From Akkermansiaceae bacterium (GTDB lineage Bacteria > Verrucomicrobiota > Verrucomicrobiia > Verrucomicrobiales > Akkermansiaceae), in NCBI GenBank assembly GCA_049632765.1, contig JBNACB010000006.1:53-64052 (forward strand): a stretch of DNA of 64,000 nucleotides, written 5' to 3'. Below are positions 1 through 64,000 of the stretch, piece after piece. The notes under the pieces are model-generated. The model was not told the DNA's origin and searched no databases. It saw only the letters and a program-made list of their open reading frames with translations. Made by a program: the position numbers and the translations under genes. Numbering within the stretch: the first letter of the stretch is position 1; each line of letters starts with the position of its first letter.

Positions 1-2
1 GT

Positions 3-752
3 GACTTTGGCTCCACCGGTCTATCACCGAGCAATCAGGAACTGCTCGACTATCTAGCGGTAAGCTTCCCTCAGAAGCATCAATGGTCACTGAAGTCCCT
101 GCTTAGGGAGCTCGTCCTCAGTGCGGCCTATCGCCAGGATCACAGTACGACGGCTGAACTCGCAACACGGGACCCGGGCAACCGTCTGCTGGCACGCGGC
201 CCGCGCAACAGGCTCAGTGCCGAGATGATCCGGGACAACGCGCTGCAGACCTCGGGTTTACTCAGTAAAAAGATGCTCGGTCCTTCGGTGATGCCGCCCC
301 AGCCTGAGGGAATCTGGGCCGGCGGCTACGGTGGTGGCAAGTGGGTTGTTGCCGAAGGTGAGGACCGCTATCGGCGGGGGCTCTACACCTACTGGAGACG
401 AACGGTCCCCTACCCGGCATTCCTCACCTTTGATGTCCCTACCAAAGAGGTGTGTGTCACCCAACGCATCAGCACCAACACCCCGCTCCACGCTCTCAAC
501 ACCCTCAATGACCCGGTGCACCATGAGGCCGCCCAGGCCCTTGCCAAGCGCATGATCGCACATTCCCAGGATCTCCCGGCCCAATTGTCTCACGGATACA
601 GGCTCGCTACCCAGAAGCAACCGGCCCCCGAAACCCTGGCTCACCTGAACGATTTACACGGGCAACTTTTCAACGAAAGCAAGGATAACGAAGTAACCAT
701 GACCTTGGTGGCAAACACCATTCTCAACCTGGACGATGCCTTGACGAAGTAA
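3..752 (+). CDS. DUF1553 (PSD1) domain protein, 5'-truncated by the window edge
   Basis: The frame is open from position 3 (DFGSTGLSPSNQELLDYLA...WSLKSLLRELVLSAAYRQ). It continues into RRGLYTYWRRT..P...TFD.P...C...R..TNTPLHALNTLND, the typical DUF1553 motifs. It lies directly upstream of a DUF1501 gene. Confidence 0.88.
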   Translation, partial: DFGSTGLSPSNQELLDYLAVSFPQKHQWSLKSLLRELVLSAAYRQDHSTTAELATRDPGNRLLARGPRNRLSAEMIRDNALQTSGLLSKKMLGPSVMPPQPEGIWAGGYGGGKWVVAEGEDRYRRGLYTYWRRTVPYPAFLTFDVPTKEVCVTQRISTNTPLHALNTLNDPVHHEAAQALAKRMIAHSQDLPAQLSHGYRLATQKQPAPETLAHLNDLHGQLFNESKDNEVTMTLVANTILNLDDALTK

Positions 753-783
753 CTTCGTCACCAACCACCAACCGCCAAAAACC

Positions 784-2259
784 ATGAACCTGGAAAACCA
801 GCTCATTCACGACAGCCTCCTGCAGCAGACCCGCCGTCAATTCCTCCACAAGTGTACTACGGGACTTGGAGGAGCCTTCCTCGGTTCCATGATGGGTAAA
901 GCATCAGCAGCCGCTGGCGCAGCGAGTCACGCCGAGGGCATCATGAAAAACCTCAGCCACTTCGCCCCCAAGGCGAAGCGGGTTATCTTCATGCATATGG
1001 CGGGTGCCCCCTCGCACCTTGAGCTCTTCGACTACAAGCCGGAACTGAGCAAACTCAATGGCAAACCCGCCCCCAGAGAGCTTTTAGAAGGTGCCAACTT
1101 CCCCTTCCTTCAGGGCGTCCCCGAGCTGATGGGCTCCATCTATCCTTTCCATAAGGCGGGCGAAAGCGGGCAATGGATTACTGACCGCATGCCCCACTTT
1201 GAAAAGGTCATTGATGAGGTGTGCTTCATCCGATCCATGCAGACGGACCAGTTCAATCACGCTCCGGCACAGCTTCTCCTCCATACCGGCAACACCCTGC
1301 TTGGCAATCCTTCTATTGGCTCCTGGGTCACCTACGGGCTGGGGTCGGAAAATGAAAACCTCCCAGGCTTTATCGTGCTGCTCTCAGGCGGCAAAGGTCC
1401 CTCCGCCGGCAAATCTGTATGGGGCTCGGGCTTCATCCCCTCCGTGTATCAGGGTGTCCAGTGCCGCTCCAAGGGCGACCCCGTCCTCTACCTCTCGAAC
1501 CCGGAAAAGGTAAACCGCAACATGCGCAAGGCCACTATTGACGCGATCACCAAAATCAACCAGCAGGCACACGCAGAGCATCACGACCCTGAAACCCTGA
1601 CCCGTATTTCCCAGTATGAGATGGCGTTCAAAATGCAGATTCATGCCAGCGACGCCTTTGACCTGAAGGAAGAGCCTGAGCACATCAAGGAGCTCTATGG
1701 AGCCAAGCCAGGCCAGGAATCCTTCGCCAACAACTGCCTGCTCGCACGCCGCATGGCGGAGCGCGGCGTTCGCTACATCCAGCTCTTTGACTGGGGCTGG
1801 GACACCCATGGTGCCAACAAGAAAAATGGCCTCGACACCAAATTTGTGCAAAAGTGTAAGGAAATTGATCAGCCCATTTACGCGCTGATCACCGACCTCA
1901 AGCAACGGGGACTTCTGGAAGACACCCTGCTGGTATGGGGCTCGGAGTTCGGCCGCACCCCCATGAAGGAAAACCGCGGCGGCAATGACAAAGCCGGTAT
2001 CGGCCGGGACCACAACCCCGGAGGCTATACCATCTGGATCGCAGGTGCAGGCGTCAAACGCGGTTTTTCCTACGGAGCGACAGACAGCATTGGCTACAAG
2101 GCCATCGAAAACCCCACATCCACCCAGGACCTGCAGGCCACGATTCTCCATCTCATGGGCATGAAATACAACAAGCTCACTTTCCCCTTCCAGGGCCTTG
2201 ACCAGACCCTTCCCGGTGTCACCAAGCCTGCTCATGTCATCAGGGACATCATTGCCTGA
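784..2259 (+). CDS. DUF1501 domain protein with Tat signal (sulfatase/alkaline-phosphatase-like fold)
   Basis: Twin-arginine motif TRRQFL. DUF1501 motifs include AKRVIF.HMAGAPSHLELFDYKP, FNHAPAQ, GWDTHG, WGSEFGRTP and GRDHNP. Confidence 0.9.
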   Translation: MNLENQLIHDSLLQQTRRQFLHKCTTGLGGAFLGSMMGKASAAAGAASHAEGIMKNLSHFAPKAKRVIFMHMAGAPSHLELFDYKPELSKLNGKPAPRELLEGANFPFLQGVPELMGSIYPFHKAGESGQWITDRMPHFEKVIDEVCFIRSMQTDQFNHAPAQLLLHTGNTLLGNPSIGSWVTYGLGSENENLPGFIVLLSGGKGPSAGKSVWGSGFIPSVYQGVQCRSKGDPVLYLSNPEKVNRNMRKATIDAITKINQQAHAEHHDPETLTRISQYEMAFKMQIHASDAFDLKEEPEHIKELYGAKPGQESFANNCLLARRMAERGVRYIQLFDWGWDTHGANKKNGLDTKFVQKCKEIDQPIYALITDLKQRGLLEDTLLVWGSEFGRTPMKENRGGNDKAGIGRDHNPGGYTIWIAGAGVKRGFSYGATDSIGYKAIENPTSTQDLQATILHLMGMKYNKLTFPFQGLDQTLPGVTKPAHVIRDIIA

Positions 2260-2306
2260 TTGCCTTGGCCATCTGGTCACGCAGTCACAATTGGAGCTCT
2301 AAAAAA

Positions 2307-2335
2307 TTGCACACATAACTGATCTGATCCATCAT
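2307..2335 (+). promoter_or_regulatory. Putative sigma70 promoter of glnD
   Basis: TTGCAC (2307-2312)-N17-CATCAT (2330-2335), judged by eye. Confidence 0.35.
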
Positions 2336-2361
2336 CGGGCATCTACACAACAGCATTTGTC

Positions 2362-5145
2362 TTGCCCGTGCCATCAACCAATACCAGTCAGGATCCCAGA
2401 GAGAGAGCCAAGCGCGAACTGAGCGCCATTAGCAAGGGACATCTTGCCTCCAGTGAGAGTGCTGCCCTCGTGATGCGTTTTATCAAGGATGAGGAAAACC
2501 ATATCCTTGAGCGACATCGCAGCGGAGCCGGAGGACTTGAGATTGCCTCTGCTCGCGCAGCACTGCTCGATGCGATTCTTGAGGTCATGTTCAAGGCCGC
2601 CATCAAGCGCCACGATGGCTCAACACCAAAAGTAGCTCTTGTCGCCCAGGGAGGTTATGGCCGCGGCACACTCAATCCCGGCTCTGACTTGGATCTGCTT
2701 TTTTTGCTGCCGCGCGCATCCAACAAACTACCCAAAAGCATTTCGACAACCATTGAGGAGATTCTCTATATTCTCTGGGACGCAGGCTTTAAAGTCGGCC
2801 ACGCCTGCCGATCAATTCCTGAGTGCATTAGCGAGGCGCGCAAGGACCAGATCAGCAAGACTGCGCTCATGGATGCCCGCTTTATTGTGGGTAACAAAAC
2901 ACTCTTCAATACCTTTGCTACACGCTTCGAAAATGAATGTGTGAAAAAGGGTCAGCAGGCCTTTTTTGACCTGCGCCGCAATGACCTGCGCCAACGCCAC
3001 AGCAAATACTCGCACACCGTCTTCCTCCAGGAACCTCATGTCAAAGAGAGCTGTGGTGGTCTCCGAGACTACCAAAACATACTCTGGGTGGCACGAGTCA
3101 AGCGGGGTTTCAACACCCTCGAAGAACTCGTTGAGGCAAAGATTATCACCAAAAGTACCTGCCGTCAGCTCAATGAGGGTTATGACTTTCTCCAGCGTGT
3201 CCGCAATGAGCTTCACTACGAGAGCAACCGTTCGACTGATCTGCTTACCTTGAGGCTTCAAGGAGTTGTCGCGACCAATTTCAAATACCCACAGAAAACG
3301 ATACTCAGACGCTGCGAGGCTTTCATGCGTGATTACTACCGTCACACAAGGGCTATCTACACTCACAGCACATCGCTGATGGAGTACTTTGAAATTGAAC
3401 ATCAAGAGAGCCCTGACACCGGACTCCTGCAGAAATTTCCCTTCGGGAAGAAAAAGACCAAAACCGATAAATTCGACGGATTCATCGCGCGCAACGGGCG
3501 TATTTTCCTCGAGAACAAAGACGTGCTCGACGAGGACCCCAACCGGGTCATGCGCTTGTTCCAACATTGCCAACTGCGTGGTCTGGAGTTGAGTCCCCAA
3601 GCTCGTAAATACCTGCATATTGCTGAAAAATCGATTGATCAGTCATTCCGCTACAATGCCAAAAACAGGGAGACGTTCCGGGCGATTCTGGAGCGCAAGG
3701 GCGAGGTGGCGCGTATTCTGCGTCTTATGCACCGCACCAAGATATTGGACAAATATATGCCAGAATTCGGAGCAATGGACTGCCTCGTGCAGCACGAGTT
3801 TTTCCACCGCTACACGGCAGATGAGCACACCCTGCGCTGCATTGACATGCTTGACAGTCTTACGGACAAACCTGACGAGCAAGACCCTGGCCGGAAGCTT
3901 TACCGCCAGTTACTTCATGACATTCAGGATCCATACGCCCTCTATCTGGCCATTCTACTTCACGATTCAGGACGGGCTGAAAACGTGCGCGAGCACATCG
4001 ACGGCTCCACCATGCTGGCCGACAAGGTATGTCGCCGCCTGCAAATCCGCAGCGGACGCCGCGCGATGATCATGTTCCTGGTCGACAACCACCTGACATT
4101 CTGGCGCTACGCAACCAGTCGTGATCTTAGTGATATATCAGTGATTGAGGAATTCGCTCACATTATCAAGGACAGACGCAACCTCGATGCCCTGCTGCTC
4201 TTCACCTGGGCGGACTCCAATGGAACGAATGATGAAGCATGGTCGCCGTGGAAGGAAACGCTCATGCTTCAGCTCTACAATGCCACACGCCTCTGGCTCC
4301 ATGAGGGCAAGGAGCAGTTTAAATCGACATTGATTGACAGCAAAAACAACCTTCTTGAGCGCTGCCGCAAAATGCTCAGCCCCAAATACCACGAGCAAAT
4401 GGAGCTGCATTTTGAGCGCATGCCCAGCCCTTACTTCCGCTTCAGGGAACCGAACAATATCTGCATTCACATCAAATCTGTGAAAACCTTCCTGGAACGT
4501 GAGCAGAAAGCTGAAGAGGGTTCGTTTCAGTGTGACATGAGGTGGATTGATCGTGACGACCGCTCCCACACCGAACTTCTGGTAACCGCCTGGAATCGCC
4601 CACTCTTCCTCGAGAAAGTTTGCTGTGCGCTCGCAGCCCATGAAATCAATATTATAAGTGCCGATGTCTATACCCGAACAGACGGTGTTGTTTGCGATCT
4701 CTTTCAGGTCTGTACTGTTGACCAGCAACCTGTGAGCTCCGAGCGGGATCGTAAGCGCGTTCTCGATACGTTCCGCGCCATTAACTCGGATCCGGATCCC
4801 TTCGCTGAATACCACCCTGAGCAATACCTCAAATCCAAGACCAACCTCTTGCGCACAGACATGACTGATGGAGGCATCCCCTTCCCAACGCGTGTGCACG
4901 TATCCAATGAGCTCAGTTCCACCTGCACTGCCATTCAGATCCAGGCACTGGATCGCATTGGCCTGCTTCACGATCTCTTCTATGCAATCGGAAAACTGGG
5001 CCTTGCAACCGTGCACTCACGCATCTGCACAGAGAAAGGTGCCGCTATGGACACCCTCTATGTCACCTGGCCTGATGGCTCCAAAGTCCTTGATGAAGAT
5101 AAATGCAAAGAGGTCGAACGTATTCTAAGTGAATTAGTTAGTTAG
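2362..5145 (+). CDS. glnD: [Protein-PII] uridylyltransferase/uridylyl-removing enzyme
   Basis: Nucleotidyltransferase motif AQGGYGRG.L.P.SDLDLLFL, KES.GGLRD, HD domain (FHRYTADEHTL...LLHD) and two C-terminal ACT domains (DRIGLLHDL). TTG start; GTG at 2368 is an alternative. Confidence 0.95.
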   Translation: MPVPSTNTSQDPRERAKRELSAISKGHLASSESAALVMRFIKDEENHILERHRSGAGGLEIASARAALLDAILEVMFKAAIKRHDGSTPKVALVAQGGYGRGTLNPGSDLDLLFLLPRASNKLPKSISTTIEEILYILWDAGFKVGHACRSIPECISEARKDQISKTALMDARFIVGNKTLFNTFATRFENECVKKGQQAFFDLRRNDLRQRHSKYSHTVFLQEPHVKESCGGLRDYQNILWVARVKRGFNTLEELVEAKIITKSTCRQLNEGYDFLQRVRNELHYESNRSTDLLTLRLQGVVATNFKYPQKTILRRCEAFMRDYYRHTRAIYTHSTSLMEYFEIEHQESPDTGLLQKFPFGKKKTKTDKFDGFIARNGRIFLENKDVLDEDPNRVMRLFQHCQLRGLELSPQARKYLHIAEKSIDQSFRYNAKNRETFRAILERKGEVARILRLMHRTKILDKYMPEFGAMDCLVQHEFFHRYTADEHTLRCIDMLDSLTDKPDEQDPGRKLYRQLLHDIQDPYALYLAILLHDSGRAENVREHIDGSTMLADKVCRRLQIRSGRRAMIMFLVDNHLTFWRYATSRDLSDISVIEEFAHIIKDRRNLDALLLFTWADSNGTNDEAWSPWKETLMLQLYNATRLWLHEGKEQFKSTLIDSKNNLLERCRKMLSPKYHEQMELHFERMPSPYFRFREPNNICIHIKSVKTFLEREQKAEEGSFQCDMRWIDRDDRSHTELLVTAWNRPLFLEKVCCALAAHEINIISADVYTRTDGVVCDLFQVCTVDQQPVSSERDRKRVLDTFRAINSDPDPFAEYHPEQYLKSKTNLLRTDMTDGGIPFPTRVHVSNELSSTCTAIQIQALDRIGLLHDLFYAIGKLGLATVHSRICTEKGAAMDTLYVTWPDGSKVLDEDKCKEVERILSELVS

Positions 5146-5293
5146 CAAACAAACGATATCGCTCACTGACAAACGAAGCAACAGCCCAGCTGATTCTTTG
5201 AGTTACGAGAACATGCTCTGCTGTTTGAGGAGGCACCATGCTGGGCTCATCGAGCACCCGACACGCTCATTTCAGGATTCCCATCTTAGATCA

Positions 5294-5322
5294 TTGACAC
5301 AGAGTATTTTATTTTTTATAAA
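5294..5322 (+). promoter_or_regulatory. Putative sigma70 promoter of the large metalloprotease gene
   Basis: TTGACA (5294-5299)-N17-TATAAA (5317-5322) in an AT-rich intergenic stretch. Confidence 0.6.
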
Positions 5323-5346
5323 ATTTGCTTAATCATCCCTCATTTA

Positions 5347-8300
5347 ATGCCCTTTACATTGAATAAAGCCAAGCTCGCAAGCATTGCAGGTGTCGCCCTC
5401 TTACTAGTTATTGCCTCCGCTCTAGTGGTGCTGAAACGATTTAGTTCGTTGCCCGCGGAACAAGCTGAAACCTCAACTGCAGAGACAGAGGCGCCCTACT
5501 GTAGCCACGGAGACGGCTGCATCCATAACCAAGGAGACCCAAATCGTGCTGCGACAAGAAAGCCCGGCAAGTCGTTTCCTGCCGTCAGGATCGAGCGTTC
5601 CGTCATTGAGGACAGCAAGTCCATTGCCAAGTCAAAACCGGGCGAGCGCTTCAGGCTCAATTTTGGCGATAATCTTATATTCGAGGCTAGAGTGAAGGTG
5701 AACAAAAGCTTCCCCGGCAATCAGCAGTCAGTCAACATGAGGCTTCTTGAGCGTGAGGGCTCGATCTACTGGCTCGAAAAAGCCGATGGCAGTATCATGG
5801 GCAACATTATGCTCAAGGATGGAGACCAAAACATCATCTATGAATACCATGGCCGTGATGGAGACCTCGTGATCCGCCAAATCAGCCAACAAGAGTTTAT
5901 TTGTTCATGGGGTGATACCGATGAGAACATTGGCATGCCCACCAGCGAAGACCCCTTTACCCCCGCAGAAAAAGCGGCCATCGTGCCCTTGCTCAACAGT
6001 TTGCCGGGTGCTGAGGCGGTCGTTTACATCGACGTCGATGGTGAGGTGGTTTCAGGCACACGGTGGGTAAATGGTGGAACTATCAATGCCGAACCGGCTG
6101 GTTTTGATGAAGCCCGCATCCGGGAAGTCTGGGAAGAGGTGGCCGAGGACATGAGACCTTTTCAGATCAATGTCACCACCGATCGGGCAGTGTATGATGC
6201 CGCACCTCAGAACAAAAAGATGATGTGTATCGTAACCCCGACGACTGATGCTGCACCCGGCGCAGGTGGTGTTGCTTATTTGAACTCTTTCTATGATGGG
6301 TCTATTGACCCATGTTGGGCTTTCAACCGCTCAGTAGGAAGTTGTGCCATGACGATCTCCCACGAGGTAGGACACACATTTGGACTCAGGCATGATGGCT
6401 TATCGAGTCAGCCAGGGCAGACAGAATATCATGAAGGCAACGGCACTTGGGGGCCGATTATGGGCGCACCCTTTGGCCTCAATGTCGTCAGCTGGAGCAA
6501 TGGCGATTATGATGGCAGTACAAGGACCGAGGACGATCTCCAAATCATCAACGATCTGTCTGCAAATTTCAGGGATGATCAATTTGGTGATTCAGATGAA
6601 GAGGCCTTCGATATTGCCGGGGAGCCTGGTGACGAGGACGTCGAACTCGAGGGCGTTATCGAAACTCCGGATGATGTCGATGTATTCACCTTCATGACCA
6701 ATGGAGGATCCGTCACGCTCACGGTAGATCCCGAGGGAGTAGCGATCAGCGAGTCAAAATTCGTCACCAACATGAATGTCCGTATCGAGTTGTATAACGA
6801 GGCGGGCGAGCTACTCGCTGAAAATGATCCTGAGGACTCCTACTCAGCATCCCTTACGGTTCAGCTCGAAACCGGAAACCACACTCTACACGTCACGGGC
6901 ACTAATAGCGGAGATGCTGACGCTACAGGATTCAATGATTACGGCAGCATTGGCCAATACACACTCACAGGCAATATTCCAGGTCTGGGAGGTGATGGCG
7001 ACTTGGATCCGCCGACCGCCGATCTCTCCAACCCGGGCAATGGCGAGGTTCTGGATGTGTCAGCGTCCAATGCACAGACTTATCTGGAAGTGACTTTTTC
7101 TGATGCAGGTCAGGGTGTGGATCCAGACACCATTGACGGCGATGAACTCTCCTTGAGTGGCAGCGGTGTGGGCACCGTAGTTCTCGATGGCACGGCGGTG
7201 CTAGTCAGTGGTACTACCTACCGCTATGGCTTCACGGGCTCTTTTGTGGATGGCGGAGTGGATGTTGAGTTTGTGGCTGGAAGTTTTGCTGATCTGGCAA
7301 GCACAACGAATTTCAATACATCCGAGACCGAGAGTTTCACCGTGGAGGTCTTGCCCTATTTTAAAATCATCGATGATGCCGATGACAGCTTCACTACCAC
7401 CGACGGCTGGAGCAGATACACCGGTAATACAAGTTTCAAGGGATATAATACGGATTTCAGCTACGCCGTAGCTGGAACGGGCAGCGAGAAGGCCACATGG
7501 ACCTTCGACGGGCTCGAAGCCGGGGAATACGAGATAGCCATTACATGGCAAGAGCGGGATACGTTCAGGGCCACTAACGCCCCATACAAGGCATATGATG
7601 CTTCAAACCCTACTGTTTTCTCATCCACTACCGTCGACCAGACCGCAGCACCTGTGGCAGACTACCTGAGGGGCGGTGAACCCTTCCAAGTCATCTTTCC
7701 TGCCGTCGAGGTCACCAGTGGCACTCTCATTGTGGAATTGTCGGATGACGCAAATGATTTCGTCATCGCCGATGCGGTGCGCATCGAGCTACTCGGACCC
7801 GATGAGAATCCACCGGTCGCAGACCTGACCAACCCAAGTAACGGCGGCACGATTAGCCCGGCCATACTCAACGCACGGGGTTACATTGAGGTAACCTTCT
7901 CAGACAGTGGCGATGGCGTGGACGAGAGCACCATTGGAGGTGATGAGATTTCTTTGACTGGCAGTGGTGTGAATGATGTGGTTCTCGGACCCCCAACACT
8001 TGTAGATGGCACGACTTACCAGTACGGCTTCACTGGTGAATTCGTCGAGGGCGAGGTCAATGTCGAGTTTGTCGCGGACACCTTTGCCGATCTGGCAGAC
8101 ACGCCCAATAACAATGTCTCAGAGACAGAAAGCTTCACAGTCGCTACACCGCCCCCACCCCCTGCCGTCCAGATTATGGATGATGCTGATGACGGCTTTA
8201 ATGCAGGCGAGGGATGGAGCACGTACGCTGGCAACACGGTAACCAATGGGTATAATACTAATTTCACTTACGCCAAGGCCACTGGGGATGGAGCGGCACT

Positions 8301-9423
8301 GGGAACAGCCACCTGGACATTCAGTGGGCTCGTTCCGGGCAGCTACGAAGTTGCCATGACCTGGAGCGAGCGTGAGATCTACCGCGCCCCCGATGCCCCC
8401 CTCAATATTTACGACGGCACCGATCCGAGCCCTGCCTTTTCCAAATTGGTGAACCAGCGCCTGGCACCGACAGCGGATCACGTGGAGGGAGGTGAACCCT
8501 TTGAGATTGTATCTGCCTCCGTTGAGATCACTGGTGATACACTCATTGTAGAGCTATCCAATAATGCAACTGACTATGTCATCGCCGATGCCGTGCGCAT
8601 TGAGCTCCTCTTACCTGCTGGACCCGATGTCACTCCACCGGTCGCAGATCTGACCAACCCCAGTGATGGCGGCACGATTAGCCCTGCCATACTCAATGCC
8701 CAGGGATATATTGAAGTCAGCTTCTCAGACAGTGGCGACGGAGTGGACGGGAACACCATTGGAGGTGGTGAGATTTCACTAAGTGGAAGTGGTGTGGGCA
8801 CAGCTACCTTGGATGGAAGCGCAGTGCTATCTGATGGCAACTACCGGTATGGCTTCACCGGTGACTTTGTCGAGGGAACGGTCAATGTCGATTTTGTCGC
8901 TGGCAGCTTTGCCGACTTGGCCGGCAATCTGAATGCCATAGAGACAGAGACTTTCACCGTTTCAACCCAGTCATTCTTGCAAACCATCGATGATGGTGAT
9001 GACGGCTTTACGGCAACTAACGGCTGGAGTGTCTATCCCGGCAACGAGGTCATCAGTGGATACAACACTAATTTTGCATATACTCAGGCAGGCGCAGGTG
9101 CTGAAACCGCCACCTGGACCTTCAGTGACGTGCCGGTTGGCAACTACGAGGTGGCCATCACATGGCGTGAGCGTTCGATCTATCGTGCGACCAATGCCCC
9201 CTTCAATGTATATGACGGCACAACACTCGTCGCCGGCACTGTGAGTGTGAACCAGCGTGTGGCTCCGACAGCCGATTATCTGGAGGGCGGTGAACCCTTC
9301 CAGATTGTATTTGAATCTGTCAATATTACCAGCGGCACACTCAAAGTCACCCTGTCCAATGACGCCGATGACTATCTCATCGCCGATGCCGTGCGCGTCG
9401 AGCTTATTGGTACTGATGAGTAA
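5347..9423 (+). CDS. Large membrane-anchored/secreted metzincin zinc metalloprotease with a PPC-like domain and 3x [Ig-like + golvesin/xanthan-lyase-CBD-like] modules
   Basis: N-terminal hydrophobic helix. HEVGHTFGLRH (HExxHxxGxxH) with Met-turn GPIMG, then a PPC-like segment (DDVDVFTF...YTL). Three repeats each carry ATWTF..L..G.YEVA.TW and VIADAVR motifs. Confidence 0.85.
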   Translation: MPFTLNKAKLASIAGVALLLVIASALVVLKRFSSLPAEQAETSTAETEAPYCSHGDGCIHNQGDPNRAATRKPGKSFPAVRIERSVIEDSKSIAKSKPGERFRLNFGDNLIFEARVKVNKSFPGNQQSVNMRLLEREGSIYWLEKADGSIMGNIMLKDGDQNIIYEYHGRDGDLVIRQISQQEFICSWGDTDENIGMPTSEDPFTPAEKAAIVPLLNSLPGAEAVVYIDVDGEVVSGTRWVNGGTINAEPAGFDEARIREVWEEVAEDMRPFQINVTTDRAVYDAAPQNKKMMCIVTPTTDAAPGAGGVAYLNSFYDGSIDPCWAFNRSVGSCAMTISHEVGHTFGLRHDGLSSQPGQTEYHEGNGTWGPIMGAPFGLNVVSWSNGDYDGSTRTEDDLQIINDLSANFRDDQFGDSDEEAFDIAGEPGDEDVELEGVIETPDDVDVFTFMTNGGSVTLTVDPEGVAISESKFVTNMNVRIELYNEAGELLAENDPEDSYSASLTVQLETGNHTLHVTGTNSGDADATGFNDYGSIGQYTLTGNIPGLGGDGDLDPPTADLSNPGNGEVLDVSASNAQTYLEVTFSDAGQGVDPDTIDGDELSLSGSGVGTVVLDGTAVLVSGTTYRYGFTGSFVDGGVDVEFVAGSFADLASTTNFNTSETESFTVEVLPYFKIIDDADDSFTTTDGWSRYTGNTSFKGYNTDFSYAVAGTGSEKATWTFDGLEAGEYEIAITWQERDTFRATNAPYKAYDASNPTVFSSTTVDQTAAPVADYLRGGEPFQVIFPAVEVTSGTLIVELSDDANDFVIADAVRIELLGPDENPPVADLTNPSNGGTISPAILNARGYIEVTFSDSGDGVDESTIGGDEISLTGSGVNDVVLGPPTLVDGTTYQYGFTGEFVEGEVNVEFVADTFADLADTPNNNVSETESFTVATPPPPPAVQIMDDADDGFNAGEGWSTYAGNTVTNGYNTNFTYAKATGDGAALGTATWTFSGLVPGSYEVAMTWSEREIYRAPDAPLNIYDGTDPSPAFSKLVNQRLAPTADHVEGGEPFEIVSASVEITGDTLIVELSNNATDYVIADAVRIELLLPAGPDVTPPVADLTNPSDGGTISPAILNAQGYIEVSFSDSGDGVDGNTIGGGEISLSGSGVGTATLDGSAVLSDGNYRYGFTGDFVEGTVNVDFVAGSFADLAGNLNAIETETFTVSTQSFLQTIDDGDDGFTATNGWSVYPGNEVISGYNTNFAYTQAGAGAETATWTFSDVPVGNYEVAITWRERSIYRATNAPFNVYDGTTLVAGTVSVNQRVAPTADYLEGGEPFQIVFESVNITSGTLKVTLSNDADDYLIADAVRVELIGTDE
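7006..9420 (+). repeat. Three tandem intragenic ~800-820 bp module repeats
   Basis: Units start at about 7006, 7804 and 8629 (PP.ADL.NP). Units 2 and 3 are visibly near-identical in DNA, e.g. ccaccggtcgcaga.ctgaccaacc...ggcggcacgattagccc.gccatactcaa. Confidence 0.85.
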
Positions 9424-9481
9424 GCTCTCTGCTTGTAAAATATTTACTCAAAACCCTCACTCCCATTTAACTCCCACCCCC

Positions 9482-10324
9482 ATGAAACCCCGGCTCCTTG
9501 CCGCCGTGTTAGGCCTTGGCTTCGTCACTGTCTCGGAAGCTTCCACGATTTTCGACATCGAGATTGTCTTTGACGGCTCGAGCACGTTCACCGCATCCCA
9601 ACAAGCGGCCTTCACCACCGCTGCCGACACCTGGGAAAGCTTGATCATTGACTACAAGACACTCAGCGTACCAATCGGCACCAAGCTCACCATTACGGCC
9701 AACAACCCCGGAATCGATGGAGTTGGCGGAACACTCGGCTCGGCTGGCCCGACATATGGCAATACCTTCGGGGGCTCTTATTTATATGCGACTGCCGGAA
9801 GCATGAGCTTTGACTCTGCCGATGTGAATGCTCTTGAACTGGCCGGAACATTCGGTGATGTCATTCTCCATGAGATGGGGCATGTCATAGGTATTGGCAC
9901 CTTGTGGAGCTCCTCTGCTGTTGGCTTGCCAGGCTATCAGGAACTCTATGTCGCCGGGAGTGGCAAATACACAGGTGAGATTGGACTTGCCGCTTTCCAG
10001 CAGGAGTTTGTGGGTCAGGAATCCGCCACTTTCGTGCCCGTCGAACTCGGTGGAGGCCCCGGCACAGCTGATGGTCACTGGAACGAGGGAGACGGGGGCT
10101 TTGCAACCGGCATCACCCGTGTCAGCGACGGCCAGGACATGAATTTGATGCTCATGAGTGGCTGGCTGAACCCGGATAGCTACATCAGCGACACGACCCT
10201 TGGGTCATTCGAGGATCTGGGATACAATACAACCCTCGTGCTTGCTGCCGTACCAGAGCCAGCCAGCGCTATTCTGCTCCTGGCAGGTTTTCTTGGCCTG
10301 ACAATGCGCCGTCATCGCTCCTAG
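9482..10324 (+). CDS. PEP-CTERM-sorted leishmanolysin (M8)-like zinc metalloprotease
   Basis: Signal peptide MKPRLLAAVLGLGFVTVSEA. HEMGHVIGIG, a distal GHWNE and LMSGW. C-terminal VPEP + hydrophobic helix + RRHRS. The ATG at 9482 is used because the longer ORF start (9257) overlaps the upstream gene. Confidence 0.85.
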   Translation: MKPRLLAAVLGLGFVTVSEASTIFDIEIVFDGSSTFTASQQAAFTTAADTWESLIIDYKTLSVPIGTKLTITANNPGIDGVGGTLGSAGPTYGNTFGGSYLYATAGSMSFDSADVNALELAGTFGDVILHEMGHVIGIGTLWSSSAVGLPGYQELYVAGSGKYTGEIGLAAFQQEFVGQESATFVPVELGGGPGTADGHWNEGDGGFATGITRVSDGQDMNLMLMSGWLNPDSYISDTTLGSFEDLGYNTTLVLAAVPEPASAILLLAGFLGLTMRRHRS

Positions 10325-10349
10325 CGGACAGTAAAGGCTCGGGTCGAAT

Positions 10350-10706
10350 TTATTCCACAAGCCCCATGGATTTGGCTTTGTCCATGGGGATCGCCTTGGC
10401 CTGACACACTTGCTGCCAGCCCGGGAAGTTCCACCTGTTGGGAAAGCCACGGCATTGCTCAGGTTTCACCGGGTTGATGCGGCAAGCGTTGCCCTCGAGC
10501 ATGATGCATTCATGGTTGTCCCGCTCGATGAGGGAGAGGCCACTCCGGTTGGTTCGAAGGCGGGTGTATTGGTCAATAAATGCCTGGCTATCCATACTGA
10601 GGAATGCGGCAATCTTCTCAATCTCCTCGTCTTCCAGTCGCACATCCCCCGGCCACTTACAACAGGCCGTGCAGCGATCACACTGATACCATACGTCCTT
10701 TTCCAT
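10350..10706 (-). CDS. YkgJ-family cysteine cluster protein
   Basis: CDRCTACC and C..L..N.C.I..VKPEQCRGFP motifs; start placed at MEKDVW. Confidence 0.85.
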   Translation of the reverse strand: MEKDVWYQCDRCTACCKWPGDVRLEDEEIEKIAAFLSMDSQAFIDQYTRLRTNRSGLSLIERDNHECIMLEGNACRINPVKPEQCRGFPNRWNFPGWQQVCQAKAIPMDKAKSMGLVE

Positions 10707-10749
10707 CGACCAAAAATCCATGAGCACACCCCAGCACCTTTCAATCCAG

Positions 10750-11787
10750 TCAGGATGCCGGAATGCGCAACCTTCTTCCCACCGTGATGACGTCTCCGTT
10801 GAGGCCATTCGCGCGTCGCAGTGCGGCAACAGAGGTTTTAAACTTTAGCGAGATGCCCCAGAGGGTGTCCCCTTTCTGAACAATATGATAGCGATAGGGC
10901 GGCTGGCCCGATGATGACTGGGAACTGGAGGCAGAGCGACTTGAGCTGGCAGGAGCTGATACAATCATACCATGGCTATTGAGCGCCGGAGTGGAGCGGT
11001 ATGGCTTTGGCCCGTCTTCTGGAGATGGTTTCTCAACGCTTTGATAGTATTTGTTGACCTTGGCTAAAAACCACTTCCACTTGGCACCTGGACGTCCATT
11101 GTCCAGAAGGTAGTGAGGACAGTTTTTATGGCTGGGGCTCAAACCCCGGCGCGGCCAATGATAATGCGGAACCACCTTCCTGAGCGGAATATCGTGCTCA
11201 TGCATCAGATAGGCAGTTAATTTGGCTGTCCTTTCTATGGTGGCAGAGCGGCTATTGCCCCTGTTTTCGCACATTTCAATACCGATCGAGTAGCGATTGC
11301 CCGGTCCACTGAAGTCAGCATGCTCACCCTGCTCACTGGTCGGCAAGTGCTGCACCACGCGGTCCTCATCAACCGTGAAATGCCACACAAGGTAACCGAT
11401 GCGATTTCCTCCTCGGCGTTTGCGCGATCTCAGCTTGCCGTTTTTAAGGGCTTCCGAATGCTTCAAGGCATCTGCTCCGCTTGAAAAGTTCTGCGTGCTG
11501 TGAATCGTGATATAACGCGGATCCATGCTGCGGTGATATTTGCGTGCGTGCCGTCCACGCGGAATTAAATCCTTCTTCACATTGGCCTCGCGGTAGAGCG
11601 TGGCCGGGCTTTTCAAGGAAGTGGGGGGCACAAAACGAGGAGCGAGGGATGCGGTCGCACCATAGTCAGCACCGGCGCCAGATTGCTTGCGCATGGTGCT
11701 TGAATCCGAAGAAGAGCAGCTTGGCAGCAAGCATATGACGCTGGAAAACATCACCAACTTCAATATGCCCTCTAAATGATGCTGCAT
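10750..11787 (-). CDS. N-acetylmuramoyl-L-alanine amidase (Amidase_2) lipoprotein with C-terminal LysM
   Basis: Lipobox-like LLPSC. Zn-amidase motifs ITIHST, WHFTVD, SIGIEMC, VVPH and KNCP. Ser-rich linker, then LysM (HIVQKGDTLWGIS...LRRANGL..D.I.VG..LRIP). Confidence 0.9.
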   Translation of the reverse strand: MQHHLEGILKLVMFSSVICLLPSCSSSDSSTMRKQSGAGADYGATASLAPRFVPPTSLKSPATLYREANVKKDLIPRGRHARKYHRSMDPRYITIHSTQNFSSGADALKHSEALKNGKLRSRKRRGGNRIGYLVWHFTVDEDRVVQHLPTSEQGEHADFSGPGNRYSIGIEMCENRGNSRSATIERTAKLTAYLMHEHDIPLRKVVPHYHWPRRGLSPSHKNCPHYLLDNGRPGAKWKWFLAKVNKYYQSVEKPSPEDGPKPYRSTPALNSHGMIVSAPASSSRSASSSQSSSGQPPYRYHIVQKGDTLWGISLKFKTSVAALRRANGLNGDVITVGRRLRIPAS

Positions 11788-11883
11788 GGCTTACCAATAA
11801 CCTATAATACCGTCTGGCGAAAGGGCCCATTTCACATATTTGATCAATCCCCTGACAAATCCGCATATTGGCCATCTAGTCAC

Positions 11884-11912
11884 TTGCCCTTCAAGCCAGA
11901 CAGCGGTATAGC
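11884..11912 (+). promoter_or_regulatory. Putative sigma70 promoter of mfd
   Basis: TTGCCC (11884-11889)-N17-TATAGC (11907-11912). Confidence 0.45.
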
Positions 11913-14900
11913 GTGCCACCGGTGTCAGAAACGACCCCCACCCAAAGTTCGGTTTCCCCTTCACCCTCTGGGCTCAACCCGGGAATTTCCGAAGCCTGCA
12001 GTTCCGTCTCATTGAAGAAACGGCTGGATGCCCTTGTACAGCGGCCAAAAGACGATCCGGCTCCCTCGTTTGATGCCGTGGATGATTCCGCCCAATCATT
12101 TGTTGCCGCTCTGGCCTGTCACCGGATGCAGCAGAGAGACACAAACAGCCGGGTCTGGTTCACACATCCGAACCCGAGAACCAGAGACCGCATGGCCTCA
12201 GAAATGGATTTATGGGGTGTTAAGGCTCTGGTCCTGCCAGAGTTACCCTCCGATGACAATCAGGGCGTTCATACAGCTCCAGAAACACTTGCGGCCCGTC
12301 TCGCAATCATGAACCAAATCTGCTCAAGGGCGGTTGGGACAAAACCAGAAATACTGATTTTATCACCCGACTCCCTCCACGATGCCAGCCCATCACCGGA
12401 AGCCCTGAGGAATGCCTCTATGAGGCTTGCGGTCGGGGAATCGCTTGACCCGGAATCCATGGAGCAAAAGATGGTCGCCAGTGGATATGAGCGCGTCAGT
12501 CAGGTTCATGCGCATGGTCAGCTGGCCCGCCGCGGCGGAATCATGGATATTTTCTCTTGGCACGCAGAGGCCCCTTTGAGAATTGAATTCTTTGATACGG
12601 AAATTGAATCACTGCGCAAATTTGACATCGATTCGCAAATATCCACCCAGCGTGTCACAAATGCTCAAATCACCCTCTCCAACTCTGAGCAGACCGGATG
12701 TCTCGCCGACTACTTTGGTAATAACGACCGTCTCTTGGCAGCTGGAGATCAAACCCCTGATCGCTTTGATGCCTGCATCACCAATGCCGACGATGCCACT
12801 CTCACACCACTCTGTGCGGGCACACCCCTTGGAAGATTCGAAGCCGGTGATTTCATTCTCAATGAAACACGCCGTCATCGCTTCTTTCAACAAATAGCCG
12901 ACTGGCGATCAGACAATTGGCGTATCTTCATTACCTTCTCCAATGTGGGCGAGAAAGAACGTTTCACGGAGCTCGTGGCTGATGATTTTTTCCACTCCTC
13001 TGAGATCACTCCGCTATTTGGAGAGCTGGTTCAAGGATTCACCGTCCCGGGTGCCAAACTGGCCTTTATCTCATCTGCTGAATTATTCGGCAGGTATCAG
13101 ACACCACAAACCCGGCGCAAGAGCAATCACCTCGACCACCAGCGCAGAGCGCGGGCGCAAACGGCACTGGAGGATATTGAGCATGAGGATCTCGTCGTTC
13201 ATGCAGAATATGGAATCGGCAGGTATCTGGGCATTGAGAGCAATGATGAAGGCCACGAGGAAATCCACATCGGTTACCATGGGGGCAGCACATTGAGCGT
13301 TCCATTGGATCAGTCTCACCTGCTCAGCAAGTATGTGGGGCTGGGAGGCAAAGAGCCTGAGCTCACAAAACTCGGAACTGCCTCATGGGGAAAAGCACGC
13401 AAATCTGCGGAAAAATCCATCTTGGATTATGCGGCCAAGCTGCTGCAAATGCAGGCGCAGAGAGAAACCATGCAAGGATACGCGCATCCTCCGGACTCTC
13501 GCTGGATGTGGGAGTTTGAAAATTCATTCCACCATACCCTTACCCCGGGACAGAGAGACGCCATTGAAGACACCAAACTTGATATGGAGTCAGACAAGCC
13601 CATGGACAGGCTCATCTGTGGAGATGTCGGCTTTGGTAAAACGGAGGTCGCCATCAGGGCGGCATTCAAAGCTGTCACAGGTGGCAAGCAAGCAGCAGTT
13701 CTTGTGCCCACCACAGTGCTCGCAGAGCAACACTGGCGCAACTTTCGTGAGCGAATGAGTGATTACCCGCTGCGCATTGAGCTTCTCAACAGGTTCCGCA
13801 AAGCCAGCGAGGTAAGGGAAATCCTGGAGGGCCTCAAAAACGGCTCCGTCGACATTGTCATCGGAACGCACCGCCTCATTTCCAAGGATGTCAGCTACAA
13901 AGATCTCGGAATCGCCATCATTGACGAGGAACAGCGCTTTGGCGTCAAACACAAGGAACGATTCAAGGAGATGTTTCGCAATATTGATGTCCTTACCCTC
14001 TCCGCAACCCCCATTCCAAGGACGCTGTACCTATCACTCATGGGTGCACGTGACATGTCTTCGATTGATACTCCACTACCCGGCAAGGTTCCCATTAACA
14101 CCTCTATCCACGGCTATGATGAGCGTATCATCCGCGATTCCATTCGCCGTGAGCTCAAGCGGGGCGGGCAAATTTTTTTCCTGCACAACCGGGTTCATAG
14201 CATCAATCAGATGAAGTCCATGCTTGAGAACATCGTGCCGGAGGCCAGTTGCGTGGTTGGTCATGGTCAAATGGAGAAAGACGAGCTCGAGGTGGTCATG
14301 CGCAGCTTTGTTCAGGGCAAGGCCGACATCTTGTTGGCCACGACCATCATTGAGAGCGGTATTGATATACCCAATGCAAATACTATCATCATAGATCGTG
14401 CAGATCGTTTTGGTTTGGCTGATCTCTACCAGCTCCGTGGTCGTGTTGGCAGGGCAGGAGGACAGGCCTATGCCGTGCTGCTATTGCCCAGAGATTTAAT
14501 CAATGGCGATGCACGCAAGCGAATCAATGCCATTCAGCAATACACCGCTCTGGGTTCAGGCTTTAAGATTGCGATGCGTGACCTGGAGATACGTGGTGCG
14601 GGCAATCTCCTGGGCACCAAACAATCGGGGCACATTGCCGCGGTAGGCTTTGATTTGTATTGCCAGCTCCTGCGCCAATCCATCGACCAACTCAGCCAGG
14701 GCAGCTCATCTCCGAGGGTGGATGTGACCTTGCGTGCTGATTTCCTGTCGTTTAATGAACTCGATATAGATTCCGAGCATGAGGAGCACGAGGTGCTCAC
14801 GGCTTATCTGCCAGCCCACTACATGCCGGAGGCCAGATTGCGCATTTCTGCCTACAAAGAACTAGCGGGGCTTGTCTCTCTCAAAGAGCTCAAGTCCCTC

Positions 14901-15146
14901 CGGGTCAGATGGCAAGACCGCTTTGGCAAACCTGCAGCACCCGTGGAACACCTCCTCCTTGTCACTGAACTCAAACTGGCAGCTGCCAAGGCCAACATCA
15001 GCAGTATTGAAATCCGCGAGGACCGCCTGATGCTGACAAGGAACGCTCAATACATCTTCCTCGCCGGCAAGCGCTTCCCCCGCCTCACAGCCTCGAGCCC
15101 ACTGGATAAAATCCACGAGGCAGTCGAAATGCTCAAATCGATATGA
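11913..15146 (+). CDS. mfd: Transcription-repair coupling factor
   Basis: RID (LVVH.EYGIGRY.G), GDVGFGKT, DEEQRFG, TLSATPIPRTL, QLRGRVGR, DLEIRGAGNLLG and TRCF domain. The in-frame GTG at 11922 may be the real start. Confidence 0.95.
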   Translation: MPPVSETTPTQSSVSPSPSGLNPGISEACSSVSLKKRLDALVQRPKDDPAPSFDAVDDSAQSFVAALACHRMQQRDTNSRVWFTHPNPRTRDRMASEMDLWGVKALVLPELPSDDNQGVHTAPETLAARLAIMNQICSRAVGTKPEILILSPDSLHDASPSPEALRNASMRLAVGESLDPESMEQKMVASGYERVSQVHAHGQLARRGGIMDIFSWHAEAPLRIEFFDTEIESLRKFDIDSQISTQRVTNAQITLSNSEQTGCLADYFGNNDRLLAAGDQTPDRFDACITNADDATLTPLCAGTPLGRFEAGDFILNETRRHRFFQQIADWRSDNWRIFITFSNVGEKERFTELVADDFFHSSEITPLFGELVQGFTVPGAKLAFISSAELFGRYQTPQTRRKSNHLDHQRRARAQTALEDIEHEDLVVHAEYGIGRYLGIESNDEGHEEIHIGYHGGSTLSVPLDQSHLLSKYVGLGGKEPELTKLGTASWGKARKSAEKSILDYAAKLLQMQAQRETMQGYAHPPDSRWMWEFENSFHHTLTPGQRDAIEDTKLDMESDKPMDRLICGDVGFGKTEVAIRAAFKAVTGGKQAAVLVPTTVLAEQHWRNFRERMSDYPLRIELLNRFRKASEVREILEGLKNGSVDIVIGTHRLISKDVSYKDLGIAIIDEEQRFGVKHKERFKEMFRNIDVLTLSATPIPRTLYLSLMGARDMSSIDTPLPGKVPINTSIHGYDERIIRDSIRRELKRGGQIFFLHNRVHSINQMKSMLENIVPEASCVVGHGQMEKDELEVVMRSFVQGKADILLATTIIESGIDIPNANTIIIDRADRFGLADLYQLRGRVGRAGGQAYAVLLLPRDLINGDARKRINAIQQYTALGSGFKIAMRDLEIRGAGNLLGTKQSGHIAAVGFDLYCQLLRQSIDQLSQGSSSPRVDVTLRADFLSFNELDIDSEHEEHEVLTAYLPAHYMPEARLRISAYKELAGLVSLKELKSLRVRWQDRFGKPAAPVEHLLLVTELKLAAAKANISSIEIREDRLMLTRNAQYIFLAGKRFPRLTASSPLDKIHEAVEMLKSI

Positions 15147-15333
15147 CGATCGCAGCGCTGACTCCCGTTGATGCGAAACCATGCTCGCGAGTCTACTCGA
15201 AAGCCGCAAGATAACATAATATTTAGCTTTGATGCAGGTCATAATGAGCTATGAGTTTGGGTAGCTTTTCACCCTTTTTGAGCATCCCACATTCCTTCAA
15301 GCAAATACCACTGATCCGAATCATCGCCATCCC

Positions 15334-16332
15334 ATGATTATCTTCCATCGCATTCTGTGCCTGTCATCTGTTGTCATACTCACACTGATAAGCTCACATG
15401 CTTCCGCGCGTGAAGTGACGGGCATTGCAGCCAAGGTCAACGGCCGTGTCATCACCAAAAATGAATTAAGTTATCACCTGACACCTTACCGCCAACAACT
15501 GGATGCACAGATGCCCCGGAAAGGAGCGAAATATTACGAACTCCTCGACAAAGCCCGAAATGAGATTCTCGACAACCTCATTGAGCGGGAGTTGATTCTT
15601 TCTGAATTCAGAGTGCGCACAGGTGACCGACAGCTTCCCGCCTACACCATTGATCAGGAGATTGATCGGCAGATCCGGGAGCTCTACAATAACAACCGCT
15701 CTGAGTTTAACAAGGCACTGCGCCTTGCTGGCCTCACTGCCGTCCAACATCGGCGTGAGGTTGAAAAAAAACTCATTGTTCAGGCCATGCGGTCCCAGCA
15801 ATTTAAGAGCTCCAGCCCACCAATGCCCAGAGAAGTGCAGGCGGAATACAATGAGCATAAGTCCAAGATGCGCGACATTACCGGCGATGCGCTTGAATTT
15901 CACAAAATCTACATCTCAAAGACCGATCCATCCAATGCGCTCGTGACCCCGGAGACCCAGCTCCAGCTTGCCGAGGACATTCTGGCACGCTTGAAAAAAG
16001 GCGCAGACTTTGAAGGACTGGCCAAGGAATATTCTGTGGATTCGTATGCGCAAGATGGTGGTAAGGTCGGAAAAACCAAACGCACTGACCTTTCACCTGC
16101 CTTTGCAGCCATTCTCATGGAAACGCCGATTGGCGAAATACTCGGACCCCTCGAGGATAGCAGGGGTTATACCATCGTTAGGCTCGACCAAAAACACTTC
16201 GGCCCCACTCCTTCTTTCAGTAAGGTAAAGAAGCAAATGGAGTCGCGCGTTCGGAGCCGCAAAAACAAAGATAAAAACGATCGTTGGATTGAGCGCCTTA
16301 AGACGAATGCCATGATCGAGAAAAAAATCTAA
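15334..16332 (+). CDS. SurA/PrsA-like periplasmic peptidyl-prolyl isomerase (parvulin)
   Basis: Signal peptide, IAAKVNGRVIT SurA-N motif and parvulin segment GADFEGLAKEYS.D..A..GG..G. Confidence 0.85.
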   Translation: MIIFHRILCLSSVVILTLISSHASAREVTGIAAKVNGRVITKNELSYHLTPYRQQLDAQMPRKGAKYYELLDKARNEILDNLIERELILSEFRVRTGDRQLPAYTIDQEIDRQIRELYNNNRSEFNKALRLAGLTAVQHRREVEKKLIVQAMRSQQFKSSSPPMPREVQAEYNEHKSKMRDITGDALEFHKIYISKTDPSNALVTPETQLQLAEDILARLKKGADFEGLAKEYSVDSYAQDGGKVGKTKRTDLSPAFAAILMETPIGEILGPLEDSRGYTIVRLDQKHFGPTPSFSKVKKQMESRVRSRKNKDKNDRWIERLKTNAMIEKKI

Positions 16333-16355
16333 TTCACCTCCAACCTCCTCATTCC

Positions 16356-17135
16356 GTGCATCCAGATTCTTCCGTGTTTGATCTCTCCGGCCAGGTCGCA
16401 GTGGTGATTGGCGGCACGGGCAAGCTCTGCGGAGCAATGGGTGTTGCCATGGCCCGTGCAGGAGCAGAGGTCATCCTCGTCGGCCGCAATCCGGAGAACG
16501 CTATCGATAAACTTGCCGCCATTGATGCCTTTGGGGGCAAGTCATGGTTTCACAAGGCCGATGTAAGCAAGCGCCAAGAGATTGACGACCTGTTAACCGC
16601 TGTGCTTCTCCGCTCAGGAAAAGTGGACGTGCTTGTCAATGGTGCCGGCCTGGGTTCTGCGACTCCTTTTCTTGAAATTTCAGAGGAGGAACTCGCATTG
16701 CTGCTGGATTTGAACTTCAAGAGTGTGTTCCGGGCCTGTCAGATCTTTGGCCAGTTTTTCATCGATCACCATGAGCCCTGTAGCATTATCAACATGGGAT
16801 CCATGGCTGGCTCGATGCCTGTTTCAGGAGTATTTGGCTATGGGGCGGCAAAGGCTGCCGTGCATAATCTCACCAAAAATCTGGCGCGTGAGTGGGCCGA
16901 GCACGACATCCGCGTCAACACCCTCGTTCCCGGGTTCTTCCCCTCTGGCAAGGCTTCCCAGAAGGGTGACGAGACACGCGCCCTCGAGATTCTACGTCAC
17001 ACCCCGATGTCACGTTTCGGCACGGCCGATGAACTCACCGGTGCTACCCTGATGCTGGCTTCCAACAAGGCAGGCTCCTTTATCACTGGCACGGAAATCA
17101 CCGTTGATGGCGGCTTCTCGGCAATGACCATCTAG
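16356..17135 (+). CDS. SDR-family oxidoreductase (mannonate/gluconate dehydrogenase-like)
   Basis: VIGGTGKLCG Rossmann motif, LVNGAG, catalytic YGAAK, IRVNTLVPGFF and VDGG. Confidence 0.85.
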   Translation: MHPDSSVFDLSGQVAVVIGGTGKLCGAMGVAMARAGAEVILVGRNPENAIDKLAAIDAFGGKSWFHKADVSKRQEIDDLLTAVLLRSGKVDVLVNGAGLGSATPFLEISEEELALLLDLNFKSVFRACQIFGQFFIDHHEPCSIINMGSMAGSMPVSGVFGYGAAKAAVHNLTKNLAREWAEHDIRVNTLVPGFFPSGKASQKGDETRALEILRHTPMSRFGTADELTGATLMLASNKAGSFITGTEITVDGGFSAMTI

Positions 17136-17145
17136 ACCGCTGCCA

Positions 17146-18255
17146 TTGACGGACCTCAGATTGTATCCATTGATCGTCTACGTTCACATCCCCTTCTGTC
17201 ACCGGGTCTGCCCTTATTGTTCGTTTTACAAACACACTCCGGGTGACACCGATCAGAGAGCTTTTATAGCTGCCATTATCAAGGAGGCAGAGACATCTGC
17301 ATCTGAAATGGATCTCGCTGATATTTCCACCCTTTACCTCGGTGGCGGCACTCCCTCGATGCTATCACCCGGAAATCTCTCAGAGCTCTTTGAGGGGCTG
17401 CACAATGCCCTACCCCTGGCCAGCACCCACATCACTCTGGAGGCCAATCCCGCCACCTACAAAAACAGCAAGGCAATCTTGTTCAAGGATCTCGGCGTGA
17501 ACCGTGTCTCACTTGGCATTCAGTCCTTCTCCGACCACGTTCTCAAAACCCTTGGCCGGGAGCACAACTCGGAACAAGCAGCAGATTCAGTCAGGATCCT
17601 GCAGGAAGCCGGCGTCGATGAGATCAACATCGACCTTATGTTCTCTGTACCTGGCCAGTCTGTTTCTGACTGGGGGGATTCGCTCGACACTGCCATCTCC
17701 CTTGAACCGGATCACATCTCGGCCTATAACCTCACCTACGAGGAGGATACCCCGTTTTTTGAGCAGCTGCGCCACAATGAAGATGAATCTACCAACGCGG
17801 AGATGTTTTCCCTGGCACATGACAAACTAACCAGCGCGGGCTTTCATCACTATGAAACCTCCAACTACGCGCGCCCGGGCAAGCAGTCGAGACATAACCT
17901 CGCTTACTGGCAAGGACAGGATTACCTCGGACTGGGGCCTTCGGCTGTCTCCACCATTGCAGGCAACCGCTGGACCAATTTGCCAGACACGGCGCGCTAC
18001 ATCCAGGCAATCAACTCCATGGCTCACGCCAAATCAGATCATGAGCTGATCACGGCGGAGGCCTATCGCACAGAACGTATCGCATTGCTTCTTCGCACCT
18101 CACAAGGACTTCCCGGAAGTTACCTGGAAGAATCTCCGGACGGTGCAGTCAAACGCCTCATCGATCACGACCTCGCGGAGTTCAGGGATGGCAATCTGGT
18201 GCTCGTTGACAAGGGCACCATGCTCGTTGACAGCATCGCTGCCGAGCTACTTTAA
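17146..18255 (+). CDS. hemW: Radical SAM heme chaperone HemW
   Basis: YVHIPFCHRVCPYCSF (CxxxCxxC), YLGGGTPS, RVSLGIQSF, YETSNYA and HNLAYW. Confidence 0.9.
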   Translation: MTDLRLYPLIVYVHIPFCHRVCPYCSFYKHTPGDTDQRAFIAAIIKEAETSASEMDLADISTLYLGGGTPSMLSPGNLSELFEGLHNALPLASTHITLEANPATYKNSKAILFKDLGVNRVSLGIQSFSDHVLKTLGREHNSEQAADSVRILQEAGVDEINIDLMFSVPGQSVSDWGDSLDTAISLEPDHISAYNLTYEEDTPFFEQLRHNEDESTNAEMFSLAHDKLTSAGFHHYETSNYARPGKQSRHNLAYWQGQDYLGLGPSAVSTIAGNRWTNLPDTARYIQAINSMAHAKSDHELITAEAYRTERIALLLRTSQGLPGSYLEESPDGAVKRLIDHDLAEFRDGNLVLVDKGTMLVDSIAAELL

Positions 18256-20340
18256 GCCAGATACCTGGGCTTGTTTCTTGGCCCGTTTCTCAAGCCAGGC
18301 GCAGATGCCACCCATCAGGCAAACCGCGGCCAACAAGCCATAGAAGCCCCATATAACGCCCAGGCCATCAATAAAACCGTAGGAATGGAGACCCGTGCCC
18401 AGGGAGTTCACGTGCCACCAGGAAAAGGCCACGATGTTCGCTCCAAAGACATTGGCGATATGCAAGCCCCACTCGCGCAGATAACCGGCCATGCGGGCGT
18501 GCAAGAGAATGAGGCTCCATAATACGATCATCAGCGCCCCGTTTTCCTTGGGGTCCCAGCCCCAGAATCTACCCCAGGAGTCATTGGCCCAGATACCTCC
18601 GAGCACTGTTCCAATCAGGCTGAAAAACAGAGTAAAGCATATCATTCCGTAGGCGATGCGCGTCATTGCCCGGCGAAAGTTCTTGTCCCCCTCGTCAATG
18701 CCCAGAACCCGGGCAAACAAGTAAATCGCGGACAGCCCCGCCGCAGCCAGCCCCCCCATGTATCCAATGACTATCGTTACAACATGGGTCGATAGCCAGA
18801 AGTTGGATTTTAAAACAGCAACGAGTGGATCCATGTGATCCTTGGCATCTCCAATCTCGTAGCGACGGGCGAGGAACATGCAGGCAAGCCCCATGAAGAC
18901 GGCAAGTCCAAGCGACACAGCACGCTTGGTGAGCACCTCTATAAGCAGCATTACCAGCACACCCGAGGCACCTATGAACAGTATAGTATCATAAAGATTA
19001 CCAATCGGAGAGCGCTGCATGATGATGGATCTGTGGGTGATGCCCGCAATCATTAACACCAATGCGACAAGGGAAAGGGCCCCGGCAATCTTCGTGCATA
19101 TTTTGCCACCACGGCTTTGCGGAGCCAACCAGCTGATCATCACAAACACGAAGGCCACCAGAAAAATGACCAAGGCACGCAGGAAATAATTCCATTGTGC
19201 GTATCCCACCTCTGAACCAAGCCTATCCACCGTGGCTGAATCCAGACGCTCATGCACCGACTGCTTCCACGAGCCGAGCTTAGTGGCAAAAGCCTTTTGC
19301 CCATCATCCCGCAAGGCAAGATTTGCATCCTCAAGACTCTCAATATCCGCAACTAATTCCTCCAGATGGGTGCGATTGCCCGAGAACACTTCCTCGATGC
19401 GTTTACCTATGGGCGACCATTCCTCTGTATCCTCTGCATATGGCGGCAAAATATGGATGTTCTCCGAAGCGCGAAGCATGCGCACCTCAAGATCCTTGAT
19501 CAAACTCATGATACCCGGCGGTAGCTGCTCACCCTTGGGCTGCAGTTCCTGAATCGCCTGACGCAAGATGGGAAATGACTTCACCCAATAGCTCATTCTG
19601 CGCATGCGGTCTTTGTCGATTGCCGGCGTTCCCTCCTCAAGATCGATATTCGCACGCGCAAAGTCCATGTGGTGGATCAGGCGCATGAACAACCACACCT
19701 TCTCTCCGAGGTCCACCGTGTCGCGCTGCTCGCTGGTCATCTTGGACTTCTCGGGCTGGTCTTTGTTCATTTTTTGGACCCGTGCAAGGAGGATGGGTGC
19801 AATGGACTCAAGTTCAGCAAAGCTGTATCGATCCCGGCGGTCTTTACCTTTAACCACTGCCCTGATCGCCTCGTTTTTGGAGGCACTGTCAATACCTGCC
19901 ATGCGCTGTACCTCCTCGGGTAGATCTCCAGTTGCAAGAGAGCTGATAATGTCAGAATTATCCACCCGGAAAACCGGAAGCTGTCGGGCCAACTCGGGGC
20001 GGAACAAGCAATCCAACATGAACTCCTCAGGACCAATTCTGGTCTTCTGGTCATTGACCATGATCTTCATGCTACGAGCTCCATGGAGCTTGAGCATGGT
20101 GAAACCCGACCATGTCGAGAATGGCTTGATACGGCCTCCATCCTGGATGGCAATGTCTCGAGAGGCTTCAACCACCTCATCTTGCCACACCTTGTATGAA
20201 TCGATGTGTACGGGTTGATCTGATGATACATTCACACGGATCGTATAGAGCCCGTAAGAGCCCAGAAACAGGACCACAAGGATGAAGGCGATCCAGCGTC
20301 CTCTCTTGGAGCGTTGCTTGCTGATATTTTCCTCGCTCAT
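18247..20340 (-). CDS. ccsA: System II cytochrome c biogenesis protein CcsA with large periplasmic N-terminal domain
   Basis: WWD motif GGIWANDSWGRFWGWDPKEN, His ligands (WLSTHV, ILLHAR) and LHSYG. It overlaps the ccsB stop by ATGA and the hemW 3' end by 9 bp. Confidence 0.9.
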   Translation of the reverse strand: MSEENISKQRSKRGRWIAFILVVLFLGSYGLYTIRVNVSSDQPVHIDSYKVWQDEVVEASRDIAIQDGGRIKPFSTWSGFTMLKLHGARSMKIMVNDQKTRIGPEEFMLDCLFRPELARQLPVFRVDNSDIISSLATGDLPEEVQRMAGIDSASKNEAIRAVVKGKDRRDRYSFAELESIAPILLARVQKMNKDQPEKSKMTSEQRDTVDLGEKVWLFMRLIHHMDFARANIDLEEGTPAIDKDRMRRMSYWVKSFPILRQAIQELQPKGEQLPPGIMSLIKDLEVRMLRASENIHILPPYAEDTEEWSPIGKRIEEVFSGNRTHLEELVADIESLEDANLALRDDGQKAFATKLGSWKQSVHERLDSATVDRLGSEVGYAQWNYFLRALVIFLVAFVFVMISWLAPQSRGGKICTKIAGALSLVALVLMIAGITHRSIIMQRSPIGNLYDTILFIGASGVLVMLLIEVLTKRAVSLGLAVFMGLACMFLARRYEIGDAKDHMDPLVAVLKSNFWLSTHVVTIVIGYMGGLAAAGLSAIYLFARVLGIDEGDKNFRRAMTRIAYGMICFTLFFSLIGTVLGGIWANDSWGRFWGWDPKENGALMIVLWSLILLHARMAGYLREWGLHIANVFGANIVAFSWWHVNSLGTGLHSYGFIDGLGVIWGFYGLLAAVCLMGGICAWLEKRAKKQAQVSGLK

Positions 20341-21572
20341 GCCTGTGTTGCAGCCTCGGCAGGCTGGTTTTTCTTACGTTTGGTAGATGATGCAATGAAA
20401 CCGCCAAGCTTCATGCCAAAATGTATGGTAAGCCCAAGAATGGAAATATAGAGGCTATACTTGGGCCATTGGTCAGATGGGTTTTTTACGATGGCGAATC
20501 CTGACATGGCCCGGTCTCCCCTGTCCTCCCAGCGCGCCTGATAGAGAGTGTAACCACCGTAGCGCATTGGTTCGTTCATTCGGATACGAAAAGCCTGCTC
20601 CGAGCCACCGGCCATGCGAGTGATATCACTCTGAAAGGTGCTGGGTTTTTTAGTCCCTGGATAATATTCGCCCACTGACTTATCCAGACGCACCTGGAAG
20701 GGCATGGGCCAGATTTCCCGCCTCAACCGCAACTCGTAAATTTTACCTCCAATGGTCGCAGTGCAGGCATTGGGATCCCCACCATGTAAAATAAGCCGCG
20801 TTTTGACCTCTTCTTCATTTCCAGTCAGGACCTCAACCAGACAGCCGGCAAGATTCAACTCCTCCTGAGGATTGGTCTCAAGCCACTGCAGAGCCCAGCC
20901 GTCCACTTGGGTGATGTCCTTGCCAGCGTCCTCATCGTCCACAGTGACACGAGCGGAGTTCCGCATCCAGTCTGACACCCTGAGGGACAGTTGAAGATCC
21001 GGAATATCAAAGACTCGCGCTTCGTTCACGGCCAGACTCTTGAGTTGCTTGGCTGGAATAACGTAGGGTTCGGTTTTCTCTCCATCGAGTAGCTCGGCCA
21101 CCTCGATCGTGTATTCCGTGTAGCTTTGCGCAAAGTCAGAAACCTCCCCCTCGTAAACAGCCATGATTCCCTCCTTGGAATAGTGGTGCGACACAAAGCC
21201 TGCCACGAGGAGACTGACCATGCTGAAATGGGCAATGACCACACCGATGTTTCTCCAACCTTTGCGGATACGAATGATCCCACCAAGAAAGAGATTCACA
21301 AACAGAACCGCACTGACGAGATATGCTCCAGGCAAAGGTATAAACAGTGGCTTGCCGTTGATTTTTGGAATCCAGTCCAGATCTGGAACCACATACCATG
21401 CTTCAGCATCGTAATAGCGCTTCTGCACCTCGTAGAGGCCCTTTGCAGGCTGCTCCAAGGTACTGAGCCAAGTCAGGATCAAAAGCAGGAGCAGACATAC
21501 AACGGCAAGACCGTATCCTGAAAAGAAACGAAATAGCCGAACTGCAGGGGAAGATGGTCTTTGCTTGGTCAC
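20337..21572 (-). CDS. System II cytochrome c biogenesis protein ResB/CcsB-like
   Basis: N-terminal TM helices, IAHFS, periplasmic domain ending MNEPMRYGGYTLYQA and a C-terminal TM with IHF. Translationally coupled to ccsA; GTG start. Confidence 0.85.
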   Translation of the reverse strand: MTKQRPSSPAVRLFRFFSGYGLAVVCLLLLLILTWLSTLEQPAKGLYEVQKRYYDAEAWYVVPDLDWIPKINGKPLFIPLPGAYLVSAVLFVNLFLGGIIRIRKGWRNIGVVIAHFSMVSLLVAGFVSHHYSKEGIMAVYEGEVSDFAQSYTEYTIEVAELLDGEKTEPYVIPAKQLKSLAVNEARVFDIPDLQLSLRVSDWMRNSARVTVDDEDAGKDITQVDGWALQWLETNPQEELNLAGCLVEVLTGNEEEVKTRLILHGGDPNACTATIGGKIYELRLRREIWPMPFQVRLDKSVGEYYPGTKKPSTFQSDITRMAGGSEQAFRIRMNEPMRYGGYTLYQARWEDRGDRAMSGFAIVKNPSDQWPKYSLYISILGLTIHFGMKLGGFIASSTKRKKNQPAEAATQA

Positions 21573-21599
21573 ATTGATGATTCTAGAACCGAGCTGGTT

Positions 21600-22154
21600 T
21601 TACTCGGATTTGTTTCCCTTGATACGAAGGTTCTCACAGAATTGTATCAGCCTTTCCTGCTCAGCAAGCACACCCTGTGCATCACCCGTCATTTTCACGG
21701 TAAGCAATTGTTCACCTGCTCCCACGATGACACCGGCCAAACCGGCGTTTTGCCGGGCTGGGCGACCCATCCCCCCCTTGAAATCACCACTGGTCGTAAT
21801 GAGAACCCCCTGCTGACCCAGTATGCTGACCTTGGGAAGATCATCCAAAGTCTCAAGAGCTGGCTTGCCATACTGATCGAGCCAGCGGTTCACGTTAGGC
21901 AGAACACCACCGCGACTACGGCCCACAAAAACCTCCCCATCCTTGCCAAAGCGATAATTGAGAATCCTGAACTGCGTTGCCGGAAGGCGGCGCCACTCTG
22001 AGGGCATTACCGCCAGCAACGAGTCAAGTTCGTCATCGGCAATGGTCAGTCTGCGCTGCTCGGTCACAAGCACTTTCTCTTCCTTGCGACAGGATGCCAG
22101 TGGAAACACTACCAGTAGCCCAAGGCAGAGCAGCCCATGAAAGTTTGCTCTCAT
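21600..22154 (-). CDS. Hypothetical lipoprotein, first gene of the ccs operon
   Basis: Lipobox LASC, motif GGVLPNVNRWLDQ, 27 bp upstream of ccsB on the same strand. Confidence 0.75.
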   Translation of the reverse strand: MRANFHGLLCLGLLVVFPLASCRKEEKVLVTEQRRLTIADDELDSLLAVMPSEWRRLPATQFRILNYRFGKDGEVFVGRSRGGVLPNVNRWLDQYGKPALETLDDLPKVSILGQQGVLITTSGDFKGGMGRPARQNAGLAGVIVGAGEQLLTVKMTGDAQGVLAEQERLIQFCENLRIKGNKSE

Positions 22155-22258
22155 GGTGTCGCTTTACCCTCGCTTTCATAAGCGCGCAAGTGGAATCACG
22201 CTCTAAATTCCACGACTTATGGACTGGAATATCAGCAAAAACCTGTCAAACCAGCGGC

Positions 22259-23290
22259 ATGACCTCGCGTGAACGCTTTCTAGCATCCATCCGCCGTGAA
22301 CCCACTGACCGCACACCGGTCTGGATCATGCGCCAGGCTGGTCGCTACCTACCTGAGTATCGTGCCTTGAAGGAAAAATATTCTTTCACGGAAATGGTCA
22401 AATCCCCGGAGCTGGCGACAGAGGTTACCCTGCAGCCGCTGAAGCGCTTTCCGCTCGATGCGGCGATTATTTTCTCAGACATCCTGATTATTCCAGAAGC
22501 CCTCGGCCAGCCCTACCATTTTAAAGATGGAGGTGGCATTGCCATGGACTATTTGCTCGACTCCGTGGAAAAAATCAACGCGCTGGATCATTCCGGCATC
22601 GAGGAAAAACTCGCCTACCTACCTGCGGCCCTGCGCATGACCCGCAGTGCAATCGGCGAGGATAAGACCTTGCTTGGCTTTGGTGGCTCCCCATGGACCC
22701 TTGCCGCCTACATGACGGAGGGCGGCTCACTTAAGGACCTTGCTGCGCTCAAGACGCTCTACTACTCAGAGCCTGCCACTTTTGAACTCCTCATGGAGAA
22801 AGTCACATCAGCGGTGATTGATCTGTTCAAGATGGAAATCGAGGCTGGAGCTGATGCTCTTCAGATCTTTGACTCTGCGGGTGCCTTCTGCCCCGCCGCC
22901 CATTACGAAGACATGTCCCTGAAGTGGATCAGGCGCATTATCGACGCACTACCTGATGATTATCCCATCATTGTTTTTGCCAAGGGCATGGCCCACCAGC
23001 GCGATGCCCTCGTCGGAACCGGCGCCAGTGTGCTCAGCATTGACTGGACAGTTGACCTACCAAGCTATTACGACACCCTGCCCGACCATGTCGCCGTCCA
23101 GGGCAACCTCGACCCGCTTATCCTCTCCTCTACACCGGAAATCGTGCGGCAGGAAACCACCCGCCTGCTGGAATCCATGCGTGGCCGTCACGGCCACATT
23201 CTCAATCTGGGCCACGGAATCCTGCCCTCGGCCAAACCGGAGAACATGGGGGTCCTCTGCGAGACCATAGCTGCCTGCGCCGGGCAATAG
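22259..23290 (+). CDS. hemE: Uroporphyrinogen decarboxylase
   Basis: PVWIMRQAGRYLPEY, DAAIIFSDIL, GFGGSPWTLAAY, VQGNLDP and LNLGHGI. Start placed at ATG 22259. Confidence 0.95.
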   Translation: MTSRERFLASIRREPTDRTPVWIMRQAGRYLPEYRALKEKYSFTEMVKSPELATEVTLQPLKRFPLDAAIIFSDILIIPEALGQPYHFKDGGGIAMDYLLDSVEKINALDHSGIEEKLAYLPAALRMTRSAIGEDKTLLGFGGSPWTLAAYMTEGGSLKDLAALKTLYYSEPATFELLMEKVTSAVIDLFKMEIEAGADALQIFDSAGAFCPAAHYEDMSLKWIRRIIDALPDDYPIIVFAKGMAHQRDALVGTGASVLSIDWTVDLPSYYDTLPDHVAVQGNLDPLILSSTPEIVRQETTRLLESMRGRHGHILNLGHGILPSAKPENMGVLCETIAACAGQ

Positions 23291-23344
23291 CGTGGGCGGG
23301 TGATCCTTGCAAAAAGCTGCAGGTTTCGATAGTCTTATGGTGCG

Positions 23345-23983
23345 ATGTCCGGATCATCTGAGCTATCAGCCAAAAAAAATCACCGCCACCGCTGCCGCAT
23401 TGTACTCACAGGAGGGCCCGGCGGCGGCAAGACCACGGCGGCCGATCTCTTCCGTCGTGAAATCGGTGAGGAAGTGGTCATCGTACCAGAAGCCGCCACC
23501 ATGATGTTCACGGGTGGATTTCCACGCTTTGAAAATATTGACGCCCTGCAAGCCGCCCAACGTGCCATCTACCACGTTCAGCGCAATCTGGAGGACATTC
23601 ACTCTGCCCAATACCCCCAGCGCATTCTGCTCTGTGACCGTGGCACCATAGACGGGGCGGCTTACTGGCCCGGGGAGGAGAACCTCTTCTTTGAAAACCT
23701 GGGTAGTAGCCTCGATCAGGAGCTCTCACGCTACGATGGCGTTATCTTCTTTGAGAGTGCCGCCGTGGGAGGGCTCGACATTGAAGGCGGCAACCCCGCC
23801 CGCTGTGAATCCATTGAGGAAGCTGCCCAACTCGACAAGAAGCTCTTTGATCTCTGGTCCCGGCACCCCAACTTTGTCACCGTGCACCACAACAAAAGCT
23901 TCTTTCAGAAGATCTCCATTGGTCTGGCCATGCTCGAGGAGATGGTGACCAATTTGCAAAAGCAAGGCAGCACCCCTTTCTAG
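23345..23983 (+). CDS. NadR/Ttd14-like P-loop NTPase (AAA_28-type)
   Basis: VLTGGPGGGKTT Walker A, VPEAAT, LCDRG.IDG.AY and YDGVIF. Confidence 0.8.
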   Translation: MSGSSELSAKKNHRHRCRIVLTGGPGGGKTTAADLFRREIGEEVVIVPEAATMMFTGGFPRFENIDALQAAQRAIYHVQRNLEDIHSAQYPQRILLCDRGTIDGAAYWPGEENLFFENLGSSLDQELSRYDGVIFFESAAVGGLDIEGGNPARCESIEEAAQLDKKLFDLWSRHPNFVTVHHNKSFFQKISIGLAMLEEMVTNLQKQGSTPF

Positions 23984-24016
23984 GGCATGCCATGAGACCA
24001 GGGAGCCACCTGACCC

Positions 24017-25156
24017 TTAGGCCAGGTGTTTGGGAAAATCATGCACCCGCTCGCAGGCCACCTGCTCCATGACTTGCTGTAGCTGCCGCTTGAGCATAGT
24101 CAGGGTGTGGTCACCCCCGTTTTTACCGAGTGCACCGACTCCATACATAGGGGTGCGGCCCATGAAGGTGAAGGCGGCACCGGTGGCAAGCGCGGCAGCA
24201 ACATCAGGACCCGTGCGGATACCTGAATCCATCATGATCGTAATCTGGTCCTTGAACTCCGCGACGAGCTGAGCCAGAGGCACAATGGTAGATTGGCCGG
24301 TATCGAGCTGGCGACCGCCATGGTTGGATACAATGATACCATCAATGCCATTGCGCACGGCCTTCTCGCAGTCCTCGGGATTAACGATGCCCTTGATGAC
24401 AAGCTTGCCCTGCCACTTGTCGCGGATGGCCTTGATCCTGTCCTCAGTGAGTCTTCCAGAGAAAGTCTTGTTCATAAACATCCCCAGATGCTTCATGTTG
24501 AGACCCTTGGGAATATACTCCTTCATGGTTTTAAATTCAGGAGCTCCGGCGAAGAGCTGGCTAAAGGACCAGGTCGGGTGCGTGCACATCTGGAACACAT
24601 TGCGCAAGGTCATGCGTGGTGGAATGGACAGACCGTTTTTAATTTCCTTGGGCCGGTAAGCGAAAGTGGGCGTGTCAGCCAACAGAACCAGAACCTCGTT
24701 ACCAGCTGCCGCAGCACGGTCGAGCAGTTTGTCACGCAACTCATCCTCCGCCGGATGATATAGCTGGAACCATGCGTCACCCTCGGTGATCTCAGCGATC
24801 TTTTCAATACTGGCCGTACCCACCGTACTAAGGATGAAGGGAATGTTGTGCGCCTTGGCGGCAGCCGCGAGAATCTCGCAGGAATTTGGCCACATCAGAC
24901 CCTGAAGGCCGACAGGTGCGATCCCAAAAGGTGCATCGTAAGTTTTGCCAAATAGCTCTGTTTCCTGACTCGCCCCCTTGTAATCCCTGAGGTAGTAGGG
25001 CTTGAGCTGCACTTCGCGAATATCACTGGTATTGCGGCGAAGGTTGACCTCAGAGAAGCAACCTCCATCCAAATAATCGTAAGCAAAACCCGGCATGCGC
25101 CTTCTGGCCTTGGCCATCAGAGCCTCCACAGAGGGATAGTTTGAATTAAATGACAT
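24017..25156 (-). CDS. lldD: FMN-dependent alpha-hydroxy acid (L-lactate) dehydrogenase
   Basis: YDYLDGG, PFGIAP.G, WFQLY, LVIKGI, VSNHGGRQLD and DSGIR.G.D motifs. Confidence 0.85.
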   Translation of the reverse strand: MSFNSNYPSVEALMAKARRRMPGFAYDYLDGGCFSEVNLRRNTSDIREVQLKPYYLRDYKGASQETELFGKTYDAPFGIAPVGLQGLMWPNSCEILAAAAKAHNIPFILSTVGTASIEKIAEITEGDAWFQLYHPAEDELRDKLLDRAAAAGNEVLVLLADTPTFAYRPKEIKNGLSIPPRMTLRNVFQMCTHPTWSFSQLFAGAPEFKTMKEYIPKGLNMKHLGMFMNKTFSGRLTEDRIKAIRDKWQGKLVIKGIVNPEDCEKAVRNGIDGIIVSNHGGRQLDTGQSTIVPLAQLVAEFKDQITIMMDSGIRTGPDVAAALATGAAFTFMGRTPMYGVGALGKNGGDHTLTMLKRQLQQVMEQVACERVHDFPKHLA

Positions 25157-25213
25157 GTTGATAGTGGTTAGGTTTATCGCGGGCTTGATGATATGTGCAC
25201 TCTGGCCTTGAGC

Positions 25214-26998
25214 CTATCCATAGAGCGGGCCGTAATTTTCGCAAGCCCGGAAATCGGCACCCTCCAGTCCATCTGTGCCATGCGCGTTCCATGAGGATGG
25301 GCGGAAGATGCGATCCTCACTGACATTGTGCATATAAACCGGGATTCGCAGCATGGATGCCAAGGTGATGAGATCAGCACCAATGAGACCGTAGCTCATG
25401 ACACAGTGATTGGCTCCCCAGTTGTTCATGACCGTGTAGGTGTCGCGGAAGGCTCCCTTGCCAGTGATGGTTGGGCAGAACCATGTTGTTGGCCATGTCG
25501 GGTTGGTGCGTTCATCGAGAATGTTGTGGACGTCCTCGGGCAGTTCTACAGTAACGCCTTCAGCAATTTGCAGAGCAGGCCCCAGACCTTTGACAAGATT
25601 GAGGCGTGCGATCGTTGCCGGCATGCCCCCCTTGGTCTTGTATCGGGTGCTGAGTCCCCCTCCGGGGAAATATTCAGTGATGGATGGATGCCAGGTTGTG
25701 GCGTCCAGACAGGCCTGCATCTCTTCGTCGGTGATTTCCCAGTGAGGCTTCATGGCGGGTTTGCCGTCTATGCTCATCTGGCCAGTGCCATCAAGAGCAG
25801 CAGGTCCAGAGTTGATCAGATGCAGCAAACCGTCTGCGGCAGCACCTGTGAGCTCGTGGCCGGAAACACGCTTGACCGCATCGGGTGACCAGTAAGTGCG
25901 CAAGTCTGCAAATATCTGGGCAGTGTTGGTCAGCAAGTTGCCGAAGAGCATGGTAACGGCATTGAGAGCATCGTTCTCGGTGGCAAACTGATAGGGAGCG
26001 CGCTTGCCGTTCCAATCAAAAGAAGTCGTAAGGATGGCCTCCATGAAGTCGCCATTGGGATAGTGATCAGTCCACTGGCGCTGCCCCTGGAAACCGCCGC
26101 ATATCGCATTGCGGCCAAGTGCCTCTTCTCCATAACCCATGTCAGCAAGCTTGTCGTTGCCCACCATCAGGTCACGGGCGATAAGTGCCATCTTCACAGA
26201 TGTCTCCCACTCCTGATCAATGTGCTCACGAGAGCGCTGCGTCTCGGGTGAATTGTAGTCTTTGCCTTCCGGGCAGTGTTGCTTCACCCAGGCGAGGGCT
26301 TTTTCATACTCCTCGTGATCGTAGATACCCCGGTCAATCCTGCGTGCCACCTCCGTCATGTCGACAGCCTCCACCCTGATGCCAAGATACCCTTGGAAGA
26401 AGTCGGGATCCACCACCGAACCGGCAATACCCATTGAGGTTCCACCAAGTGACAGGTAGGACTTGCCACGCATCAGGGCAACCGAGATACCGGCCCGACA
26501 GAAGGCAAGAATCTTGTGTGCCACATCATCAGGAATGCTTGTGTCCGTTGATTCCATGACATCACGGCCATAGATTCCGAAAGCGGGAAGCCCTTTCTGA
26601 GTGTGCCCAGCAAGAGCTGCCGCCAGATATACCGCTCCAGGACGCTCCGTGCCATTGAAACCCCATACCGCTTTGGGCGTGTGGGGATCCATATCCATAG
26701 TCTCAGAGCCATAGCACCAGCAGGGAGTCACCGTCAGCGACACTCCCACATTTTCCTTTCTGAACTTGTCCGCACAGGCAGCTGCCTCAGCCACACCACC
26801 AATACAAGTATCCGCGATCACACACTGCACAGGAGAGCCATCAGGATAGCAGAGGTTTTCCGAGATATAGGCAGCCGTGGCCTTGGCCTGGTTCATCGTT
26901 TGGTCCTCCAAGGACTCTCGGACACCGCCAAGACGGCCATCGATGGTTGGACGTATGCCGATTTTCGGCATGTTGTCTTTATTGAATACGGTTTTCAT
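25214..26998 (-). CDS. fucI: L-fucose isomerase
   Basis: [67 protein letters not shown] and WGANH. Confidence 0.97.
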
Positions 26999-27049
26999 AA
27001 AAGTCGTTATAGTGAACGGGTGTTAGTTTTTGGGGCTGTTGGTTATCAA

Positions 27050-28522
27050 TCAGGCCTCGATGAGCTTGAGAAACTTCTGGTATGGTTCTTCCCAGTCCGC
27101 GGAGGACTCGGGAGTGTAGGTGAACGTGTCCATGGAAGCTTCCACTAATGCGCGCCCCGCAGTAATATCCTCTAAATCACCAGTCGCAACCATTTGTGTA
27201 ATAATATTTCCACAGGACGTTGCCTCGACAGGACCGGCGACCACCGGAATACCGAGCGCATCCGCCGTTGCCTGAGCCAAGAGCTCATTTTGTATGCCTC
27301 CACCACCTGCATGCAGTTTATCGAAGGTTCTGCCCGTTCCCCTCTCAAGGAATTCGATGACCTGTCGGTATTTGAGGGCCAGACTCTCCGTCGCGACGCG
27401 CAACAACTGACCCTTGCTCTTGGGCACGACCTGTCCGGTTCTCTCACAGAAATCCATGATTTTCTGCGGCATGTCACCCGGAGTTGCAAAAACACCATCA
27501 TTGGGATCGATGTAAGCCGTGTGCGGCTGAGCCTCCTCCGCCAGACGCGCCAGCTCGGCATAACTCATCTCCTCGCCATGCTCCGCCCAATAGCGGCGGC
27601 ATTCCTGGATGATCCAGAGACCAGAGACGTTGTGCAACAGGCGCGTCGTTTTGTTAACGCCTCCCTCGTTGGAAAGCCCAGCCTCAAGAGCTTCAGCAGA
27701 GACAACCGGCTTTTCTGACTCCACTCCGAGAATGGACCATGTACCTGATGAAAGCCACAATCCCCCCCGCTCCATGGGTAGGCCGGCTACAGCCGAGGCG
27801 GTATCGTGACCAGCGGAGGCCACCACCTTGACGTCATGAGAAATTCCTGCCTTTTCAGCCACTGCGTCTGTTAAAGGCCCCAACACAGTTCCAGAGGACA
27901 CAATGTTACCAAACATCTTGCGTGGCAGGCCGAGGGCATCAATCACATTCCATGCCCAGTCACGCTCCATCGGATTGTAGAGCTGGCTCGTGCTGGTCAC
28001 TGATCTCTCGTTGGCCTGTACCCCACTCAACCAATAAGCCAGAAGATCGGGAGTAAAGAGCAGGCGGTTGGCGATGTCAAAACAAGGGTTTCCCTTCACC
28101 GACTCGGCGAGCAAATGCAGGCTGGTATTGTAGAATGCAGGCTGCACACCAGTGCTGGCAAAAACATCCTCCATCGGGATGCGGGCATCCATTTCCTCCT
28201 GCATCCCCTCAATGCGGGGGTCACGATACTGTCGGTGACCACCGAGCAAGTTGCCCTGCTTGTCGAGCAATGCGCAATCACAACCCCAGGTATCGGTGCC
28301 TACGGATACGATCGCATCACCATATTTCTCGGCCGCTTTGTGCAGACCTTCCTGAATCGACTCGAACAACCCAATGGTATTCCAATAACAACCGCCATTG
28401 ATCTCGACACCATCGTTGGAAAATCGATGAACCTCCTCCAATTGGAGGGTGCTGCCATCATAAACACCGGCCACAAGGCGGCCAGATCCTGCACCGAGGT
28501 CAATTGCGATGTAAACTTGCAT
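27050..28522 (-). CDS. Rhamnulokinase-family FGGY kinase (probable L-fuculokinase here)
   Basis: IAIDLGAGSGR, GTDTWG.D, YRD.R, GHDTASAV, SSGTWS, SNEGG, GLWIIQECR and GPVEAT. It is co-oriented with fucI. Confidence 0.9.
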   Translation of the reverse strand: MQVYIAIDLGAGSGRLVAGVYDGSTLQLEEVHRFSNDGVEINGGCYWNTIGLFESIQEGLHKAAEKYGDAIVSVGTDTWGCDCALLDKQGNLLGGHRQYRDPRIEGMQEEMDARIPMEDVFASTGVQPAFYNTSLHLLAESVKGNPCFDIANRLLFTPDLLAYWLSGVQANERSVTSTSQLYNPMERDWAWNVIDALGLPRKMFGNIVSSGTVLGPLTDAVAEKAGISHDVKVVASAGHDTASAVAGLPMERGGLWLSSGTWSILGVESEKPVVSAEALEAGLSNEGGVNKTTRLLHNVSGLWIIQECRRYWAEHGEEMSYAELARLAEEAQPHTAYIDPNDGVFATPGDMPQKIMDFCERTGQVVPKSKGQLLRVATESLALKYRQVIEFLERGTGRTFDKLHAGGGGIQNELLAQATADALGIPVVAGPVEATSCGNIITQMVATGDLEDITAGRALVEASMDTFTYTPESSADWEEPYQKFLKLIEA

Positions 28523-28524
28523 GA

Positions 28525-28554
28525 TTTTGTTTTTACTGTGTTTTTTTTGTTTTT
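28525..28554. promoter_or_regulatory. Candidate DeoR operator: exact TTTTGTTTTT direct repeat 20 bp apart
   Basis: Copies at 28525-28534 and 28545-28554, upstream of the kinase; the same motif occurs in the deoR/pduL spacer. Confidence 0.55.
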
Positions 28555-28567
28555 CTTGGAATTAAAG

Positions 28568-29326
28568 TCAAGCTTTGATGATGTCCACGCCCATATTCTT
28601 CAAGGATTCCAGTATTCCAGGGTCCGCGTCCTTGGTCGTCACAAGAGTTGTAAGCTGAGAACACTCGGCAAAGAAGAAGGCGGAGCGAGCTCCTATTTTT
28701 GAATCATCTGCGAGCAAACAGACATCCTCGGCAGCGGCAATCACATGCTCTTTAAAAGCTGCCTGGCGCGAGTTGCCCTCACTCACACCCCTCTCAAGAT
28801 CCAGCCCGCTGCCCGAGAAAAACATGCGGTGGATGTTATAGCGATGGAGTGTTCGCTCTGCAACCAGCCCGATCATGGACCTGGAACGACGCTCAAACAA
28901 CCCACCCGTGCAAATCAAATCAATATTTTCAACCCCTGCAAGCGCCTCGACAACGTCCAGGGCATTGGTAATCACAGTGATGTGAAAGCTTGGTAAATAC
29001 TGGGTAATGGTCAGTGCCGTAGAGCTCGCATCAATGAAGATGGTCTCCCCCGGCTGAATTCTCGTGGCCGCCGCCTTGGCAACCGCACTCTTGGCATCGC
29101 GATTGATCAACTGTCTCTCAGTGAGGGAAAGTTCACGAATAACACGCTTGGAAGGGATGGCACCACCATGTGACCTCACCAGAAGGCCTTGCTGCTCAAG
29201 CTGCTCAAAATCCTTGCGGATCGTCTCGTCCGTGACATCAAGCTCCACAGCCATGTCCTTGGTCCTCAGGGATCCGCGATCCTTGAGCGCCTCGAGTATC
29301 TGATTGTGTCTTTCAGCCGCTAACAT
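28568..29326 (-). CDS. DeoR/GlpR-family transcriptional regulator
   Basis: MLAAERHNQIL HTH with VTDETIRKD..LE..GLL.RSHGGA; sensor domain with IFIDASST and VITN. Confidence 0.95.
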   Translation of the reverse strand: MLAAERHNQILEALKDRGSLRTKDMAVELDVTDETIRKDFEQLEQQGLLVRSHGGAIPSKRVIRELSLTERQLINRDAKSAVAKAAATRIQPGETIFIDASSTALTITQYLPSFHITVITNALDVVEALAGVENIDLICTGGLFERRSRSMIGLVAERTLHRYNIHRMFFSGSGLDLERGVSEGNSRQAAFKEHVIAAAEDVCLLADDSKIGARSAFFFAECSQLTTLVTTKDADPGILESLKNMGVDIIKA

Positions 29327-29362
29327 GAGAAATTTGACTAATATTTACCCCAAACCTGAAAA

Positions 29363-29428
29363 TTTGGATTTTTTTTGATTTATTTTTGTTTTCTTTGTTT
29401 TTTCTTTGTTTTTGGTTGACCTGTCAAC
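29363..29428. promoter_or_regulatory. Divergent deoR/BMC control region with phased TTTG(T/A)TTT repeats and a GTTGAC-CT-GTCAAC palindrome
   Basis: Repeat G positions are 29366, 29377, 29388, 29397 and 29408; the palindrome spans 29415-29428. Confidence 0.55.
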
Positions 29429-29467
29429 ACTATCATGCAAAAAACACCCCGTCATCCACAAAAATTT

Positions 29468-30148
29468 ATGTCGTCTCCTCAACAAAACAGCGTCCCCAGA
29501 GCAGTCATCGAACATATGGTACGGGAGCAGGTATACAAGGAAATGGGTCTTTCCCTGCCCGAACAAGCCAAGGCACCCAAGGGCCTCGTGGTGAATATCA
29601 GTGCCCGTCACTGCCATCTGACCCAGGAAGCGGTGGAGGTTCTTTTCGGGCCAGGTCACCAGCTCACACCGCACAAGTGGCTATATCAGGAAGGTGCATA
29701 CGCCGCCAAGGAATCCGTGACACTTATCGGACCTCGCAGCCGGGTCATTTCCAATTTGCGCATCCTCGGTCCTTGCCGTGACCTGAACCAGGTTGAGCTG
29801 GCATTCACCGACGCCATCTCCCTCGGCTTCGACATTCCCATCCGCATGTCGGGTGATGTGGCCGGAACCCCGGGCTGCATGCTGATGGGCCCTAACGGAT
29901 ATTTCAAAATGGACGAGGGCGTCATCCGCGCCCAGCCCCACGTGCACATGCACCCTGACGATGCCGCATTCTACGGAGTGAAGCACCTCGACACCATGAA
30001 AATGAAGGTTCACAGCCCTTGTTCGGTCACCTTCGACAACATCGTGGTCCGCGTTGACGAAAGCTTTAACCTGGAGGCCCACATCGACACCGATGAGGGC
30101 AACGCATGCGGCCTCCGCCCTGACACCTTCTGCGAGCTCATCAAGTGA
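29468..30148 (+). CDS. pduL: Phosphate propanoyltransferase PduL with N-terminal encapsulation-peptide-like helix
   Basis: VNISARHCHLT, LRILGP.R...QVEL..TD...LG...P.R.SG....TPG and AQPHVHM. Start placed at MSSPQQ. Confidence 0.93.
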   Translation: MSSPQQNSVPRAVIEHMVREQVYKEMGLSLPEQAKAPKGLVVNISARHCHLTQEAVEVLFGPGHQLTPHKWLYQEGAYAAKESVTLIGPRSRVISNLRILGPCRDLNQVELAFTDAISLGFDIPIRMSGDVAGTPGCMLMGPNGYFKMDEGVIRAQPHVHMHPDDAAFYGVKHLDTMKMKVHSPCSVTFDNIVVRVDESFNLEAHIDTDEGNACGLRPDTFCELIK

Positions 30149-30203
30149 TGCATCTCGCACAACACCACTAACCCACAACCAACAAACACAACCCAACAAT
30201 ACC

Positions 30204-30473
30204 ATGAGCAAAGCACTCGGAATGATTGAAACCAAAGGCTACGTCGGCAGCGTAGAGGCCGCGGATGCGATGGCCAAAGCCGCCACCGTTGACGTGACCA
30301 AACAAGTACAAATCGGAGCGGGATTTCTTACCATCCTCATCCAAGGAGACGTTGGCAGCGTCAAAGCTGCTGTTGACGCTGGAGCAGAAGCAGCCGGCCG
30401 CGTAGGCGAACTCGTTAGCGCCCACGTAATCGCCCGCCCTGCCCCTGAGCTCCTCAAACAATTTGATCTCTAA
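30204..30473 (+). CDS. BMC shell hexamer (BMC-H) 1
   Basis: ALGMIETKG...EAADAMAK...GDVGSVKAAVDAGA...HVIARP. Confidence 0.95.
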   Translation: MSKALGMIETKGYVGSVEAADAMAKAATVDVTKQVQIGAGFLTILIQGDVGSVKAAVDAGAEAAGRVGELVSAHVIARPAPELLKQFDL

Positions 30474-30517
30474 TCTGACAGGAACTCTTTCAGAACAACT
30501 ACATACCAAATACTACC

Positions 30518-30796
30518 ATGGCTAAAAAAGCACTCGGAATTATTGAAGCAAAAGGGCTTGTCTCCCTGATCGAGGCATCAGACGCCGCCATCAAGGCAGC
30601 AGATGTCACCATGACTGGCTGGGACAAGATCGGCTCAGGCCTCGTCTGTGGATTCTTCACAGGTGACGTTGCCGCTGTCAAAGCTGGTGTTGACGCTGGT
30701 GCGGAAGCAGCTGCTCAGGTTGGCGAAGTCAACTCTGTGCTTGTTATTCCCCGCCCACACGAAGACCTCGGCCAAATGGGGCCTTGGATCGCCTAA
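30518..30796 (+). CDS. BMC shell hexamer (BMC-H) 2
   Basis: ALGIIEAKG...EASDAAIK...KIGSG...GDVAAVKAGVDAG...IPRPH. Confidence 0.95.
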   Translation: MAKKALGIIEAKGLVSLIEASDAAIKAADVTMTGWDKIGSGLVCGFFTGDVAAVKAGVDAGAEAAAQVGEVNSVLVIPRPHEDLGQMGPWIA

Positions 30797-30830
30797 CCAC
30801 AATTAAGGCAATCAACGACTCTCCATCATC

Positions 30831-32006
30831 ATGCACATCCTCATCGCCAACCTCGGATCCACATCCTTCAAATACCGCCTCTATGAGATGGACGGTAAGA
30901 ACGGGAATGTGATCGCCTCGGGCGGCTTTGAGCGTGTCACTGATTATGCAGATGTCATCAATCAGGCCCTGGCTGAACTTATCGACCAGGGTAATCTGAG
31001 TTCAACCAGCGACATTGATGCCGTTGGTTTTAAAACCGTGCTCGGTAAAGATCTGAGCGGTTGTGTGGATGCCGATGATCAAGTCATCAATGCGCTCGAG
31101 GGCTTCCGTGAGGTAGCCCCGGCGCATAATCCTCCATATGCCGAGGGTATTCGCCAATTTCGCCAAATCCTGCCCAATGCACGGCTGGTTGCTCTTTTCG
31201 AGACAGCCTTCTACCAGTGGATTCCCCAAGCAGCCTCGCGCTATGCCCTACCCCAATCCTGGCATGATGCAGGTATTCGCCGCTACGGATTCCACGGTGC
31301 CAGCCACAAATACGTTGCGGAACGCTCAGCCGAACTGATGGGCCGTGAGGACGTGGCTGAATCTGTGAGGGGTCTTTATGTCGATGGCCCAAAGGACATT
31401 TCCGGTGAGCCCTTGCGAGTAGTCTCATTCCATCTTGGCGGCAGCAGTTCTGTCACAGGTATCCGCAATGGTATCGCCATCGGTACAAGTATGGGTTTCT
31501 CGCCGCAGAGCGGGCTACCACAAAACAACCGTGTTGGCGATCTGGACTCTGGCGCCCTCCCCTACGCCACCAAGGCACTGGGCATCTCCATGGAGGAAGC
31601 GGAGCGTCAACTCACCAAGGAATCCGGCCTGCAAGGTGTATCCGGAGTCAGCAATGATCTGCGAGACATCTGCGATGCAGCCGATGACGGCAACAGTAAC
31701 GCACAACTTGCCTTGGACATGCTGGTGAACTCTGCACGTCACTGGGCCTCCAGCTACCTCTTCGATCTGGGAGGACTCGACACCCTCGTCTTCACAGCTG
31801 GGATTGGAGAAAACAACCCATGGCTCAGGACGGCAATCTGCGCCGGACTGGAAAACTTCGGCGTTGAAATTGATGAAGAAAAAAACGCCGCCTGCATGGC
31901 CGATGAGGCAATCATCAGCACTGACAGTTCCAAAGTTAAAATCATGGTGATCCCTGCCAACGAGGAACTCGTTCTCGCACGCGAGGTATACCGCAAAGTA
32001 AGCTGA
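30831..32006 (+). CDS. ackA: Acetate-kinase-family protein (BMC-associated, probable lactate/acyl-phosphate kinase)
   Basis: IANLGSTSFKY, RRYGFHG.SH, HLG, TSMGF.P, FTAGIGEN and IPANEE; several active-site positions differ from canonical AckA. Confidence 0.9.
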   Translation: MHILIANLGSTSFKYRLYEMDGKNGNVIASGGFERVTDYADVINQALAELIDQGNLSSTSDIDAVGFKTVLGKDLSGCVDADDQVINALEGFREVAPAHNPPYAEGIRQFRQILPNARLVALFETAFYQWIPQAASRYALPQSWHDAGIRRYGFHGASHKYVAERSAELMGREDVAESVRGLYVDGPKDISGEPLRVVSFHLGGSSSVTGIRNGIAIGTSMGFSPQSGLPQNNRVGDLDSGALPYATKALGISMEEAERQLTKESGLQGVSGVSNDLRDICDAADDGNSNAQLALDMLVNSARHWASSYLFDLGGLDTLVFTAGIGENNPWLRTAICAGLENFGVEIDEEKNAACMADEAIISTDSSKVKIMVIPANEELVLAREVYRKVS

Positions 32007-32085
32007 TAGCTCCGATCCACCTTACATACTTCAAATTTTCTATCCAACTAACCAAACAAACTAACAAACAAACCAAACAAATACC

Positions 32086-32379
32086 ATGGCTATACAAGCA
32101 ATAGGAATACTCGAAACCCGCGGCCTTGCAGGCCTTGTCAATGGCACTGACGCCATGCTCAAAGCTGCAAATGTAAAGCTCGCAGGCCCCATGCGCCAAA
32201 TCGGAAGCGCTATGTGCAACGTTGTCGTCGAAGGTGACGTCGCTGCCGTCAAAGCTGCTGTCGATGCTGGTGCCTCCGCTGCAGAACAAATTGGTGAAGT
32301 CCTCAGTGCTCACGTCATCGCACGTCCTGACGCCTCCACCTCTGACGTGCTTCCCAAGCGCGCTGCTGCCAAGAAGTAA
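32086..32379 (+). CDS. BMC shell hexamer (BMC-H) 3 with basic C-terminal tail
   Basis: AIGILETRG...TDAMLKAANV...GDVAAVKAAVDAG...HVIARP, then tail KRAAAKK. Confidence 0.95.
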   Translation: MAIQAIGILETRGLAGLVNGTDAMLKAANVKLAGPMRQIGSAMCNVVVEGDVAAVKAAVDAGASAAEQIGEVLSAHVIARPDASTSDVLPKRAAAKK

Positions 32380-32418
32380 GACGTTTTGCTGGCCTGTAAT
32401 GGCCGGCGGAACCGTCTT
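32378..32418 (+). other. Long intra-operonic hairpin without U-tract
   Basis: 17-bp stem (3 G:U pairs, 1 bulge), 32378-32394 / 32401-32418, loop TGTAAT. Confidence 0.6.
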
Positions 32419-32470
32419 GTAACTGGCGCTGATGCAGCGTCTCGTTTCATTCATCATCCAGACCACAACC

Positions 32471-32779
32471 ATGTTTCTTGCAGAAGTTATCGGACAAGTC
32501 GTCGCAACCAAAAAGGACGACAGCATGCAGGGCAAAAAGCTCTTGTTGCTTCGCCCCCAGCTTGTAGATGAAAACAATCCCGCTGCGTTCCGCAATGGCG
32601 TTAATACCATCGTTGCCGTGGACAATGTAGGTGCTGGCGAGGGAGATCTGGTGATGTTTTGTCAGGGCAGCTCTGCTCGTCAGGCTGCCGGCCTCAAAAT
32701 GTTGCCCGTGGATGCCGCCGTTGTCGCCATTATCGACAGCGTGGATGTCCTGGGCAAAAAAATATTCAAGAGTAACTAA
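32471..32779 (+). CDS. BMC shell pentamer (BMC-P, EutN/CcmL) 1
   Basis: MFLAEVIGQVVATKK...KLLL...VAVDNVGAGEGD.V....GSSAR...PVDAAVVAIID. Confidence 0.95.
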   Translation: MFLAEVIGQVVATKKDDSMQGKKLLLLRPQLVDENNPAAFRNGVNTIVAVDNVGAGEGDLVMFCQGSSARQAAGLKMLPVDAAVVAIIDSVDVLGKKIFKSN

Positions 32780-32802
32780 TACCAATCCCAACCCTTCAAG
32801 CA

Positions 32803-34293
32803 GTGAATACCATCGATCAAGATACCCTTCGCAATGTTGTTGAAAACGTTATTCAGCAACTTGGCAATCCGCCAGCTGCAGCATCAAGCGCACCTGCCTC
32901 CACCCCACAACCCGCGGCTACACCATCTACTGATGATTGCGCCAAGGCACCTGGTATTGGCGGCAAGCATGGTGTGTTCGCCCATGTCTGCCAAGCCTCT
33001 GAAGCTGCGCACAATGCCTTCCTCAAGCTCAAGGAGCTCGGTATTGAAGGCCGTAAGCGCGTGATCGAAATCGTCAAGGAAACCTGCATGGCAAATGCGG
33101 AGCCATGGGGCAAGTTCGAGCTTGAAGAAACGAAGATTGGCCGCCTCGATCATAAAATCGAAAAACTCCAAATCGTGGGACACGTTCCCGGAGTTGAGTG
33201 GTTGGCGCCCAACGCAATGAGTGGTGACAACGGCATCACTCTTGAGGAATACGCACCCTTCGGTGTGATTGGCGCCATTCTGCCAGTTACTCACTCTGTT
33301 CCCACGCTGACAGGAAACGTCATCAGCATGGTTGCAGCAGGTAATGCGATTGTGTTCAATCCTCATCCGGGTGGTGCCAAGAGTGCGGTAATGGCAACTC
33401 GGGCCTACAACCAGGCAATCGAACGCGAGCTCGGCATTGACAACCTGATCTGCACGATTGAGGAGCCTACCATTGAAACCTTTGAGAAGATCTGCAAGAA
33501 CCAGCACATTGCCCTCATGGCCATCACCGGTGGCCCGGCTGTTGTTGAGGCTGCTATGAAGTCCGGAAAGCGCTCCGTCTGCGCCGGCCCCGGAAACCCG
33601 GTTGTCGTGGTCGATGAATCCGCCAATCTGGACAACGCGGCCACCAACATCATTGCTGGCGCCGCATTTGATAACAACCTTCTCTGCATTGGCGAAAAAT
33701 CCGTCTTTGTGGTCGATTCAGTCTTCGAGCAATTTATGCAAGCCATGGAGCGGGCTGGAGCCACACGTTTGAATGCGGAACAGGTTGACAAGCTTACCGG
33801 CGTTGCTTTTGACATCACCACGGGAGCCGGTGGCTGTGCCCAGGCGGCTCTCAACCGCGACCTCATTGGCGTTGACGCCTCCATTCTTGCCGGGCACGCA
33901 GGAATCAGCTCCCCTGCCAAGACCGACCTGGTCTTCGGGGAAACTGATGCTGACCATCCCTTTGTGCAAAAGGAGCAGATGATGCCCATGCTGCCCATCG
34001 TTCGTGTATCCGACTTTAAAACAGCCGTTGAGCTCGCCAAGGATGCAGAGCACGGATACCGCCACTCTGCGGTCATCCACTCCACCAACGTGGATCACAT
34101 GACCCACATGGCCAAGGAGATGGACACCACCATTTTTGTCAAAAACGGTTCATCTGTTGCCGGACTCGGCCTGGGAGGTGAGGGATACCTCAGCTACTCC
34201 ATTGCCACCACCACGGGCGAGGGCATTACCACCCCCAAGACATTCACTCGCATCCGCCGCTGCGTCATGGTCGAAAACCTGCGCATCATCTAA
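32803..34293 (+). CDS. CoA-acylating aldehyde dehydrogenase (EutE/PduP family) with N-terminal encapsulation peptide
   Basis: APFGVIGAI.P.T, FNPHP, TGGPAVV, AGPGNP.VVVDE, SFDNN-like AFDNNLLCIGEK, EQMMP.LP, EHGYRHSA and IATTTGEG. The N-terminal helix QDTLRNVVENVIQQL is followed by a P/A linker. Confidence 0.95.
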   Translation: MNTIDQDTLRNVVENVIQQLGNPPAAASSAPASTPQPAATPSTDDCAKAPGIGGKHGVFAHVCQASEAAHNAFLKLKELGIEGRKRVIEIVKETCMANAEPWGKFELEETKIGRLDHKIEKLQIVGHVPGVEWLAPNAMSGDNGITLEEYAPFGVIGAILPVTHSVPTLTGNVISMVAAGNAIVFNPHPGGAKSAVMATRAYNQAIERELGIDNLICTIEEPTIETFEKICKNQHIALMAITGGPAVVEAAMKSGKRSVCAGPGNPVVVVDESANLDNAATNIIAGAAFDNNLLCIGEKSVFVVDSVFEQFMQAMERAGATRLNAEQVDKLTGVAFDITTGAGGCAQAALNRDLIGVDASILAGHAGISSPAKTDLVFGETDADHPFVQKEQMMPMLPIVRVSDFKTAVELAKDAEHGYRHSAVIHSTNVDHMTHMAKEMDTTIFVKNGSSVAGLGLGGEGYLSYSIATTTGEGITTPKTFTRIRRCVMVENLRII

Positions 34294-34316
34294 CGATTCT
34301 ATCATTCACACTCGAA

Positions 34317-34571
34317 ATGCTTCACTGCCAGGTTGTAGGAAATGCAGTTGCCACCGCGAAACACCACTCGCTGGATGGCTTCAAGATGCTGCTTTGCCAA
34401 CAGCTCGATGCAGAGCAAAAGCCCTCGGGGACGCCATTTATCGCCATTGACCTATTCGGCGCCGGTATGCACCAGAAGGTCTTTGTCAGCACGGACGGTA
34501 TAGGGGCACGTGACATTGTTCACGATGAAAACTCCCCTGTCCGCATGTTCATCCAAGGAATCATCGACTAA
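34317..34571 (+). CDS. BMC shell pentamer (BMC-P) 2
   Basis: M..CQVVGNAVAT.K...L.G.K.L...IAID.FGAG....V......AR.......P....I.GIID. Confidence 0.9.
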   Translation: MLHCQVVGNAVATAKHHSLDGFKMLLCQQLDAEQKPSGTPFIAIDLFGAGMHQKVFVSTDGIGARDIVHDENSPVRMFIQGIID

Positions 34572-34576
34572 ATCAT

Positions 34577-34882
34577 ATGCGAATTGGCCATGTCATTGGA
34601 AAAGTTACAACCAACGTCCAGGAGGAAGCCTTCCGGGGTGGCCGCTGGCTGGTTGTCAATCCTGTCGATACCGAACAAATCAATACCTGCATTGAAAAGC
34701 AGCCCAGCCTCACCAAGCAACCATCTCTTGTTATCTACGACAATGTCGGTGCTGGAGTGGGCGATATCGTCGGCTTTGTCGAAGGTGCCGAGGCTACAGC
34801 TCCCTTTGCAGGCCCCACACCGATCGATGCGATCAGCCTAGCCATCTTTGACACCCTCAAATACGTAGCACCAGCTCAATAA
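34577..34882 (+). CDS. BMC shell pentamer (BMC-P) 3
   Basis: MRIGHVIGKVT...G.RWL...VIYDNVGAGVGD.V...EG.EA..PF...TPIDA....I.D. Confidence 0.9.
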   Translation: MRIGHVIGKVTTNVQEEAFRGGRWLVVNPVDTEQINTCIEKQPSLTKQPSLVIYDNVGAGVGDIVGFVEGAEATAPFAGPTPIDAISLAIFDTLKYVAPAQ

Positions 34883-34897
34883 TCACACTCTCAAACC

Positions 34898-36013
34898 ATG
34901 AAGAAAGTTTACACGGCAAAAGACATCAAGGACCTCATTTCACAGGGCGTTTCTCTCGACAGCATTCCAGCCGGAACCATTCTGACGCCATCAGCCAAAG
35001 ATGCCATCAAAGATTTTGGGGGAGGCGCCACCACGCGCCAGGCAGCTGCATCAGGCAAGACTTCAGACCGTTTCCCGCCGCTGCCTCCCGGAGTTCCCAC
35101 TGTTCCGCCCGAGCCAGTGGTTCCCAGCATGGAATATGACTGGGTAGAGGGTGGAGATCCGACTAATCCGGAGGAAATCCAGCGCTTCTTCCACTCCCCC
35201 GAGATCATGAAGCTCAAGGATGAGATGATCCGCACGGCACGTAAAATGTGGCAACGTAACATGGTCGACGGCAATGGCGGTAACATCACCGTTCGTGTCG
35301 GTGATAACCTCGTGCTCTGCACTCCTACTCTCCGCTCCAAGGGGGAGGTCATGGCAGATGAAATCGCTCTTATTGACCTGGATGGCAATCAGAAGGCTGG
35401 CTGGCGCAAGCGCACAAGTGAGGCCAATACTCACCTTGCCATCATGAAGGTTCAGCCCAAGGCAAAGAGTGTTATCCACGGCCATCCACCCTACTCCACG
35501 GCTTTCGCGGTTGCTAATGTAGAGCCGCCGACTTGCCTTTGCTCAGAAGTCGAGGTCTTCACTGGTGCGATCCGCCTGGTGGAATACCACACACCCGGTA
35601 GCAAGGAAATCTGCGATGCCGTGGCAAAAATCGGCAAGGACAATCCTGCTATCCTACTCGCAAACCACGGTGTCATGGCATGGGGCAGTGATGTCGAGGA
35701 TGCTTACTGGAAAATGGAGAATATGGAAACTGCTTGCCAGACCATCTGGGTTGCGAGCCAACTTAATGGCGGCAGGCTTCCAACGATTCCATCAGACAAA
35801 ATGCGTGAGATCTTCGATATCCGCAAATCCATTGGCATGGAGGACCCTCGTGTGGACCTGAAGGAATGCGAGCTATGCCAGAATGATAACTTCCACCCCG
35901 GTGCATATTGTGAAGTCGCCCCTGCCACAAAGGACGTCGGCTCCTATCTCAACCCTGAAGCGGAGAAAATTGTCAAACAGCTCACCGACGAAATCGCCGG
36001 CAAGATCTCCTAA
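34898..36013 (+). CDS. Class II (Zn) aldolase A, fuculose-1-phosphate aldolase family, with N-terminal extension and C-terminal encapsulation-peptide-like helix
   Basis: GNGGNITVR, TPT, RTSE, HGHPP and NHGV (catalytic Glu and Zn-His triad); C-terminal EAEKIVKQLTDEIAGKIS. Confidence 0.92.
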   Translation: MKKVYTAKDIKDLISQGVSLDSIPAGTILTPSAKDAIKDFGGGATTRQAAASGKTSDRFPPLPPGVPTVPPEPVVPSMEYDWVEGGDPTNPEEIQRFFHSPEIMKLKDEMIRTARKMWQRNMVDGNGGNITVRVGDNLVLCTPTLRSKGEVMADEIALIDLDGNQKAGWRKRTSEANTHLAIMKVQPKAKSVIHGHPPYSTAFAVANVEPPTCLCSEVEVFTGAIRLVEYHTPGSKEICDAVAKIGKDNPAILLANHGVMAWGSDVEDAYWKMENMETACQTIWVASQLNGGRLPTIPSDKMREIFDIRKSIGMEDPRVDLKECELCQNDNFHPGAYCEVAPATKDVGSYLNPEAEKIVKQLTDEIAGKIS

Positions 36014-36056
36014 AAAGTGCTCTTTCGGAAGCAAACATCGACCCAGTTAGCAACTC

Positions 36057-37034
36057 ATGAAACAGGTATACACAGCCAAGCAAATTGAAGACTTGATAGC
36101 AGGGGGCCAGGGTGTGAGCTCGTTACCAACGGATGCAGTTCTCACTCCATCTGCCAAGGACTACCTCAAGGAGTTGGAAAACCCAGGCTTCGGCACACAA
36201 AGACGGGAGCGTGAATTTGAAGAACCCAGCCTTCCTGACTACGAATATAAATGGACACCCGGTAGCGACCCCAAAACCCAGGGTGAAATCCTCGACTTCT
36301 TTTATTCTCCAGAGATCCATGTGCTCAAGGAGCGCATGTGCGATCTCGGCAAGAGGATGTGGCAGCGCAACTACACCGACGGCAATGGCGGCAACATGAC
36401 CATTCGTGTCGGCGACAACCTGGTTCTCTGCACCCCCACCCTCATCTGCAAGGGCTTTATGAAGCCAGAGGACATGTGTCTGGTGGATCTTGACGGCAAA
36501 CAACTTGCCGGCAAGCGCCCTCGCACGAGTGAGTGCATGACCCACCTTGCCATCATGAAGCGCCAGCCCAAGTGCAAGGCTGTCTGCCACTCTCACCCAC
36601 CCCATGCCACGGCCTTTGCTGTTGCCGGTGTGCGTCCTCCCCTCTGCATGATTCCGGAGGCTGACGTCTTTCTCGGCGAGATTGGCATGGCTCCCTATCG
36701 CACCCCCGGAACACCGGATGTTGCTGATATTGTCGGTGAAACAGGCGTAAAACATATGTCCGTGCTCATGCTTAACCACGGGGTTATCACATGGGGAGAC
36801 CATATTGAGGAAGCCTACTGGCGCATGGAAAACACCGAAGCTCTTTGCCGCACTGTCTGGGTCGCCACCCAGCTCAACAACGGAAAAATGCTCACCATGA
36901 CTGATGAGCAGGAGCGGGATCTCATCGAAATCCGCAAAGCCCTCGGTATGGAGGATCACCGCGAACACCTCCCCAATGACCAGCTCTGTAACAACGATCA
37001 ATTTAGACCCGGTGTTTCCTGTAACTGCCAATAG
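36057..37034 (+). CDS. Class II (Zn) aldolase B, paralog of aldolase A lacking the C-terminal helix
   Basis: GNGGNMTIR, TPT, RTSE, HSHPP and NHGV; ends at ...FRPGVSCNCQ. Confidence 0.92.
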   Translation: MKQVYTAKQIEDLIAGGQGVSSLPTDAVLTPSAKDYLKELENPGFGTQRREREFEEPSLPDYEYKWTPGSDPKTQGEILDFFYSPEIHVLKERMCDLGKRMWQRNYTDGNGGNMTIRVGDNLVLCTPTLICKGFMKPEDMCLVDLDGKQLAGKRPRTSECMTHLAIMKRQPKCKAVCHSHPPHATAFAVAGVRPPLCMIPEADVFLGEIGMAPYRTPGTPDVADIVGETGVKHMSVLMLNHGVITWGDHIEEAYWRMENTEALCRTVWVATQLNNGKMLTMTDEQERDLIEIRKALGMEDHREHLPNDQLCNNDQFRPGVSCNCQ

Positions 37035-37090
37035 TCAGGCAAACACTTCCGATCTAACGAATATATAAACAACCAACCTAATAGAATACC

Positions 37091-38020
37091 ATGAAAGCAA
37101 CTATCATAGGCGGTGGCGGCCGTGTAGGATCCAATGCCGCTATTTGTCTCCAGTGCGCCGGTGTCGTCTCGGAAATTCAAATTCTGGATGCCAACCAGGA
37201 TCTCGCGGACGGTGAAGCCCTCGATCTTTTACACGGTGCCTCCTGCCTGCATGACCAGCGCATTTACTCAGGTGACTACAACCGTGCAGCAGACTCCGAC
37301 ATTTTCATCATTACCGCCGGCCTGCGCCGCAAGCCTGACGAAAGCCGTCTGGATCTCATCAACCGCAACGTCGGCCTGTTTTCACAGATTCTCAACAGTA
37401 TCAAAACCGCGGGAATGAAGCAGGATGCCATCGTATTCGTTGTTTCCAACCCTGTAGACATTCTTACGCATCTTGCCGTCAGCTTCCTCGGCCTCCCCCC
37501 TGCCCAGGTGATCGGACTTGGCACCATGCTTGATACCGCACGCTTCCGCTCACTCATTGCCAATGACCTCGATCTTGCTCCTACTCAGGTCAAGGCCCTC
37601 ATCCTCGGCGAGCACGGTGACACCATGCTTCCCGTTTGGTCATCAGCCACTGTGGGTGGTCTGCCACTGACCGGAGTGAAAGGCTGTGATGCCAACTACC
37701 AGCGCCAGATCTTTGAGCGCACCAAGAAAAGTGGTGCCGAAGTCATTGCCCGCAAGGGTGGAGCCGGCTGGGCGGTTGGTGCTACCATTGCAGAAACCGT
37801 GCACGCCATAGCTCTCGACAAGAAGCAGCTCCTGCCCGTCTCCAGCCTCCAGAATGGCTGCTACGGCCTCAAGGATGTCTGCCTGAGTGTTCCCACCATC
37901 GTAGGACGCAGCGGTGCTGAGAAGCATGTAGAGATCGAACTCTGGCCCAAGGAAAAGCAAGCTCTGCAGGCTTCGGCACGCGCTCTCAAAGAGATGCTCA
38001 AGAACGTGGCCTCTGTCTAG
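37091..38020 (+). CDS. L-lactate/malate dehydrogenase family NAD-dependent oxidoreductase
   Basis: GGGGRVG, ILD, TAGLRRKPDESRLDL..RN, VSNPVD, GTMLDTARF and GEHGD. Confidence 0.93.
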   Translation: MKATIIGGGGRVGSNAAICLQCAGVVSEIQILDANQDLADGEALDLLHGASCLHDQRIYSGDYNRAADSDIFIITAGLRRKPDESRLDLINRNVGLFSQILNSIKTAGMKQDAIVFVVSNPVDILTHLAVSFLGLPPAQVIGLGTMLDTARFRSLIANDLDLAPTQVKALILGEHGDTMLPVWSSATVGGLPLTGVKGCDANYQRQIFERTKKSGAEVIARKGGAGWAVGATIAETVHAIALDKKQLLPVSSLQNGCYGLKDVCLSVPTIVGRSGAEKHVEIELWPKEKQALQASARALKEMLKNVASV

Positions 38021-38046
38021 GTTCTCAAAACGCGATACTATCAATC

Positions 38047-38085
38047 AAAAATCCCGCTGGAGAAAAGCTCCAGCGGGATTTTTTT
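38047..38085. terminator. Bidirectional intrinsic terminator between the BMC operon and fucP
   Basis: Perfect 16-bp inverted repeat AAAAATCCCGCTGGAG (38047-38062) / CTCCAGCGGGATTTTT (38068-38083), with A- and T-tracts. Confidence 0.9.
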
Positions 38086-38115
38086 GTACGGTTGAAACTG
38101 GATTGGGAAAACGAC

Positions 38116-39606
38116 TTACTCTGCAGCCTTTCTGCGGTTCCAGCAGAGCAGGCCATAGCCAGCGATAACAATAAAGCAAAGCACAGGCAGATAGAACGAT
38201 CCCCGGGTCGCGGTTGTTCCCATGAAGCCATCCATATCGAGAATCTGACCCTGCAGGCGGGGCATGAAAGCTCCACCAACAATGGCAAAGATCAGTCCTG
38301 CAGATCCCAGCTTGGCATCCTCACCGACACCATCGAGTGCCAGACCATAGATAGTCGGGAACATCAATGACATGCAGGCGGAGATCGCAATCAGCGAATA
38401 AAGTCCAGCCATACCCTGAAGGTAGATGGCTCCCAAGGTGCAGCCAATGCCGGCAAGACTCAGGACAAAAAGCAATCTTCCGGGCGAAACATACTTGAGG
38501 AAGAAAGTGCAAATAAAACGACTACAAAGGAAAATAACCATCGCGAGAATGTTATGGTTCTGCGCGGTTGCCTTGTCGATACCGAGCTCGTTCTCAGCAT
38601 ACTGGATGATAAAGGTCCAGCACATGATCTGTGCACCCACATAGAAGGTTTGAGCGACTACGCCACCCACATAGCGTGGATTACTGAACAAGCGACCGAC
38701 TGTCCTGCCGAAATGAAGGTCGTGGAGGTCTCCCTTCGGGCTGGTGTCGGGCATTTTTGTAACGGCAAAAAGCAGCATTACACCAATGACGACAAAACCA
38801 ATCACCATATAAGGTAAGGACACGATCTTTAAATCATGTTGTTGCAGCTCGGCGTGGGTCTTGCCCTGGAAGCTCTCAATTTTACCATCCTTGAAATCAA
38901 CAAGGGCATTAGAAGCCACATCCTTGGCATCAGGACCAAGATTTGCCACATAGGCCTTCACATTCGGATCGTTGGTGCGCTCACGCTCCTTGGATTTAAG
39001 CATCGGCAAGATGTCCAACTCTTCTCTTTGTTCAGCTGCAGGCTGAAGGTCTGCATAGAAACCGTTTACATCACTTTTGAAGTCCTCCACTTCAATGGTG
39101 GAGAGAATGACAGTGCCGGCAATGAACATGCCCGTGAGTGAGCCCATCGGGTTAAATGCCTGGGCAAAGTTGAGCCGCCGGGTGGCGGTTTCCGCTGAAC
39201 CCATGGAAAGAATATAGGGATTCGCAGTGGTTTCAAGGAAGGCAAGACCAAAGGTCAGGATATAAAGGGCAATAATAAAGAGGTTGAAGTTAGCACCGGA
39301 TGCTGCGGGGATCGACAATAACGCACCCGCGGCATATAGAAGTAAGCCCACGATGATACCCGATTTGTAGGAAAACTTACGAATGAAAATGGCAGCTGGA
39401 AGCGCCATGGTTGCGTAACCTCCATAAAATGCCATTTGCACCCATGTGCTTTGGGCATTGTCGATAACGAAGACGTCTTTGAAGACCGCCACTAATGGGT
39501 TGGTGACATCATTGGCAAAGCCCCAGAGGGCAAAGAGACTGGTTACTAGAATAAAGGGGAGAAGGAATTTCTTCTCAACGACGGCGCTTGGTTTAATGGC
39601 TGACAT
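38116..39606 (-). CDS. fucP: L-fucose:H+ symporter (MFS)
   Basis: PFILVTSLFALWGFAND, Q.AFYGGY..MA.PA, LETTANPY, RRLNFAQAFNP.G, FYVGAQIMCW and SLMFPTIY. Confidence 0.93.
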   Translation of the reverse strand: MSAIKPSAVVEKKFLLPFILVTSLFALWGFANDVTNPLVAVFKDVFVIDNAQSTWVQMAFYGGYATMALPAAIFIRKFSYKSGIIVGLLLYAAGALLSIPAASGANFNLFIIALYILTFGLAFLETTANPYILSMGSAETATRRLNFAQAFNPMGSLTGMFIAGTVILSTIEVEDFKSDVNGFYADLQPAAEQREELDILPMLKSKERERTNDPNVKAYVANLGPDAKDVASNALVDFKDGKIESFQGKTHAELQQHDLKIVSLPYMVIGFVVIGVMLLFAVTKMPDTSPKGDLHDLHFGRTVGRLFSNPRYVGGVVAQTFYVGAQIMCWTFIIQYAENELGIDKATAQNHNILAMVIFLCSRFICTFFLKYVSPGRLLFVLSLAGIGCTLGAIYLQGMAGLYSLIAISACMSLMFPTIYGLALDGVGEDAKLGSAGLIFAIVGGAFMPRLQGQILDMDGFMGTTATRGSFYLPVLCFIVIAGYGLLCWNRRKAAE

Positions 39607-39795
39607 AGTGTTCAGTAGTTGTCTGTGGATGATGTTTTACCCAAGTGTCTCGCCCAGAAAATCCGAACAAGATAAACGAGTAATGAACATTGGCGGAGAC
39701 TACCAATCTGAGAGCAACTGACCAGTATTTTCATCACCCTTTTAAGGGATACAAAGATTCCCGCAAAAGCGTGACGACCACTGTGCCTGCGTGCA

Positions 39796-40227
39796 CTAAA
39801 CTGGAGTTACACCCTTTTTGAGGATGATATTGGCGTACTTGTTCACGTCCCCAGTGGCCACAACGGCATGAGCCTTCTGCACCCGCTCATAGAAGGCAAA
39901 GCGCTCGAGTCTTGAAATCTTCGGATTAAGCTCGCTGTGGCGCTCAATGGCTGCGGCATATGAACCCTCGACCTTGGGATCCAGACTGTCCCCTTCCACA
40001 GCCTCCATGGTGATCACAGGAGCCGGGTCATAGGCATCGAGCTCAAACAAAGGCAAAATAGCGTCCAGCATATCCGGCACACTCAGGCCATCAGCACGAA
40101 TCACCGTATCGTTAAACTGGTGACCAGGGAAATGACCGTCCGCAAGGACGAGCTCCTCGCCATGGCCCATGCGGCACATCACAGCCAGCAACTCCGGAGA
40201 CAAGAGGGGTGAGATTCCTTTTAACAT
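39796..40227 (-). CDS. fucU: L-fucose mutarotase (RbsD/FucU family)
   Basis: [15 protein letters not shown]...[22 protein letters not shown] and [10 protein letters not shown]. Confidence 0.93.
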
Positions 40228-40285
40228 AAACCGGATACTAGGAAAGCGGCTGTTGCATGCCAGCCAATTTTTCATAACGGTTAAG

Positions 40286-40318
40286 AAAAAGCCCCGCCGG
40301 ACACCTCCGGCAGGGCTT
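40286..40318 (-). terminator. Intrinsic terminator of ppdK
   Basis: GCCC.GCCGG / CCGGC.GGGC stem, followed on the minus strand by a U-tract (AAAAA at 40286-40290). Confidence 0.7.
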
Positions 40319-40346
40319 GAGATTTGATAGCTGGCTGATCAGTTCA

Positions 40347-43163
40347 TTAACTGATCTCACCGCGGGCCATGCCCTTCTCCTCAAGTGCGGCCTGCGCTGC
40401 AGCAAGCTTGGCAATGGGGATACGGAAAGGTGAGCAGGAAACGTAGTTGAGGCCTGTGCGGTGACAGAACTTAACGGACTCAGGGTCACCACCGTGTTCA
40501 CCACAGATACCGACCTTGAGTTTCGCCTTGGTCTTGCGACCGCGATCCACACCGATTTCAACAAGCTGGCCAACCCCGGTCTGGTCGAGGCTTGCAAATG
40601 GATTGTTATTAACAACCTCAGCATCCTGATACGCAGGCAGGAACGAACTGGAGTCATCACGGCTCAGACCGAGACAGGTCTGGGTGAGGTCGTTGGTTCC
40701 AAAGGAGAAGAAGTCTGCGTGCTCAGCAACGGCGTCAGCGGTAAGGGCAGCGCGTGGTATCTCGATCATGGTGCCAACGCTGTACTTGAGCTGGCTCTTC
40801 TTGAGGCCCAGCTTCTTGCGGACCTCCGCAGCAGCCTCGTCAATGACGGCTTTCTGCAGCTCAAGCTCCTTGGCATAGGATACCAGGGGAACCATGATTT
40901 CAGGCACCACCTTGATCTTCTTGGCCTGAACCTCAGCAGCTGCCTCGAGAATGGCGGTAGCCTGCATCTTGGTAATCTCAGGATAGACGATTCCAAGACG
41001 GCAACCACGGTGGCCGAGCATTGGGTTCTCCTCGTGCAGAGCATTGATGCGGCTCTTGATCTTGGCCGGGCTAACCTTGATCTTCTTGGACAGAGCATTG
41101 ATCTGCTTGTTGTCCAAAGTACCGATGAACTCGTGCAATGGCGGGTCCAGCAAACGAATAGTCGCAGGACGGCCCTCAAGCGCCTCAAAGATACCAATGA
41201 AGTCCTTCTTCTGGTAAGGCAGCAACTTTTTGAGAGCTTTGGCGCGTCCAGCGTCATCCTCGGCGAGGATCATCTGGCGCACGGAATCAATACGGTTGCC
41301 CTCGAAGAACATGTGCTCGGTACGGGTGAGGCCGATTCCCTCTGCACCAAATGCGATGGCGTTTTTAACCTGCCCTGGCGTGTCCGAGTTGGTGCGCACA
41401 CCAAGTTTGCGAAGTTTGTCAGACCACTGCATCAGCTGGGTGAATTTCTTGTAGGTCTCGCTGCGCTTGGCAGATGCCTTGCCTTCGATGAGTCCCTGAA
41501 TCACCGATGATGGTGAAGAACTGATCTCACCGGCATAAACATTACCTACGAAGCCGTTCAAGGAGAGGAAGTCTCCCTCTTTGAGTGTTACACCATTACC
41601 GCTGAGGGTCTTCTTGCCGTAATCGATGTCCATGTTGTGTGCACCGCATACGCAAACCTTACCCATCTGGCGGGCTACGAGGGCAGCGTGTGAGGAGGCA
41701 CCACCACGTGTGGTGAGAATTCCCTCTGCAGCAATCATGCCCCTGAGATCCTCCGGAGATGTTTCCTGGCGGGTCAGAATGACCTTTTGTCCCCGGGCTG
41801 CAGCAGCAACCGCAGCTTCCGCAGTGAAGTAAATCTGGCCTGAAGCAGCACCAGGACCAGCGGGAAGACCATTACCAACCTTGGTCGCTTTCTTTTCCCC
41901 AGCGGAATCGAAAATCGGAGACAGAAGGTGGCTCAAGTCCTCAGCGGGAATACGCAGAATTGCCTCTTCCTTCTTGATGAGGCGCTCCTTGACCATGTCC
42001 AGGGCGATGTTCACAGCAGCGAATCCGGTGCGCTTACCATTACGGGTCTGCAGCATCCATAGCTTGCCTTCCTCAATGGTGAACTCAACGTCCTGAACGT
42101 CACGGAAATGCTTCTCGAGAATCTTACGGATTTTGAGCAACTCCTTGTGGGACTTTGGAAGGTCCTTGGCCATCTTGGCAATGGGCTTGGGGGTGCGCAC
42201 ACCGGCCACCACATCCTCCCCCTGGGCATCGATGAGATATTCACCGTAAAATACATTTTCACCAGTAGCGGGGTCACGAGTGAAAGCAACACCGGTGCCT
42301 GATCCCTTGCCAGTGTTACCAAAGACCATGGCCTGAACGTTCACGGCCGTGCCCCAAGCTGCAGGAATGTTATACTTCTGGCGATAAACAATCGCGCGGT
42401 CGTTGTTCCATGAATCAAAGACAGCATTAACGGCTCCCTTGAGCTGATCCATTGGATTCTCCGGGAAGTTCTTACCCGAACGTTGCTTGATGAGCTTCTT
42501 GAACTCACCAACAACCCAGCGCAGGTCCTTCTCCTTGAGGCCGGAGTCATCCTTCACCTTTGCTGTAGCCTTCGCCTTGTCGAGGATGACCTCGTAAGGA
42601 TCATGGTGCTCACCAGCGTGAGCTTCCACACCCATGACAACACTTCCATACATCTGAAGGAAGCGGCGATAGGAGTCCCAGGCAAATTTGGCGTTGCCTG
42701 TCTTCTTCGCAAGGGCCTCTACAACCTGATCGTTGATTCCGAGGTTGAGAATAGTGTCCATCATGCCTGGCATGGATTCACGGGCACCGGAGCGGACGGA
42801 AAGCAATAATGGGTTGTTGAGATCACCAAACTTCTTACCCATGGCCTGTTCCACTTTGGCAATGTTCGCCTCGATCTCGGCGTCAAGTGTCTTGGGGTAT
42901 TTCTTACCGTGATCGTAGTAGTAGGTGCAGACCTCGGTGGTAATGGTGAAGCCGGCAGGAACGGGGATTCCAATGAGGCCCATCTCGGCGAGGTTGGCTC
43001 CCTTACCCCCGAGGAGGTTCTTCTGTGATCCGTCTCCGTCGGCTTTTCCGCCTCCGAAAAAGTAAACGTGTTTCTTTGATTTGCGAGCGACCTTCTTGTT
43101 GGTCTTGCGGGCAGCTGACTTGGATGCAGCTGTCTTTGCGGTCTTGCGTTTAGCAGTAGCCAT
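40347..43163 (-). CDS. ppdK: Pyruvate, phosphate dikinase
   Basis: [42 protein letters not shown], phospho-His motif [21 protein letters not shown] and GICGEHGG. Start placed at MATAKRK. Confidence 0.97.
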
Positions 43164-43330
43164 CTTGATAGTAGTATGGTTTGTATTTTGGTGAAAAGAT
43201 CCGCACAAACTGTGGGCATTTCAGAAAATGAGAGTGCGCACGATAGCAAGCACTTCGATTCGGTCAAGCACCTGTGCAGGCTTTTTCCGCTGATCAACAG
43301 CGCGATTAAAACCACAGGGGAGAAATACGA

Positions 43331-43357
43331 ATCAGGCCCACTCAATGAGGGCCTGAT
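43331..43357 (-). terminator. Possible terminator hairpin downstream of the EPS export genes
   Basis: 9-bp perfect stem ATCAGGCCC / GGGCCTGAT; weak U-tract. Confidence 0.4.
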
Positions 43358-43437
43358 GATTGTCAACTTTTGAGATGAACGGAAAGCTCGTCCACAGGAG
43401 AGCCCATAGCGGCCATTTAAAAAGCCGCCACAAATTG

Positions 43438-44031
43438 CTAGTTACCCCAGACTGTTTTCTGAGGCACATTGATCGTGTCGCCAGGATAAACCGGAATATT
43501 CATATGCTCCACGCTCTCTTTGATATTGTATTGGGATACTTTCCCTTTACGGATTAATTTTACCCGCTTATCAGAACCAAATGCATCTACACCACCTGCA
43601 GCAGCTACTGCATTAAAGAGAGTCATTCCTCTCACGTAAGCCACAGGTCCCGGACTGCTAACCCGACCACCGACGGTGATGACCTGCCTGTCAATTTTTT
43701 GAGCTTCCTCGTCTTTGTGGGAAATGATGCTAATACGTGGATTGGTGTAAATTTCGGCGTGGATGTAGGCTTTTTCAATTTTGCGCGCCAAGGCGGCGCT
43801 TGAGAGACCACTGGCCTTAATTCCCTCGTCAAGGTGGGGCAAATACAGAAAGCCACTGGGATCCACTGATCGCAGGCCATTAAATGTCGACTGCTCCTGA
43901 CCAGGCACACCAAAGATTCTTATGTCGAGAGCCGTACCCGGTGTGATGCTCGGATTGGCAAATACCGTGATCGTAAAAGTCAGCAACAGGACGAAAACGC
44001 CAATGGTCATTTTTTTTGGTAAAAACATCAT
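43438..44031 (-). CDS. Short polysaccharide export protein (OPX/Wza-like: Poly_export + one SLBB)
   Basis: Signal peptide, V...G...LP, V.G.V..PG, TL..AVAAAGG and PGDTI.VP; no lipobox and no C-terminal outer-membrane helix. Confidence 0.85.
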   Translation of the reverse strand: MMFLPKKMTIGVFVLLLTFTITVFANPSITPGTALDIRIFGVPGQEQSTFNGLRSVDPSGFLYLPHLDEGIKASGLSSAALARKIEKAYIHAEIYTNPRISIISHKDEEAQKIDRQVITVGGRVSSPGPVAYVRGMTLFNAVAAAGGVDAFGSDKRVKLIRKGKVSQYNIKESVEHMNIPVYPGDTINVPQKTVWGN

Positions 44032-44104
44032 TCTTTGGTTACTCCTTCGTATGGTTAATGGTCATTCATTGTGCGTTTCTGGCGATCATCCTGATCAGTC
44101 CGGA

Positions 44105-46246
44105 TCAATAAAGGTCTTCATCTTCATCATGATTTGCAGAAGCCAGTTGGGCTGATGGTTGCCTCTGAGACTCACTGGGAATTTCCTCCCCGGTGGTTGG
44201 AGCGTAATAGGTGTAGTAACTCGTGTAATACTGATACTGGTTGTCGCTACGAACATCGACGTTATTTAGCACCACACCAACGACATGCCCTCCGACATTT
44301 TCAACTGCTTGCTTAACCCTCACCAGCATGTTGCGTGGTAGTTTTCGGTGCTGAACAACAATCATCGTGAGGTCTACCTCGCTGGCCAGCACAGAAGCGT
44401 CACTCACACCAAGGATCGGAGGCGAGTCAATCAACACCAGATCAAAGCGCTGCTTAACATCCTGAATAAGCTCCGACATGCGGCGCGAGTTCAGTATTCC
44501 CGCGGCGTCCGCTGGCAGAATACCAGATGGCATGAAGTAAAGGTTGTCCACCGGAGTCTGGATCACGACATCTTCAAGCATGAGGTCAGTCGTCAAATAG
44601 TTGGTCAAGCCAACTGAGTTGCTGATGTCGAAGAACGTATGCAGGCGAGGGCGGCGCAAGTCCGCATCAATCATTAGCGTAGTGTAACCGCCCTGGGCGC
44701 AAACGTATGCAAGGTTCACCAAGGTGGTTGACTTACCCTCACCAGCTCCTCCGGACACGACCGTGATGGCATTATCGTCCGGGTTCTTGCGGTTGAATTC
44801 GATATTGGTGCGCAAAATACGGTAGGCCTCGGCATCCGGACTCAAACCACTTTGCTTGTGAAGCACTCCAACATCTCGTGGAATCACCGCGAGTACGGAA
44901 ACTTGCAAGAATCGCTCCACGTCCTCCAAGCTCTTTACCGAGGTATCCATGTATTCGAGGAAGAAGGCGATACCAGCTCCAAAAATGAGTCCGACAACCG
45001 CCCCCAAGGCTAGGTTCATCGGAACATTCGGACTGACCGGGTTATCATTAATTTCCGGCTCTTCGTGAACCTGGATGCTGATGGAGTTCAATTTGGTTTT
45101 GGTTTTTTCAGCATGATAGGTTCGCTCTATGCCCTCCTTGAGCTCAAGCGCCTTGTCATACTCGTGCCGCGCCATGTTATATTCTGAATAACCCCTCGAT
45201 TTTTCCGTACCCTGACTCTGGTATCGCTCAACAACTGCCTCCAACTGCTGAACACGTTTATCAATGATATCGAGCTTGTGGTTGAGCGCTGTTTTGGCGT
45301 GGTTGGCTTTTTGGGTTAAATTTTCCTCCAGCCCGGCAAGAAGCCTCTGGCGCATCATGATGTCAGGGTGTTTTTTGCCCAGTCCAGATGCCAGCATTCT
45401 CTCAAGGTCTCTCTTAGCCTCTTCAAACATCCGGTAATCCTCTTTAAAGCCTACGTCCGGAAGCTCCGCAGCAACAGCAATTAGGTGGCTTTGCTCAACC
45501 CCCAATAACTTCTTAATCTGCACGAAAATCTCATCTCTCTCCCGCCTGGCATCGTAGAGATCCCTGTCGGCTTGCTCCTTGAGAGGCAGCATGCTTCCAA
45601 TAGTTTTTCCTCCCTTTTCATCCTCCACAAAAATCAATCCATGTTTCTCCGCCAGATCCTCCACCTTTTTACGCAGGAGGGTGATGCGGTCATTTTGATT
45701 CATGAGCTCAATCTTGAGAGCTTTGAGGTGATCAGTTCGTATGCCCATTTCGAGGGCCTCACGACGAACCCGGTAGGCCTCATAAACCGCTTTGGCAATC
45801 GCTTGCGCCTCGGCTTTTTTAGCGTGTCTTACGGAAATCTCGATCAGATCCGTGCCGCGTCTTTGATTCGTGCGGACGATACTTCTGAGTTGCGCGAGTA
45901 CAGATTTACGATCCTGCCCCCATCTGGCCTCGAGCTGAATATCATCAATAGCAATGTTGAGTGTCTCGGGAGCAACAATGACCTCAAACTGGGTATTGAT
46001 GAATTGACGTGACATTTGTGCTCCAATCCCGCCCTTACTACCACCATGTGTAGGGTCAATATCGACAATGGGCTTCACCTCAACCAGCGCAATACTCTCG
46101 TATTTTTTGGGCATAACGTAGGTGATGACGGCCGCAGTCAAAAAAACGAGTAAGAAGGTAAGTAAGATAACCCCGTAGCGATTCTTCAGAATTTGCCAGT
46201 AATCGATTGCTTGTTGTGCAGCTTCGGCCTGATTGGTATTGTGCAT
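44105..46246 (-). CDS. Polysaccharide co-polymerase / BY-kinase (Wzc/GumC-like)
   Basis: Two TM helices flanking a coiled coil, EAYRILRTN, Walker A GEGKST, IDADLRRP, IDSPP and Tyr cluster YQYYTSYYTYY. Confidence 0.93.
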   Translation of the reverse strand: MHNTNQAEAAQQAIDYWQILKNRYGVILLTFLLVFLTAAVITYVMPKKYESIALVEVKPIVDIDPTHGGSKGGIGAQMSRQFINTQFEVIVAPETLNIAIDDIQLEARWGQDRKSVLAQLRSIVRTNQRRGTDLIEISVRHAKKAEAQAIAKAVYEAYRVRREALEMGIRTDHLKALKIELMNQNDRITLLRKKVEDLAEKHGLIFVEDEKGGKTIGSMLPLKEQADRDLYDARRERDEIFVQIKKLLGVEQSHLIAVAAELPDVGFKEDYRMFEEAKRDLERMLASGLGKKHPDIMMRQRLLAGLEENLTQKANHAKTALNHKLDIIDKRVQQLEAVVERYQSQGTEKSRGYSEYNMARHEYDKALELKEGIERTYHAEKTKTKLNSISIQVHEEPEINDNPVSPNVPMNLALGAVVGLIFGAGIAFFLEYMDTSVKSLEDVERFLQVSVLAVIPRDVGVLHKQSGLSPDAEAYRILRTNIEFNRKNPDDNAITVVSGGAGEGKSTTLVNLAYVCAQGGYTTLMIDADLRRPRLHTFFDISNSVGLTNYLTTDLMLEDVVIQTPVDNLYFMPSGILPADAAGILNSRRMSELIQDVKQRFDLVLIDSPPILGVSDASVLASEVDLTMIVVQHRKLPRNMLVRVKQAVENVGGHVVGVVLNNVDVRSDNQYQYYTSYYTYYAPTTGEEIPSESQRQPSAQLASANHDEDEDLY

Positions 46247-46347
46247 TTTAATAAATTTAGGAAATAGCTACTCGGGGAGATCGAGATCGCCATAATATAA
46301 GAATGCGGTTCTCAACCGCACTGCCCCTACAAAAATTTTACAATTTA

Positions 46348-46375
46348 ATTATAGTTAGAATTATAAGTTTGTAAA
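46348..46375 (-). promoter_or_regulatory. Putative sigma70 promoter of wzc
   Basis: Minus strand TTTACA (46375-46370)-N16-TATAAT (46353-46348). Confidence 0.55.
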
Positions 46376-46411
46376 TAAAAAACCGCTCTAATGTCAAAAC
46401 ATTGAGCGGTT
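46373..46411 (-). terminator. Intrinsic terminator after the beta-barrel gene
   Basis: AACCGCTC-T-AATGT / ACATT-GAGCGGTT stem (46381-46411) followed by a minus-strand U-tract. Confidence 0.75.
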
Positions 46412-46443
46412 CAAGCAACTGGGCTTCTTTCAAAGAACAGATC

Positions 46444-47661
46444 TTAGAACTCGGTTCTCAGACCAATGGAAACACGGTTGCGCTCGTAGGTGCGGCCCGG
46501 GAGATCCGAATCACTGTCGGTCCAGTTGTAGGAGCCAGTGAGAAAGAGGCCATCATTGATTTTGTAGGCGCAGCCCAGGTATAGATTGATCAAGTCCGTG
46601 TCAGCATCAGCCCGAGGTGCCCCTCCGGGGACAAGTCGCCCATCCTGCATGTCCATAAAGATGAGATTCACACCAGCCTGCAGGGTGATCTGTGGAGAGA
46701 GAATGTAATCCGATGAGATACCAACTCGGAGGGTCTCATTCGTATCGTAGGTGAAGTTGTCAAAACTGGTGCCGTAGTCCTCGATGCTGTATCGGGTAAA
46801 TGCACGAACACTGAGCTGCTCATTCATCCGGGTTCTAATGGCAGCTTCCATGAACGGACTGTCCTCGTCGGCGCCCCCATCAACATCACGCATTTGCATA
46901 CCGCCTTTGACAGCAATGACCGATTGAGGGCTGAAGCGGTGCTCTACTCCAAGTAACAAGAAGTGGTTAATGGAGTCATCAGCAGTGCCACTGGATTCTG
47001 TTTCCCCGTAGCGATAGTCAGCTGTCCAAACAGTTTGCTCTGAGGTACGATAACGAAATTGGTTGTAAAAGCTGTAGAGAAGGCGATCATTTCCAGAGGC
47101 AGAGCCTTGATAATCTACACCCCTAATCGTAAAGCCAGTGTATGTGGAAGCATGCTGAGTCCATCGGTAGCCCACCGCGTTGTCTGTTTGATAATGGAAA
47201 TATTCATCAAGCTGGCGATCGGTGGAAAAGCCATAACTATAATCAGGCTCCAGCTCATAGGCAAAATAGTTTCTGCTGCTGAGGCGCAGTCTTTCATTGA
47301 TCCGGTGGGCCCAATTCAGACCAAGTCTTGATTGACCGTAAATCTCGTCGGCCCCATCGGCCTCAAGCTGCTCCAGATAAAATGTGCCACCCAGACGGAC
47401 AAAAACGTCCCATGTGGTTTGGGGTGTAATATCAACAAGAGTTGCCCCTATGTAGGCATTGACCGAGGAGGCCTCGTCATCAGATGCCAAATTTGCGGTG
47501 GGCGAAACGTTGTCATCATAATTGTAGAGCAGACCGGCATTCCAGGTTATCGGCGAGCTCTCCCTGGCTTCTTCATTGGGAGCAATATCGTAGAGACCTT
47601 GACCATGAACCAAACCAGCGTGGGCAATCACAGCGACAGTTGTTATGAGTGATTTTTTCAT
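46444..47661 (-). CDS. Outer-membrane beta-barrel protein of polysaccharide export (BBP2-like)
   Basis: Signal peptide, YDDNV motif, alternating amphipathic strands and C-terminal RVSIGLRTEF (terminal Phe). Confidence 0.8.
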   Translation of the reverse strand: MKKSLITTVAVIAHAGLVHGQGLYDIAPNEEARESSPITWNAGLLYNYDDNVSPTANLASDDEASSVNAYIGATLVDITPQTTWDVFVRLGGTFYLEQLEADGADEIYGQSRLGLNWAHRINERLRLSSRNYFAYELEPDYSYGFSTDRQLDEYFHYQTDNAVGYRWTQHASTYTGFTIRGVDYQGSASGNDRLLYSFYNQFRYRTSEQTVWTADYRYGETESSGTADDSINHFLLLGVEHRFSPQSVIAVKGGMQMRDVDGGADEDSPFMEAAIRTRMNEQLSVRAFTRYSIEDYGTSFDNFTYDTNETLRVGISSDYILSPQITLQAGVNLIFMDMQDGRLVPGGAPRADADTDLINLYLGCAYKINDGLFLTGSYNWTDSDSDLPGRTYERNRVSIGLRTEF

Positions 47662-47779
47662 ATTGTGAACAGTGTAGGGTGGTAGAATCGAATTGGACTT
47701 GGTGAAACCAATGGGTGAGCGATCTCACGAACATGTCGTGACAACAACTTGGCGCCGGAATGATGTTAGCCCTAGCTCG

Positions 47780-48331
47780 TTATAGATCAAAGGTGCTATC
47801 ATCATTTGTGGACTCCACAGTAGTGCCATCATTAGACGAAACCGTAGGTGGCTGGAGACCTGGAGGGAATAGCGGGAATCCACCTGGACCACCGGGGGTA
47901 GGACCAACTGGACCATTACCAGGAAAATCGAGAGAGTTGGTGGCGGGAGCCATGCCGCCGGCACCACCAGCAGCTGAAAGTTTAGCAAATACCACTTGCA
48001 CCTCTACAATCGCATCGGGGGCAACTGCCATGGCACATTGGCTCGCAGTTGCAGTTTTGTCAGGAGCCGCTTTGGCTGCAGCCTCGACGATACCAGCTAC
48101 TAGGTTCTTGTCCGCCTTGGATGCAACAATAGCTGCCTTGACGATCTCACAAACCTTGGATGGATTTTGGACAACTTGTTCAAATACGATGTCTGTTACC
48201 TTTTCAGGTGATGAAGTTATGCTCTTGGCGACGACTTCATTGATAGGATCAACCTTGCGGTTGTCAGCTTGAGCTGTTGCAGTGAGGGCAATGAGCGCCG
48301 CTGTGCAGGCGAGTTTGGTGGTATTTTTCAC
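47780..48331 (-). CDS. Hypothetical secreted Ala/Val-rich helical protein with Pro/Gly-rich tail
   Basis: GTG start then signal peptide (KNTTKLACTAALIALTATAQA), P..V..IV..A.. helical repeats, two Cys and a GP-rich tail. Confidence 0.7.
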   Translation of the reverse strand: MKNTTKLACTAALIALTATAQADNRKVDPINEVVAKSITSSPEKVTDIVFEQVVQNPSKVCEIVKAAIVASKADKNLVAGIVEAAAKAAPDKTATASQCAMAVAPDAIVEVQVVFAKLSAAGGAGGMAPATNSLDFPGNGPVGPTPGGPGGFPLFPPGLQPPTVSSNDGTTVESTNDDSTFDL

Positions 48332-48395
48332 TTTGGATCCTTTCTTGGATGGGGGTGGATGATACAAGCTCGAGTTGATTTGAACTCGAGGGATA

Positions 48396-48466
48396 AGCGG
48401 GTAGCGGGAATCGAACCCGCATAATCAGCTTGGAAGGCTGGAGCTTTACCATTAAGCTATACCCGC
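48396..48466 (-). tRNA. tRNA-Gly(TCC)
   Basis: GCGGGTA acceptor stem, D-loop AATGGTA, anticodon loop CTTCCAA and T-arm GCGGGTTCGATTCCCGC; CCA not encoded. Confidence 0.97.
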
Positions 48467-48478
48467 TTAATGTTCCTA

Positions 48479-48507
48479 ATTAAACGAAACCCACCGTCAT
48501 CTAGCAA
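48479..48507 (-). promoter_or_regulatory. Putative promoter of tRNA-Gly
   Basis: TTGCTA (48507-48502)-N17-TTTAAT (48484-48479). Confidence 0.5.
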
Positions 48508-48674
48508 GTGTTAAATGGCATTTTTAGGCCTTTGTTTTTAGAAGATCGTCTTTGTTATCTAAGTGTTCTATTTACCTAAACATTTAGCATTTATATAACA
48601 CATCCCTTCCATGCATTGATAAATTGATACATCCCATCCACATCAGACATCATTGCTCAGCTGAGTGAGACAAA

Positions 48675-49430
48675 TCATAGCCCTGTAGGGTGATCTATAA
48701 AACAAGTATCCAGGCCAAACTTCTGCCCTAAATGCTGCGTAAGCGCTCTGACTCCAAACGTCTCCGTCGCATAGTGCCCTGCGTATATAACATTGATACC
48801 GCATTCCTCAGCCAAGGGAAAGCTCCAGTGCGGGCCCTCTCCAGTGATGAAGGTGTTGATGCCAGAGGCTGCAACGGCGGCTACTTCCGAGCCAGCTCCA
48901 CCGGTGATAATGCCTACTTTTCCGGCCTGATCGGCCCCACCGGCACACAAGTGAACAGATGATCCGACAGCGTCTTCAACCAAGGACACAAGGTTGTTGA
49001 TGCCGGTATCGATTTTTTGGCACACACCCAAATCAACTCCCTTCCAGTCAAAAAAAGTCTCTGTGTCCTGCATTCCAAGGGCTTTTGCCAGCAGGTGATT
49101 GTTTCCCCACACAGGATGCACATCGAGCGGTATGTGAGCGCTATAGAGAGCCATGCCATTATCAAGGGCCATCTTCAATTTTTTGTAGTGAGCCCCAGTC
49201 ACCATCTGGGCACCCTGCCAGAACATGCCGTGATGCACGACGAGCAAATCAACTCCTTCTGCTAACGCTTTCTCGAAAACGGGTAATGACGCATCCACTG
49301 CTGCACCAATTTTCATCACCTCGCCGCCGTTCTCTATTTGCAAGCCGTTCATGGCCCCGGGATAATCCGGCAACCCAATCAGATTGAGCTCTTGGTCAAG
49401 GTAATGGGTTAGTGTCAGCAACTCAGCCAT
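48675..49430 (-). CDS. Nif3-like dinuclear metal centre hexameric protein (YbgI family)
   Basis: NGLQIE, AAVDAS, VHHGMFW, AHIPLD.HP..GNN, ITGE and GHYATETFG. Confidence 0.92.
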   Translation of the reverse strand: MAELLTLTHYLDQELNLIGLPDYPGAMNGLQIENGGEVMKIGAAVDASLPVFEKALAEGVDLLVVHHGMFWQGAQMVTGAHYKKLKMALDNGMALYSAHIPLDVHPVWGNNHLLAKALGMQDTETFFDWKGVDLGVCQKIDTGINNLVSLVEDAVGSSVHLCAGGADQAGKVGIITGGAGSEVAAVAASGINTFITGEGPHWSFPLAEECGINVIYAGHYATETFGVRALTQHLGQKFGLDTCFIDHPTGL

Positions 49431-49550
49431 GCGCTGAGCCTAGCAACTGGATGGAACAATCCCATTCAAAAATGAAGCTCTGGACCATCACCGACTCCGT
49501 GATGAAGAAAACCTGTCCACGTGCAAAGCACCGGCGCCAAAAAAGAAATA

Positions 49551-50747
49551 TCAATGTGCCCGCCCCACGCCAAGTTGCTCTTGGAGCAACAAATCAAGCG
49601 CATCCGCATCCTTGGTTTTACCATGCAAGATCAGGTTACCCTTGATCATGAGCTTCGGCATCACGGGTGTCTCATGAACAAACGAAGTATAGTCAGCAAT
49701 ATTCTGTTCCAACAGCGCTTTAGCCCAGTCCTTGTCAGAGCCCTCAAGCCTGGCCGGATCCACCAGACTATAGGCCAGCGCCTCCGCCACTTCATAGGGC
49801 TGGTCACGACAATCGAAGAGTGCCCGGTGAAATTCAGCGAATTGATCCGGGTCCGCTTGCCAGACACGCAGTGACAGGACTGCCAACCTACACGCATTGG
49901 CGCGGTCTTTGACCCCCTGCGGAATATGTGGGTTACATGCTCTCTCCAGGGGCACTGGCAATACAATCACAGCAAGCTCACCGGGGTATTTGGTCATGAG
50001 CTCATCGAGGTATTCATGCATACTCAAACAAGCCTCACAGGTGTAATCAAAATATTTCACCAGCACGTGCTGTGCATCCGCTCCGCCAATGTGTGGCAAG
50101 TGCTCGATCCGGAATGATTTTGTATTATCCAGGAACCATACCTCACGACCATCCCCGCTGGCATGAATGCCTGCAGTACTGGCCTCAACCTGCTTCTCTT
50201 GGGGCGGGCTTGAGACAGCCAGGCGATGCGTCTCCGGAGAAGGTCCAAAGTGCTGGATGAGAGCCAGCGCTGACACGAGCAAAATAGCAGGCAACAATGT
50301 AACCAACCAACTTCGCCGGAGATCTTGCTTCACTGGCCTAAACCACAAGACCAGAAGACCGATGGTAATGCCCAAGCCATGCATAACCATGCAATAGGGA
50401 CAGATGATTCGCACCACGAAGAGTTGAAGTCCCACGAACCAGCATGCTGCAGCCAGTAATATCCAGGCAAGCAAAGATCTGAGCCAGGCGGACCATGCTC
50501 CCCTCGCCCAAAGTGCCATGACAAGCGCCAGATATAGGAGACAGGAAAACACACTGACAGGAATGACACCCCCAACCATCGACCACTTGCTGCCAAGCAC
50601 ATTGGCACAACCACTGCCAGCGCCACATCCTGCCAGGCTCTCAATCTTTCCCGTCCACTTTTGAATGGTGAGCCACAGACTTAATACAAACGCGACCACA
50701 ATGAAAACCATCACAATCCATTTGATGGCAGGCTTCATATCATTCAT
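49551..50747 (-). CDS. VKOR-domain membrane protein fused to a DsbA-like thioredoxin domain
   Basis: GC...GC..VL.S.WS...G.IP loop cysteines, ICPYC redox motif and periplasmic FDYTCEAC CxxC. Confidence 0.88.
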   Translation of the reverse strand: MNDMKPAIKWIVMVFIVVAFVLSLWLTIQKWTGKIESLAGCGAGSGCANVLGSKWSMVGGVIPVSVFSCLLYLALVMALWARGAWSAWLRSLLAWILLAAACWFVGLQLFVVRIICPYCMVMHGLGITIGLLVLWFRPVKQDLRRSWLVTLLPAILLVSALALIQHFGPSPETHRLAVSSPPQEKQVEASTAGIHASGDGREVWFLDNTKSFRIEHLPHIGGADAQHVLVKYFDYTCEACLSMHEYLDELMTKYPGELAVIVLPVPLERACNPHIPQGVKDRANACRLAVLSLRVWQADPDQFAEFHRALFDCRDQPYEVAEALAYSLVDPARLEGSDKDWAKALLEQNIADYTSFVHETPVMPKLMIKGNLILHGKTKDADALDLLLQEQLGVGRAH

Positions 50748-50838
50748 GAGATCAAAGAGTAAAATTGCTGGCTACTTCAACATCCACCAGCTCATAAAAA
50801 ATGACCAGACTAAATGGTAACCACCCTAAGGCGAACCA

Positions 50839-51117
50839 CTACTTTTTAGTGGTCGGGCGGCCATCGTCGTCAAGCTCCACCCAGTCTTCACCCTCCCTGC
50901 CACGCCGCCATGCGTTGATGGCAAAAAGCAGAGTGAGCGCCAGAAAGAATAGTGCAGACTCCATAAGAAACGGGCTCGTGATCCATGAGAGGCACATCCG
51001 TCCCAGCTCCCCGGCAAAACCAGGTAAATACGCAGATGCGGCAATGCCCACCAAACCTACAAAGAAAAGCACGATCAAGCCGGAGCCGATCAAGATGTGT
51101 TTTCTATTTTCTTCCAT
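50839..51117 (-). CDS. Hypothetical small inner-membrane protein (2 TM)
   Basis: Two hydrophobic segments with a charged C-terminal tail; start placed at MEENRK. Confidence 0.65.
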   Translation of the reverse strand: MEENRKHILIGSGLIVLFFVGLVGIAASAYLPGFAGELGRMCLSWITSPFLMESALFFLALTLLFAINAWRRGREGEDWVELDDDGRPTTKK

Positions 51118-51240
51118 TTGAATAATGAATCGAACCAGGCTCCGGCCACTCCCCAAATGGGGGTCGCCAGACTCGAGCTTTTCTCCAACTACAGAGTCTC
51201 AGGTATTTCGCTGGATGCAGTTGCTGGATTGTTAAAAAAG

Positions 51241-51323
51241 TACCGGGAACAGGGGTCGAACCTGCACGCCCAAAGGGCACTAGATCCTAAATCTAGCGTG
51301 TCTACCAATTCCACCATCCCGGC
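51241..51323 (-). tRNA. tRNA-Leu(TAG)
   Basis: GCCGGGA acceptor stem, TGGTGGAATTGGTAGACACG D-arm, CTAGA-TTTAGGA-TCTAG anticodon arm, long variable arm and GGTTCGACCC; CCA not encoded. Confidence 0.97.
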
Positions 51324-51336
51324 TTGAGGCGGGCAA

Positions 51337-51365
51337 AACCTAGGGTAGTTATCAATTGATGGCAA
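51337..51365 (-). promoter_or_regulatory. Putative promoter of tRNA-Leu
   Basis: TTGCCA (51365-51360)-N17-TAGGTT (51342-51337); same -10 hexamer as the rplM promoter. Confidence 0.45.
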
Positions 51366-51390
51366 CCGGATTCTTTGTGAAACTGGCGCG

Positions 51391-52674
51391 CTAAACACAG
51401 GCAAGAGCCTGGTCCATTGCCTCAAGCGTTGCATCAATCTCGGCATTACCATGAGCCACGCTCATGAAGCCGGTTTCGTATGGGCTCGGCGCCATGTAAA
51501 CGCCCTGCTCGAGCATGGAGGTGAAGAATTTTCTGAATGCTGCTGTGTCCGCCGTCATCACGCTTTGCAGATTCACGATCGGCTCAGCAGTGAAAAACAA
51601 ACAGAACATCGAACCCACTCGGTTAAACTGATAGTCCAAGCCCTTGCTTGCGAGCATCGATCGCACGCCTTGCTCGAGCCGGGCGCCTATTTTTTCGAGT
51701 TTGCCATAGCCATCCACCCTCTCCATCTCGTGTAGTTGAGCCAGTCCCGCAGCCATGGCGAGTGGATTTCCACTCAGGGTACCCGCCTGATAAACAGGGC
51801 CATCTGGAGCCAGACAATTCATAATTTCTGCTCTTCCGCCAAAAGCGCCGACAGGCAACCCGCCACCGATGACCTTACCCATCGCCGTCAAATCAGGGCT
51901 GATTCCCTCGAGCTCCTGAACACCGCCTTTGGCCACACGGAAACCTGTCATGACCTCATCAAAAATAAAAACCGATCCATACTCTGCCGTAATGTCACGC
52001 AATCCCTGCAAGTATCCTTCGCGTGGGAAAATGAGCCCGGCATTGGCGGGGTAACTCTCCACAATAACCGCAGCAATCTGGTCTCCCATTGTCTCAAAAA
52101 CAGCGCGCACCCTCTCGATGTCATTGTAGGGAAGGGTGATTGTCTCGGCAGCAAAGGCAGAAGGCACACCGGCGGAGTCCGGCTCACCATGGGTAAGTGC
52201 ACCCGATCCTGCCGCCACCAAAAGGCTGTCAACATGCCCGTGGTAACACCCCTCGAACTTGATCACCTTGTCTCTGCCGGTAAAACCACGGGCAAGACGC
52301 ACAGCACTCATCGTGGCCTCTGTTCCGGAATTCACCATTCTGACCTTTTCCACCGATGGCACCCAATCAACAATGAGCTGCGCCATATCCACCTCATAAG
52401 GGTTGGGAATACCAAAGGAGACCCCCTCCTTGGCTGCCTTACTAACGGCCTCAATGACACATTCAGGGGCATGACCAAGAATGGCTGGCCCCCATGTCCC
52501 GACATAGTCGATCATTGAATTGCCATCGACATCCTCGATTCGACAGCCCTTGGCACGACGTACAAAAAAAGGTTCGCCGTCTACGTTGCGAAAAGCTCGC
52601 ACAGGCGAATTGACCCCGCCTGGAATGAGCTCCTTGGCAGTCTTGAAAAGTTGATGAGATTTCTCGTGTTGCAT
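51391..52674 (-). CDS. hemL: Glutamate-1-semialdehyde 2,1-aminomutase
   Basis: PGGVNSPVRAF, DYVGTWGP.ILGH, NSGTEATMSA.RLARG.TGR, FEGCYHGH, FDEVMTGFR and GKVIGGGLP.GA. Confidence 0.96.
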   Translation of the reverse strand: MQHEKSHQLFKTAKELIPGGVNSPVRAFRNVDGEPFFVRRAKGCRIEDVDGNSMIDYVGTWGPAILGHAPECVIEAVSKAAKEGVSFGIPNPYEVDMAQLIVDWVPSVEKVRMVNSGTEATMSAVRLARGFTGRDKVIKFEGCYHGHVDSLLVAAGSGALTHGEPDSAGVPSAFAAETITLPYNDIERVRAVFETMGDQIAAVIVESYPANAGLIFPREGYLQGLRDITAEYGSVFIFDEVMTGFRVAKGGVQELEGISPDLTAMGKVIGGGLPVGAFGGRAEIMNCLAPDGPVYQAGTLSGNPLAMAAGLAQLHEMERVDGYGKLEKIGARLEQGVRSMLASKGLDYQFNRVGSMFCLFFTAEPIVNLQSVMTADTAAFRKFFTSMLEQGVYMAPSPYETGFMSVAHGNAEIDATLEAMDQALACV

Positions 52675-52851
52675 CACATGGAATGGCAAATGCATTGCCG
52701 GGCACAAGTTGCTGCGCCAGCGCTCATTTTGCAAGACTCCAAAACAGAAAGCGCTTCATATGTGGTAGCAAGCCCATCGGACTATTGATTTTTCACAGCC
52801 AATGTATCGATAACACAGGGGCAGCATGAGCTTGGTGGCTGGCGCCTACTT

Positions 52852-53328
52852 CTAGCTCTCCATAATATACTCAAGCAGCATACTCTGAAGTAGTAGATAA
52901 AAACGGTTCCTGTAATAAGCGCTCTTCAAGTCAGGCTCGAGATCATCCAATTGATCCGGCGCATTGAGCTCGTCCAAGTCATCCAGTTCATCAAGTTGAT
53001 ACCCGGCTTGGAGCGAGAGCCTTGCCTGATTGATGGCGCCATACCATTTTTCAGCCTCATTGGGGGCGATGAAAACAGCCTGCTGCTCACTACCGCGCGC
53101 CTTGAGAATCACCTCAGCCACCATGTGGGTTTGATCTTGAAAGCCCCTTTCCAAGTCAGGGGTTACATACTCAGCCCACTCACACTCCTCATCCATTAAA
53201 TCGGCAAGTGATTCGGCAATGAGGCCCGGCCGCTGGTCATCCGAGCAAATGAGCTGTAGCTCTTGCCAGTCCTTTTCTGACTCAGGCAAGATACAAAGTC
53301 CTCCTTCGAGGGTTGGCAAAATTCTCAT
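52852..53328 (-). CDS. DUF2017-family protein
   Basis: Acidic 158-aa protein with W......F and W..AIN.ARL.L features. It overlaps the clpS stop by ATGA, the usual DUF2017 context. Confidence 0.65.
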   Translation of the reverse strand: MRILPTLEGGLCILPESEKDWQELQLICSDDQRPGLIAESLADLMDEECEWAEYVTPDLERGFQDQTHMVAEVILKARGSEQQAVFIAPNEAEKWYGAINQARLSLQAGYQLDELDDLDELNAPDQLDDLEPDLKSAYYRNRFYLLLQSMLLEYIMES

Positions 53329-53612
53329 GCCGTTTTTTCCATAGTGGTTTGAAGTTGCCAGCCATGAAGTTGCGCCACGTAAAGCTCAGCTTTCTCGCGC
53401 GCCCCGGACCAGACCACGGAACGCCCCTGGGTATGCACTTCCATCATCAACGCCTCGGCCTTTGTTTGATCGTATCCAAAGACCCTTTTAAAAACCATTG
53501 TGACATAACCCTGCAAGTTAACAGGGTCATTGAGCACGACCACATTCCACGGCATCTCCGCCTGTTGCTTGGCGTGCTGTTTTTTGTCGGTAGCAGGTGT
53601 CGTGTTCGGCAT
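53325..53612 (-). CDS. clpS: ATP-dependent Clp protease adaptor ClpS
   Basis: PW.VVVLNDPVN...YV..VF..VFGY....A..LM.EVH..G.SVV..G.RE.AE. Confidence 0.92.
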   Translation of the reverse strand: MPNTTPATDKKQHAKQQAEMPWNVVVLNDPVNLQGYVTMVFKRVFGYDQTKAEALMMEVHTQGRSVVWSGAREKAELYVAQLHGWQLQTTMEKTA

Positions 53613-53717
53613 GAAGATGGCACAGGATCTTACATTTCGAGCCTAGCCAATAGACCCGCACCCTGTCCAAGAAAAAACCATCCTCATCGGTGCCATTAAT
53701 TTTCGGCACCCGATACA

Positions 53718-55199
53718 TCAGGAACCCAAATCAAGAAAGGCCTGTCCCAACCACTCGCAGGTATCCCCCGCAACCAGCGAGTGCACACTTGCCTTGCCAT
53801 GGCTAATCGCCAGTTCTGCGGCCCTACCCGCCAGCCATGCCCCCATTCGGGACGCGTCCTGAGGCTCGAGCCCCTGAGCCAACAGTGCGGTGATCACTCC
53901 CGTGAGGACATCCCCCTGCCCACCGCTTGCCATGCCTGCGTTGCCCGTCGCATTGAAGTAAACAGGAAAACCTGATCGCGCCACCAAAGTATGCGCACCC
54001 TTGAGCAGCAGGGTCGACCGGTCATATCGTTCACAAAAAGCCCTTGCAACATCCACCCTGTCCATGCCCACCCACTCAGGAAAGAGTCTTGCTAACTCAC
54101 CCGGGTGAGGTGTCAGCACGAAATTGGGACCGATACATTGTTCAACTCCAATATCGGCGATTCGATTCAGTCCGTCAGCATCGATAACAACGGGTAAGCT
54201 CATACGCTCCATGAGGGACAAGAAGGCCTGATTCGACTCCTCGTCACCCGGCCCCATTCCAGGCCCGATGGCAAAGGCATCAAACTCTGCAGGGTTGATT
54301 TCAGACCACAGCCTGACCGGTCTGAGCATCACCTCAGCGGGCAACATGGAAACCAGCAGTGGGTATAGAGACTCATCAACAAACAAAGTCACCAGGCCTG
54401 CCCCAGCACGCAGTGCTCCCCTTGCGCACAAAACAGCAGCTCCCAGCATGCCACGGGACCCCGCCAGGACACCTACCCTACCCGCATCCCCTTTGTGAAA
54501 GTCATGCTGACGCCTCGGTAAAACACCCTTCAGGCTGTGGACATCACTAAGACACAAGTCCCCATCAGGCACTGCTAGCTCCTCAAGAGGCACCAGCTCT
54601 ATGGCACCGGTGTGATTAACTGCAGCAGTGGCAAAGAGCCCGTTCTTTGGCACTCCCACGGTCAGTGTCAAATCTGCGGTCACAGCACCCTGATAAACCT
54701 CACCGGTGTCACCATCGACACCTGAAGGAATATCCATGGATATAATGGTAGCCGGTCCCGACAGCCGTGTCTCATTCATCCATGCCGCCAGCTCTGCCAG
54801 AGGCGGACGCAAGGCCCCCTTGGCACCGATACCCAATAGCCCATCGAGCAAAATGACAGGTTGTGCAGCAGGGCTATCATCAATAGCAGCATTCACATCA
54901 CAGTTGCCCAACTCGCGGAGTCTCTTTCGCGGCAGCGCACCCAGAGCGGAGCTTTCATGCAAACAGCGCACACCCACTTTCCAACCCGCCTCCGCGAGAT
55001 AGCGCGCAGCCACGAGTGCGTCCCCGCCATTGTTGCCGGAACCAATGCAGGCCACCACAGTACCTGGGTGAGGAAATCGCCGGAGAATGGCATGGGCAAT
55101 GCCCTGCCCCGCTTTTTCCATCAGCCCCTCGGCGGTAGCACCCTGTTTAAAGGCATGCTCCTCGAGCTGCCGCATTTCCGCACATGTCAGACTCCCCAT
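53718..55199 (-). CDS. nnr: Bifunctional NAD(P)H-hydrate epimerase/dehydratase
   Basis: LME.AG, GSGNNGGDA, D.PSG, HKG..GRV, GPGMG, DADGL, LTPHPGE, LLKG and GG.GDVL. Confidence 0.92.
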   Translation of the reverse strand: MGSLTCAEMRQLEEHAFKQGATAEGLMEKAGQGIAHAILRRFPHPGTVVACIGSGNNGGDALVAARYLAEAGWKVGVRCLHESSALGALPRKRLRELGNCDVNAAIDDSPAAQPVILLDGLLGIGAKGALRPPLAELAAWMNETRLSGPATIISMDIPSGVDGDTGEVYQGAVTADLTLTVGVPKNGLFATAAVNHTGAIELVPLEELAVPDGDLCLSDVHSLKGVLPRRQHDFHKGDAGRVGVLAGSRGMLGAAVLCARGALRAGAGLVTLFVDESLYPLLVSMLPAEVMLRPVRLWSEINPAEFDAFAIGPGMGPGDEESNQAFLSLMERMSLPVVIDADGLNRIADIGVEQCIGPNFVLTPHPGELARLFPEWVGMDRVDVARAFCERYDRSTLLLKGAHTLVARSGFPVYFNATGNAGMASGGQGDVLTGVITALLAQGLEPQDASRMGAWLAGRAAELAISHGKASVHSLVAGDTCEWLGQAFLDLGS

Positions 55200-55349
55200 A
55201 AGCATAAATAACAAATCACAAAAAACGGCTGATTACGATCAGGAATTTGAAAGCTCCCTCTGAAGAACCATCCGGGTTGTACAAACTACATGCCGGCAAA
55301 TCAAATCACTTGCCGGCATGCGTTATAACTAAACAGATGTGGATAAAGC

Positions 55350-57302
55350 TTACTTTTTGTTTACCAGCTTTTCCAGATTCTTAACCACGTTGATGTCCTC
55401 AAGGGTTGTCATGTTTCCGGTGGCCTTGCCAGTGGCCACCAACTCCTTGAGCAAGCGGCGCATAATCTTTCCTGAGCGGGTCTTGGGTAGTGCCGGAGTG
55501 AAGTAAATATCATCTGGCTTTGCAATGGCTCCAATGACCTTACCCACATGATTGCGCAGCTCCTTGAGCAAGGCATCCGTTCCTTTCACCCCTGACTTGA
55601 GCGTGACGAACACCACCACTGCCTGCCCCTTGATATCATGGGGGCGTCCCACAGCTGCAGCCTCCGCCACAGCCTTGTGAGCTACCAGAGCACTCTCGAC
55701 CTCGGCAGTGCCGAGGCGATGGCCGGAAACGTTGAGCACATCATCAAGGCGGCCCACAATCCAGAAGTTGCCCTTGCGGTCACGGCGCGCACCATCCCCG
55801 GCGGTATACATGCCTGGGTAGTCGCTCCAGTAGGTGTCACGATAGCGCTTTTTGTCACCATAAATGGTGCGCAACATGCTCGGCCACGGCTTGCGAATGA
55901 CCAGGCGGCCGCCCTCGTTGGCCTTACACTCCTGCCCCGTCTCATCCAGAATCGCTGCATCAACGCCAAAGAAAGGCACCGTAGCAGTTCCAGGCTTGAT
56001 AGGAGTGCAACCCGGAATCGGAGAAATCATGATGGAGCCGGTTTCCGTCTGCCACCAGGTATCAACAATGGGACAACGCCCACCACCTATTTTGTTGTAA
56101 TACCACATCCACGCCTCGGGATTAATCGGCTCTCCCACCGTCCCAAGCAGGCGCAGCGAGGAGAGGTCATGCTTGTCCACCATCTCGTCACCCGCCTTGA
56201 TAAATGCCCGGATAGCTGTCGGAGCAGTGTAGAAAATGGTTACCCCATACTCCTCGATAATCTGCCAGAAACGGGAAAAATCAGGGAAATTGGGAGCCCC
56301 CTCATACATCACCTGCGTCACCCCGTTGAGCATGGGACCATAGGTGATGTAGGAATGCCCGGTGATCCAGCCAACATCGGCCGTGCACCAGTAGACATCC
56401 TCATCTCGCATGTCGAAAATATATTTGCAGGTGGCATAGGTGTTGACCATGTAGCCCCCCGTAGTGTGGAGAATTCCCTTGGGTTTGCCGGTTGATCCGG
56501 ATGTGTAGAGGATGAAGAGAGGGTGCTCACTATCAAAGAACTTCGCTTTGTGCGTGCCTGACACCTTGGCCGTCTCATCATGCCACCAGACATCACGACC
56601 ACGTTTCATCTTGATGTCATTACCTGTGCGCTTGAGCACAATGACTTTTTTGACCGTTTTGTCGCGTTTCAGAGCCTCATCGACATTACCCTTGAGATCC
56701 ACAACCCCACCACGGCGCCAGCCGCCGTCAGCAGTCACCACACAGCTCGCCTTCGAGTCATCGAGACGGTCCTTGATTGACTCGGCAGAGAAGCCTCCGA
56801 ACACAATGGAATGAACAGCTCCAATGCGGGCACAGGCAAGCATGGCAATACTGGCCTCAGGCACCATTGGCATGTAGATGAGCACGCGGTCCTTGGACTT
56901 CACGCCATTGGCCTCCAGAACGTTGGCAAAGCGGCAGACTTCGCGCTGCAGCTGGCTGTAGGTCATGGTCCTCTTGTCCCCGGGCTCACCTTCCCACAAG
57001 AATGCAGCCTTGTTGCCACGGCCCTCGGCCACGTGACGGTCAACACAGTTGACACACACGTTGGTTTTACCTCCTACAAACCACTTTGCATAGGGCGCTT
57101 TCCAGTCAAGGACCTTGCCCCACTTCTTTGCCCAGTGGAGTTCATTGGCTTCGCGCGCCCAGAAGATATGTGGCTTCTCCACTGACTCCTTGTGCATGCG
57201 CTTGTATTGCGCCATGCTCGATATGCGAGCTTTTCGGGAAAATTCCTTGGAGGGTTTAAACTCCCTCTCTTCGCTCAGATGACTTTCGATTTTCTTACTC
57301 AT
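55350..57302 (-). CDS. acs: Acetyl-CoA synthetase
   Basis: [58 protein letters not shown] and [11 protein letters not shown]. Confidence 0.96.
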
Positions 57303-57364
57303 AATTGCTGCCTCGTGTTGATAGGTTTCCCCAAAAACTAGACAGCTATTTACGGCAGGACAAT

Positions 57365-58246
57365 CTACTTTTTGCGCCTTTGCGATACTTTTTTAGCGGC
57401 CGGCCTTGGTTTCCGCTTTCCGGCTTTTCGAGCTGGTTTTTGTTGCGATGATCGCCCGGCGATCTTACGCGCAGCTTTACGCGGCTGGCGTTTTCTCAAA
57501 ACACGTGCCACATCCTTTGGCACCGCAGCCGCAGGAGGGTTTTGCCCGAGGGCTTCGATTTCAGGAGCATCGAGATGACGCCAGCGTCCCGGTTGAAGGC
57601 CGTTGTCTTCAAGCTTGCCTATGCGGATACGGACCAGCTTGATGACCTTGAGATGCAGAGCATCGAACATGTAGCGGATCTGCCGTTTTAATCCGGTTTC
57701 CAAAACGATCTTGACCCGTCTGGGTGAAATTCGGCGCACGGACTTTGCTCTGGCACGGCCCTCAGGGGTGTGGACTCCCTTGACCAGCTGATCCATCACC
57801 TCGTTAGCGAAGGATTGGTTCAGCGTCACCAAATATTCTTTTTCCACCTTCCTGCCCGGGTGAGTCAGCTGCATCGCCAAATCACCATCATTGGTCAGGA
57901 CGAGCAAACCCTCGGAATCCCGGTCCAGACGGCCCACATTCTTGAGGTGGCGCAGTTTGGGTGGCAGGATGTCATAGATGGTCTCCCTACCCAACTCATC
58001 TTGCGAGGTGCAAACAAGCCCCGCCGGCTTGTTAAAGAGAATCGTCTCCGTGGTCCTCGGGCTGACATGTTTGCGTCCAACTCGCACGGTGTCGTCCGAA
58101 CCGACCCTTGTCGCCGGGTTTTCACACCGACTGTTGTTTACAAACACTTTTCCCTCCTGAATCAGGGCATCACAGGCACGGCGGGAGCCCACACCACAGG
58201 AGGCGAGGTATTTGTTGAGTCTGATACCCTGAGTTGATGGAGGCAT
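57365..58246 (-). CDS. rRNA pseudouridine synthase, RsuA/RluB/E/F family, with basic C-terminal tail
   Basis: S4-like RLNKYLA..G..SRR, FNKP.G, VGRLD.DSEGLL.LTNDG and L.R.RIG. Confidence 0.92.
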
Positions 58247-58322
58247 GCTGATGAGAGATTGGCACTTGGGCCTTGTATCGAATTTTCACTCTGCCGGCCA
58301 GTTGCCGTGCAAGGTTGTGATG

Positions 58323-58360
58323 CAAAGAAAACCCGCCCAATGAAGGTCATGGGGCGGGTT
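58323..58360 (-). terminator. Intrinsic terminator of the rplM-rpsI-small basic protein operon
   Basis: AACCCGCCC.ATGA / TCAT.GGGCGGGTT stem (58330-58360) followed by minus-strand TTCTTT. Confidence 0.8.
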
Positions 58361-58388
58361 GAAAACAGTATTGTGCAGAGCTTCGCTG

Positions 58389-58544
58389 TTAAGCTTCCGG
58401 CTTGGTTTTGGGAAGGCCGATCGGGCTCTTGCCCTTCTGCCATTGACCACGCTCCTTGAGCAGCTTGATACGCTCGAAACGCTTGAGAACGGAACGCTTA
58501 CCTCCGGCTCCACCGGATATTTTGAGTGATGAATGTTTAGACAT
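58389..58544 (-). CDS. PVC-superphylum small basic (signature) protein, 51 aa, absent from the supplied ORF track
   Basis: Translated by hand as MSKHSSLKISGGAGGKRSVLKRFERIKLLKERGQWQKGKSPIGLPKTKPEA*. It carries the KR.VLKRFER...L...G.W......GLPK pattern of the Chlamydiae/Verrucomicrobia/Planctomycetes small basic protein. Confidence 0.88.
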   Translation of the reverse strand: MSKHSSLKISGGAGGKRSVLKRFERIKLLKERGQWQKGKSPIGLPKTKPEA

Positions 58545-58580
58545 AGCTTTGGTATGTTGCTGTGTTGAATGCTCGGTGGA

Positions 58581-58976
58581 TTAACGCTTGGAGAACTGGA
58601 ACTTCTTGCGCGCACCTGGCTGACCGTATTTCTTGCGCTCCTTCTGGCGAGGATCACGGCGCATAAGGCCGGCTTCCTTCAGTGCCGGGCGAAGCTCCTC
58701 GTCCTGCTCGCAAAGCGCACGGGAGATGGCAAGGCGAATGGCGCCGACCTGGCCGGCAATGCCTCCACCCTTGACGGAGACTTTGACATCAAACTTATTG
58801 GCAAGCTTGGCTTTCTGAAATGGTTCGAGAACTGCATTCTGGAGGGTGACTGTAGGCACATACTCCTCAAAAGAACGGTTGTTAACATTGATCTTTCCGC
58901 TCCCCGGGGTGACCCATACGTGGGCAACTGAAGATTTGCGGCGACCTGTGGCGCTGTATGTAGTGGCTTCGCTCAT
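58581..58976 (-). CDS. rpsI: 30S ribosomal protein S9
   Basis: ATGRRKSSVA.V, V.GGG..GQ.GAIRL.I.RAL and RDPR.KERKKYG...ARK.FQFSKR. Confidence 0.98.
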   Translation of the reverse strand: MSEATTYSATGRRKSSVAHVWVTPGSGKINVNNRSFEEYVPTVTLQNAVLEPFQKAKLANKFDVKVSVKGGGIAGQVGAIRLAISRALCEQDEELRPALKEAGLMRRDPRQKERKKYGQPGARKKFQFSKR

Positions 58977-59023
58977 GTGAAAAAATAAAGTTAATGGTTT
59001 GGTTCGGCTTCCTTAGCTACCCG

Positions 59024-59455
59024 CTACTTGATCTCATGGACCTCCGGCTGTTGCGCTTCGTGCGCGTGATCGGGGCCAACAACGACCTTCAGCTTCTTGT
59101 AAATAGCATCGCCAAGCTTGTTGTGTGGGATCATGCCCCTGACAGCACGCTCGAGCAACAGCTCAGGACGGCGCCCGCGCACTTGCTTGGGTGTCTCAAC
59201 CTTCTGGTTACCGACGTAACCGGTGTAGCGGGTGTAGATCTTTTCGCCCTCCTTGTTACCGGTGAGGACAACTTTCTCAGCGTTGGTGATGATGACATAG
59301 TCACCTGTGTCCACGTGAGGAGTGAAAATTGTTTTGTTTTTGCCGCGCAAGAGATTGGCAGCTTCAACAGCGACTTGACCGAGCACCTTGTTTTCGGCGT
59401 CAATCACATACCATTTGCGCTCAACATCCTGAGCTTTGGCTGAAAAAGTTTTCAT
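59024..59455 (-). CDS. rplM: 50S ribosomal protein L13
   Basis: MKTFSAK....RKWYVIDA....LG, LRGKNK..FTPHVDTGDYVII.NA and AVRGM.P. Confidence 0.98.
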   Translation of the reverse strand: MKTFSAKAQDVERKWYVIDAENKVLGQVAVEAANLLRGKNKTIFTPHVDTGDYVIITNAEKVVLTGNKEGEKIYTRYTGYVGNQKVETPKQVRGRRPELLLERAVRGMIPHNKLGDAIYKKLKVVVGPDHAHEAQQPEVHEIK

Positions 59456-59554
59456 AGGTTTGGTTGGTTCTAGTAGTGATGGCTGGATGACCGTAAATAC
59501 GGACAAAACATGCCGGCTTCCCAGGGTGGAAATGCCCACCCACCTCACATCGAG

Positions 59555-59591
59555 GGGCGCGCAACCTAGGAGCGAGCCAATGACATGTCAA
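59555..59591 (-). promoter_or_regulatory. Putative sigma70 promoter of rplM with GC-rich discriminator
   Basis: TTGACA (59591-59586)-N17-TAGGTT (59568-59563) followed by GCGCGCCCC. Confidence 0.6.
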
Positions 59592-59694
59592 CCCAAATTT
59601 CTCCGAATCTGCCTGCATTTCACGAATTCGGCCTGCTACCCGGGACCGGTAGGGTTCAATTGACAAATTCACCCGATTTTTGCATTATCCCTGC

Positions 59695-60579
59695 GTGCAG
59701 AATACTGAGGACAATCCCGACCAGGCGAACCGTCCCCGCAGCCCCCGGCCCTTCAAGGAAAGACTCTGGGAAATCATTTTCGAGGCTGAGACCCCATCTG
59801 GCAAATTTTTTGATGTCGCCCTACTCTGGGTGATCGCCATATCGGTCCTGGCCGTCATGCTCGAGAGTGTCGCTGAAATAGACGCCCGCTACCATACTCA
59901 GCTGGCAACCGCCGAGTGGGTTTTCACCATTATATTCACCCTCGAATACCTGCTGCGCATCTGGTTGGTGAGGCGACCACTCAAATACATCTTCAGTTTC
60001 TACGGTATCGTGGACCTCCTGTCCTGCCTGCCCAGCTACATCGCCCTGGCTTTTGGAGGAGGCACACCTTATGCGGTGATCCGTTTGTTGCGTCTATTGC
60101 GGATGTTCCGGGTATTGAAAATGGTCTCCCATGTGCGTGGGGCAAATACGATCATGCGTGGCCTGGCTGCCTCCAGAGCCAAAATCACGGTCTTTTTCTT
60201 CGCTGTGCTTATTTTAGCCATGATTGCCGGTACACTCATGTTTATTGTGGAGGGTAGTGTGGAAGGTACGTCTTTCACCAATATTCCCATAAGTATCTAC
60301 TACTCGATTGTCACGATCACCACCCTGGGATTTGGTGATATCACCCCCCAAACTGTTCTCGGGCAGCTGTTCACATCAATCATGGTTCTCGCAGGCTACG
60401 CCATCATCGCCGTCCCCACGGGCATTGTCGCCAGTGACATGATCCGTTTTGCCATGCGCCCTGATGAGACGACGGATGCATGTCCCGGCTGCGGAGTTCA
60501 CGGGCATCTGCCCGATGCCGTATACTGCAGAAAGTGTGGTGAACATTTGGAACCGCCACCAGAAACACAGGATACCTAA
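59695..60579 (+). CDS. Voltage-gated-type potassium channel / ion transporter with C-terminal zinc ribbon
   Basis: 6 TM, S4 IRLLRLLRMFRVLK, pore TITTLGFGDITP and C-terminal CPGC...CRKC. The start is uncertain: TTG 59680 or GTG 59695, with a TTGACA at 59660 favouring the latter. Confidence 0.85.
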   Translation: MQNTEDNPDQANRPRSPRPFKERLWEIIFEAETPSGKFFDVALLWVIAISVLAVMLESVAEIDARYHTQLATAEWVFTIIFTLEYLLRIWLVRRPLKYIFSFYGIVDLLSCLPSYIALAFGGGTPYAVIRLLRLLRMFRVLKMVSHVRGANTIMRGLAASRAKITVFFFAVLILAMIAGTLMFIVEGSVEGTSFTNIPISIYYSIVTITTLGFGDITPQTVLGQLFTSIMVLAGYAIIAVPTGIVASDMIRFAMRPDETTDACPGCGVHGHLPDAVYCRKCGEHLEPPPETQDT

Positions 60580-60638
60580 AAGCCTCATTGCAAGGGTTTT
60601 TGGGTTCCCCCCAGCATTACGTTATGCTTGAATCGTGC

Positions 60639-61481
60639 ATGTGGGTTTGGTCAAAGCTATCGGCAATCAAGTGGATGGACGCATGGGAGGACCGCTTTTA
60701 TGGCAACCCGAACACCGTCATCACCCGTCTCAAAACCAACAAAACCATCCGTGTGGAAGTCTACTCGGACACGGAAAAAGAGGCACTGGCCATCAAAAAA
60801 CAGTTTGGCGGCAGTGTGCGCAAACTAGTCAGTAAAAACTGGGCTGCCGTCGCAGAACCTGCGCGCCCACCCATCAAGATAAGAAGCTCGCTCATCATCA
60901 CCGGGTCCCGCGATGAAGATGCCAGGGAAAAACTGGGCCACGAGTTCCCCGGCAGACACATTGTTCAGATACCCGCCGACATGGCCTTTGGCACCGGTGA
61001 CCACGCAACCACCTCCACCTGCCTGCGTTTCCTCGTCGATATCGCGAGAGAGCGCTCCGCCACTGAATGGGACATGCTTGATCTGGGGACTGGCACCGGC
61101 GTCATAGCCATTGCTGCCCGCATGCTGGGAGCCCATCATTGTCTGGGACTGGATTTTGACCCACAGGCGATCAAGGTTGCCCGCCGTAATGTGAGGCGCA
61201 ACCAAGTCAGCTTGATCAAAATGTCAGAACAGGACGTGCTCAGCTGGAAGCCGGAGCGCAAGTGGCCGGTTGTCATAGCCAACCTGTTTTCGACCATTTT
61301 GCAGCAGGCCTTTCCAGTCATTATCAAAGCCATGGAGAAGGACGCTGACATCGTCGTATCGGGCATTCTCCATGACCAATGGGATGAGACCAGAGCCATT
61401 GCGGAGCAGGCCGGGTTGTCATTTTCAAAGATCATACGCAAGGGCAAGTGGGTCACGGCCCGGGGAAGCCGCATCCGCTAG
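60639..61481 (+). CDS. prmA: Ribosomal protein L11 methyltransferase
   Basis: MAFGTGDH.TT, LDLGTGTG..A, G.DFDP.A, ANL and SGIL. Confidence 0.88.
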   Translation: MWVWSKLSAIKWMDAWEDRFYGNPNTVITRLKTNKTIRVEVYSDTEKEALAIKKQFGGSVRKLVSKNWAAVAEPARPPIKIRSSLIITGSRDEDAREKLGHEFPGRHIVQIPADMAFGTGDHATTSTCLRFLVDIARERSATEWDMLDLGTGTGVIAIAARMLGAHHCLGLDFDPQAIKVARRNVRRNQVSLIKMSEQDVLSWKPERKWPVVIANLFSTILQQAFPVIIKAMEKDADIVVSGILHDQWDETRAIAEQAGLSFSKIIRKGKWVTARGSRIR

Positions 61482-61643
61482 CCGGGTTTGAATAAATCAT
61501 GCCCACCATACAGCATTAGGCTTGCATCAGAAAAATTATCAGATAACCAATCTTCACCACCTCGCTGGGGGGTGTGCTGTGAAAATCACTGTAACCCCCT
61601 GTGAGGGGCTACATATCAACTGTTTTCAAATTAATACAGCACC

Positions 61644-62810
61644 ATGGATTCCATTTCATCCCGCGTCAACCAAGTCGCCCCCTCCCTCACCCTTTCAGTC
61701 ACCAACCAAGCCAAGGCAATGCGCGCCCAGGGCGAGGAAGTCTACGGACTCGCAGGTGGTGAGCCAGATCAAGACACTCCTGACTTCATCAAACAGGCAG
61801 CCGTTCAGGCTCTCAGTGAAGGCAAGACCAAATACACCCCCGCTTCCGGCATTCCCGAGTTAAGGGAGGCTATCGCCAACAAACTCAAGACGGATAACGG
61901 CATTGATTACGACCCACGGCAAGTTGTCGTAAACTCAGGAGCCAAACAGTCATGCTTCAATGCCATTCTTGCAGTGTGCGAGGAGGGCGACGAGGTCATC
62001 ATCCCCTCGCCCTATTGGGTCAGCTACCCTGAAATGGTCCGCCTTGCCGGCGGTGAGCCCGTATTTGTCGAGACCACGGCCGAAAACAACTGGAAGATCA
62101 CGCCTGAGCAGTTTGAGGAGAACATGACCGGTCGCACCAAAATGATCATCCTCAACACACCGGGCAACCCCACCGGATCCGTCTACACAGCCGACGAGCT
62201 CCGGGCTCTTGGTGAAGTAGCTCTCTATGAGGACATCATCATCCTCGCCGATGAAATCTACGAACACCTCGTCTATGGTGATGCCCAACACACCAGCATC
62301 GCCTCACTCAGCAAGGATCTTTATGACCTTACCATCACCGTGAACGGCTTCTCGAAGGCCTACTCCATGACCGGGTGGCGCGTTGGTTACACGGCTGCAC
62401 CCAAGCCAATCGCAGAGGCCATGTCCAAGATCCAGGGACATACCACTTCCAATGCAACCACCTTTGCCCAGTATGGTGCACTTGCGGCCTTGGAAGGCGG
62501 CAAGGATTTCATCAGGGATCTGAATGCCGAATACGACGTCCGCCGGCAATTTGTCTATGGACGGCTGAGCAGCATTCCAAATATCAAGGTCACAGAACCT
62601 CAGGGCGCGTTCTACTGCCTCGTCGATACCGAGGAGCTTGGACTCAAATCCGTCAACTTGTGCGACAAGCTTCTCAACCGCTACCGTGTTGCTGCGGTTC
62701 CCGGCATTGCATTTGGCAATGATAACAGCATACGATTAAGCTACTGCACCACTCTGGACGTTCTCAATGAGGGACTGTCCCGCTTTGAGGAGTTCTGCAA
62801 GGCCCACTAA
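61644..62810 (+). CDS. Class I PLP-dependent aminotransferase (aspartate aminotransferase-like)
   Basis: GEPD..TP, YTP.SGIPELR.AI, GAKQ, PYWVSY, LNTP.NPTG, DEIYE and NGFSKAYSMTGWRVGY. Confidence 0.93.
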   Translation: MDSISSRVNQVAPSLTLSVTNQAKAMRAQGEEVYGLAGGEPDQDTPDFIKQAAVQALSEGKTKYTPASGIPELREAIANKLKTDNGIDYDPRQVVVNSGAKQSCFNAILAVCEEGDEVIIPSPYWVSYPEMVRLAGGEPVFVETTAENNWKITPEQFEENMTGRTKMIILNTPGNPTGSVYTADELRALGEVALYEDIIILADEIYEHLVYGDAQHTSIASLSKDLYDLTITVNGFSKAYSMTGWRVGYTAAPKPIAEAMSKIQGHTTSNATTFAQYGALAALEGGKDFIRDLNAEYDVRRQFVYGRLSSIPNIKVTEPQGAFYCLVDTEELGLKSVNLCDKLLNRYRVAAVPGIAFGNDNSIRLSYCTTLDVLNEGLSRFEEFCKAH

Positions 62811-62863
62811 CAGCCACACCTAAACGCTTGCAGAGGACGCTCATCCTCTCACTGTATTTTTTC

Positions 62864-62909
62864 AACGCGTCACACCACCGGCACACCACCGGGTGTGGCG
62901 CGTTTTTTT
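62864..62909 (+). terminator. Intrinsic terminator after the aminotransferase; its loop contains an 11-bp tandem duplication
   Basis: AACGCGTCACACC (62864-62876) / GGTGTGGCGCGTT (62892-62904) plus T7. CACACCACCGG occurs at 62871-62881 and 62882-62892. Confidence 0.8.
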
Positions 62910-62917
62910 ACCAGAGT

Positions 62918-63682
62918 CTAGCTCCCTGAATATGTGACATGATGCAGCGTCAGGCCGTCTGGGGGTGCGCAGTATGGGGATCTTCCATGAGCGAGCCCGG
63001 CTTCCTGATCGAGCATGGCGCTGAGATCATCCAGCCTCAGACGACCTTGCGCCACATAGACAGCCGCGCCCGTTAACAACCTGACCATTTTATAGAGAAA
63101 CCCATTACCCGTGAAGGTGATCCGGTAACCACCCGCAGTCGATGCCAGTTCACTCTTGCTAATGATCCTCACATAGTCCGTGCCCTCAGTCTCGTTGCCC
63201 CTCTTGGCTGCAAAAGCCCGAAAGCAATGTTCACCCACGAACAAAGCAAGGGCATTGTCCAGCGACTCGGCATCCAACTGGCGCGGCAAATGCCAGGCCA
63301 GCCCGGCAGTGTGGGGCGGCAAGACGGGCTCGAGACTCAGGTCATAGGTGTAGGTCTTACTGAGGGCATCATAGCGCGCATGAAACTCCCGCGGCATCTC
63401 GCTACAATCCATGACACGGATCGTAGGCGGCAGCTGATTGTTCATTGCGGGCACCCAATTGTAAGCATTCATGCGAAGTTCGTCAGGCACATCCATGTGT
63501 GCCACCTGGCCAAGGGCGTGCACACCGGTATCCGTTCTTCCCGAGCCATGCACACGGACGCTTTGCTTGGCCACTTCACCAGCGGCTTGCTCCAGATAAT
63601 CCTGGACCGTGTTACCCGTCGGCTGTGTCGCCCAGCCTTCGTAGGGGCGCCCGTCGTATGCAATGGTCATTTTGAGTCGCAC
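62918..63682 (-). CDS. truA: tRNA pseudouridine(38-40) synthase
   Basis: IAYDG..Y.GW..QP, GSGRTD.GVHA.GQ, FHARY and GNGFLYKMVR. Confidence 0.95.
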   Translation of the reverse strand: MRLKMTIAYDGRPYEGWATQPTGNTVQDYLEQAAGEVAKQSVRVHGSGRTDTGVHALGQVAHMDVPDELRMNAYNWVPAMNNQLPPTIRVMDCSEMPREFHARYDALSKTYTYDLSLEPVLPPHTAGLAWHLPRQLDAESLDNALALFVGEHCFRAFAAKRGNETEGTDYVRIISKSELASTAGGYRITFTGNGFLYKMVRLLTGAAVYVAQGRLRLDDLSAMLDQEAGLAHGRSPYCAPPDGLTLHHVTYSGS

Positions 63683-63703
63683 GGCCTAATACTAAGCATC
63701 TTT

Positions 63704-63743
63704 ACAAAAAGAAACAACCCCACCCTGCCAAGGGTGAGGTTGT
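63704..63743 (-). terminator. Intrinsic terminator after the sugar transferase
   Basis: Minus strand ACAACCTCACCCT-TGGC-AGGGTGGGGTTGT followed by TTCTTTTT. Confidence 0.8.
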
Positions 63744-63771
63744 AATCTGAAAGTCTCGCGGACCGCAGCCA

Positions 63772-64000
63772 TCACTGACCACGACCAAAGATCACCGTAT
63801 AGATGGTTTTGACAATGATCATAGCATCGAGCATGAGTGAATGCTCGCGCACGTAGTAAAGGTCATAGTAGAGCTTCTCGAGCGTGTCCTGGTCATTGGC
63901 ACCGTAGGGGTAATTTACTTGAGCCCAGCCTGTGATGCCGGGCTTCACAGCGTGGCGGAAGTGGTAGTACGGGAATTTCAACTCGTAATTCTTCACGAGC
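63772..64000 (-). CDS. Priming polyprenyl glycosylphosphotransferase (bacterial sugar transferase), C-terminal part only
   Basis: RH.VKPGITGWAQVNY.YG......EKL.YDLYY...SL.LD..I..KT. Confidence 0.9.
   Translation of the reverse strand, partial: LVKNYELKFPYYHFRHAVKPGITGWAQVNYPYGANDQDTLEKLYYDLYYVREHSLMLDAMIIVKTIYTVIFGRGQ

Follow-up and report, generated by a model that had tools for sequence, protein, structure and literature searches.

The closest described systems are the PVM (Planctomycetes-Verrucomicrobia) loci for bacterial microcompartments (BMCs), represented by the pvm cluster of Planctopirus limnophila and by the BMC loci of marine Verrucomicrobiota (Erbilgin 2014, Axen 2014, Sutter 2021 and Orellana 2021). 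The type is described with the gene set found here in PMC4207490 and PMC8857213. According to a passage of Axen 2014 citing Erbilgin 2014 (PMC4207490), PVM loci lack an alcohol dehydrogenase (AlcDH) and their LDH/MDH-family gene is the only possible NAD+ regenerator, with the "core alcohol dehydrogenase" function assigned to it; the same reading, reduction of lactaldehyde to propanediol, is repeated by Ravcheev 2019 and Orellana 2021 (PMC8857213). What we add here is that the so-called lactate dehydrogenase of this locus has an MDH-type active site (R102).

Locus structure

The window, i.e. the whole stretch of 64,000 nucleotides that was analysed (contig JBNACB010000006.1), comes from an uncultured marine Akkermansiaceae MAG of 2.17 Mb, 90% complete. 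Open reading frames together with Pfam and NCBIfam models place the locus at 24017-43208, with a minus-strand deoR-FGGY kinase-fucI-lldD operon, a plus-strand shell operon, and minus-strand fucP, fucU and ppdK. The plus-strand order is pduL, three BMC-H genes with the ackA-like gene, three BMC-P genes and the acylating AldDH gene, two class II aldolase genes and the LDH/MDH-family gene. Every gene listed in a first-pass annotation of this DNA was found where it had been placed, except that the ppdK end given there, 43163, is an internal ATG and the gene reaches 43208.

24017-25156, minus strand: LldD-like FMN-dependent alpha-hydroxyacid dehydrogenase (PF01070, 387.7 bits)
25214-26998, minus strand: L-fucose isomerase FucI (Fucose_iso_N1, N2 and C domains, E 1e-92 to 2e-44)
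27050-28522, minus strand: FGGY sugar kinase, rhamnulokinase-like (FGGY_N and FGGY_C)
28568-29326, minus strand: DeoR-family regulator (HTH_DeoR and DeoRC), divergent from the shell operon
29435-30148, plus strand: PduL-type phosphotransacylase (PF06130, 238.7 bits, residues 53-227)
about 30213-30473, plus strand: BMC-H shell protein 1 (PF00936, 86.2 bits); ORF open from 30054, BMC domain from residue 54
30518-30796, plus strand: BMC-H shell protein 2 (PF00936, 86.6 bits)
30831-32006, plus strand: acetate-kinase-family (AckA-like) protein (PF00871, 319.1 bits)
32086-32379, plus strand: BMC-H shell protein 3 (PF00936, 82.4 bits)
32432-32779, plus strand: BMC-P vertex protein 1 (PF03319, 100.6 bits)
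32803-34293, plus strand: CoA-acylating AldDH, PvmJ type (NF011927, 591.7 bits, cut-off 403)
34317-34571, plus strand: BMC-P vertex protein 2 (PF03319, 82.1 bits)
34577-34882, plus strand: BMC-P vertex protein 3 (PF03319, 62.7 bits)
34898-36013, plus strand: class II aldolase A, the signature enzyme (PF00596, 157.7 bits, residues 109-282)
36057-37034, plus strand: class II aldolase B (PF00596, 156.1 bits)
37091-38020, plus strand: NAD-dependent LDH/MDH-family dehydrogenase, PvmO type (Ldh_1_N and Ldh_1_C)
38116-39606, minus strand: L-fucose:H+ symporter FucP (TIGR00885, 505.8 bits, cut-off 280.4)
39796-40275, minus strand: L-fucose mutarotase FucU (PF05025, 136.5 bits)
40289-40318, minus strand: intrinsic terminator in the ppdK/fucU gap (13-bp stem, 9 G-C pairs, then TTTTCTT)
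40347-43208, minus strand: three-domain pyruvate, phosphate dikinase PPDK (TIGR01828, 1276.8 bits, cut-off 843.45)

Judged by its genes, the region is almost certainly a canonical PVM-type BMC locus for L-fucose/L-rhamnose catabolism. It has the PVM signature, class II aldolase genes (PF00596) beside the shell genes, in two copies (34898-37034), the metabolosome core of a CoA-acylating AldDH and PduL, and the ancillary acetate kinase homolog (PF00871) and DeoR regulator named in Axen 2014. The shell set consists of three single-domain PF00936 (BMC-H) and three PF03319 (BMC-P) proteins; the locus has no tandem-domain BMC-T, and no BMC shell genes lie elsewhere in the genome. The LDH/MDH-Pfam gene, replacing an Fe-ADH, encodes the sole NAD enzyme of the locus besides the AldDH, and genes with PF00465 (Fe-ADH) or PF08240 (Zn-ADH) are absent from the locus. 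Genome-wide, the only Fe-ADH matches are AroB and a phosphonate-type fragment adjoining phosphonopyruvate decarboxylase, the only ADH_N match is a single PIG3-type quinone oxidoreductase, and no FucO-like gene was found in the incomplete MAG. That the locus has neither Fe- or Zn-ADH nor BMC-T had been pointed out before and is confirmed; these absences and the LDH/MDH-family gene are published PVM traits and nothing new. All of the closest loci belong to Akkermansiaceae or Verrucomicrobiales MAGs, which matches the PVM host range of Planctomycetota and Verrucomicrobiota. The same core order, DeoR / PduL-H-H-AckA-H-P-AldDH-P-P-aldolase, recurs without change in 80 Akkermansiaceae loci and 40 loci of other Verrucomicrobiae families; in nearly all of these 120 loci DeoR adjoins PduL. 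Overall, the locus is a typical representative of the fucose/rhamnose-degrading PVM type already known from Verrucomicrobia.

Sugar entry and core enzymes

The kinase called in the first-pass annotation is present, though closer to rhamnulokinase (TIGR02627, 397.4 bits, cut-off 528) than to fuculokinase (139.6 bits), and it is presumed to be a fuculose/rhamnulose 1-kinase. Both core enzymes carry signs of targeting to the shell: the N-terminal extension of PduL, PRAVIEHMVREQVYKEM, is an encapsulation-peptide-like helix followed by a linker, and the N-terminus of the AldDH, DQDTLRNVVENVIQQL, is an encapsulation peptide followed by a Pro/Ala linker. AldDH orthologs (at least 53% identity) occur in 70 of 201 genomes of the class. 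Aldolase A is extended at its N-terminus by about 100 aa and ends in an amphipathic helix, NPEAEKIVKQLTDEIAGKIS; aldolase B, a paralog 47% identical to it, lacks this helix, and two aldolases in tandem are found in the closest relatives only. The AckA-like protein, which scores 308.5 bits with TIGR00016, over the cut-off of 293.4, presumably converts lactyl-phosphate to lactate and ATP.

The NAD-dependent enzyme

The enzyme encoded at the end of the shell operon has neither an N- nor a C-terminal extension and therefore no sequence sign of encapsulation. It keeps R109, D168, R171 and H195, the 2-oxoacid-binding and catalytic residues of the LDH/MDH superfamily, which makes a carboxylate-bearing 2-oxoacid a more conservative substrate than lactaldehyde. 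When the protein is aligned to 1ldb/1ldn, its residue 80 falls at position 102 and is Arg, where LDHs have Gln; the loop AGLRRKPDESR lines up with AGANQKPGETR of Bacillus LDH. The Q102R change is said to turn Bacillus LDH into an MDH, a result attributed to Wilks et al. in 1988. R101, R102, R109, D168, R171 and H195 are invariant across 36 PVM-adjacent orthologs (64-100% identity), and R102, R109, D168, R171 and H195 are found also in a Planctomycetota ortholog cluster, 62% identical, located in a PVM locus. The PvmO clade is nested, with support 0.95, within a 30-member clade in which all sequences have R102; the RR/A246 loop recurs in its nearest non-BMC relatives, which stand in housekeeping-looking contexts. 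With the L-LDH equivalog TIGR01771 the protein scores 300.3 bits, narrowly under the cut-off of 303.55; with the MDH models it scores 287.8 (PRK06223, subfamily, cut-off 283) and 226.8 (TIGR01763, equivalog, cut-off 351.85), and with solved structures 234 bits for Thermotoga LDH and 197 for the best MDH. It falls in the LDH/MDH "intermediate" zone, where sequences can have mixed specificity.

From these data we consider it probable that the acceptor is a 2-oxoacid and not lactaldehyde. Oxaloacetate is a better fit than pyruvate or lactaldehyde, and that it is specifically the acceptor we would put at slightly under an even chance, a reading that draws on one well-known specificity residue and on phylogeny. 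Of the earlier proposal that the NAD-linked enzyme reduces a 2-oxoacid, the conserved residues uphold the 2-oxoacid, but pyruvate is disfavoured by R102; likewise, "two lactate-type dehydrogenases" is no longer an apt description, since R102 within an R102 clade points to oxaloacetate/malate.

The gene is confined to PVM genomes. Orthologs are present in 30/70 PVM and 0/131 non-PVM genomes (Fisher p = 1e-16, phylogeny ignored), and in 27 of these 30 the gene lies about 2-4.5 kb from that of the AldDH. Because it is absent from 40 of the 70 PVM genomes, the enzyme is not essential to the organelle. Across 18 families and two phyla the MDH-type gene stands last in the operon. A canonical SF1-type MDH whose catalytic set is intact comes after the aldolase in family f15 and 12 Luteolibacter-type loci, pointing to an independent second recruitment; in six of nine f15 genomes it is a second copy beside the housekeeping MDH. 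In the genome of the window, too, a housekeeping MDH is encoded separately, on a different contig. The streamlined genus g18 has no MDH other than the one adjoining the locus, as would be the case if a housekeeping gene simply happened to be the neighbour. An Fe-ADH is encoded elsewhere in all 31 PVM genomes without a locus-encoded MDH-type enzyme, as opposed to 14 of the 39 with one, suggesting that any propanediol route present is run by a real AlcDH.

LldD and ppdK

The lldD gene is the last of the deoR-kinase-fucI operon (intergenic gaps 45-57 bp) and the sole LldD-like gene of the genome. Its product stays under both curated LldD cut-offs (PRK11197, 288.3 bits, cut-off 376; NF033901, 255.6 bits, cut-off 550), for which reason its substrate is a candidate assignment only; among solved structures it comes closest to L-lactate oxidase and the membrane-associated (S)-mandelate dehydrogenase. 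In PVM loci of other lineages the corresponding position next to the FGGY kinase is taken by LutAB, and LutB is absent from this genome. Operon place, the LutAB equivalent and the missing LutB argue for the previously suggested step from lactate to pyruvate, which is quite probably the role of this candidate L-lactate dehydrogenase. LldD orthologs are, on the other hand, found in only 7/201 genomes, four of them without PVM, with no enrichment in PVM genomes: LldD is a lineage-specific add-on, its place being taken elsewhere by LutAB.

As for ppdK, it is probably a housekeeping neighbour outside the regulon, because the terminator that separates it from fucU is the strongest terminator-like site within 23800-43500 and because it adjoins the PVM locus in just 3/45 informative Akkermansiaceae loci and in 0/40 loci from other families. 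The genome also encodes a pyruvate kinase. The same observations speak against the part in the pathway that had been given to PPDK.

Discussion

The best explanation as a whole, to which we give an even chance, is a PVM locus with MDH-type NADH reoxidation and with LldD acting downstream. By family assignment, FucP would import fucose and FucU interconvert its anomers, FucI and the FGGY kinase would yield fuculose-1-phosphate, and the class II aldolases would cleave it to DHAP and L-lactaldehyde. In the shell lumen, as the published PVM model and the termini resembling encapsulation peptides suggest, the acylating AldDH would turn lactaldehyde into lactyl-CoA, yielding NADH, PduL would convert lactyl-CoA to lactyl-phosphate with recycling of CoA, and the AckA-like kinase would produce lactate and ATP. 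Active-site residues, phylogeny and comparative genomics suggest that the PvmO-type enzyme, being neither a lactaldehyde nor a pyruvate reductase, would reoxidise NADH by reducing oxaloacetate to malate; that it does so inside the lumen is a tentative proposal. Having left the shell, malate would be reoxidised by the housekeeping MDH, a separate enzyme, the reducing equivalents passing to the respiratory chain, and LldD, in the fucI operon, would oxidise the lactate product to pyruvate.

The published PVM model, in which the LDH/MDH-family enzyme reduces a second lactaldehyde to 1,2-propanediol so that lactaldehyde is dismutated to lactate and propanediol, is in our view unlikely. It is recorded, in the passage mentioned, by Axen 2014 (PMC4207490) and repeated in Ravcheev 2019 and Orellana 2021 (PMC8857213), and it gains from the enzyme being the only NAD-dependent oxidoreductase of the locus besides the AldDH in a genome where no FucO-like gene was found. 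Lactaldehyde, however, has no carboxylate, and the carboxylate-binding R171 together with R102/R109 is invariant across two phyla; a canonical MDH occupies the same operon position in other lineages, and the split of unlinked Fe-ADHs (31/31 versus 14/39) also runs against it. Furthermore, we know of no aldehyde-reducing member of the LDH/MDH superfamily.

Less probable still is a cytosolic MDH-type enzyme with no lumenal cofactor role, which would raise TCA/anaplerotic capacity or balance cytosolic NADH during growth on deoxy-sugars. In its favour, the enzyme, unlike AldDH, PduL and aldolase A, has no encapsulation-peptide-like extension, the sole MDH of genus g18 adjoins the locus, and 40/70 PVM genomes are without a locus-encoded copy. 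But the gene is strictly limited to PVM genomes, is operon-terminal across 18 families and two phyla and is an extra copy beside the housekeeping MDH, and the PduQ-type AlcDHs of other metabolosomes are encapsulated although they too lack encapsulation peptides. A cytosolic enzyme entails that NAD+/NADH cross the shell or are recycled in some other way. Equally improbable is the version of the first-pass annotation, a true pyruvate-reducing LDH in a lactate/pyruvate shuttle, with pyruvate entering and lactate leaving the shell, LldD reoxidising all of the lactate at the membrane, and PPDK, in the same regulon, converting pyruvate to PEP: although the best overall structure matches are L-LDHs, TIGR01771 is missed only slightly, lldD lies in the neighbouring operon and ppdK adjoins in the three closest informative relatives, all orthologs have Arg and not Gln at 102 in a clade nested among R102 sequences, LldD is rare (7/201 genomes, four without PVM) and missing from the large majority of the 30 genomes that have the NAD enzyme, ppdK is cut off from fucU by a strong terminator, and ppdK is non-adjacent in 42/45 Akkermansiaceae and 40/40 other-family loci.

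Returning to MDH-type reoxidation, its parts can be joined into a broader, rather doubtful proposal: an oxaloacetate/malate shuttle across the PVM shell, with at least two recruitments of an MDH, an unlinked Fe-ADH where neither is present, and all six fucose carbons kept. If true, this would be a bacterial counterpart to the malate shuttle of mitochondria, in which half of the aldehyde is not sacrificed as alcohol. One recruitment would be the R102 LDH-like PvmO clade of Planctomycetota and many Verrucomicrobiota, the other the duplicated SF1-type MDH of family f15 and Luteolibacter-type loci; with lactate oxidised by LldD or LutABC, the six carbons would be retained and the electrons go to respiration.

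With the known PVM loci the region shares aldolase, AldDH, PduL, acetate kinase homolog, DeoR, BMC-H genes and a BMC-P triplet, the lack of BMC-T and Fe-ADH, and, at the end of the operon, a gene of the LDH/MDH family. It differs from most of them in the tandem aldolases, LldD in the fucI operon, and the immediately downstream fucP-fucU and ppdK, features common only to the closest relatives (L005, L006, L009 and L031). LldD resembles E. coli LldD in its FMN_dh fold, aligns over its full length to (S)-mandelate dehydrogenase and takes the place of LutAB, comparable with Bacillus LutABC; unlike E. coli LldD it stays under both NCBIfam LldD cut-offs, and it is rare and not PVM-specific. The NAD enzyme is close to the LDH-like (type 3 or "intermediate group") MDHs in R102, R109, D168, R171, H195 and its all-R102 clade, but its loop G-L-R-R-K-P-D-E-S-R-L-D-L is LDH-like after 102, with an extra R101 and with Ala at 246, and genes for it occur as an extra copy confined to PVM loci. 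Like PduQ and EutG of the Pdu and Eut metabolosomes, it is proposed to reoxidise NADH for an encapsulated acylating AldDH and has no obvious encapsulation peptide. Unlike them it has a Rossmann LDH/MDH fold in place of the Fe-ADH one, and it is predicted to use an imported 2-oxoacid as acceptor instead of the pathway aldehyde, so that no carbon would be lost as alcohol.

Organization of the locus

Every gene named in the first-pass annotation was confirmed by ORF listing and profile searches. The genes are laid out as follows:

28568-29326, minus strand: deoR, first gene of the minus-strand operon
27050-28522, minus strand: FGGY kinase, same operon as deoR
25214-26998, minus strand: fucI, same operon
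24017-25156, minus strand: FMN-dependent alpha-hydroxyacid dehydrogenase (LldD-like), end of this operon
29435-38020, plus strand, divergent from deoR: pduL, two BMC-H, acetate-kinase homolog, BMC-H, BMC-P, acylating AldDH, two BMC-P, two class II aldolases and the LDH/MDH-family gene (the NAD-linked enzyme)
38116-43208, minus strand, convergent with the shell operon: fucP, fucU and ppdK

Intergenic gaps in the deoR-kinase-fucI-lldD operon are 45-57 bp. Two earlier descriptions needed adjustment: the kinase is nearer to rhamnulokinase than to fuculokinase, and the LldD-like protein scores under both curated LldD cut-offs. The two aldolases (34898-37034) share 47% identity, and each is extended at the N-terminus by about 90-100 residues starting MK(K/Q)VYTAK..TPSAKD, while a C-terminal amphipathic helix is present on the first (A) and not on the second (B); the tandem pair is limited to the closest relatives of the window. 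The genes right past ppdK (43438-46246) code for a polysaccharide export protein (Poly_export/SLBB) and a chain-length regulator of the Wzz/tyrosine-kinase type; they open an exopolysaccharide cluster that has no connection with the PVM finding.

The core gene order (DeoR, PduL-H-H-AckA-H-P-AldDH-P-P-aldolase) did not vary among the loci compared, 80 from Akkermansiaceae and 40 from other families in the class. The locus is of the PVM microcompartment type, for which Planctopirus limnophila is the characterised case and which is also described from marine Verrucomicrobiota (PMC4207490; PMC8857213; PMC8217296). The nearest relatives of its AldDH, at no more than 92-93% identity, all belong to Akkermansiaceae or Verrucomicrobiales.

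Neither an Fe- or Zn-alcohol dehydrogenase nor a tandem-domain shell protein was found among the ORFs and profile matches of the locus. In the whole assembly, a 2.17-Mb MAG of 90% completeness in which the window is contig C6, the Fe-ADH domain matched only AroB and one contig-end fragment, the sole ADH_N match was a PIG3-type quinone oxidoreductase, and there were no shell genes beyond the PVM locus. The fragment, whose best model is the phosphonate-associated Fe-ADH, sits after a phosphonopyruvate decarboxylase (459 bits) and is truncated at the contig end (contig C36:16656-18467 of G000, the window's assembly; outside the window), which makes the organism a probable producer of phosphonates, e.g. 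2-hydroxyethylphosphonate or AEP-type compounds. The lack of an alcohol dehydrogenase in the locus, which the first-pass annotation had singled out, is real but not unusual: this lack and the placement of an LDH/MDH-family gene within the shell operon are both described as PVM traits (PMC4207490) and are no peculiarity of the window.

Active site and origin of the NAD-linked enzyme

The substrate loop of the NAD-linked enzyme, AGLRRKPDESRLDL, aligns to AGANQKPGETRLDL of Bacillus LDH structures. Residue 102 discriminates between LDHs and MDHs and is Gln in LDHs; according to this alignment it is replaced by Arg in the NAD-linked enzyme. The enzyme retains R109, D168, the carboxylate clamp R171, and H195, and Thr246 is changed to Ala. 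It passed the MDH subfamily model PRK06223 (287.8, cut-off 283) and narrowly failed the L-LDH equivalog (300.3, cut-off 303.55). Across 36 orthologs that adjoin PVM loci (64-100% identity), R101, R102, R109, D168, R171, H195 and A246 do not vary, and the same loop (AGLRRQPNESR) is found in a 62%-identical cluster situated at the end of PVM operons in TARA contigs, labelled by NCBI as Planctomycetota/Pirellulaceae. In such contigs (L126-L128, 5925-6653) the PVM locus also has a gene for a 242-aa protein without a Pfam match, inserted after the second of its BMC-P genes and before the third.

A search of 1.84 billion representatives gave 121 full-length matches for the tree, in which the PVM clade is nested in a 30-member clade with R102 in every sequence (support 0.95). 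The nearest non-BMC relatives also have the RR/A246 loop, and their contexts are unremarkable, e.g. adjoining polyprenyl synthase and lptF/G. In four proteins of the representative library, P0244 (720 aa), P0248 (684 aa), P0263 (573 aa) and P0388 (776 aa), a related LDH/MDH domain forms the C-terminus of a much longer polypeptide.

Distribution was examined in 201 genomes drawn evenly from the class, where orthologs are set apart by at least 60% identity, compared with at most 41% for the remaining family members. They were present in 30 of the 70 PVM genomes and in none of the 131 without PVM (p = 1e-16, uncorrected for kinship); all 30 also have a PVM-type AldDH, which in 27 lies within approximately 2-4.5 kb of the ortholog. 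That the locus gene is the only MDH of the cell is ruled out here by a second MDH, of SF1 type and housekeeping role, that is encoded on contig C12. Judged from these sequences, the NAD-linked enzyme is a dedicated PVM accessory that keeps a full MDH-type 2-oxoacid site. The 2-oxoacid acceptor proposed in the first-pass annotation is better supported than the published assumption of a lactaldehyde reductase, although the residues favour oxaloacetate and not pyruvate.

Possible other solutions for NADH reoxidation in PVM genomes

In 12 Luteolibacter-type loci, as in each of the nine f15 family genomes sampled, the gene right after the aldolase, in the same orientation, encodes a canonical MDH of SF1 type whose catalytic set is intact. 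Sequence reading and Pfam-based genome searches identify it as a relative of the LDH-like gene, and its presence in these loci is a putative second, independent recruitment. Six of the nine f15 genomes have a housekeeping MDH elsewhere as well, so that the locus gene is a second copy and a sole-MDH role is ruled out there too; in the streamlined genus g18 the locus-adjacent SF1-type MDH is the genome's only one. Two Akkermansiaceae MAGs have two SF1-type copies within one 21-kb PVM locus (L048, at 4804 and 13260; L035, at 3081 and 13160).

A strong Fe-ADH was present somewhere in the genome in 31/31 PVM genomes without the LDH-like gene or an f15-type adjacent MDH versus 14/39 of the others (Fisher p = 3e-9, uncorrected for phylogeny and genome size), the absence of an adjacent MDH being directly confirmed in 17 of the 31; this contrast is only suggestive. 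The idea that PVM loci without the LDH-like gene have an Fe-ADH next to them was rejected, as none of the Fe-ADH matches of the 70 PVM genomes was adjacent to AldDH. The overall pattern suggests three alternative ways of NADH reoxidation in PVM genomes, two of them with malate-dehydrogenase-type enzymes. A literature search on a role of MDH in microcompartment NAD+ recycling returned nothing relevant besides Axen 2014 (PMC4207490).

LldD and PPDK

The lldD gene is the sole FMN_dh gene found in the genome, no LutB was found there, and the protein can be aligned over its full length to L-lactate oxidases and to membrane-associated (S)-mandelate dehydrogenase. LldD orthologs are rare: they occur in 7 of the 201 genomes, four of which have no PVM, which rules out LldD as a PVM-specific accessory, and adjacency to PVM is confined to the window's closest relatives and Roseibacillus (6/43 informative loci). 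LldD is a lineage-specific add-on outside the PVM core. In four loci of other families its place downstream of the FGGY kinase is taken by lutA-lutB, an exchange for unrelated enzymes that favours conversion of lactate to pyruvate as a step tied to the PVM pathway. Operon position, LutAB substitution and the lack of LutB in this genome speak for the role of LldD in oxidising lactate to pyruvate that the first reading had suggested.

The PPDK is bona fide by its curated-model score, and since pyruvate kinase is likewise encoded in the genome a gluconeogenic role is plausible. The PPDK N-terminus (43085-43208) carries some 45 residues of basic, Lys/Ala-rich sequence before the first profile position, a tail that is unusual for a PPDK. 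Co-transcription of ppdK with fucU-fucP is unlikely because the gap between ppdK and fucU holds the region's strongest terminator-like hairpin (40318-40289; 13-bp stem, nine G-C pairs, T-run). Moreover, ppdK adjoins the locus in only 3/45 informative Akkermansiaceae loci and in 0/40 loci of other families, and in one locus (L007) it is nearby without fucP-fucU intervening. These observations argue against ppdK being regulated together with the locus, and we read its position as inherited synteny.

A possible malate/oxaloacetate shuttle

The family assignments, read together with the published model, predict that fucose is taken up, isomerised, phosphorylated and cleaved to DHAP and lactaldehyde, the latter being converted through lactyl-CoA and lactyl-phosphate to lactate. 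Terminal amphipathic helices with linkers, resembling encapsulation peptides, were detected on AldDH, PduL and aldolase A; none was seen on aldolase B, the kinase homolog or the MDH-type enzyme. In the published model lactaldehyde is dismutated to 1,2-propanediol and lactyl-CoA, which goes on to lactate (PMC6620236). Residues, phylogeny and comparative genomics point instead to a 2-oxoacid as the acceptor with which NADH is reoxidised, oxaloacetate being the most likely one. The malate formed would then pass out of the shell, where the housekeeping MDH would oxidise it again. That PVM compartments use such a malate/oxaloacetate shuttle is a possibility that we consider clearly less likely than not.

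PVM compartments have a central place in the turnover of fucoidan and deoxy-sugars in the sea, 285 PVM loci were catalogued in 2021 (PMC8217296), and the way they regenerate NAD+ without an alcohol dehydrogenase has so far been a matter of assumption. If the enzyme is an oxaloacetate reductase, 1,2-propanediol excretion would be dispensable for an aerobic PVM pathway, the PVM type would become the first metabolosome for which export of reducing equivalents via a metabolite shuttle is shown, shell pores would have to pass C4 dicarboxylates, and engineers of synthetic compartments would gain cofactor recycling without carbon loss. If it is a lactaldehyde reductase instead, the LDH/MDH superfamily would gain an activity that is new to it. 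Tentative as the shuttle hypothesis is, it is worth following up.

Comparison with other PVM loci

Other PVM loci have additional neighbors. A conserved protein of about 405-460 aa without a Pfam match lies directly after the PVM operon, past the aldolase or the LDH-like gene, in 13/40 loci from several Verrucomicrobiae families (L085, where it has 428 aa and its plus-strand ORF starts 192 bp downstream of the aldolase, and L089, L091, L094, L099, L100, L102, L108, L109, L112, L113, L114 and L121); it is absent from the window's genome. A 730-aa class II aldolase/short-chain dehydrogenase fusion (RhaEW-like) recurs near PVM loci (L099, L105, L106, L108, and also L024, L059, L052, L033, L075 and L048) and is a predicted cytosolic route to lactaldehyde or lactate encoded next to the compartment. 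The window locus itself shows all defining features of the PVM type that can be read from sequence and differs from it in lineage-specific decorations, namely the tandem aldolases, lldD and the fucPU genes adjoining the operon.

Follow-up and report, generated by a model that had tools for sequence, protein, structure and literature searches.

A tandem pair of class II aldolases, one without an encapsulation peptide, in a PVM-type microcompartment locus of a marine Akkermansiaceae genome

Planctomycetes-Verrucomicrobia (PVM) microcompartments are central to the use of fucose- and rhamnose-rich algal polysaccharides by marine Verrucomicrobia, and the packaging of their cargo has largely been inferred from encapsulation peptide (EP) sequences. 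The closest described counterpart of the locus reported here is that of Planctomyces limnophilus (Erbilgin et al., 2014), of the locus type set out by Axen et al. (2014; PMC4207490). The P. limnophilus locus shares with ours PduL, three BMC-H and three BMC-P proteins, an acylating AldDH, an acetate-kinase homologue, a class II aldolase as signature enzyme, an LDH/MDH-family dehydrogenase and a DeoR regulator, together with the predicted substrates, L-fucose and L-rhamnose, degraded via lactaldehyde. Two further systems bear on the aldolases themselves: the C-terminal EP class described for microcompartment aldolases, which was present on 21 of the 23 surveyed (Aussignargues et al., 2015; PMC4594438), and, in Salmonella EutQ, the N-terminal helices H1/H2, for which binding to the Eut shell has been shown by experiment (Sci Adv 2025; PMC12487888). 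The present locus departs from that of P. limnophilus in having two aldolases, of which the first (A) is of a type with a proline-rich insert and the second (B) is canonical and lacks the linker and EP.

Locus organization and distribution of the pair

The window, by which we mean the whole 64,000-nucleotide stretch of DNA that was analysed, carries a PVM-type metabolosome operon whose predicted sugars are L-fucose and L-rhamnose, and comes from a marine Akkermansiaceae genome. Genomes closely related to the source carry the NCBI genus name Oceaniferula. The genes and spacers concerned are as follows.

24017-25156, - strand: LldD-like FMN dehydrogenase, in the divergent sugar genes (24017..29326) (NCBIfam)
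25214-26998, - strand: L-fucose isomerase FucI (NCBIfam 1058 bits, over its cut-off)
27050-28522, - strand: RhaB-like sugar kinase (NCBIfam rhamnulokinase 397 bits versus fuculokinase 140, both under cut-off)
28568-29326, - strand: DeoR regulator, also among the divergent sugar genes (NCBIfam)
29435-30148, + strand: PduL, in the upstream operon part (29435..34882) (Pfam)
30204-30473, 30518-30796 and 32086-32379, + strand: BMC-H, upstream operon part (Pfam)
30831-32006, + strand: acetate-kinase homologue (Acetate_kinase Pfam recorded for its homologues in related loci)
32432-32779, 34317-34571 and 34577-34882, + strand: BMC-P, upstream operon part (Pfam)
32803-34293, + strand: AldDH, upstream operon part (Pfam)
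34898-36013, + strand: aldolase A, A-type PVM class II aldolase, 371 aa (PF00596, E=3.8e-46, 157.7 bits)
36014-36056: A-B spacer, 43 bp, without terminator-like or promoter-like site on the + strand
36057-37034, + strand: aldolase B, 325 aa, PVM class II aldolase of the canonical lineage, lacking linker and EP (PF00596, E=1.2e-45, 156.1 bits)
37035-37090: spacer between B and the LDH/MDH gene, 56 bp (sequence read directly)
37091-38020, + strand: LDH/MDH-family dehydrogenase, final operon gene (Ldh_1_N and Ldh_1_C; NCBIfam L-LDH 300 bits, MDH subfamily 288 bits)
38116-39606, - strand: FucP permease (NCBIfam equivalog, above cut-off)
39796-40275, - strand: FucU mutarotase (NCBIfam equivalog, above cut-off)

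Three BMC-H (PF00936) and three BMC-P (PF03319) shell genes thus cluster with the full PVM enzyme set (PF00596 aldolase, AldDH, PduL, acetate-kinase homologue, LDH/MDH-family dehydrogenase and DeoR regulator), in a gene order that is common to 23 related loci. B lies between A and the dehydrogenase, inside the shell operon, in all tandem loci, and its spacer to the dehydrogenase gene is 39-56 bp throughout. A scan of the operon for promoters and terminators returned counts no higher than the shuffled expectation, with no site between A and B, and is therefore uninformative on separate regulation of the two genes; we infer from the sequence that they are co-transcribed.

The initial annotation had given one aldolase per PVM locus as the norm, and a copy count agrees: a single aldolase is present in 77 of 80 species-representative loci and a second in only three, and no other tandem aldolase pair was found among 401 Verrucomicrobiota genomes. 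Within the Akkermansiaceae (151 genomes) a microcompartment-type aldolase occurs in about 54 and the pair in seven, all of one genus (NCBI name Oceaniferula), where it is limited to one subclade; A-only loci occur in the same genus and in a sister genus. The order of A followed by a tail-less B recurs in 14 of the 31 genomes of the genus, in three species-representative loci and on one metagenome contig, and the asymmetry is thus not a product of chance or of assembly.

Anatomy and ancestry of the two aldolases

The features of the two proteins that enter the argument below are these.

34898-35023, + strand: N-terminal EutQ-like module of A, residues 1-42 (profile match, AlphaFold2)
35069-35128, + strand: proline-rich segment of A, residues 58-77, RFPPLPPGVPTVPPEPVVPS, specific to A-type aldolases
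35222-35743, + strand: Aldolase_II catalytic domain of A, residues 109-282 (Pfam match)
35951-36010, + strand: C-terminal EP of A, residues 352-371, NPEAEKIVKQLTDEIAGKIS (AlphaFold2 helix, hydrophobic moment, conserved motif)
36057-36182, + strand: N-terminal EutQ-like module of B, residues 1-42, retained (69 bits against the N-module profile)
37002-37034, + strand: C-terminus of B, FRPGVSCNCQ and stop, the truncation point (orthologue comparison)

That these are two adjacent class II aldolases with intact catalytic residues, as first claimed, is borne out by the open reading frames, by the PF00596 (Aldolase_II) matches, for which the Pfam cut-off is 22.2 bits, and by alignment to E. coli FucA, in which N29, T43, S72, E73, H92, H94 and H155 are kept in both proteins, including the zinc-binding triad (H92, H94 and H155) and the catalytic Glu (E73). 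The core quoted at that time is found in both, as DGNGGNITVRVGDNLVLCTPTL in A and DGNGGNMTIRVGDNLVLCTPTL in B. The two are 49% identical across about 340 residues, and past the point at which B ends A runs on for 33 more residues, finishing in NPEAEKIVKQLTDEIAGKIS and the stop.

The A-type architecture consists of the N-terminal EutQ-like module, a variable linker, the proline-rich segment, the catalytic core, a second linker and the C-terminal EP. The proline-rich segment (AlphaFold2 pLDDT 87-93) is nearly invariant in 18 A-type sequences, with 90% mean pairwise identity versus 24% for the linker before it, and is absent from canonical and B sequences. A-type and canonical enzymes also show fixed differences near catalytic positions (in E. 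coli FucA numbering, 45, R versus I/V; 97, Y versus H; 112-114, LCS versus MIP), and B retains the canonical residues at each of these.

With single-copy PVM aldolases B shares 61-64% identity, against about 50% for A. In the aldolase tree, which is unrooted and is used here for unrooted statements only, the A-type sequences form a separate clade with 100% support, and the B clade is nested among single-copy canonical PVM aldolases that bear the EP. These identities and trees rule out a recent tandem duplication, so that the paralogous pair of the initial annotation stands as two related aldolases but not as recent duplicates: they belong to two deep lineages, and B is of the canonical type with its tail lost. 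A tree of ten other locus proteins recovers all the A-bearing loci as one group (100%), inside which the tandem loci are monophyletic (95%); by this comparison A follows the rest of the locus and is evidently the lineage's resident signature enzyme, a member of a divergent A-type subfamily. An AU test of the EP-bearing relatives of B as a clade excluding B gave p=0.137, which leaves gain of B by transfer and its vertical retention inseparable, and on the backbone tree one gain of B is as parsimonious as two losses.

Targeting signals and the location of aldolase B

AlphaFold2 predicts a helix at residues 353-370 of A (pLDDT 84-91), preceded by a low-confidence linker (about 330-350), and no equivalent C-terminal helix in the model of B, as had been proposed from the sequence. 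The helix does fall at 35951-36013, although this interval encodes N352-S371 and the stop, which is 20 residues and not the 18 originally quoted. Its proposed resemblance to the N-terminal helix of AldDH also holds, the hydrophobic moments being 0.43 and 0.42. A thus ends in the C-terminal amphipathic helix of about 12-18 residues, following a poorly conserved linker, by which EPs are recognized, and B does not; since the helix is the EP known for microcompartment aldolases, there is no novelty in the tag as such. Its motif, (D/N)PEAE.(L/I/V)V..(L/I/V)T(D/E)(Q/E)I, is conserved family-wide, and across 90 sequences E356 and T363 do not vary. Scored by a relaxed motif and inspection by eye, 79 of the 82 aldolases in species-representative loci have a tail, and the three exceptions are B orthologues located downstream of an A-type gene. 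All eight B orthologues examined stop 2-6 residues past F(R/K)PGV, the motif that closes the conserved core, whereas the relatives P0126, P0127, P0128 and P0081 run on past it into linker and EP. Direct reading of the 56-bp spacer 3' of B revealed no coding remnant of either linker or EP. Wherever a tail-less aldolase was found, its gene stood directly downstream of one of A-type, and a truncated metagenomic relative (P0125) likewise follows another aldolase: loss of the EP is tied to the tandem context.

This restriction of EP loss to positions immediately downstream of an A-type gene, and the 43 bp between two genes that are probably co-translated from one mRNA, would fit the formation of mixed A/B tetramers, one of the initial suggestions, in which the EPs of A bring B into the lumen, so that B could dispense with its tag; that untagged cargo may be carried in this way is accepted as an idea in the microcompartment literature (PMC4594438; PMC12487888). 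We nevertheless consider it quite unlikely here, given the identity of only 49% between A and B and the deep separation of their lineages, and given that A-type enzymes work alone in many genomes and show no pair-specific feature. The type-specific fixed differences at FucA positions 112-114, which lie at the subunit interface in the E. coli FucA structure, also argue against mixed tetramers.

The N-terminal module, left out of account in the initial annotation, also bears on the possible location of B. A profile built from 198 aldolase N-termini matches residues 2-35 of E. coli EutQ with 17.2 bits (p=2e-7 as a single comparison; the similarity is weak, at 15-17 bits), against a best background match of 12.8 bits among the 20,936 ORFs of the source genome. 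This stretch of EutQ is the part with experimentally demonstrated binding to the Eut shell (PMC12487888). NCBIfam searches gave EutQ at E=0.008, far under its cut-off, and TIGR02536 at E=0.001, and a Pfam search with the module gave no match even at E=10. In the AlphaFold2 models the module of A is a strand-helix(7-15)-strand-helix(31-41) unit (pLDDT 92-95) and that of B has the same fold (pLDDT about 90), both proteins having two short N-terminal helices followed by a predicted disordered stretch. Among B orthologues the module has 74% mean pairwise identity versus 43% for the adjoining linker, and it is conserved equally in A. Within the Akkermansiaceae BMC-H is present in 52 of 54 genomes whose aldolase has the module and in none of the 17 whose aldolase is without it, and free-living FucA homologues have no counterpart.

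Retention of this module by both proteins weakens one option raised initially, that of lumenal and cytosolic roles split between A and B. Under that option B, freed by the loss of its EP, would be cytosolic, and part of the fuculose-1-P or rhamnulose-1-P flux would be cleaved outside the shell, the lactaldehyde being used by cytosolic enzymes or entering the shell later; B does lack the only type of targeting signal experimentally established for this enzyme class, and the LldD-like FMN-dependent dehydrogenase gene beside fucI hints at a route for lactate that is not part of the shell operon. We regard this option as unlikely. The module of B is conserved as in A, is found within the Akkermansiaceae only with microcompartments and is without counterpart in free-living FucA homologues, B stays within the shell operon in all tandem loci, and the production of lactaldehyde in the cytosol would run counter to what the organelle is generally held to be for.

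By analogy with EutQ, B may reach the shell through this module without need of an EP. A broader and more tentative proposal, which we think rather doubtful as it stands, is that PVM aldolases are two-handled scaffolds, the N-terminal module holding the shell and the EP the cargo condensate in a linker role like that of EutQ, with B a long-kept natural EP deletion that is encapsulated by its module alone. If so, there would be a second, EP-independent signal for targeting to metabolosomes, and an additional substrate-specific aldolase, here for rhamnulose-1-P, could be bolted onto an existing organelle.

Substrates, function of aldolase B and comparison with known systems

A division of substrates between the two enzymes, also suggested at the outset, draws support from the distribution of the rhamnose isomerase RhaA, which is encoded in 11 of the 14 B-bearing genomes of the genus (the other three being MAGs only 83-87% complete), in none of nine A-only genomes (five of the same genus and four of a second) and in 11 of the roughly 40 genomes that have one aldolase, of the canonical type. 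One-sided Fisher tests gave p=0.005 within the genus and p=0.015 across the family, both uncorrected for phylogeny; because the tandem loci are monophyletic, the co-occurrence may reflect one event of shared ancestry and not repeated association. Since many genomes with a canonical single aldolase have no RhaA, this type is not specific to rhamnose, and Planctomyces limnophilus reportedly handles both sugars with one aldolase. The source genome has RhaA in a cluster elsewhere with a RhaT-like gene, and this cluster includes neither a kinase nor an aldolase; the one further PF00596 gene of the genome is AraD, beside ribulokinase, which leaves the initially suggested D-ribulose-1-P unsupported as the substrate of either enzyme. 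Neither A nor B reaches the NCBIfam equivalog cut-offs for FucA (84-111 bits for FucA-type models versus 250-400) or RhaD (38-63 versus 170-401), and FucA residues Y113, F131, F206 and Y209 are replaced in both, so that their specificity is unreadable from sequence. The type of kinase was dropped as a clue to substrate, since A-only loci of genomes without RhaA have a RhaB-like kinase too.

The dN/dS of B is 0.016-0.03 across orthologues, with dS about 1 or more (saturated synonymous divergence), and is lower than that of A against close orthologues (0.03-0.04); such values show long-term purifying selection since the truncation. They largely refute the reading of B as a former resident, redundant after A arrived and decaying by way of tail loss toward deletion, a history that would fit the A-only loci of the same genus and a sister genus and an AU test compatible with vertical retention of B. 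With catalytic residues intact, a single gain as parsimonious as two losses and a co-occurrence with RhaA that suggests retained function, we judge it very improbable. Strongly conserved and associated with RhaA, B has the look of a functioning additional enzyme and not of a remnant.

We place middling confidence in the following account as a whole, in which the anatomy, rarity and lineage origins of the pair, the selection and the co-occurrence with RhaA are observed, and the substrate split and the location of B are inferred. B, from the canonical PVM lineage, was either gained or kept by a single subclade, where it lost the linker and EP (roughly 45 residues), kept its catalytic residues and N-terminal module, and then came under strong purifying selection. 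The RhaB-like kinase would phosphorylate both L-fuculose, the product of FucI, and L-rhamnulose, the product of RhaA; A would cleave fuculose-1-P, and B would supply or greatly improve the cleavage of rhamnulose-1-P, L-lactaldehyde from both entering the encapsulated route of AldDH, PduL and the kinase. An EP on B would be dispensable because A tetramers, AldDH and PduL already provide EP-mediated condensation of cargo, and B would remain associated with the organelle through its module, through association with A, or both.

The locus amounts to a natural experiment in which one enzyme family is present with and without its EP, in adjacent genes and under selection. The pair can be used to probe whether the conserved N-terminal module serves by itself as a signal for targeting or shell binding, whether untagged cargo enters on tagged paralogues, and whether the A-type has narrowed to fuculose-1-P, such that rhamnose requires a second aldolase; any outcome would be useful for the engineering of synthetic microcompartments and for the reading of sugar use from metagenomes.

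Compared with known systems, the tail of A is like the published aldolase EPs, a helix about 18 residues long that follows a linker of poor conservation (PMC4594438), whereas B is a PVM aldolase without one; for the EP-less cases of that survey (Anaerobaculum mobile and Ruminococcus torques) no tagged paralogous partner was reported there. Residues 2-35 of A and B align with residues 2-35 of Salmonella EutQ (KK.ITA.DI....G......TP.A; PMC12487888), with weak similarity, and in each case the module forms the very N-terminus of a protein associated with microcompartments and has a flexible linker after it, but in EutQ it precedes the EP-binding helices H3/H4 and a cupin domain, and here an aldolase with its own EP. 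E. coli FucA and RhaD share the PF00596 fold family, the zinc-binding His residues, the catalytic Glu and the expected products, DHAP and L-lactaldehyde; they are about 27% identical to A and B and have neither the N-terminal module, the pre-core segment of roughly 35 residues nor the EP. The two-aldolase PVM locus is a rare, new variant on the known PVM system.

The aldolase pair and its operon

The window's microcompartment operon, of the Planctomycetes-Verrucomicrobia (PVM) type, belongs to a 2.17-Mb, 90% complete Akkermansiaceae MAG, whose nearest public relatives carry the label Oceaniferula sp. Its features are as follows.

Divergent, upstream of the operon: DeoR regulator, RhaB-like sugar kinase, L-fucose isomerase, LldD-like dehydrogenase
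29.4-38.0 kb, + strand: operon, in the order PduL; two BMC-H; acetate-kinase homologue; BMC-H; BMC-P; acylating AldDH; two BMC-P; A; B; LDH/MDH-family dehydrogenase
34898-36013, + strand: aldolase A (371 aa)
36057-37034, + strand: aldolase B (325 aa)
Downstream of the operon: FucP, FucU

The final operon gene (37091-38020) scores 300.3 bits, just under the L-LDH equivalog cut-off of 303.55, and 287.8 bits, just over the malate dehydrogenase subfamily cut-off of 283; its substrate, as between these two, is not fixed by sequence alone.

Both aldolases match Aldolase_II (each E ~1e-46), are 49% identical over ~340 aligned residues, and keep N29, T43, S72, E73, H92, H94 and H155 when aligned to E. 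coli FucA. B terminates in ...FRPGVSCNCQ, and A runs 33 residues past that end point, with the final sequence NPEAEKIVKQLTDEIAGKIS. The AlphaFold2 models, for which alignments of 90 (A) and 86 (B) sequences were used, are both confident (mean pLDDT 87.8 and 90.9); that of A has a helix (353-370) after a low-confidence linker, an equivalent of which is absent from the model of B. The domain matches, catalytic residues and models thus bear out the initial annotation of two intact adjacent aldolases with a C-terminal helix on A alone, and the likeness it saw between this tail and the AldDH N-terminal helix holds in that the two are equally amphipathic (hydrophobic moments 0.43 and 0.42). The tag on A is ordinary, since a C-terminal encapsulation peptide (EP) has been known in microcompartment class II aldolases since 2015 (seen on 21 of the 23 surveyed, after linkers 23-81 residues long; PMC4594438). 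A proline-rich segment directly before the core, RFPPLPPGVPTVPPEP(I/V)VPS (35069-35128), is nearly invariant in the divergent A-type subfamily and missing from canonical PVM aldolases, B among them; it is modelled with high confidence and may be an interaction motif.

Distribution and origins of the two genes

Microcompartment-type aldolases are present in ~54 of 151 Akkermansiaceae genomes, with a second copy directly downstream in only seven, all of the window's genus; among 401 Verrucomicrobiota genomes (~50 with such an aldolase) there was no tandem pair other than that of the source genome. A count of copies agrees with the initial annotation that one aldolase is the PVM norm: only three of the best 80 species-representative loci have two, all three Oceaniferula/Akkermansiaceae, the others including Haloferula, Luteolibacter, Roseibacillus, Opitutaceae, Puniceicoccaceae, Pelagicoccus and one Kiritimatiellae MAG. 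Within the window's genus (31 genomes), 14 have A and B, five A alone and 12 neither. The searchable literature yielded no account of a PVM locus with two aldolases; a paper on bloom-associated marine Akkermansiaceae mentions "an aldolase" (PMC8857213). The database protein P0053 (437 aa), a partial-annotated record that fills its 1311-base contig, matches A and B alike across most of its length, which could reflect two incomplete tandem aldolases joined into one product, or an assembly artefact.

Recent duplication is ruled out as the origin of the pair: B shares 61-64% identity with single-copy aldolases from other genera and A ~50%, and the two lie in separate clades. The A-type clade is strongly supported and includes Sulfuriroseicoccus and Luteolibacter-labelled MAG sequences. 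The B clade sits inside the canonical PVM aldolases, closest to P0127 and P0128 and then to P0126 and P0081, database proteins of 369-376 aa that share 70-74% identity with B and finish with a linker followed by ...DPEAE.LVQ.LTDQI... Two of B's EP-bearing relatives are the sole aldolase of an otherwise standard PVM locus, and a truncated relative, P0125 (328 aa), is encoded directly downstream of another aldolase. In a tree of ten concatenated non-aldolase locus proteins all A-bearing loci form one group (100%), within which the tandem loci are monophyletic (95%), and the P0126 and P0127 loci lie outside it; A therefore tracks the locus backbone. Taken together, the trees make B either a one-time acquisition from the canonical lineage or the survivor of an older pair, alternatives that the AU test (p=0.137) does not separate.

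Tail loss and the N-terminal module of B

The C-terminal helix motif is found in 79 of 82 complete aldolase ORFs of species-representative loci, and the three without it are all B orthologues. Tail loss goes with tandem position, a striking association with no statistical replication, the B clade being monophyletic; for the same reason it perhaps took only one or two events. Ends within the clade are of two types, ...PGV(S/P/V)CN.. and ...PGV(S/A)L, and only 39-56 bp separate B from the following gene in all tandem loci, little enough to indicate that the stretch coding for linker and EP was deleted and not just cut by a stop codon. That B is a decaying remnant is effectively excluded, since pairwise dN/dS of its orthologues is 0.016-0.03 (closest pairs, dS ~1), lower than in A (0.03-0.04) and near that of the adjacent dehydrogenase gene; by this measure B is a working gene.

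A and B share a start of ~40 residues, MK.VYTAK.I.DLI..G....LP....LTPSAKD.LK., which AlphaFold2 models confidently and alike as a strand-helix-strand-helix unit. This module is unrecognised by Pfam, and NCBIfam gives weak matches to the EutQ N-terminus (positions 1-42, E=0.008) and TIGR02536 (E=0.001). When 198 distinct aldolase N-termini were made into a profile, it matched residues 2-35 of E. coli EutQ at 17.2 bits, the top background match among the source genome's 20,936 ORFs being 12.8 bits. The likeness to this Eut microcompartment protein is weak in sequence; helices H1/H2 of EutQ (residues 9-41) bind the Eut shell and H3/H4 bind cargo EPs (PMC12487888), and by analogy the aldolase module would bind shell. 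Its mean pairwise identity is 74% in B and 72% in A, against 43% and 24% in the adjacent linkers. In the family sample BMC-H is present in 52 of 54 genomes whose aldolase has the module, and in none of the 17 genomes of genus g3 whose aldolase is without it. B could be cytosolic, yet its retention of the module and this co-occurrence argue that it is still organelle-associated.

Rhamnose catabolism and the proposed roles of A and B

L-rhamnose isomerase (RhaA, PF06134) occurs in 11 of the 14 B-bearing genomes of the window's genus, the remaining three being MAGs just 83-87% complete, in 0/5 of its A-only genomes, in 0/4 of those of a second genus, and in 11 of ~40 genomes whose one aldolase is canonical. 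Thus every sampled genome with a PVM locus and RhaA has a canonical-lineage aldolase, single or B, and none has A alone. One-sided Fisher p values, with phylogeny ignored, are 0.005 for the genus and 0.015 family-wide, and the RhaA link is limited chiefly by the tandem loci not being phylogenetically independent of one another. The source genome's RhaA, which exceeds its equivalog cut-off, lies outside the window (contig C55, ~3900-10400) with a RhaT-like symporter, an AraC-type regulator, a sulfatase and an arabinose-isomerase-like gene. This cluster has no kinase or aldolase, and the genome's sole further PF00596 gene is AraD, adjoining ribulokinase; this leaves A and B as the only candidate enzymes to cleave rhamnulose-1-P. 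Fixed differences flank the catalytic residues (FucA numbering), A-type versus canonical: R versus I/V at 45, Y versus H at 97, and LCS versus MIP at 112-114; at all of these B retains the canonical residues.

The sugar kinase adjoining fucI (27050-28522, - strand) scores 397 bits with rhamnulokinase models versus 140 bits for fuculokinase, and such a kinase is also found in related loci of genomes without RhaA; L-fuculose is its probable substrate, and it perhaps accepts both ketoses.

The best-supported reading of these sequence data is that A would be the resident tagged signature enzyme, probably fuculose-directed, and B a canonical-type aldolase retained for rhamnose catabolism. With tagged A, AldDH and PduL in place, B may have been able to dispense with its own EP and would be held at the organelle by the N-terminal module, by association with A, or by the two together. 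An alternative is that B is carried by piggy-back in A/B heterotetramers.

Shell-related genes were also seen in relatives. A relative with the A-B pair encodes a two-domain BMC shell protein (215 aa; locus L109, 13513-15240, genome G139, contig C1) adjoining a DHDPS-family lyase and an alpha-L-fucosidase, ~6.5 kb from RhaA, possibly a satellite shell locus within a polysaccharide-utilisation region. A metagenomic PVM locus, L025, with a single EP-bearing aldolase of the B lineage, has divergently upstream (420-2310) a PduS-like gene (RnfC_N, Complex1_51K, Fer4) and a 183-aa BMC-domain protein, both missing from the window's locus. The A-B locus offers a natural test of cargo targeting in microcompartments; the tandem arrangement is real and rare, and amounts to a variation on the established PVM microcompartment without defining a separate kind of system.
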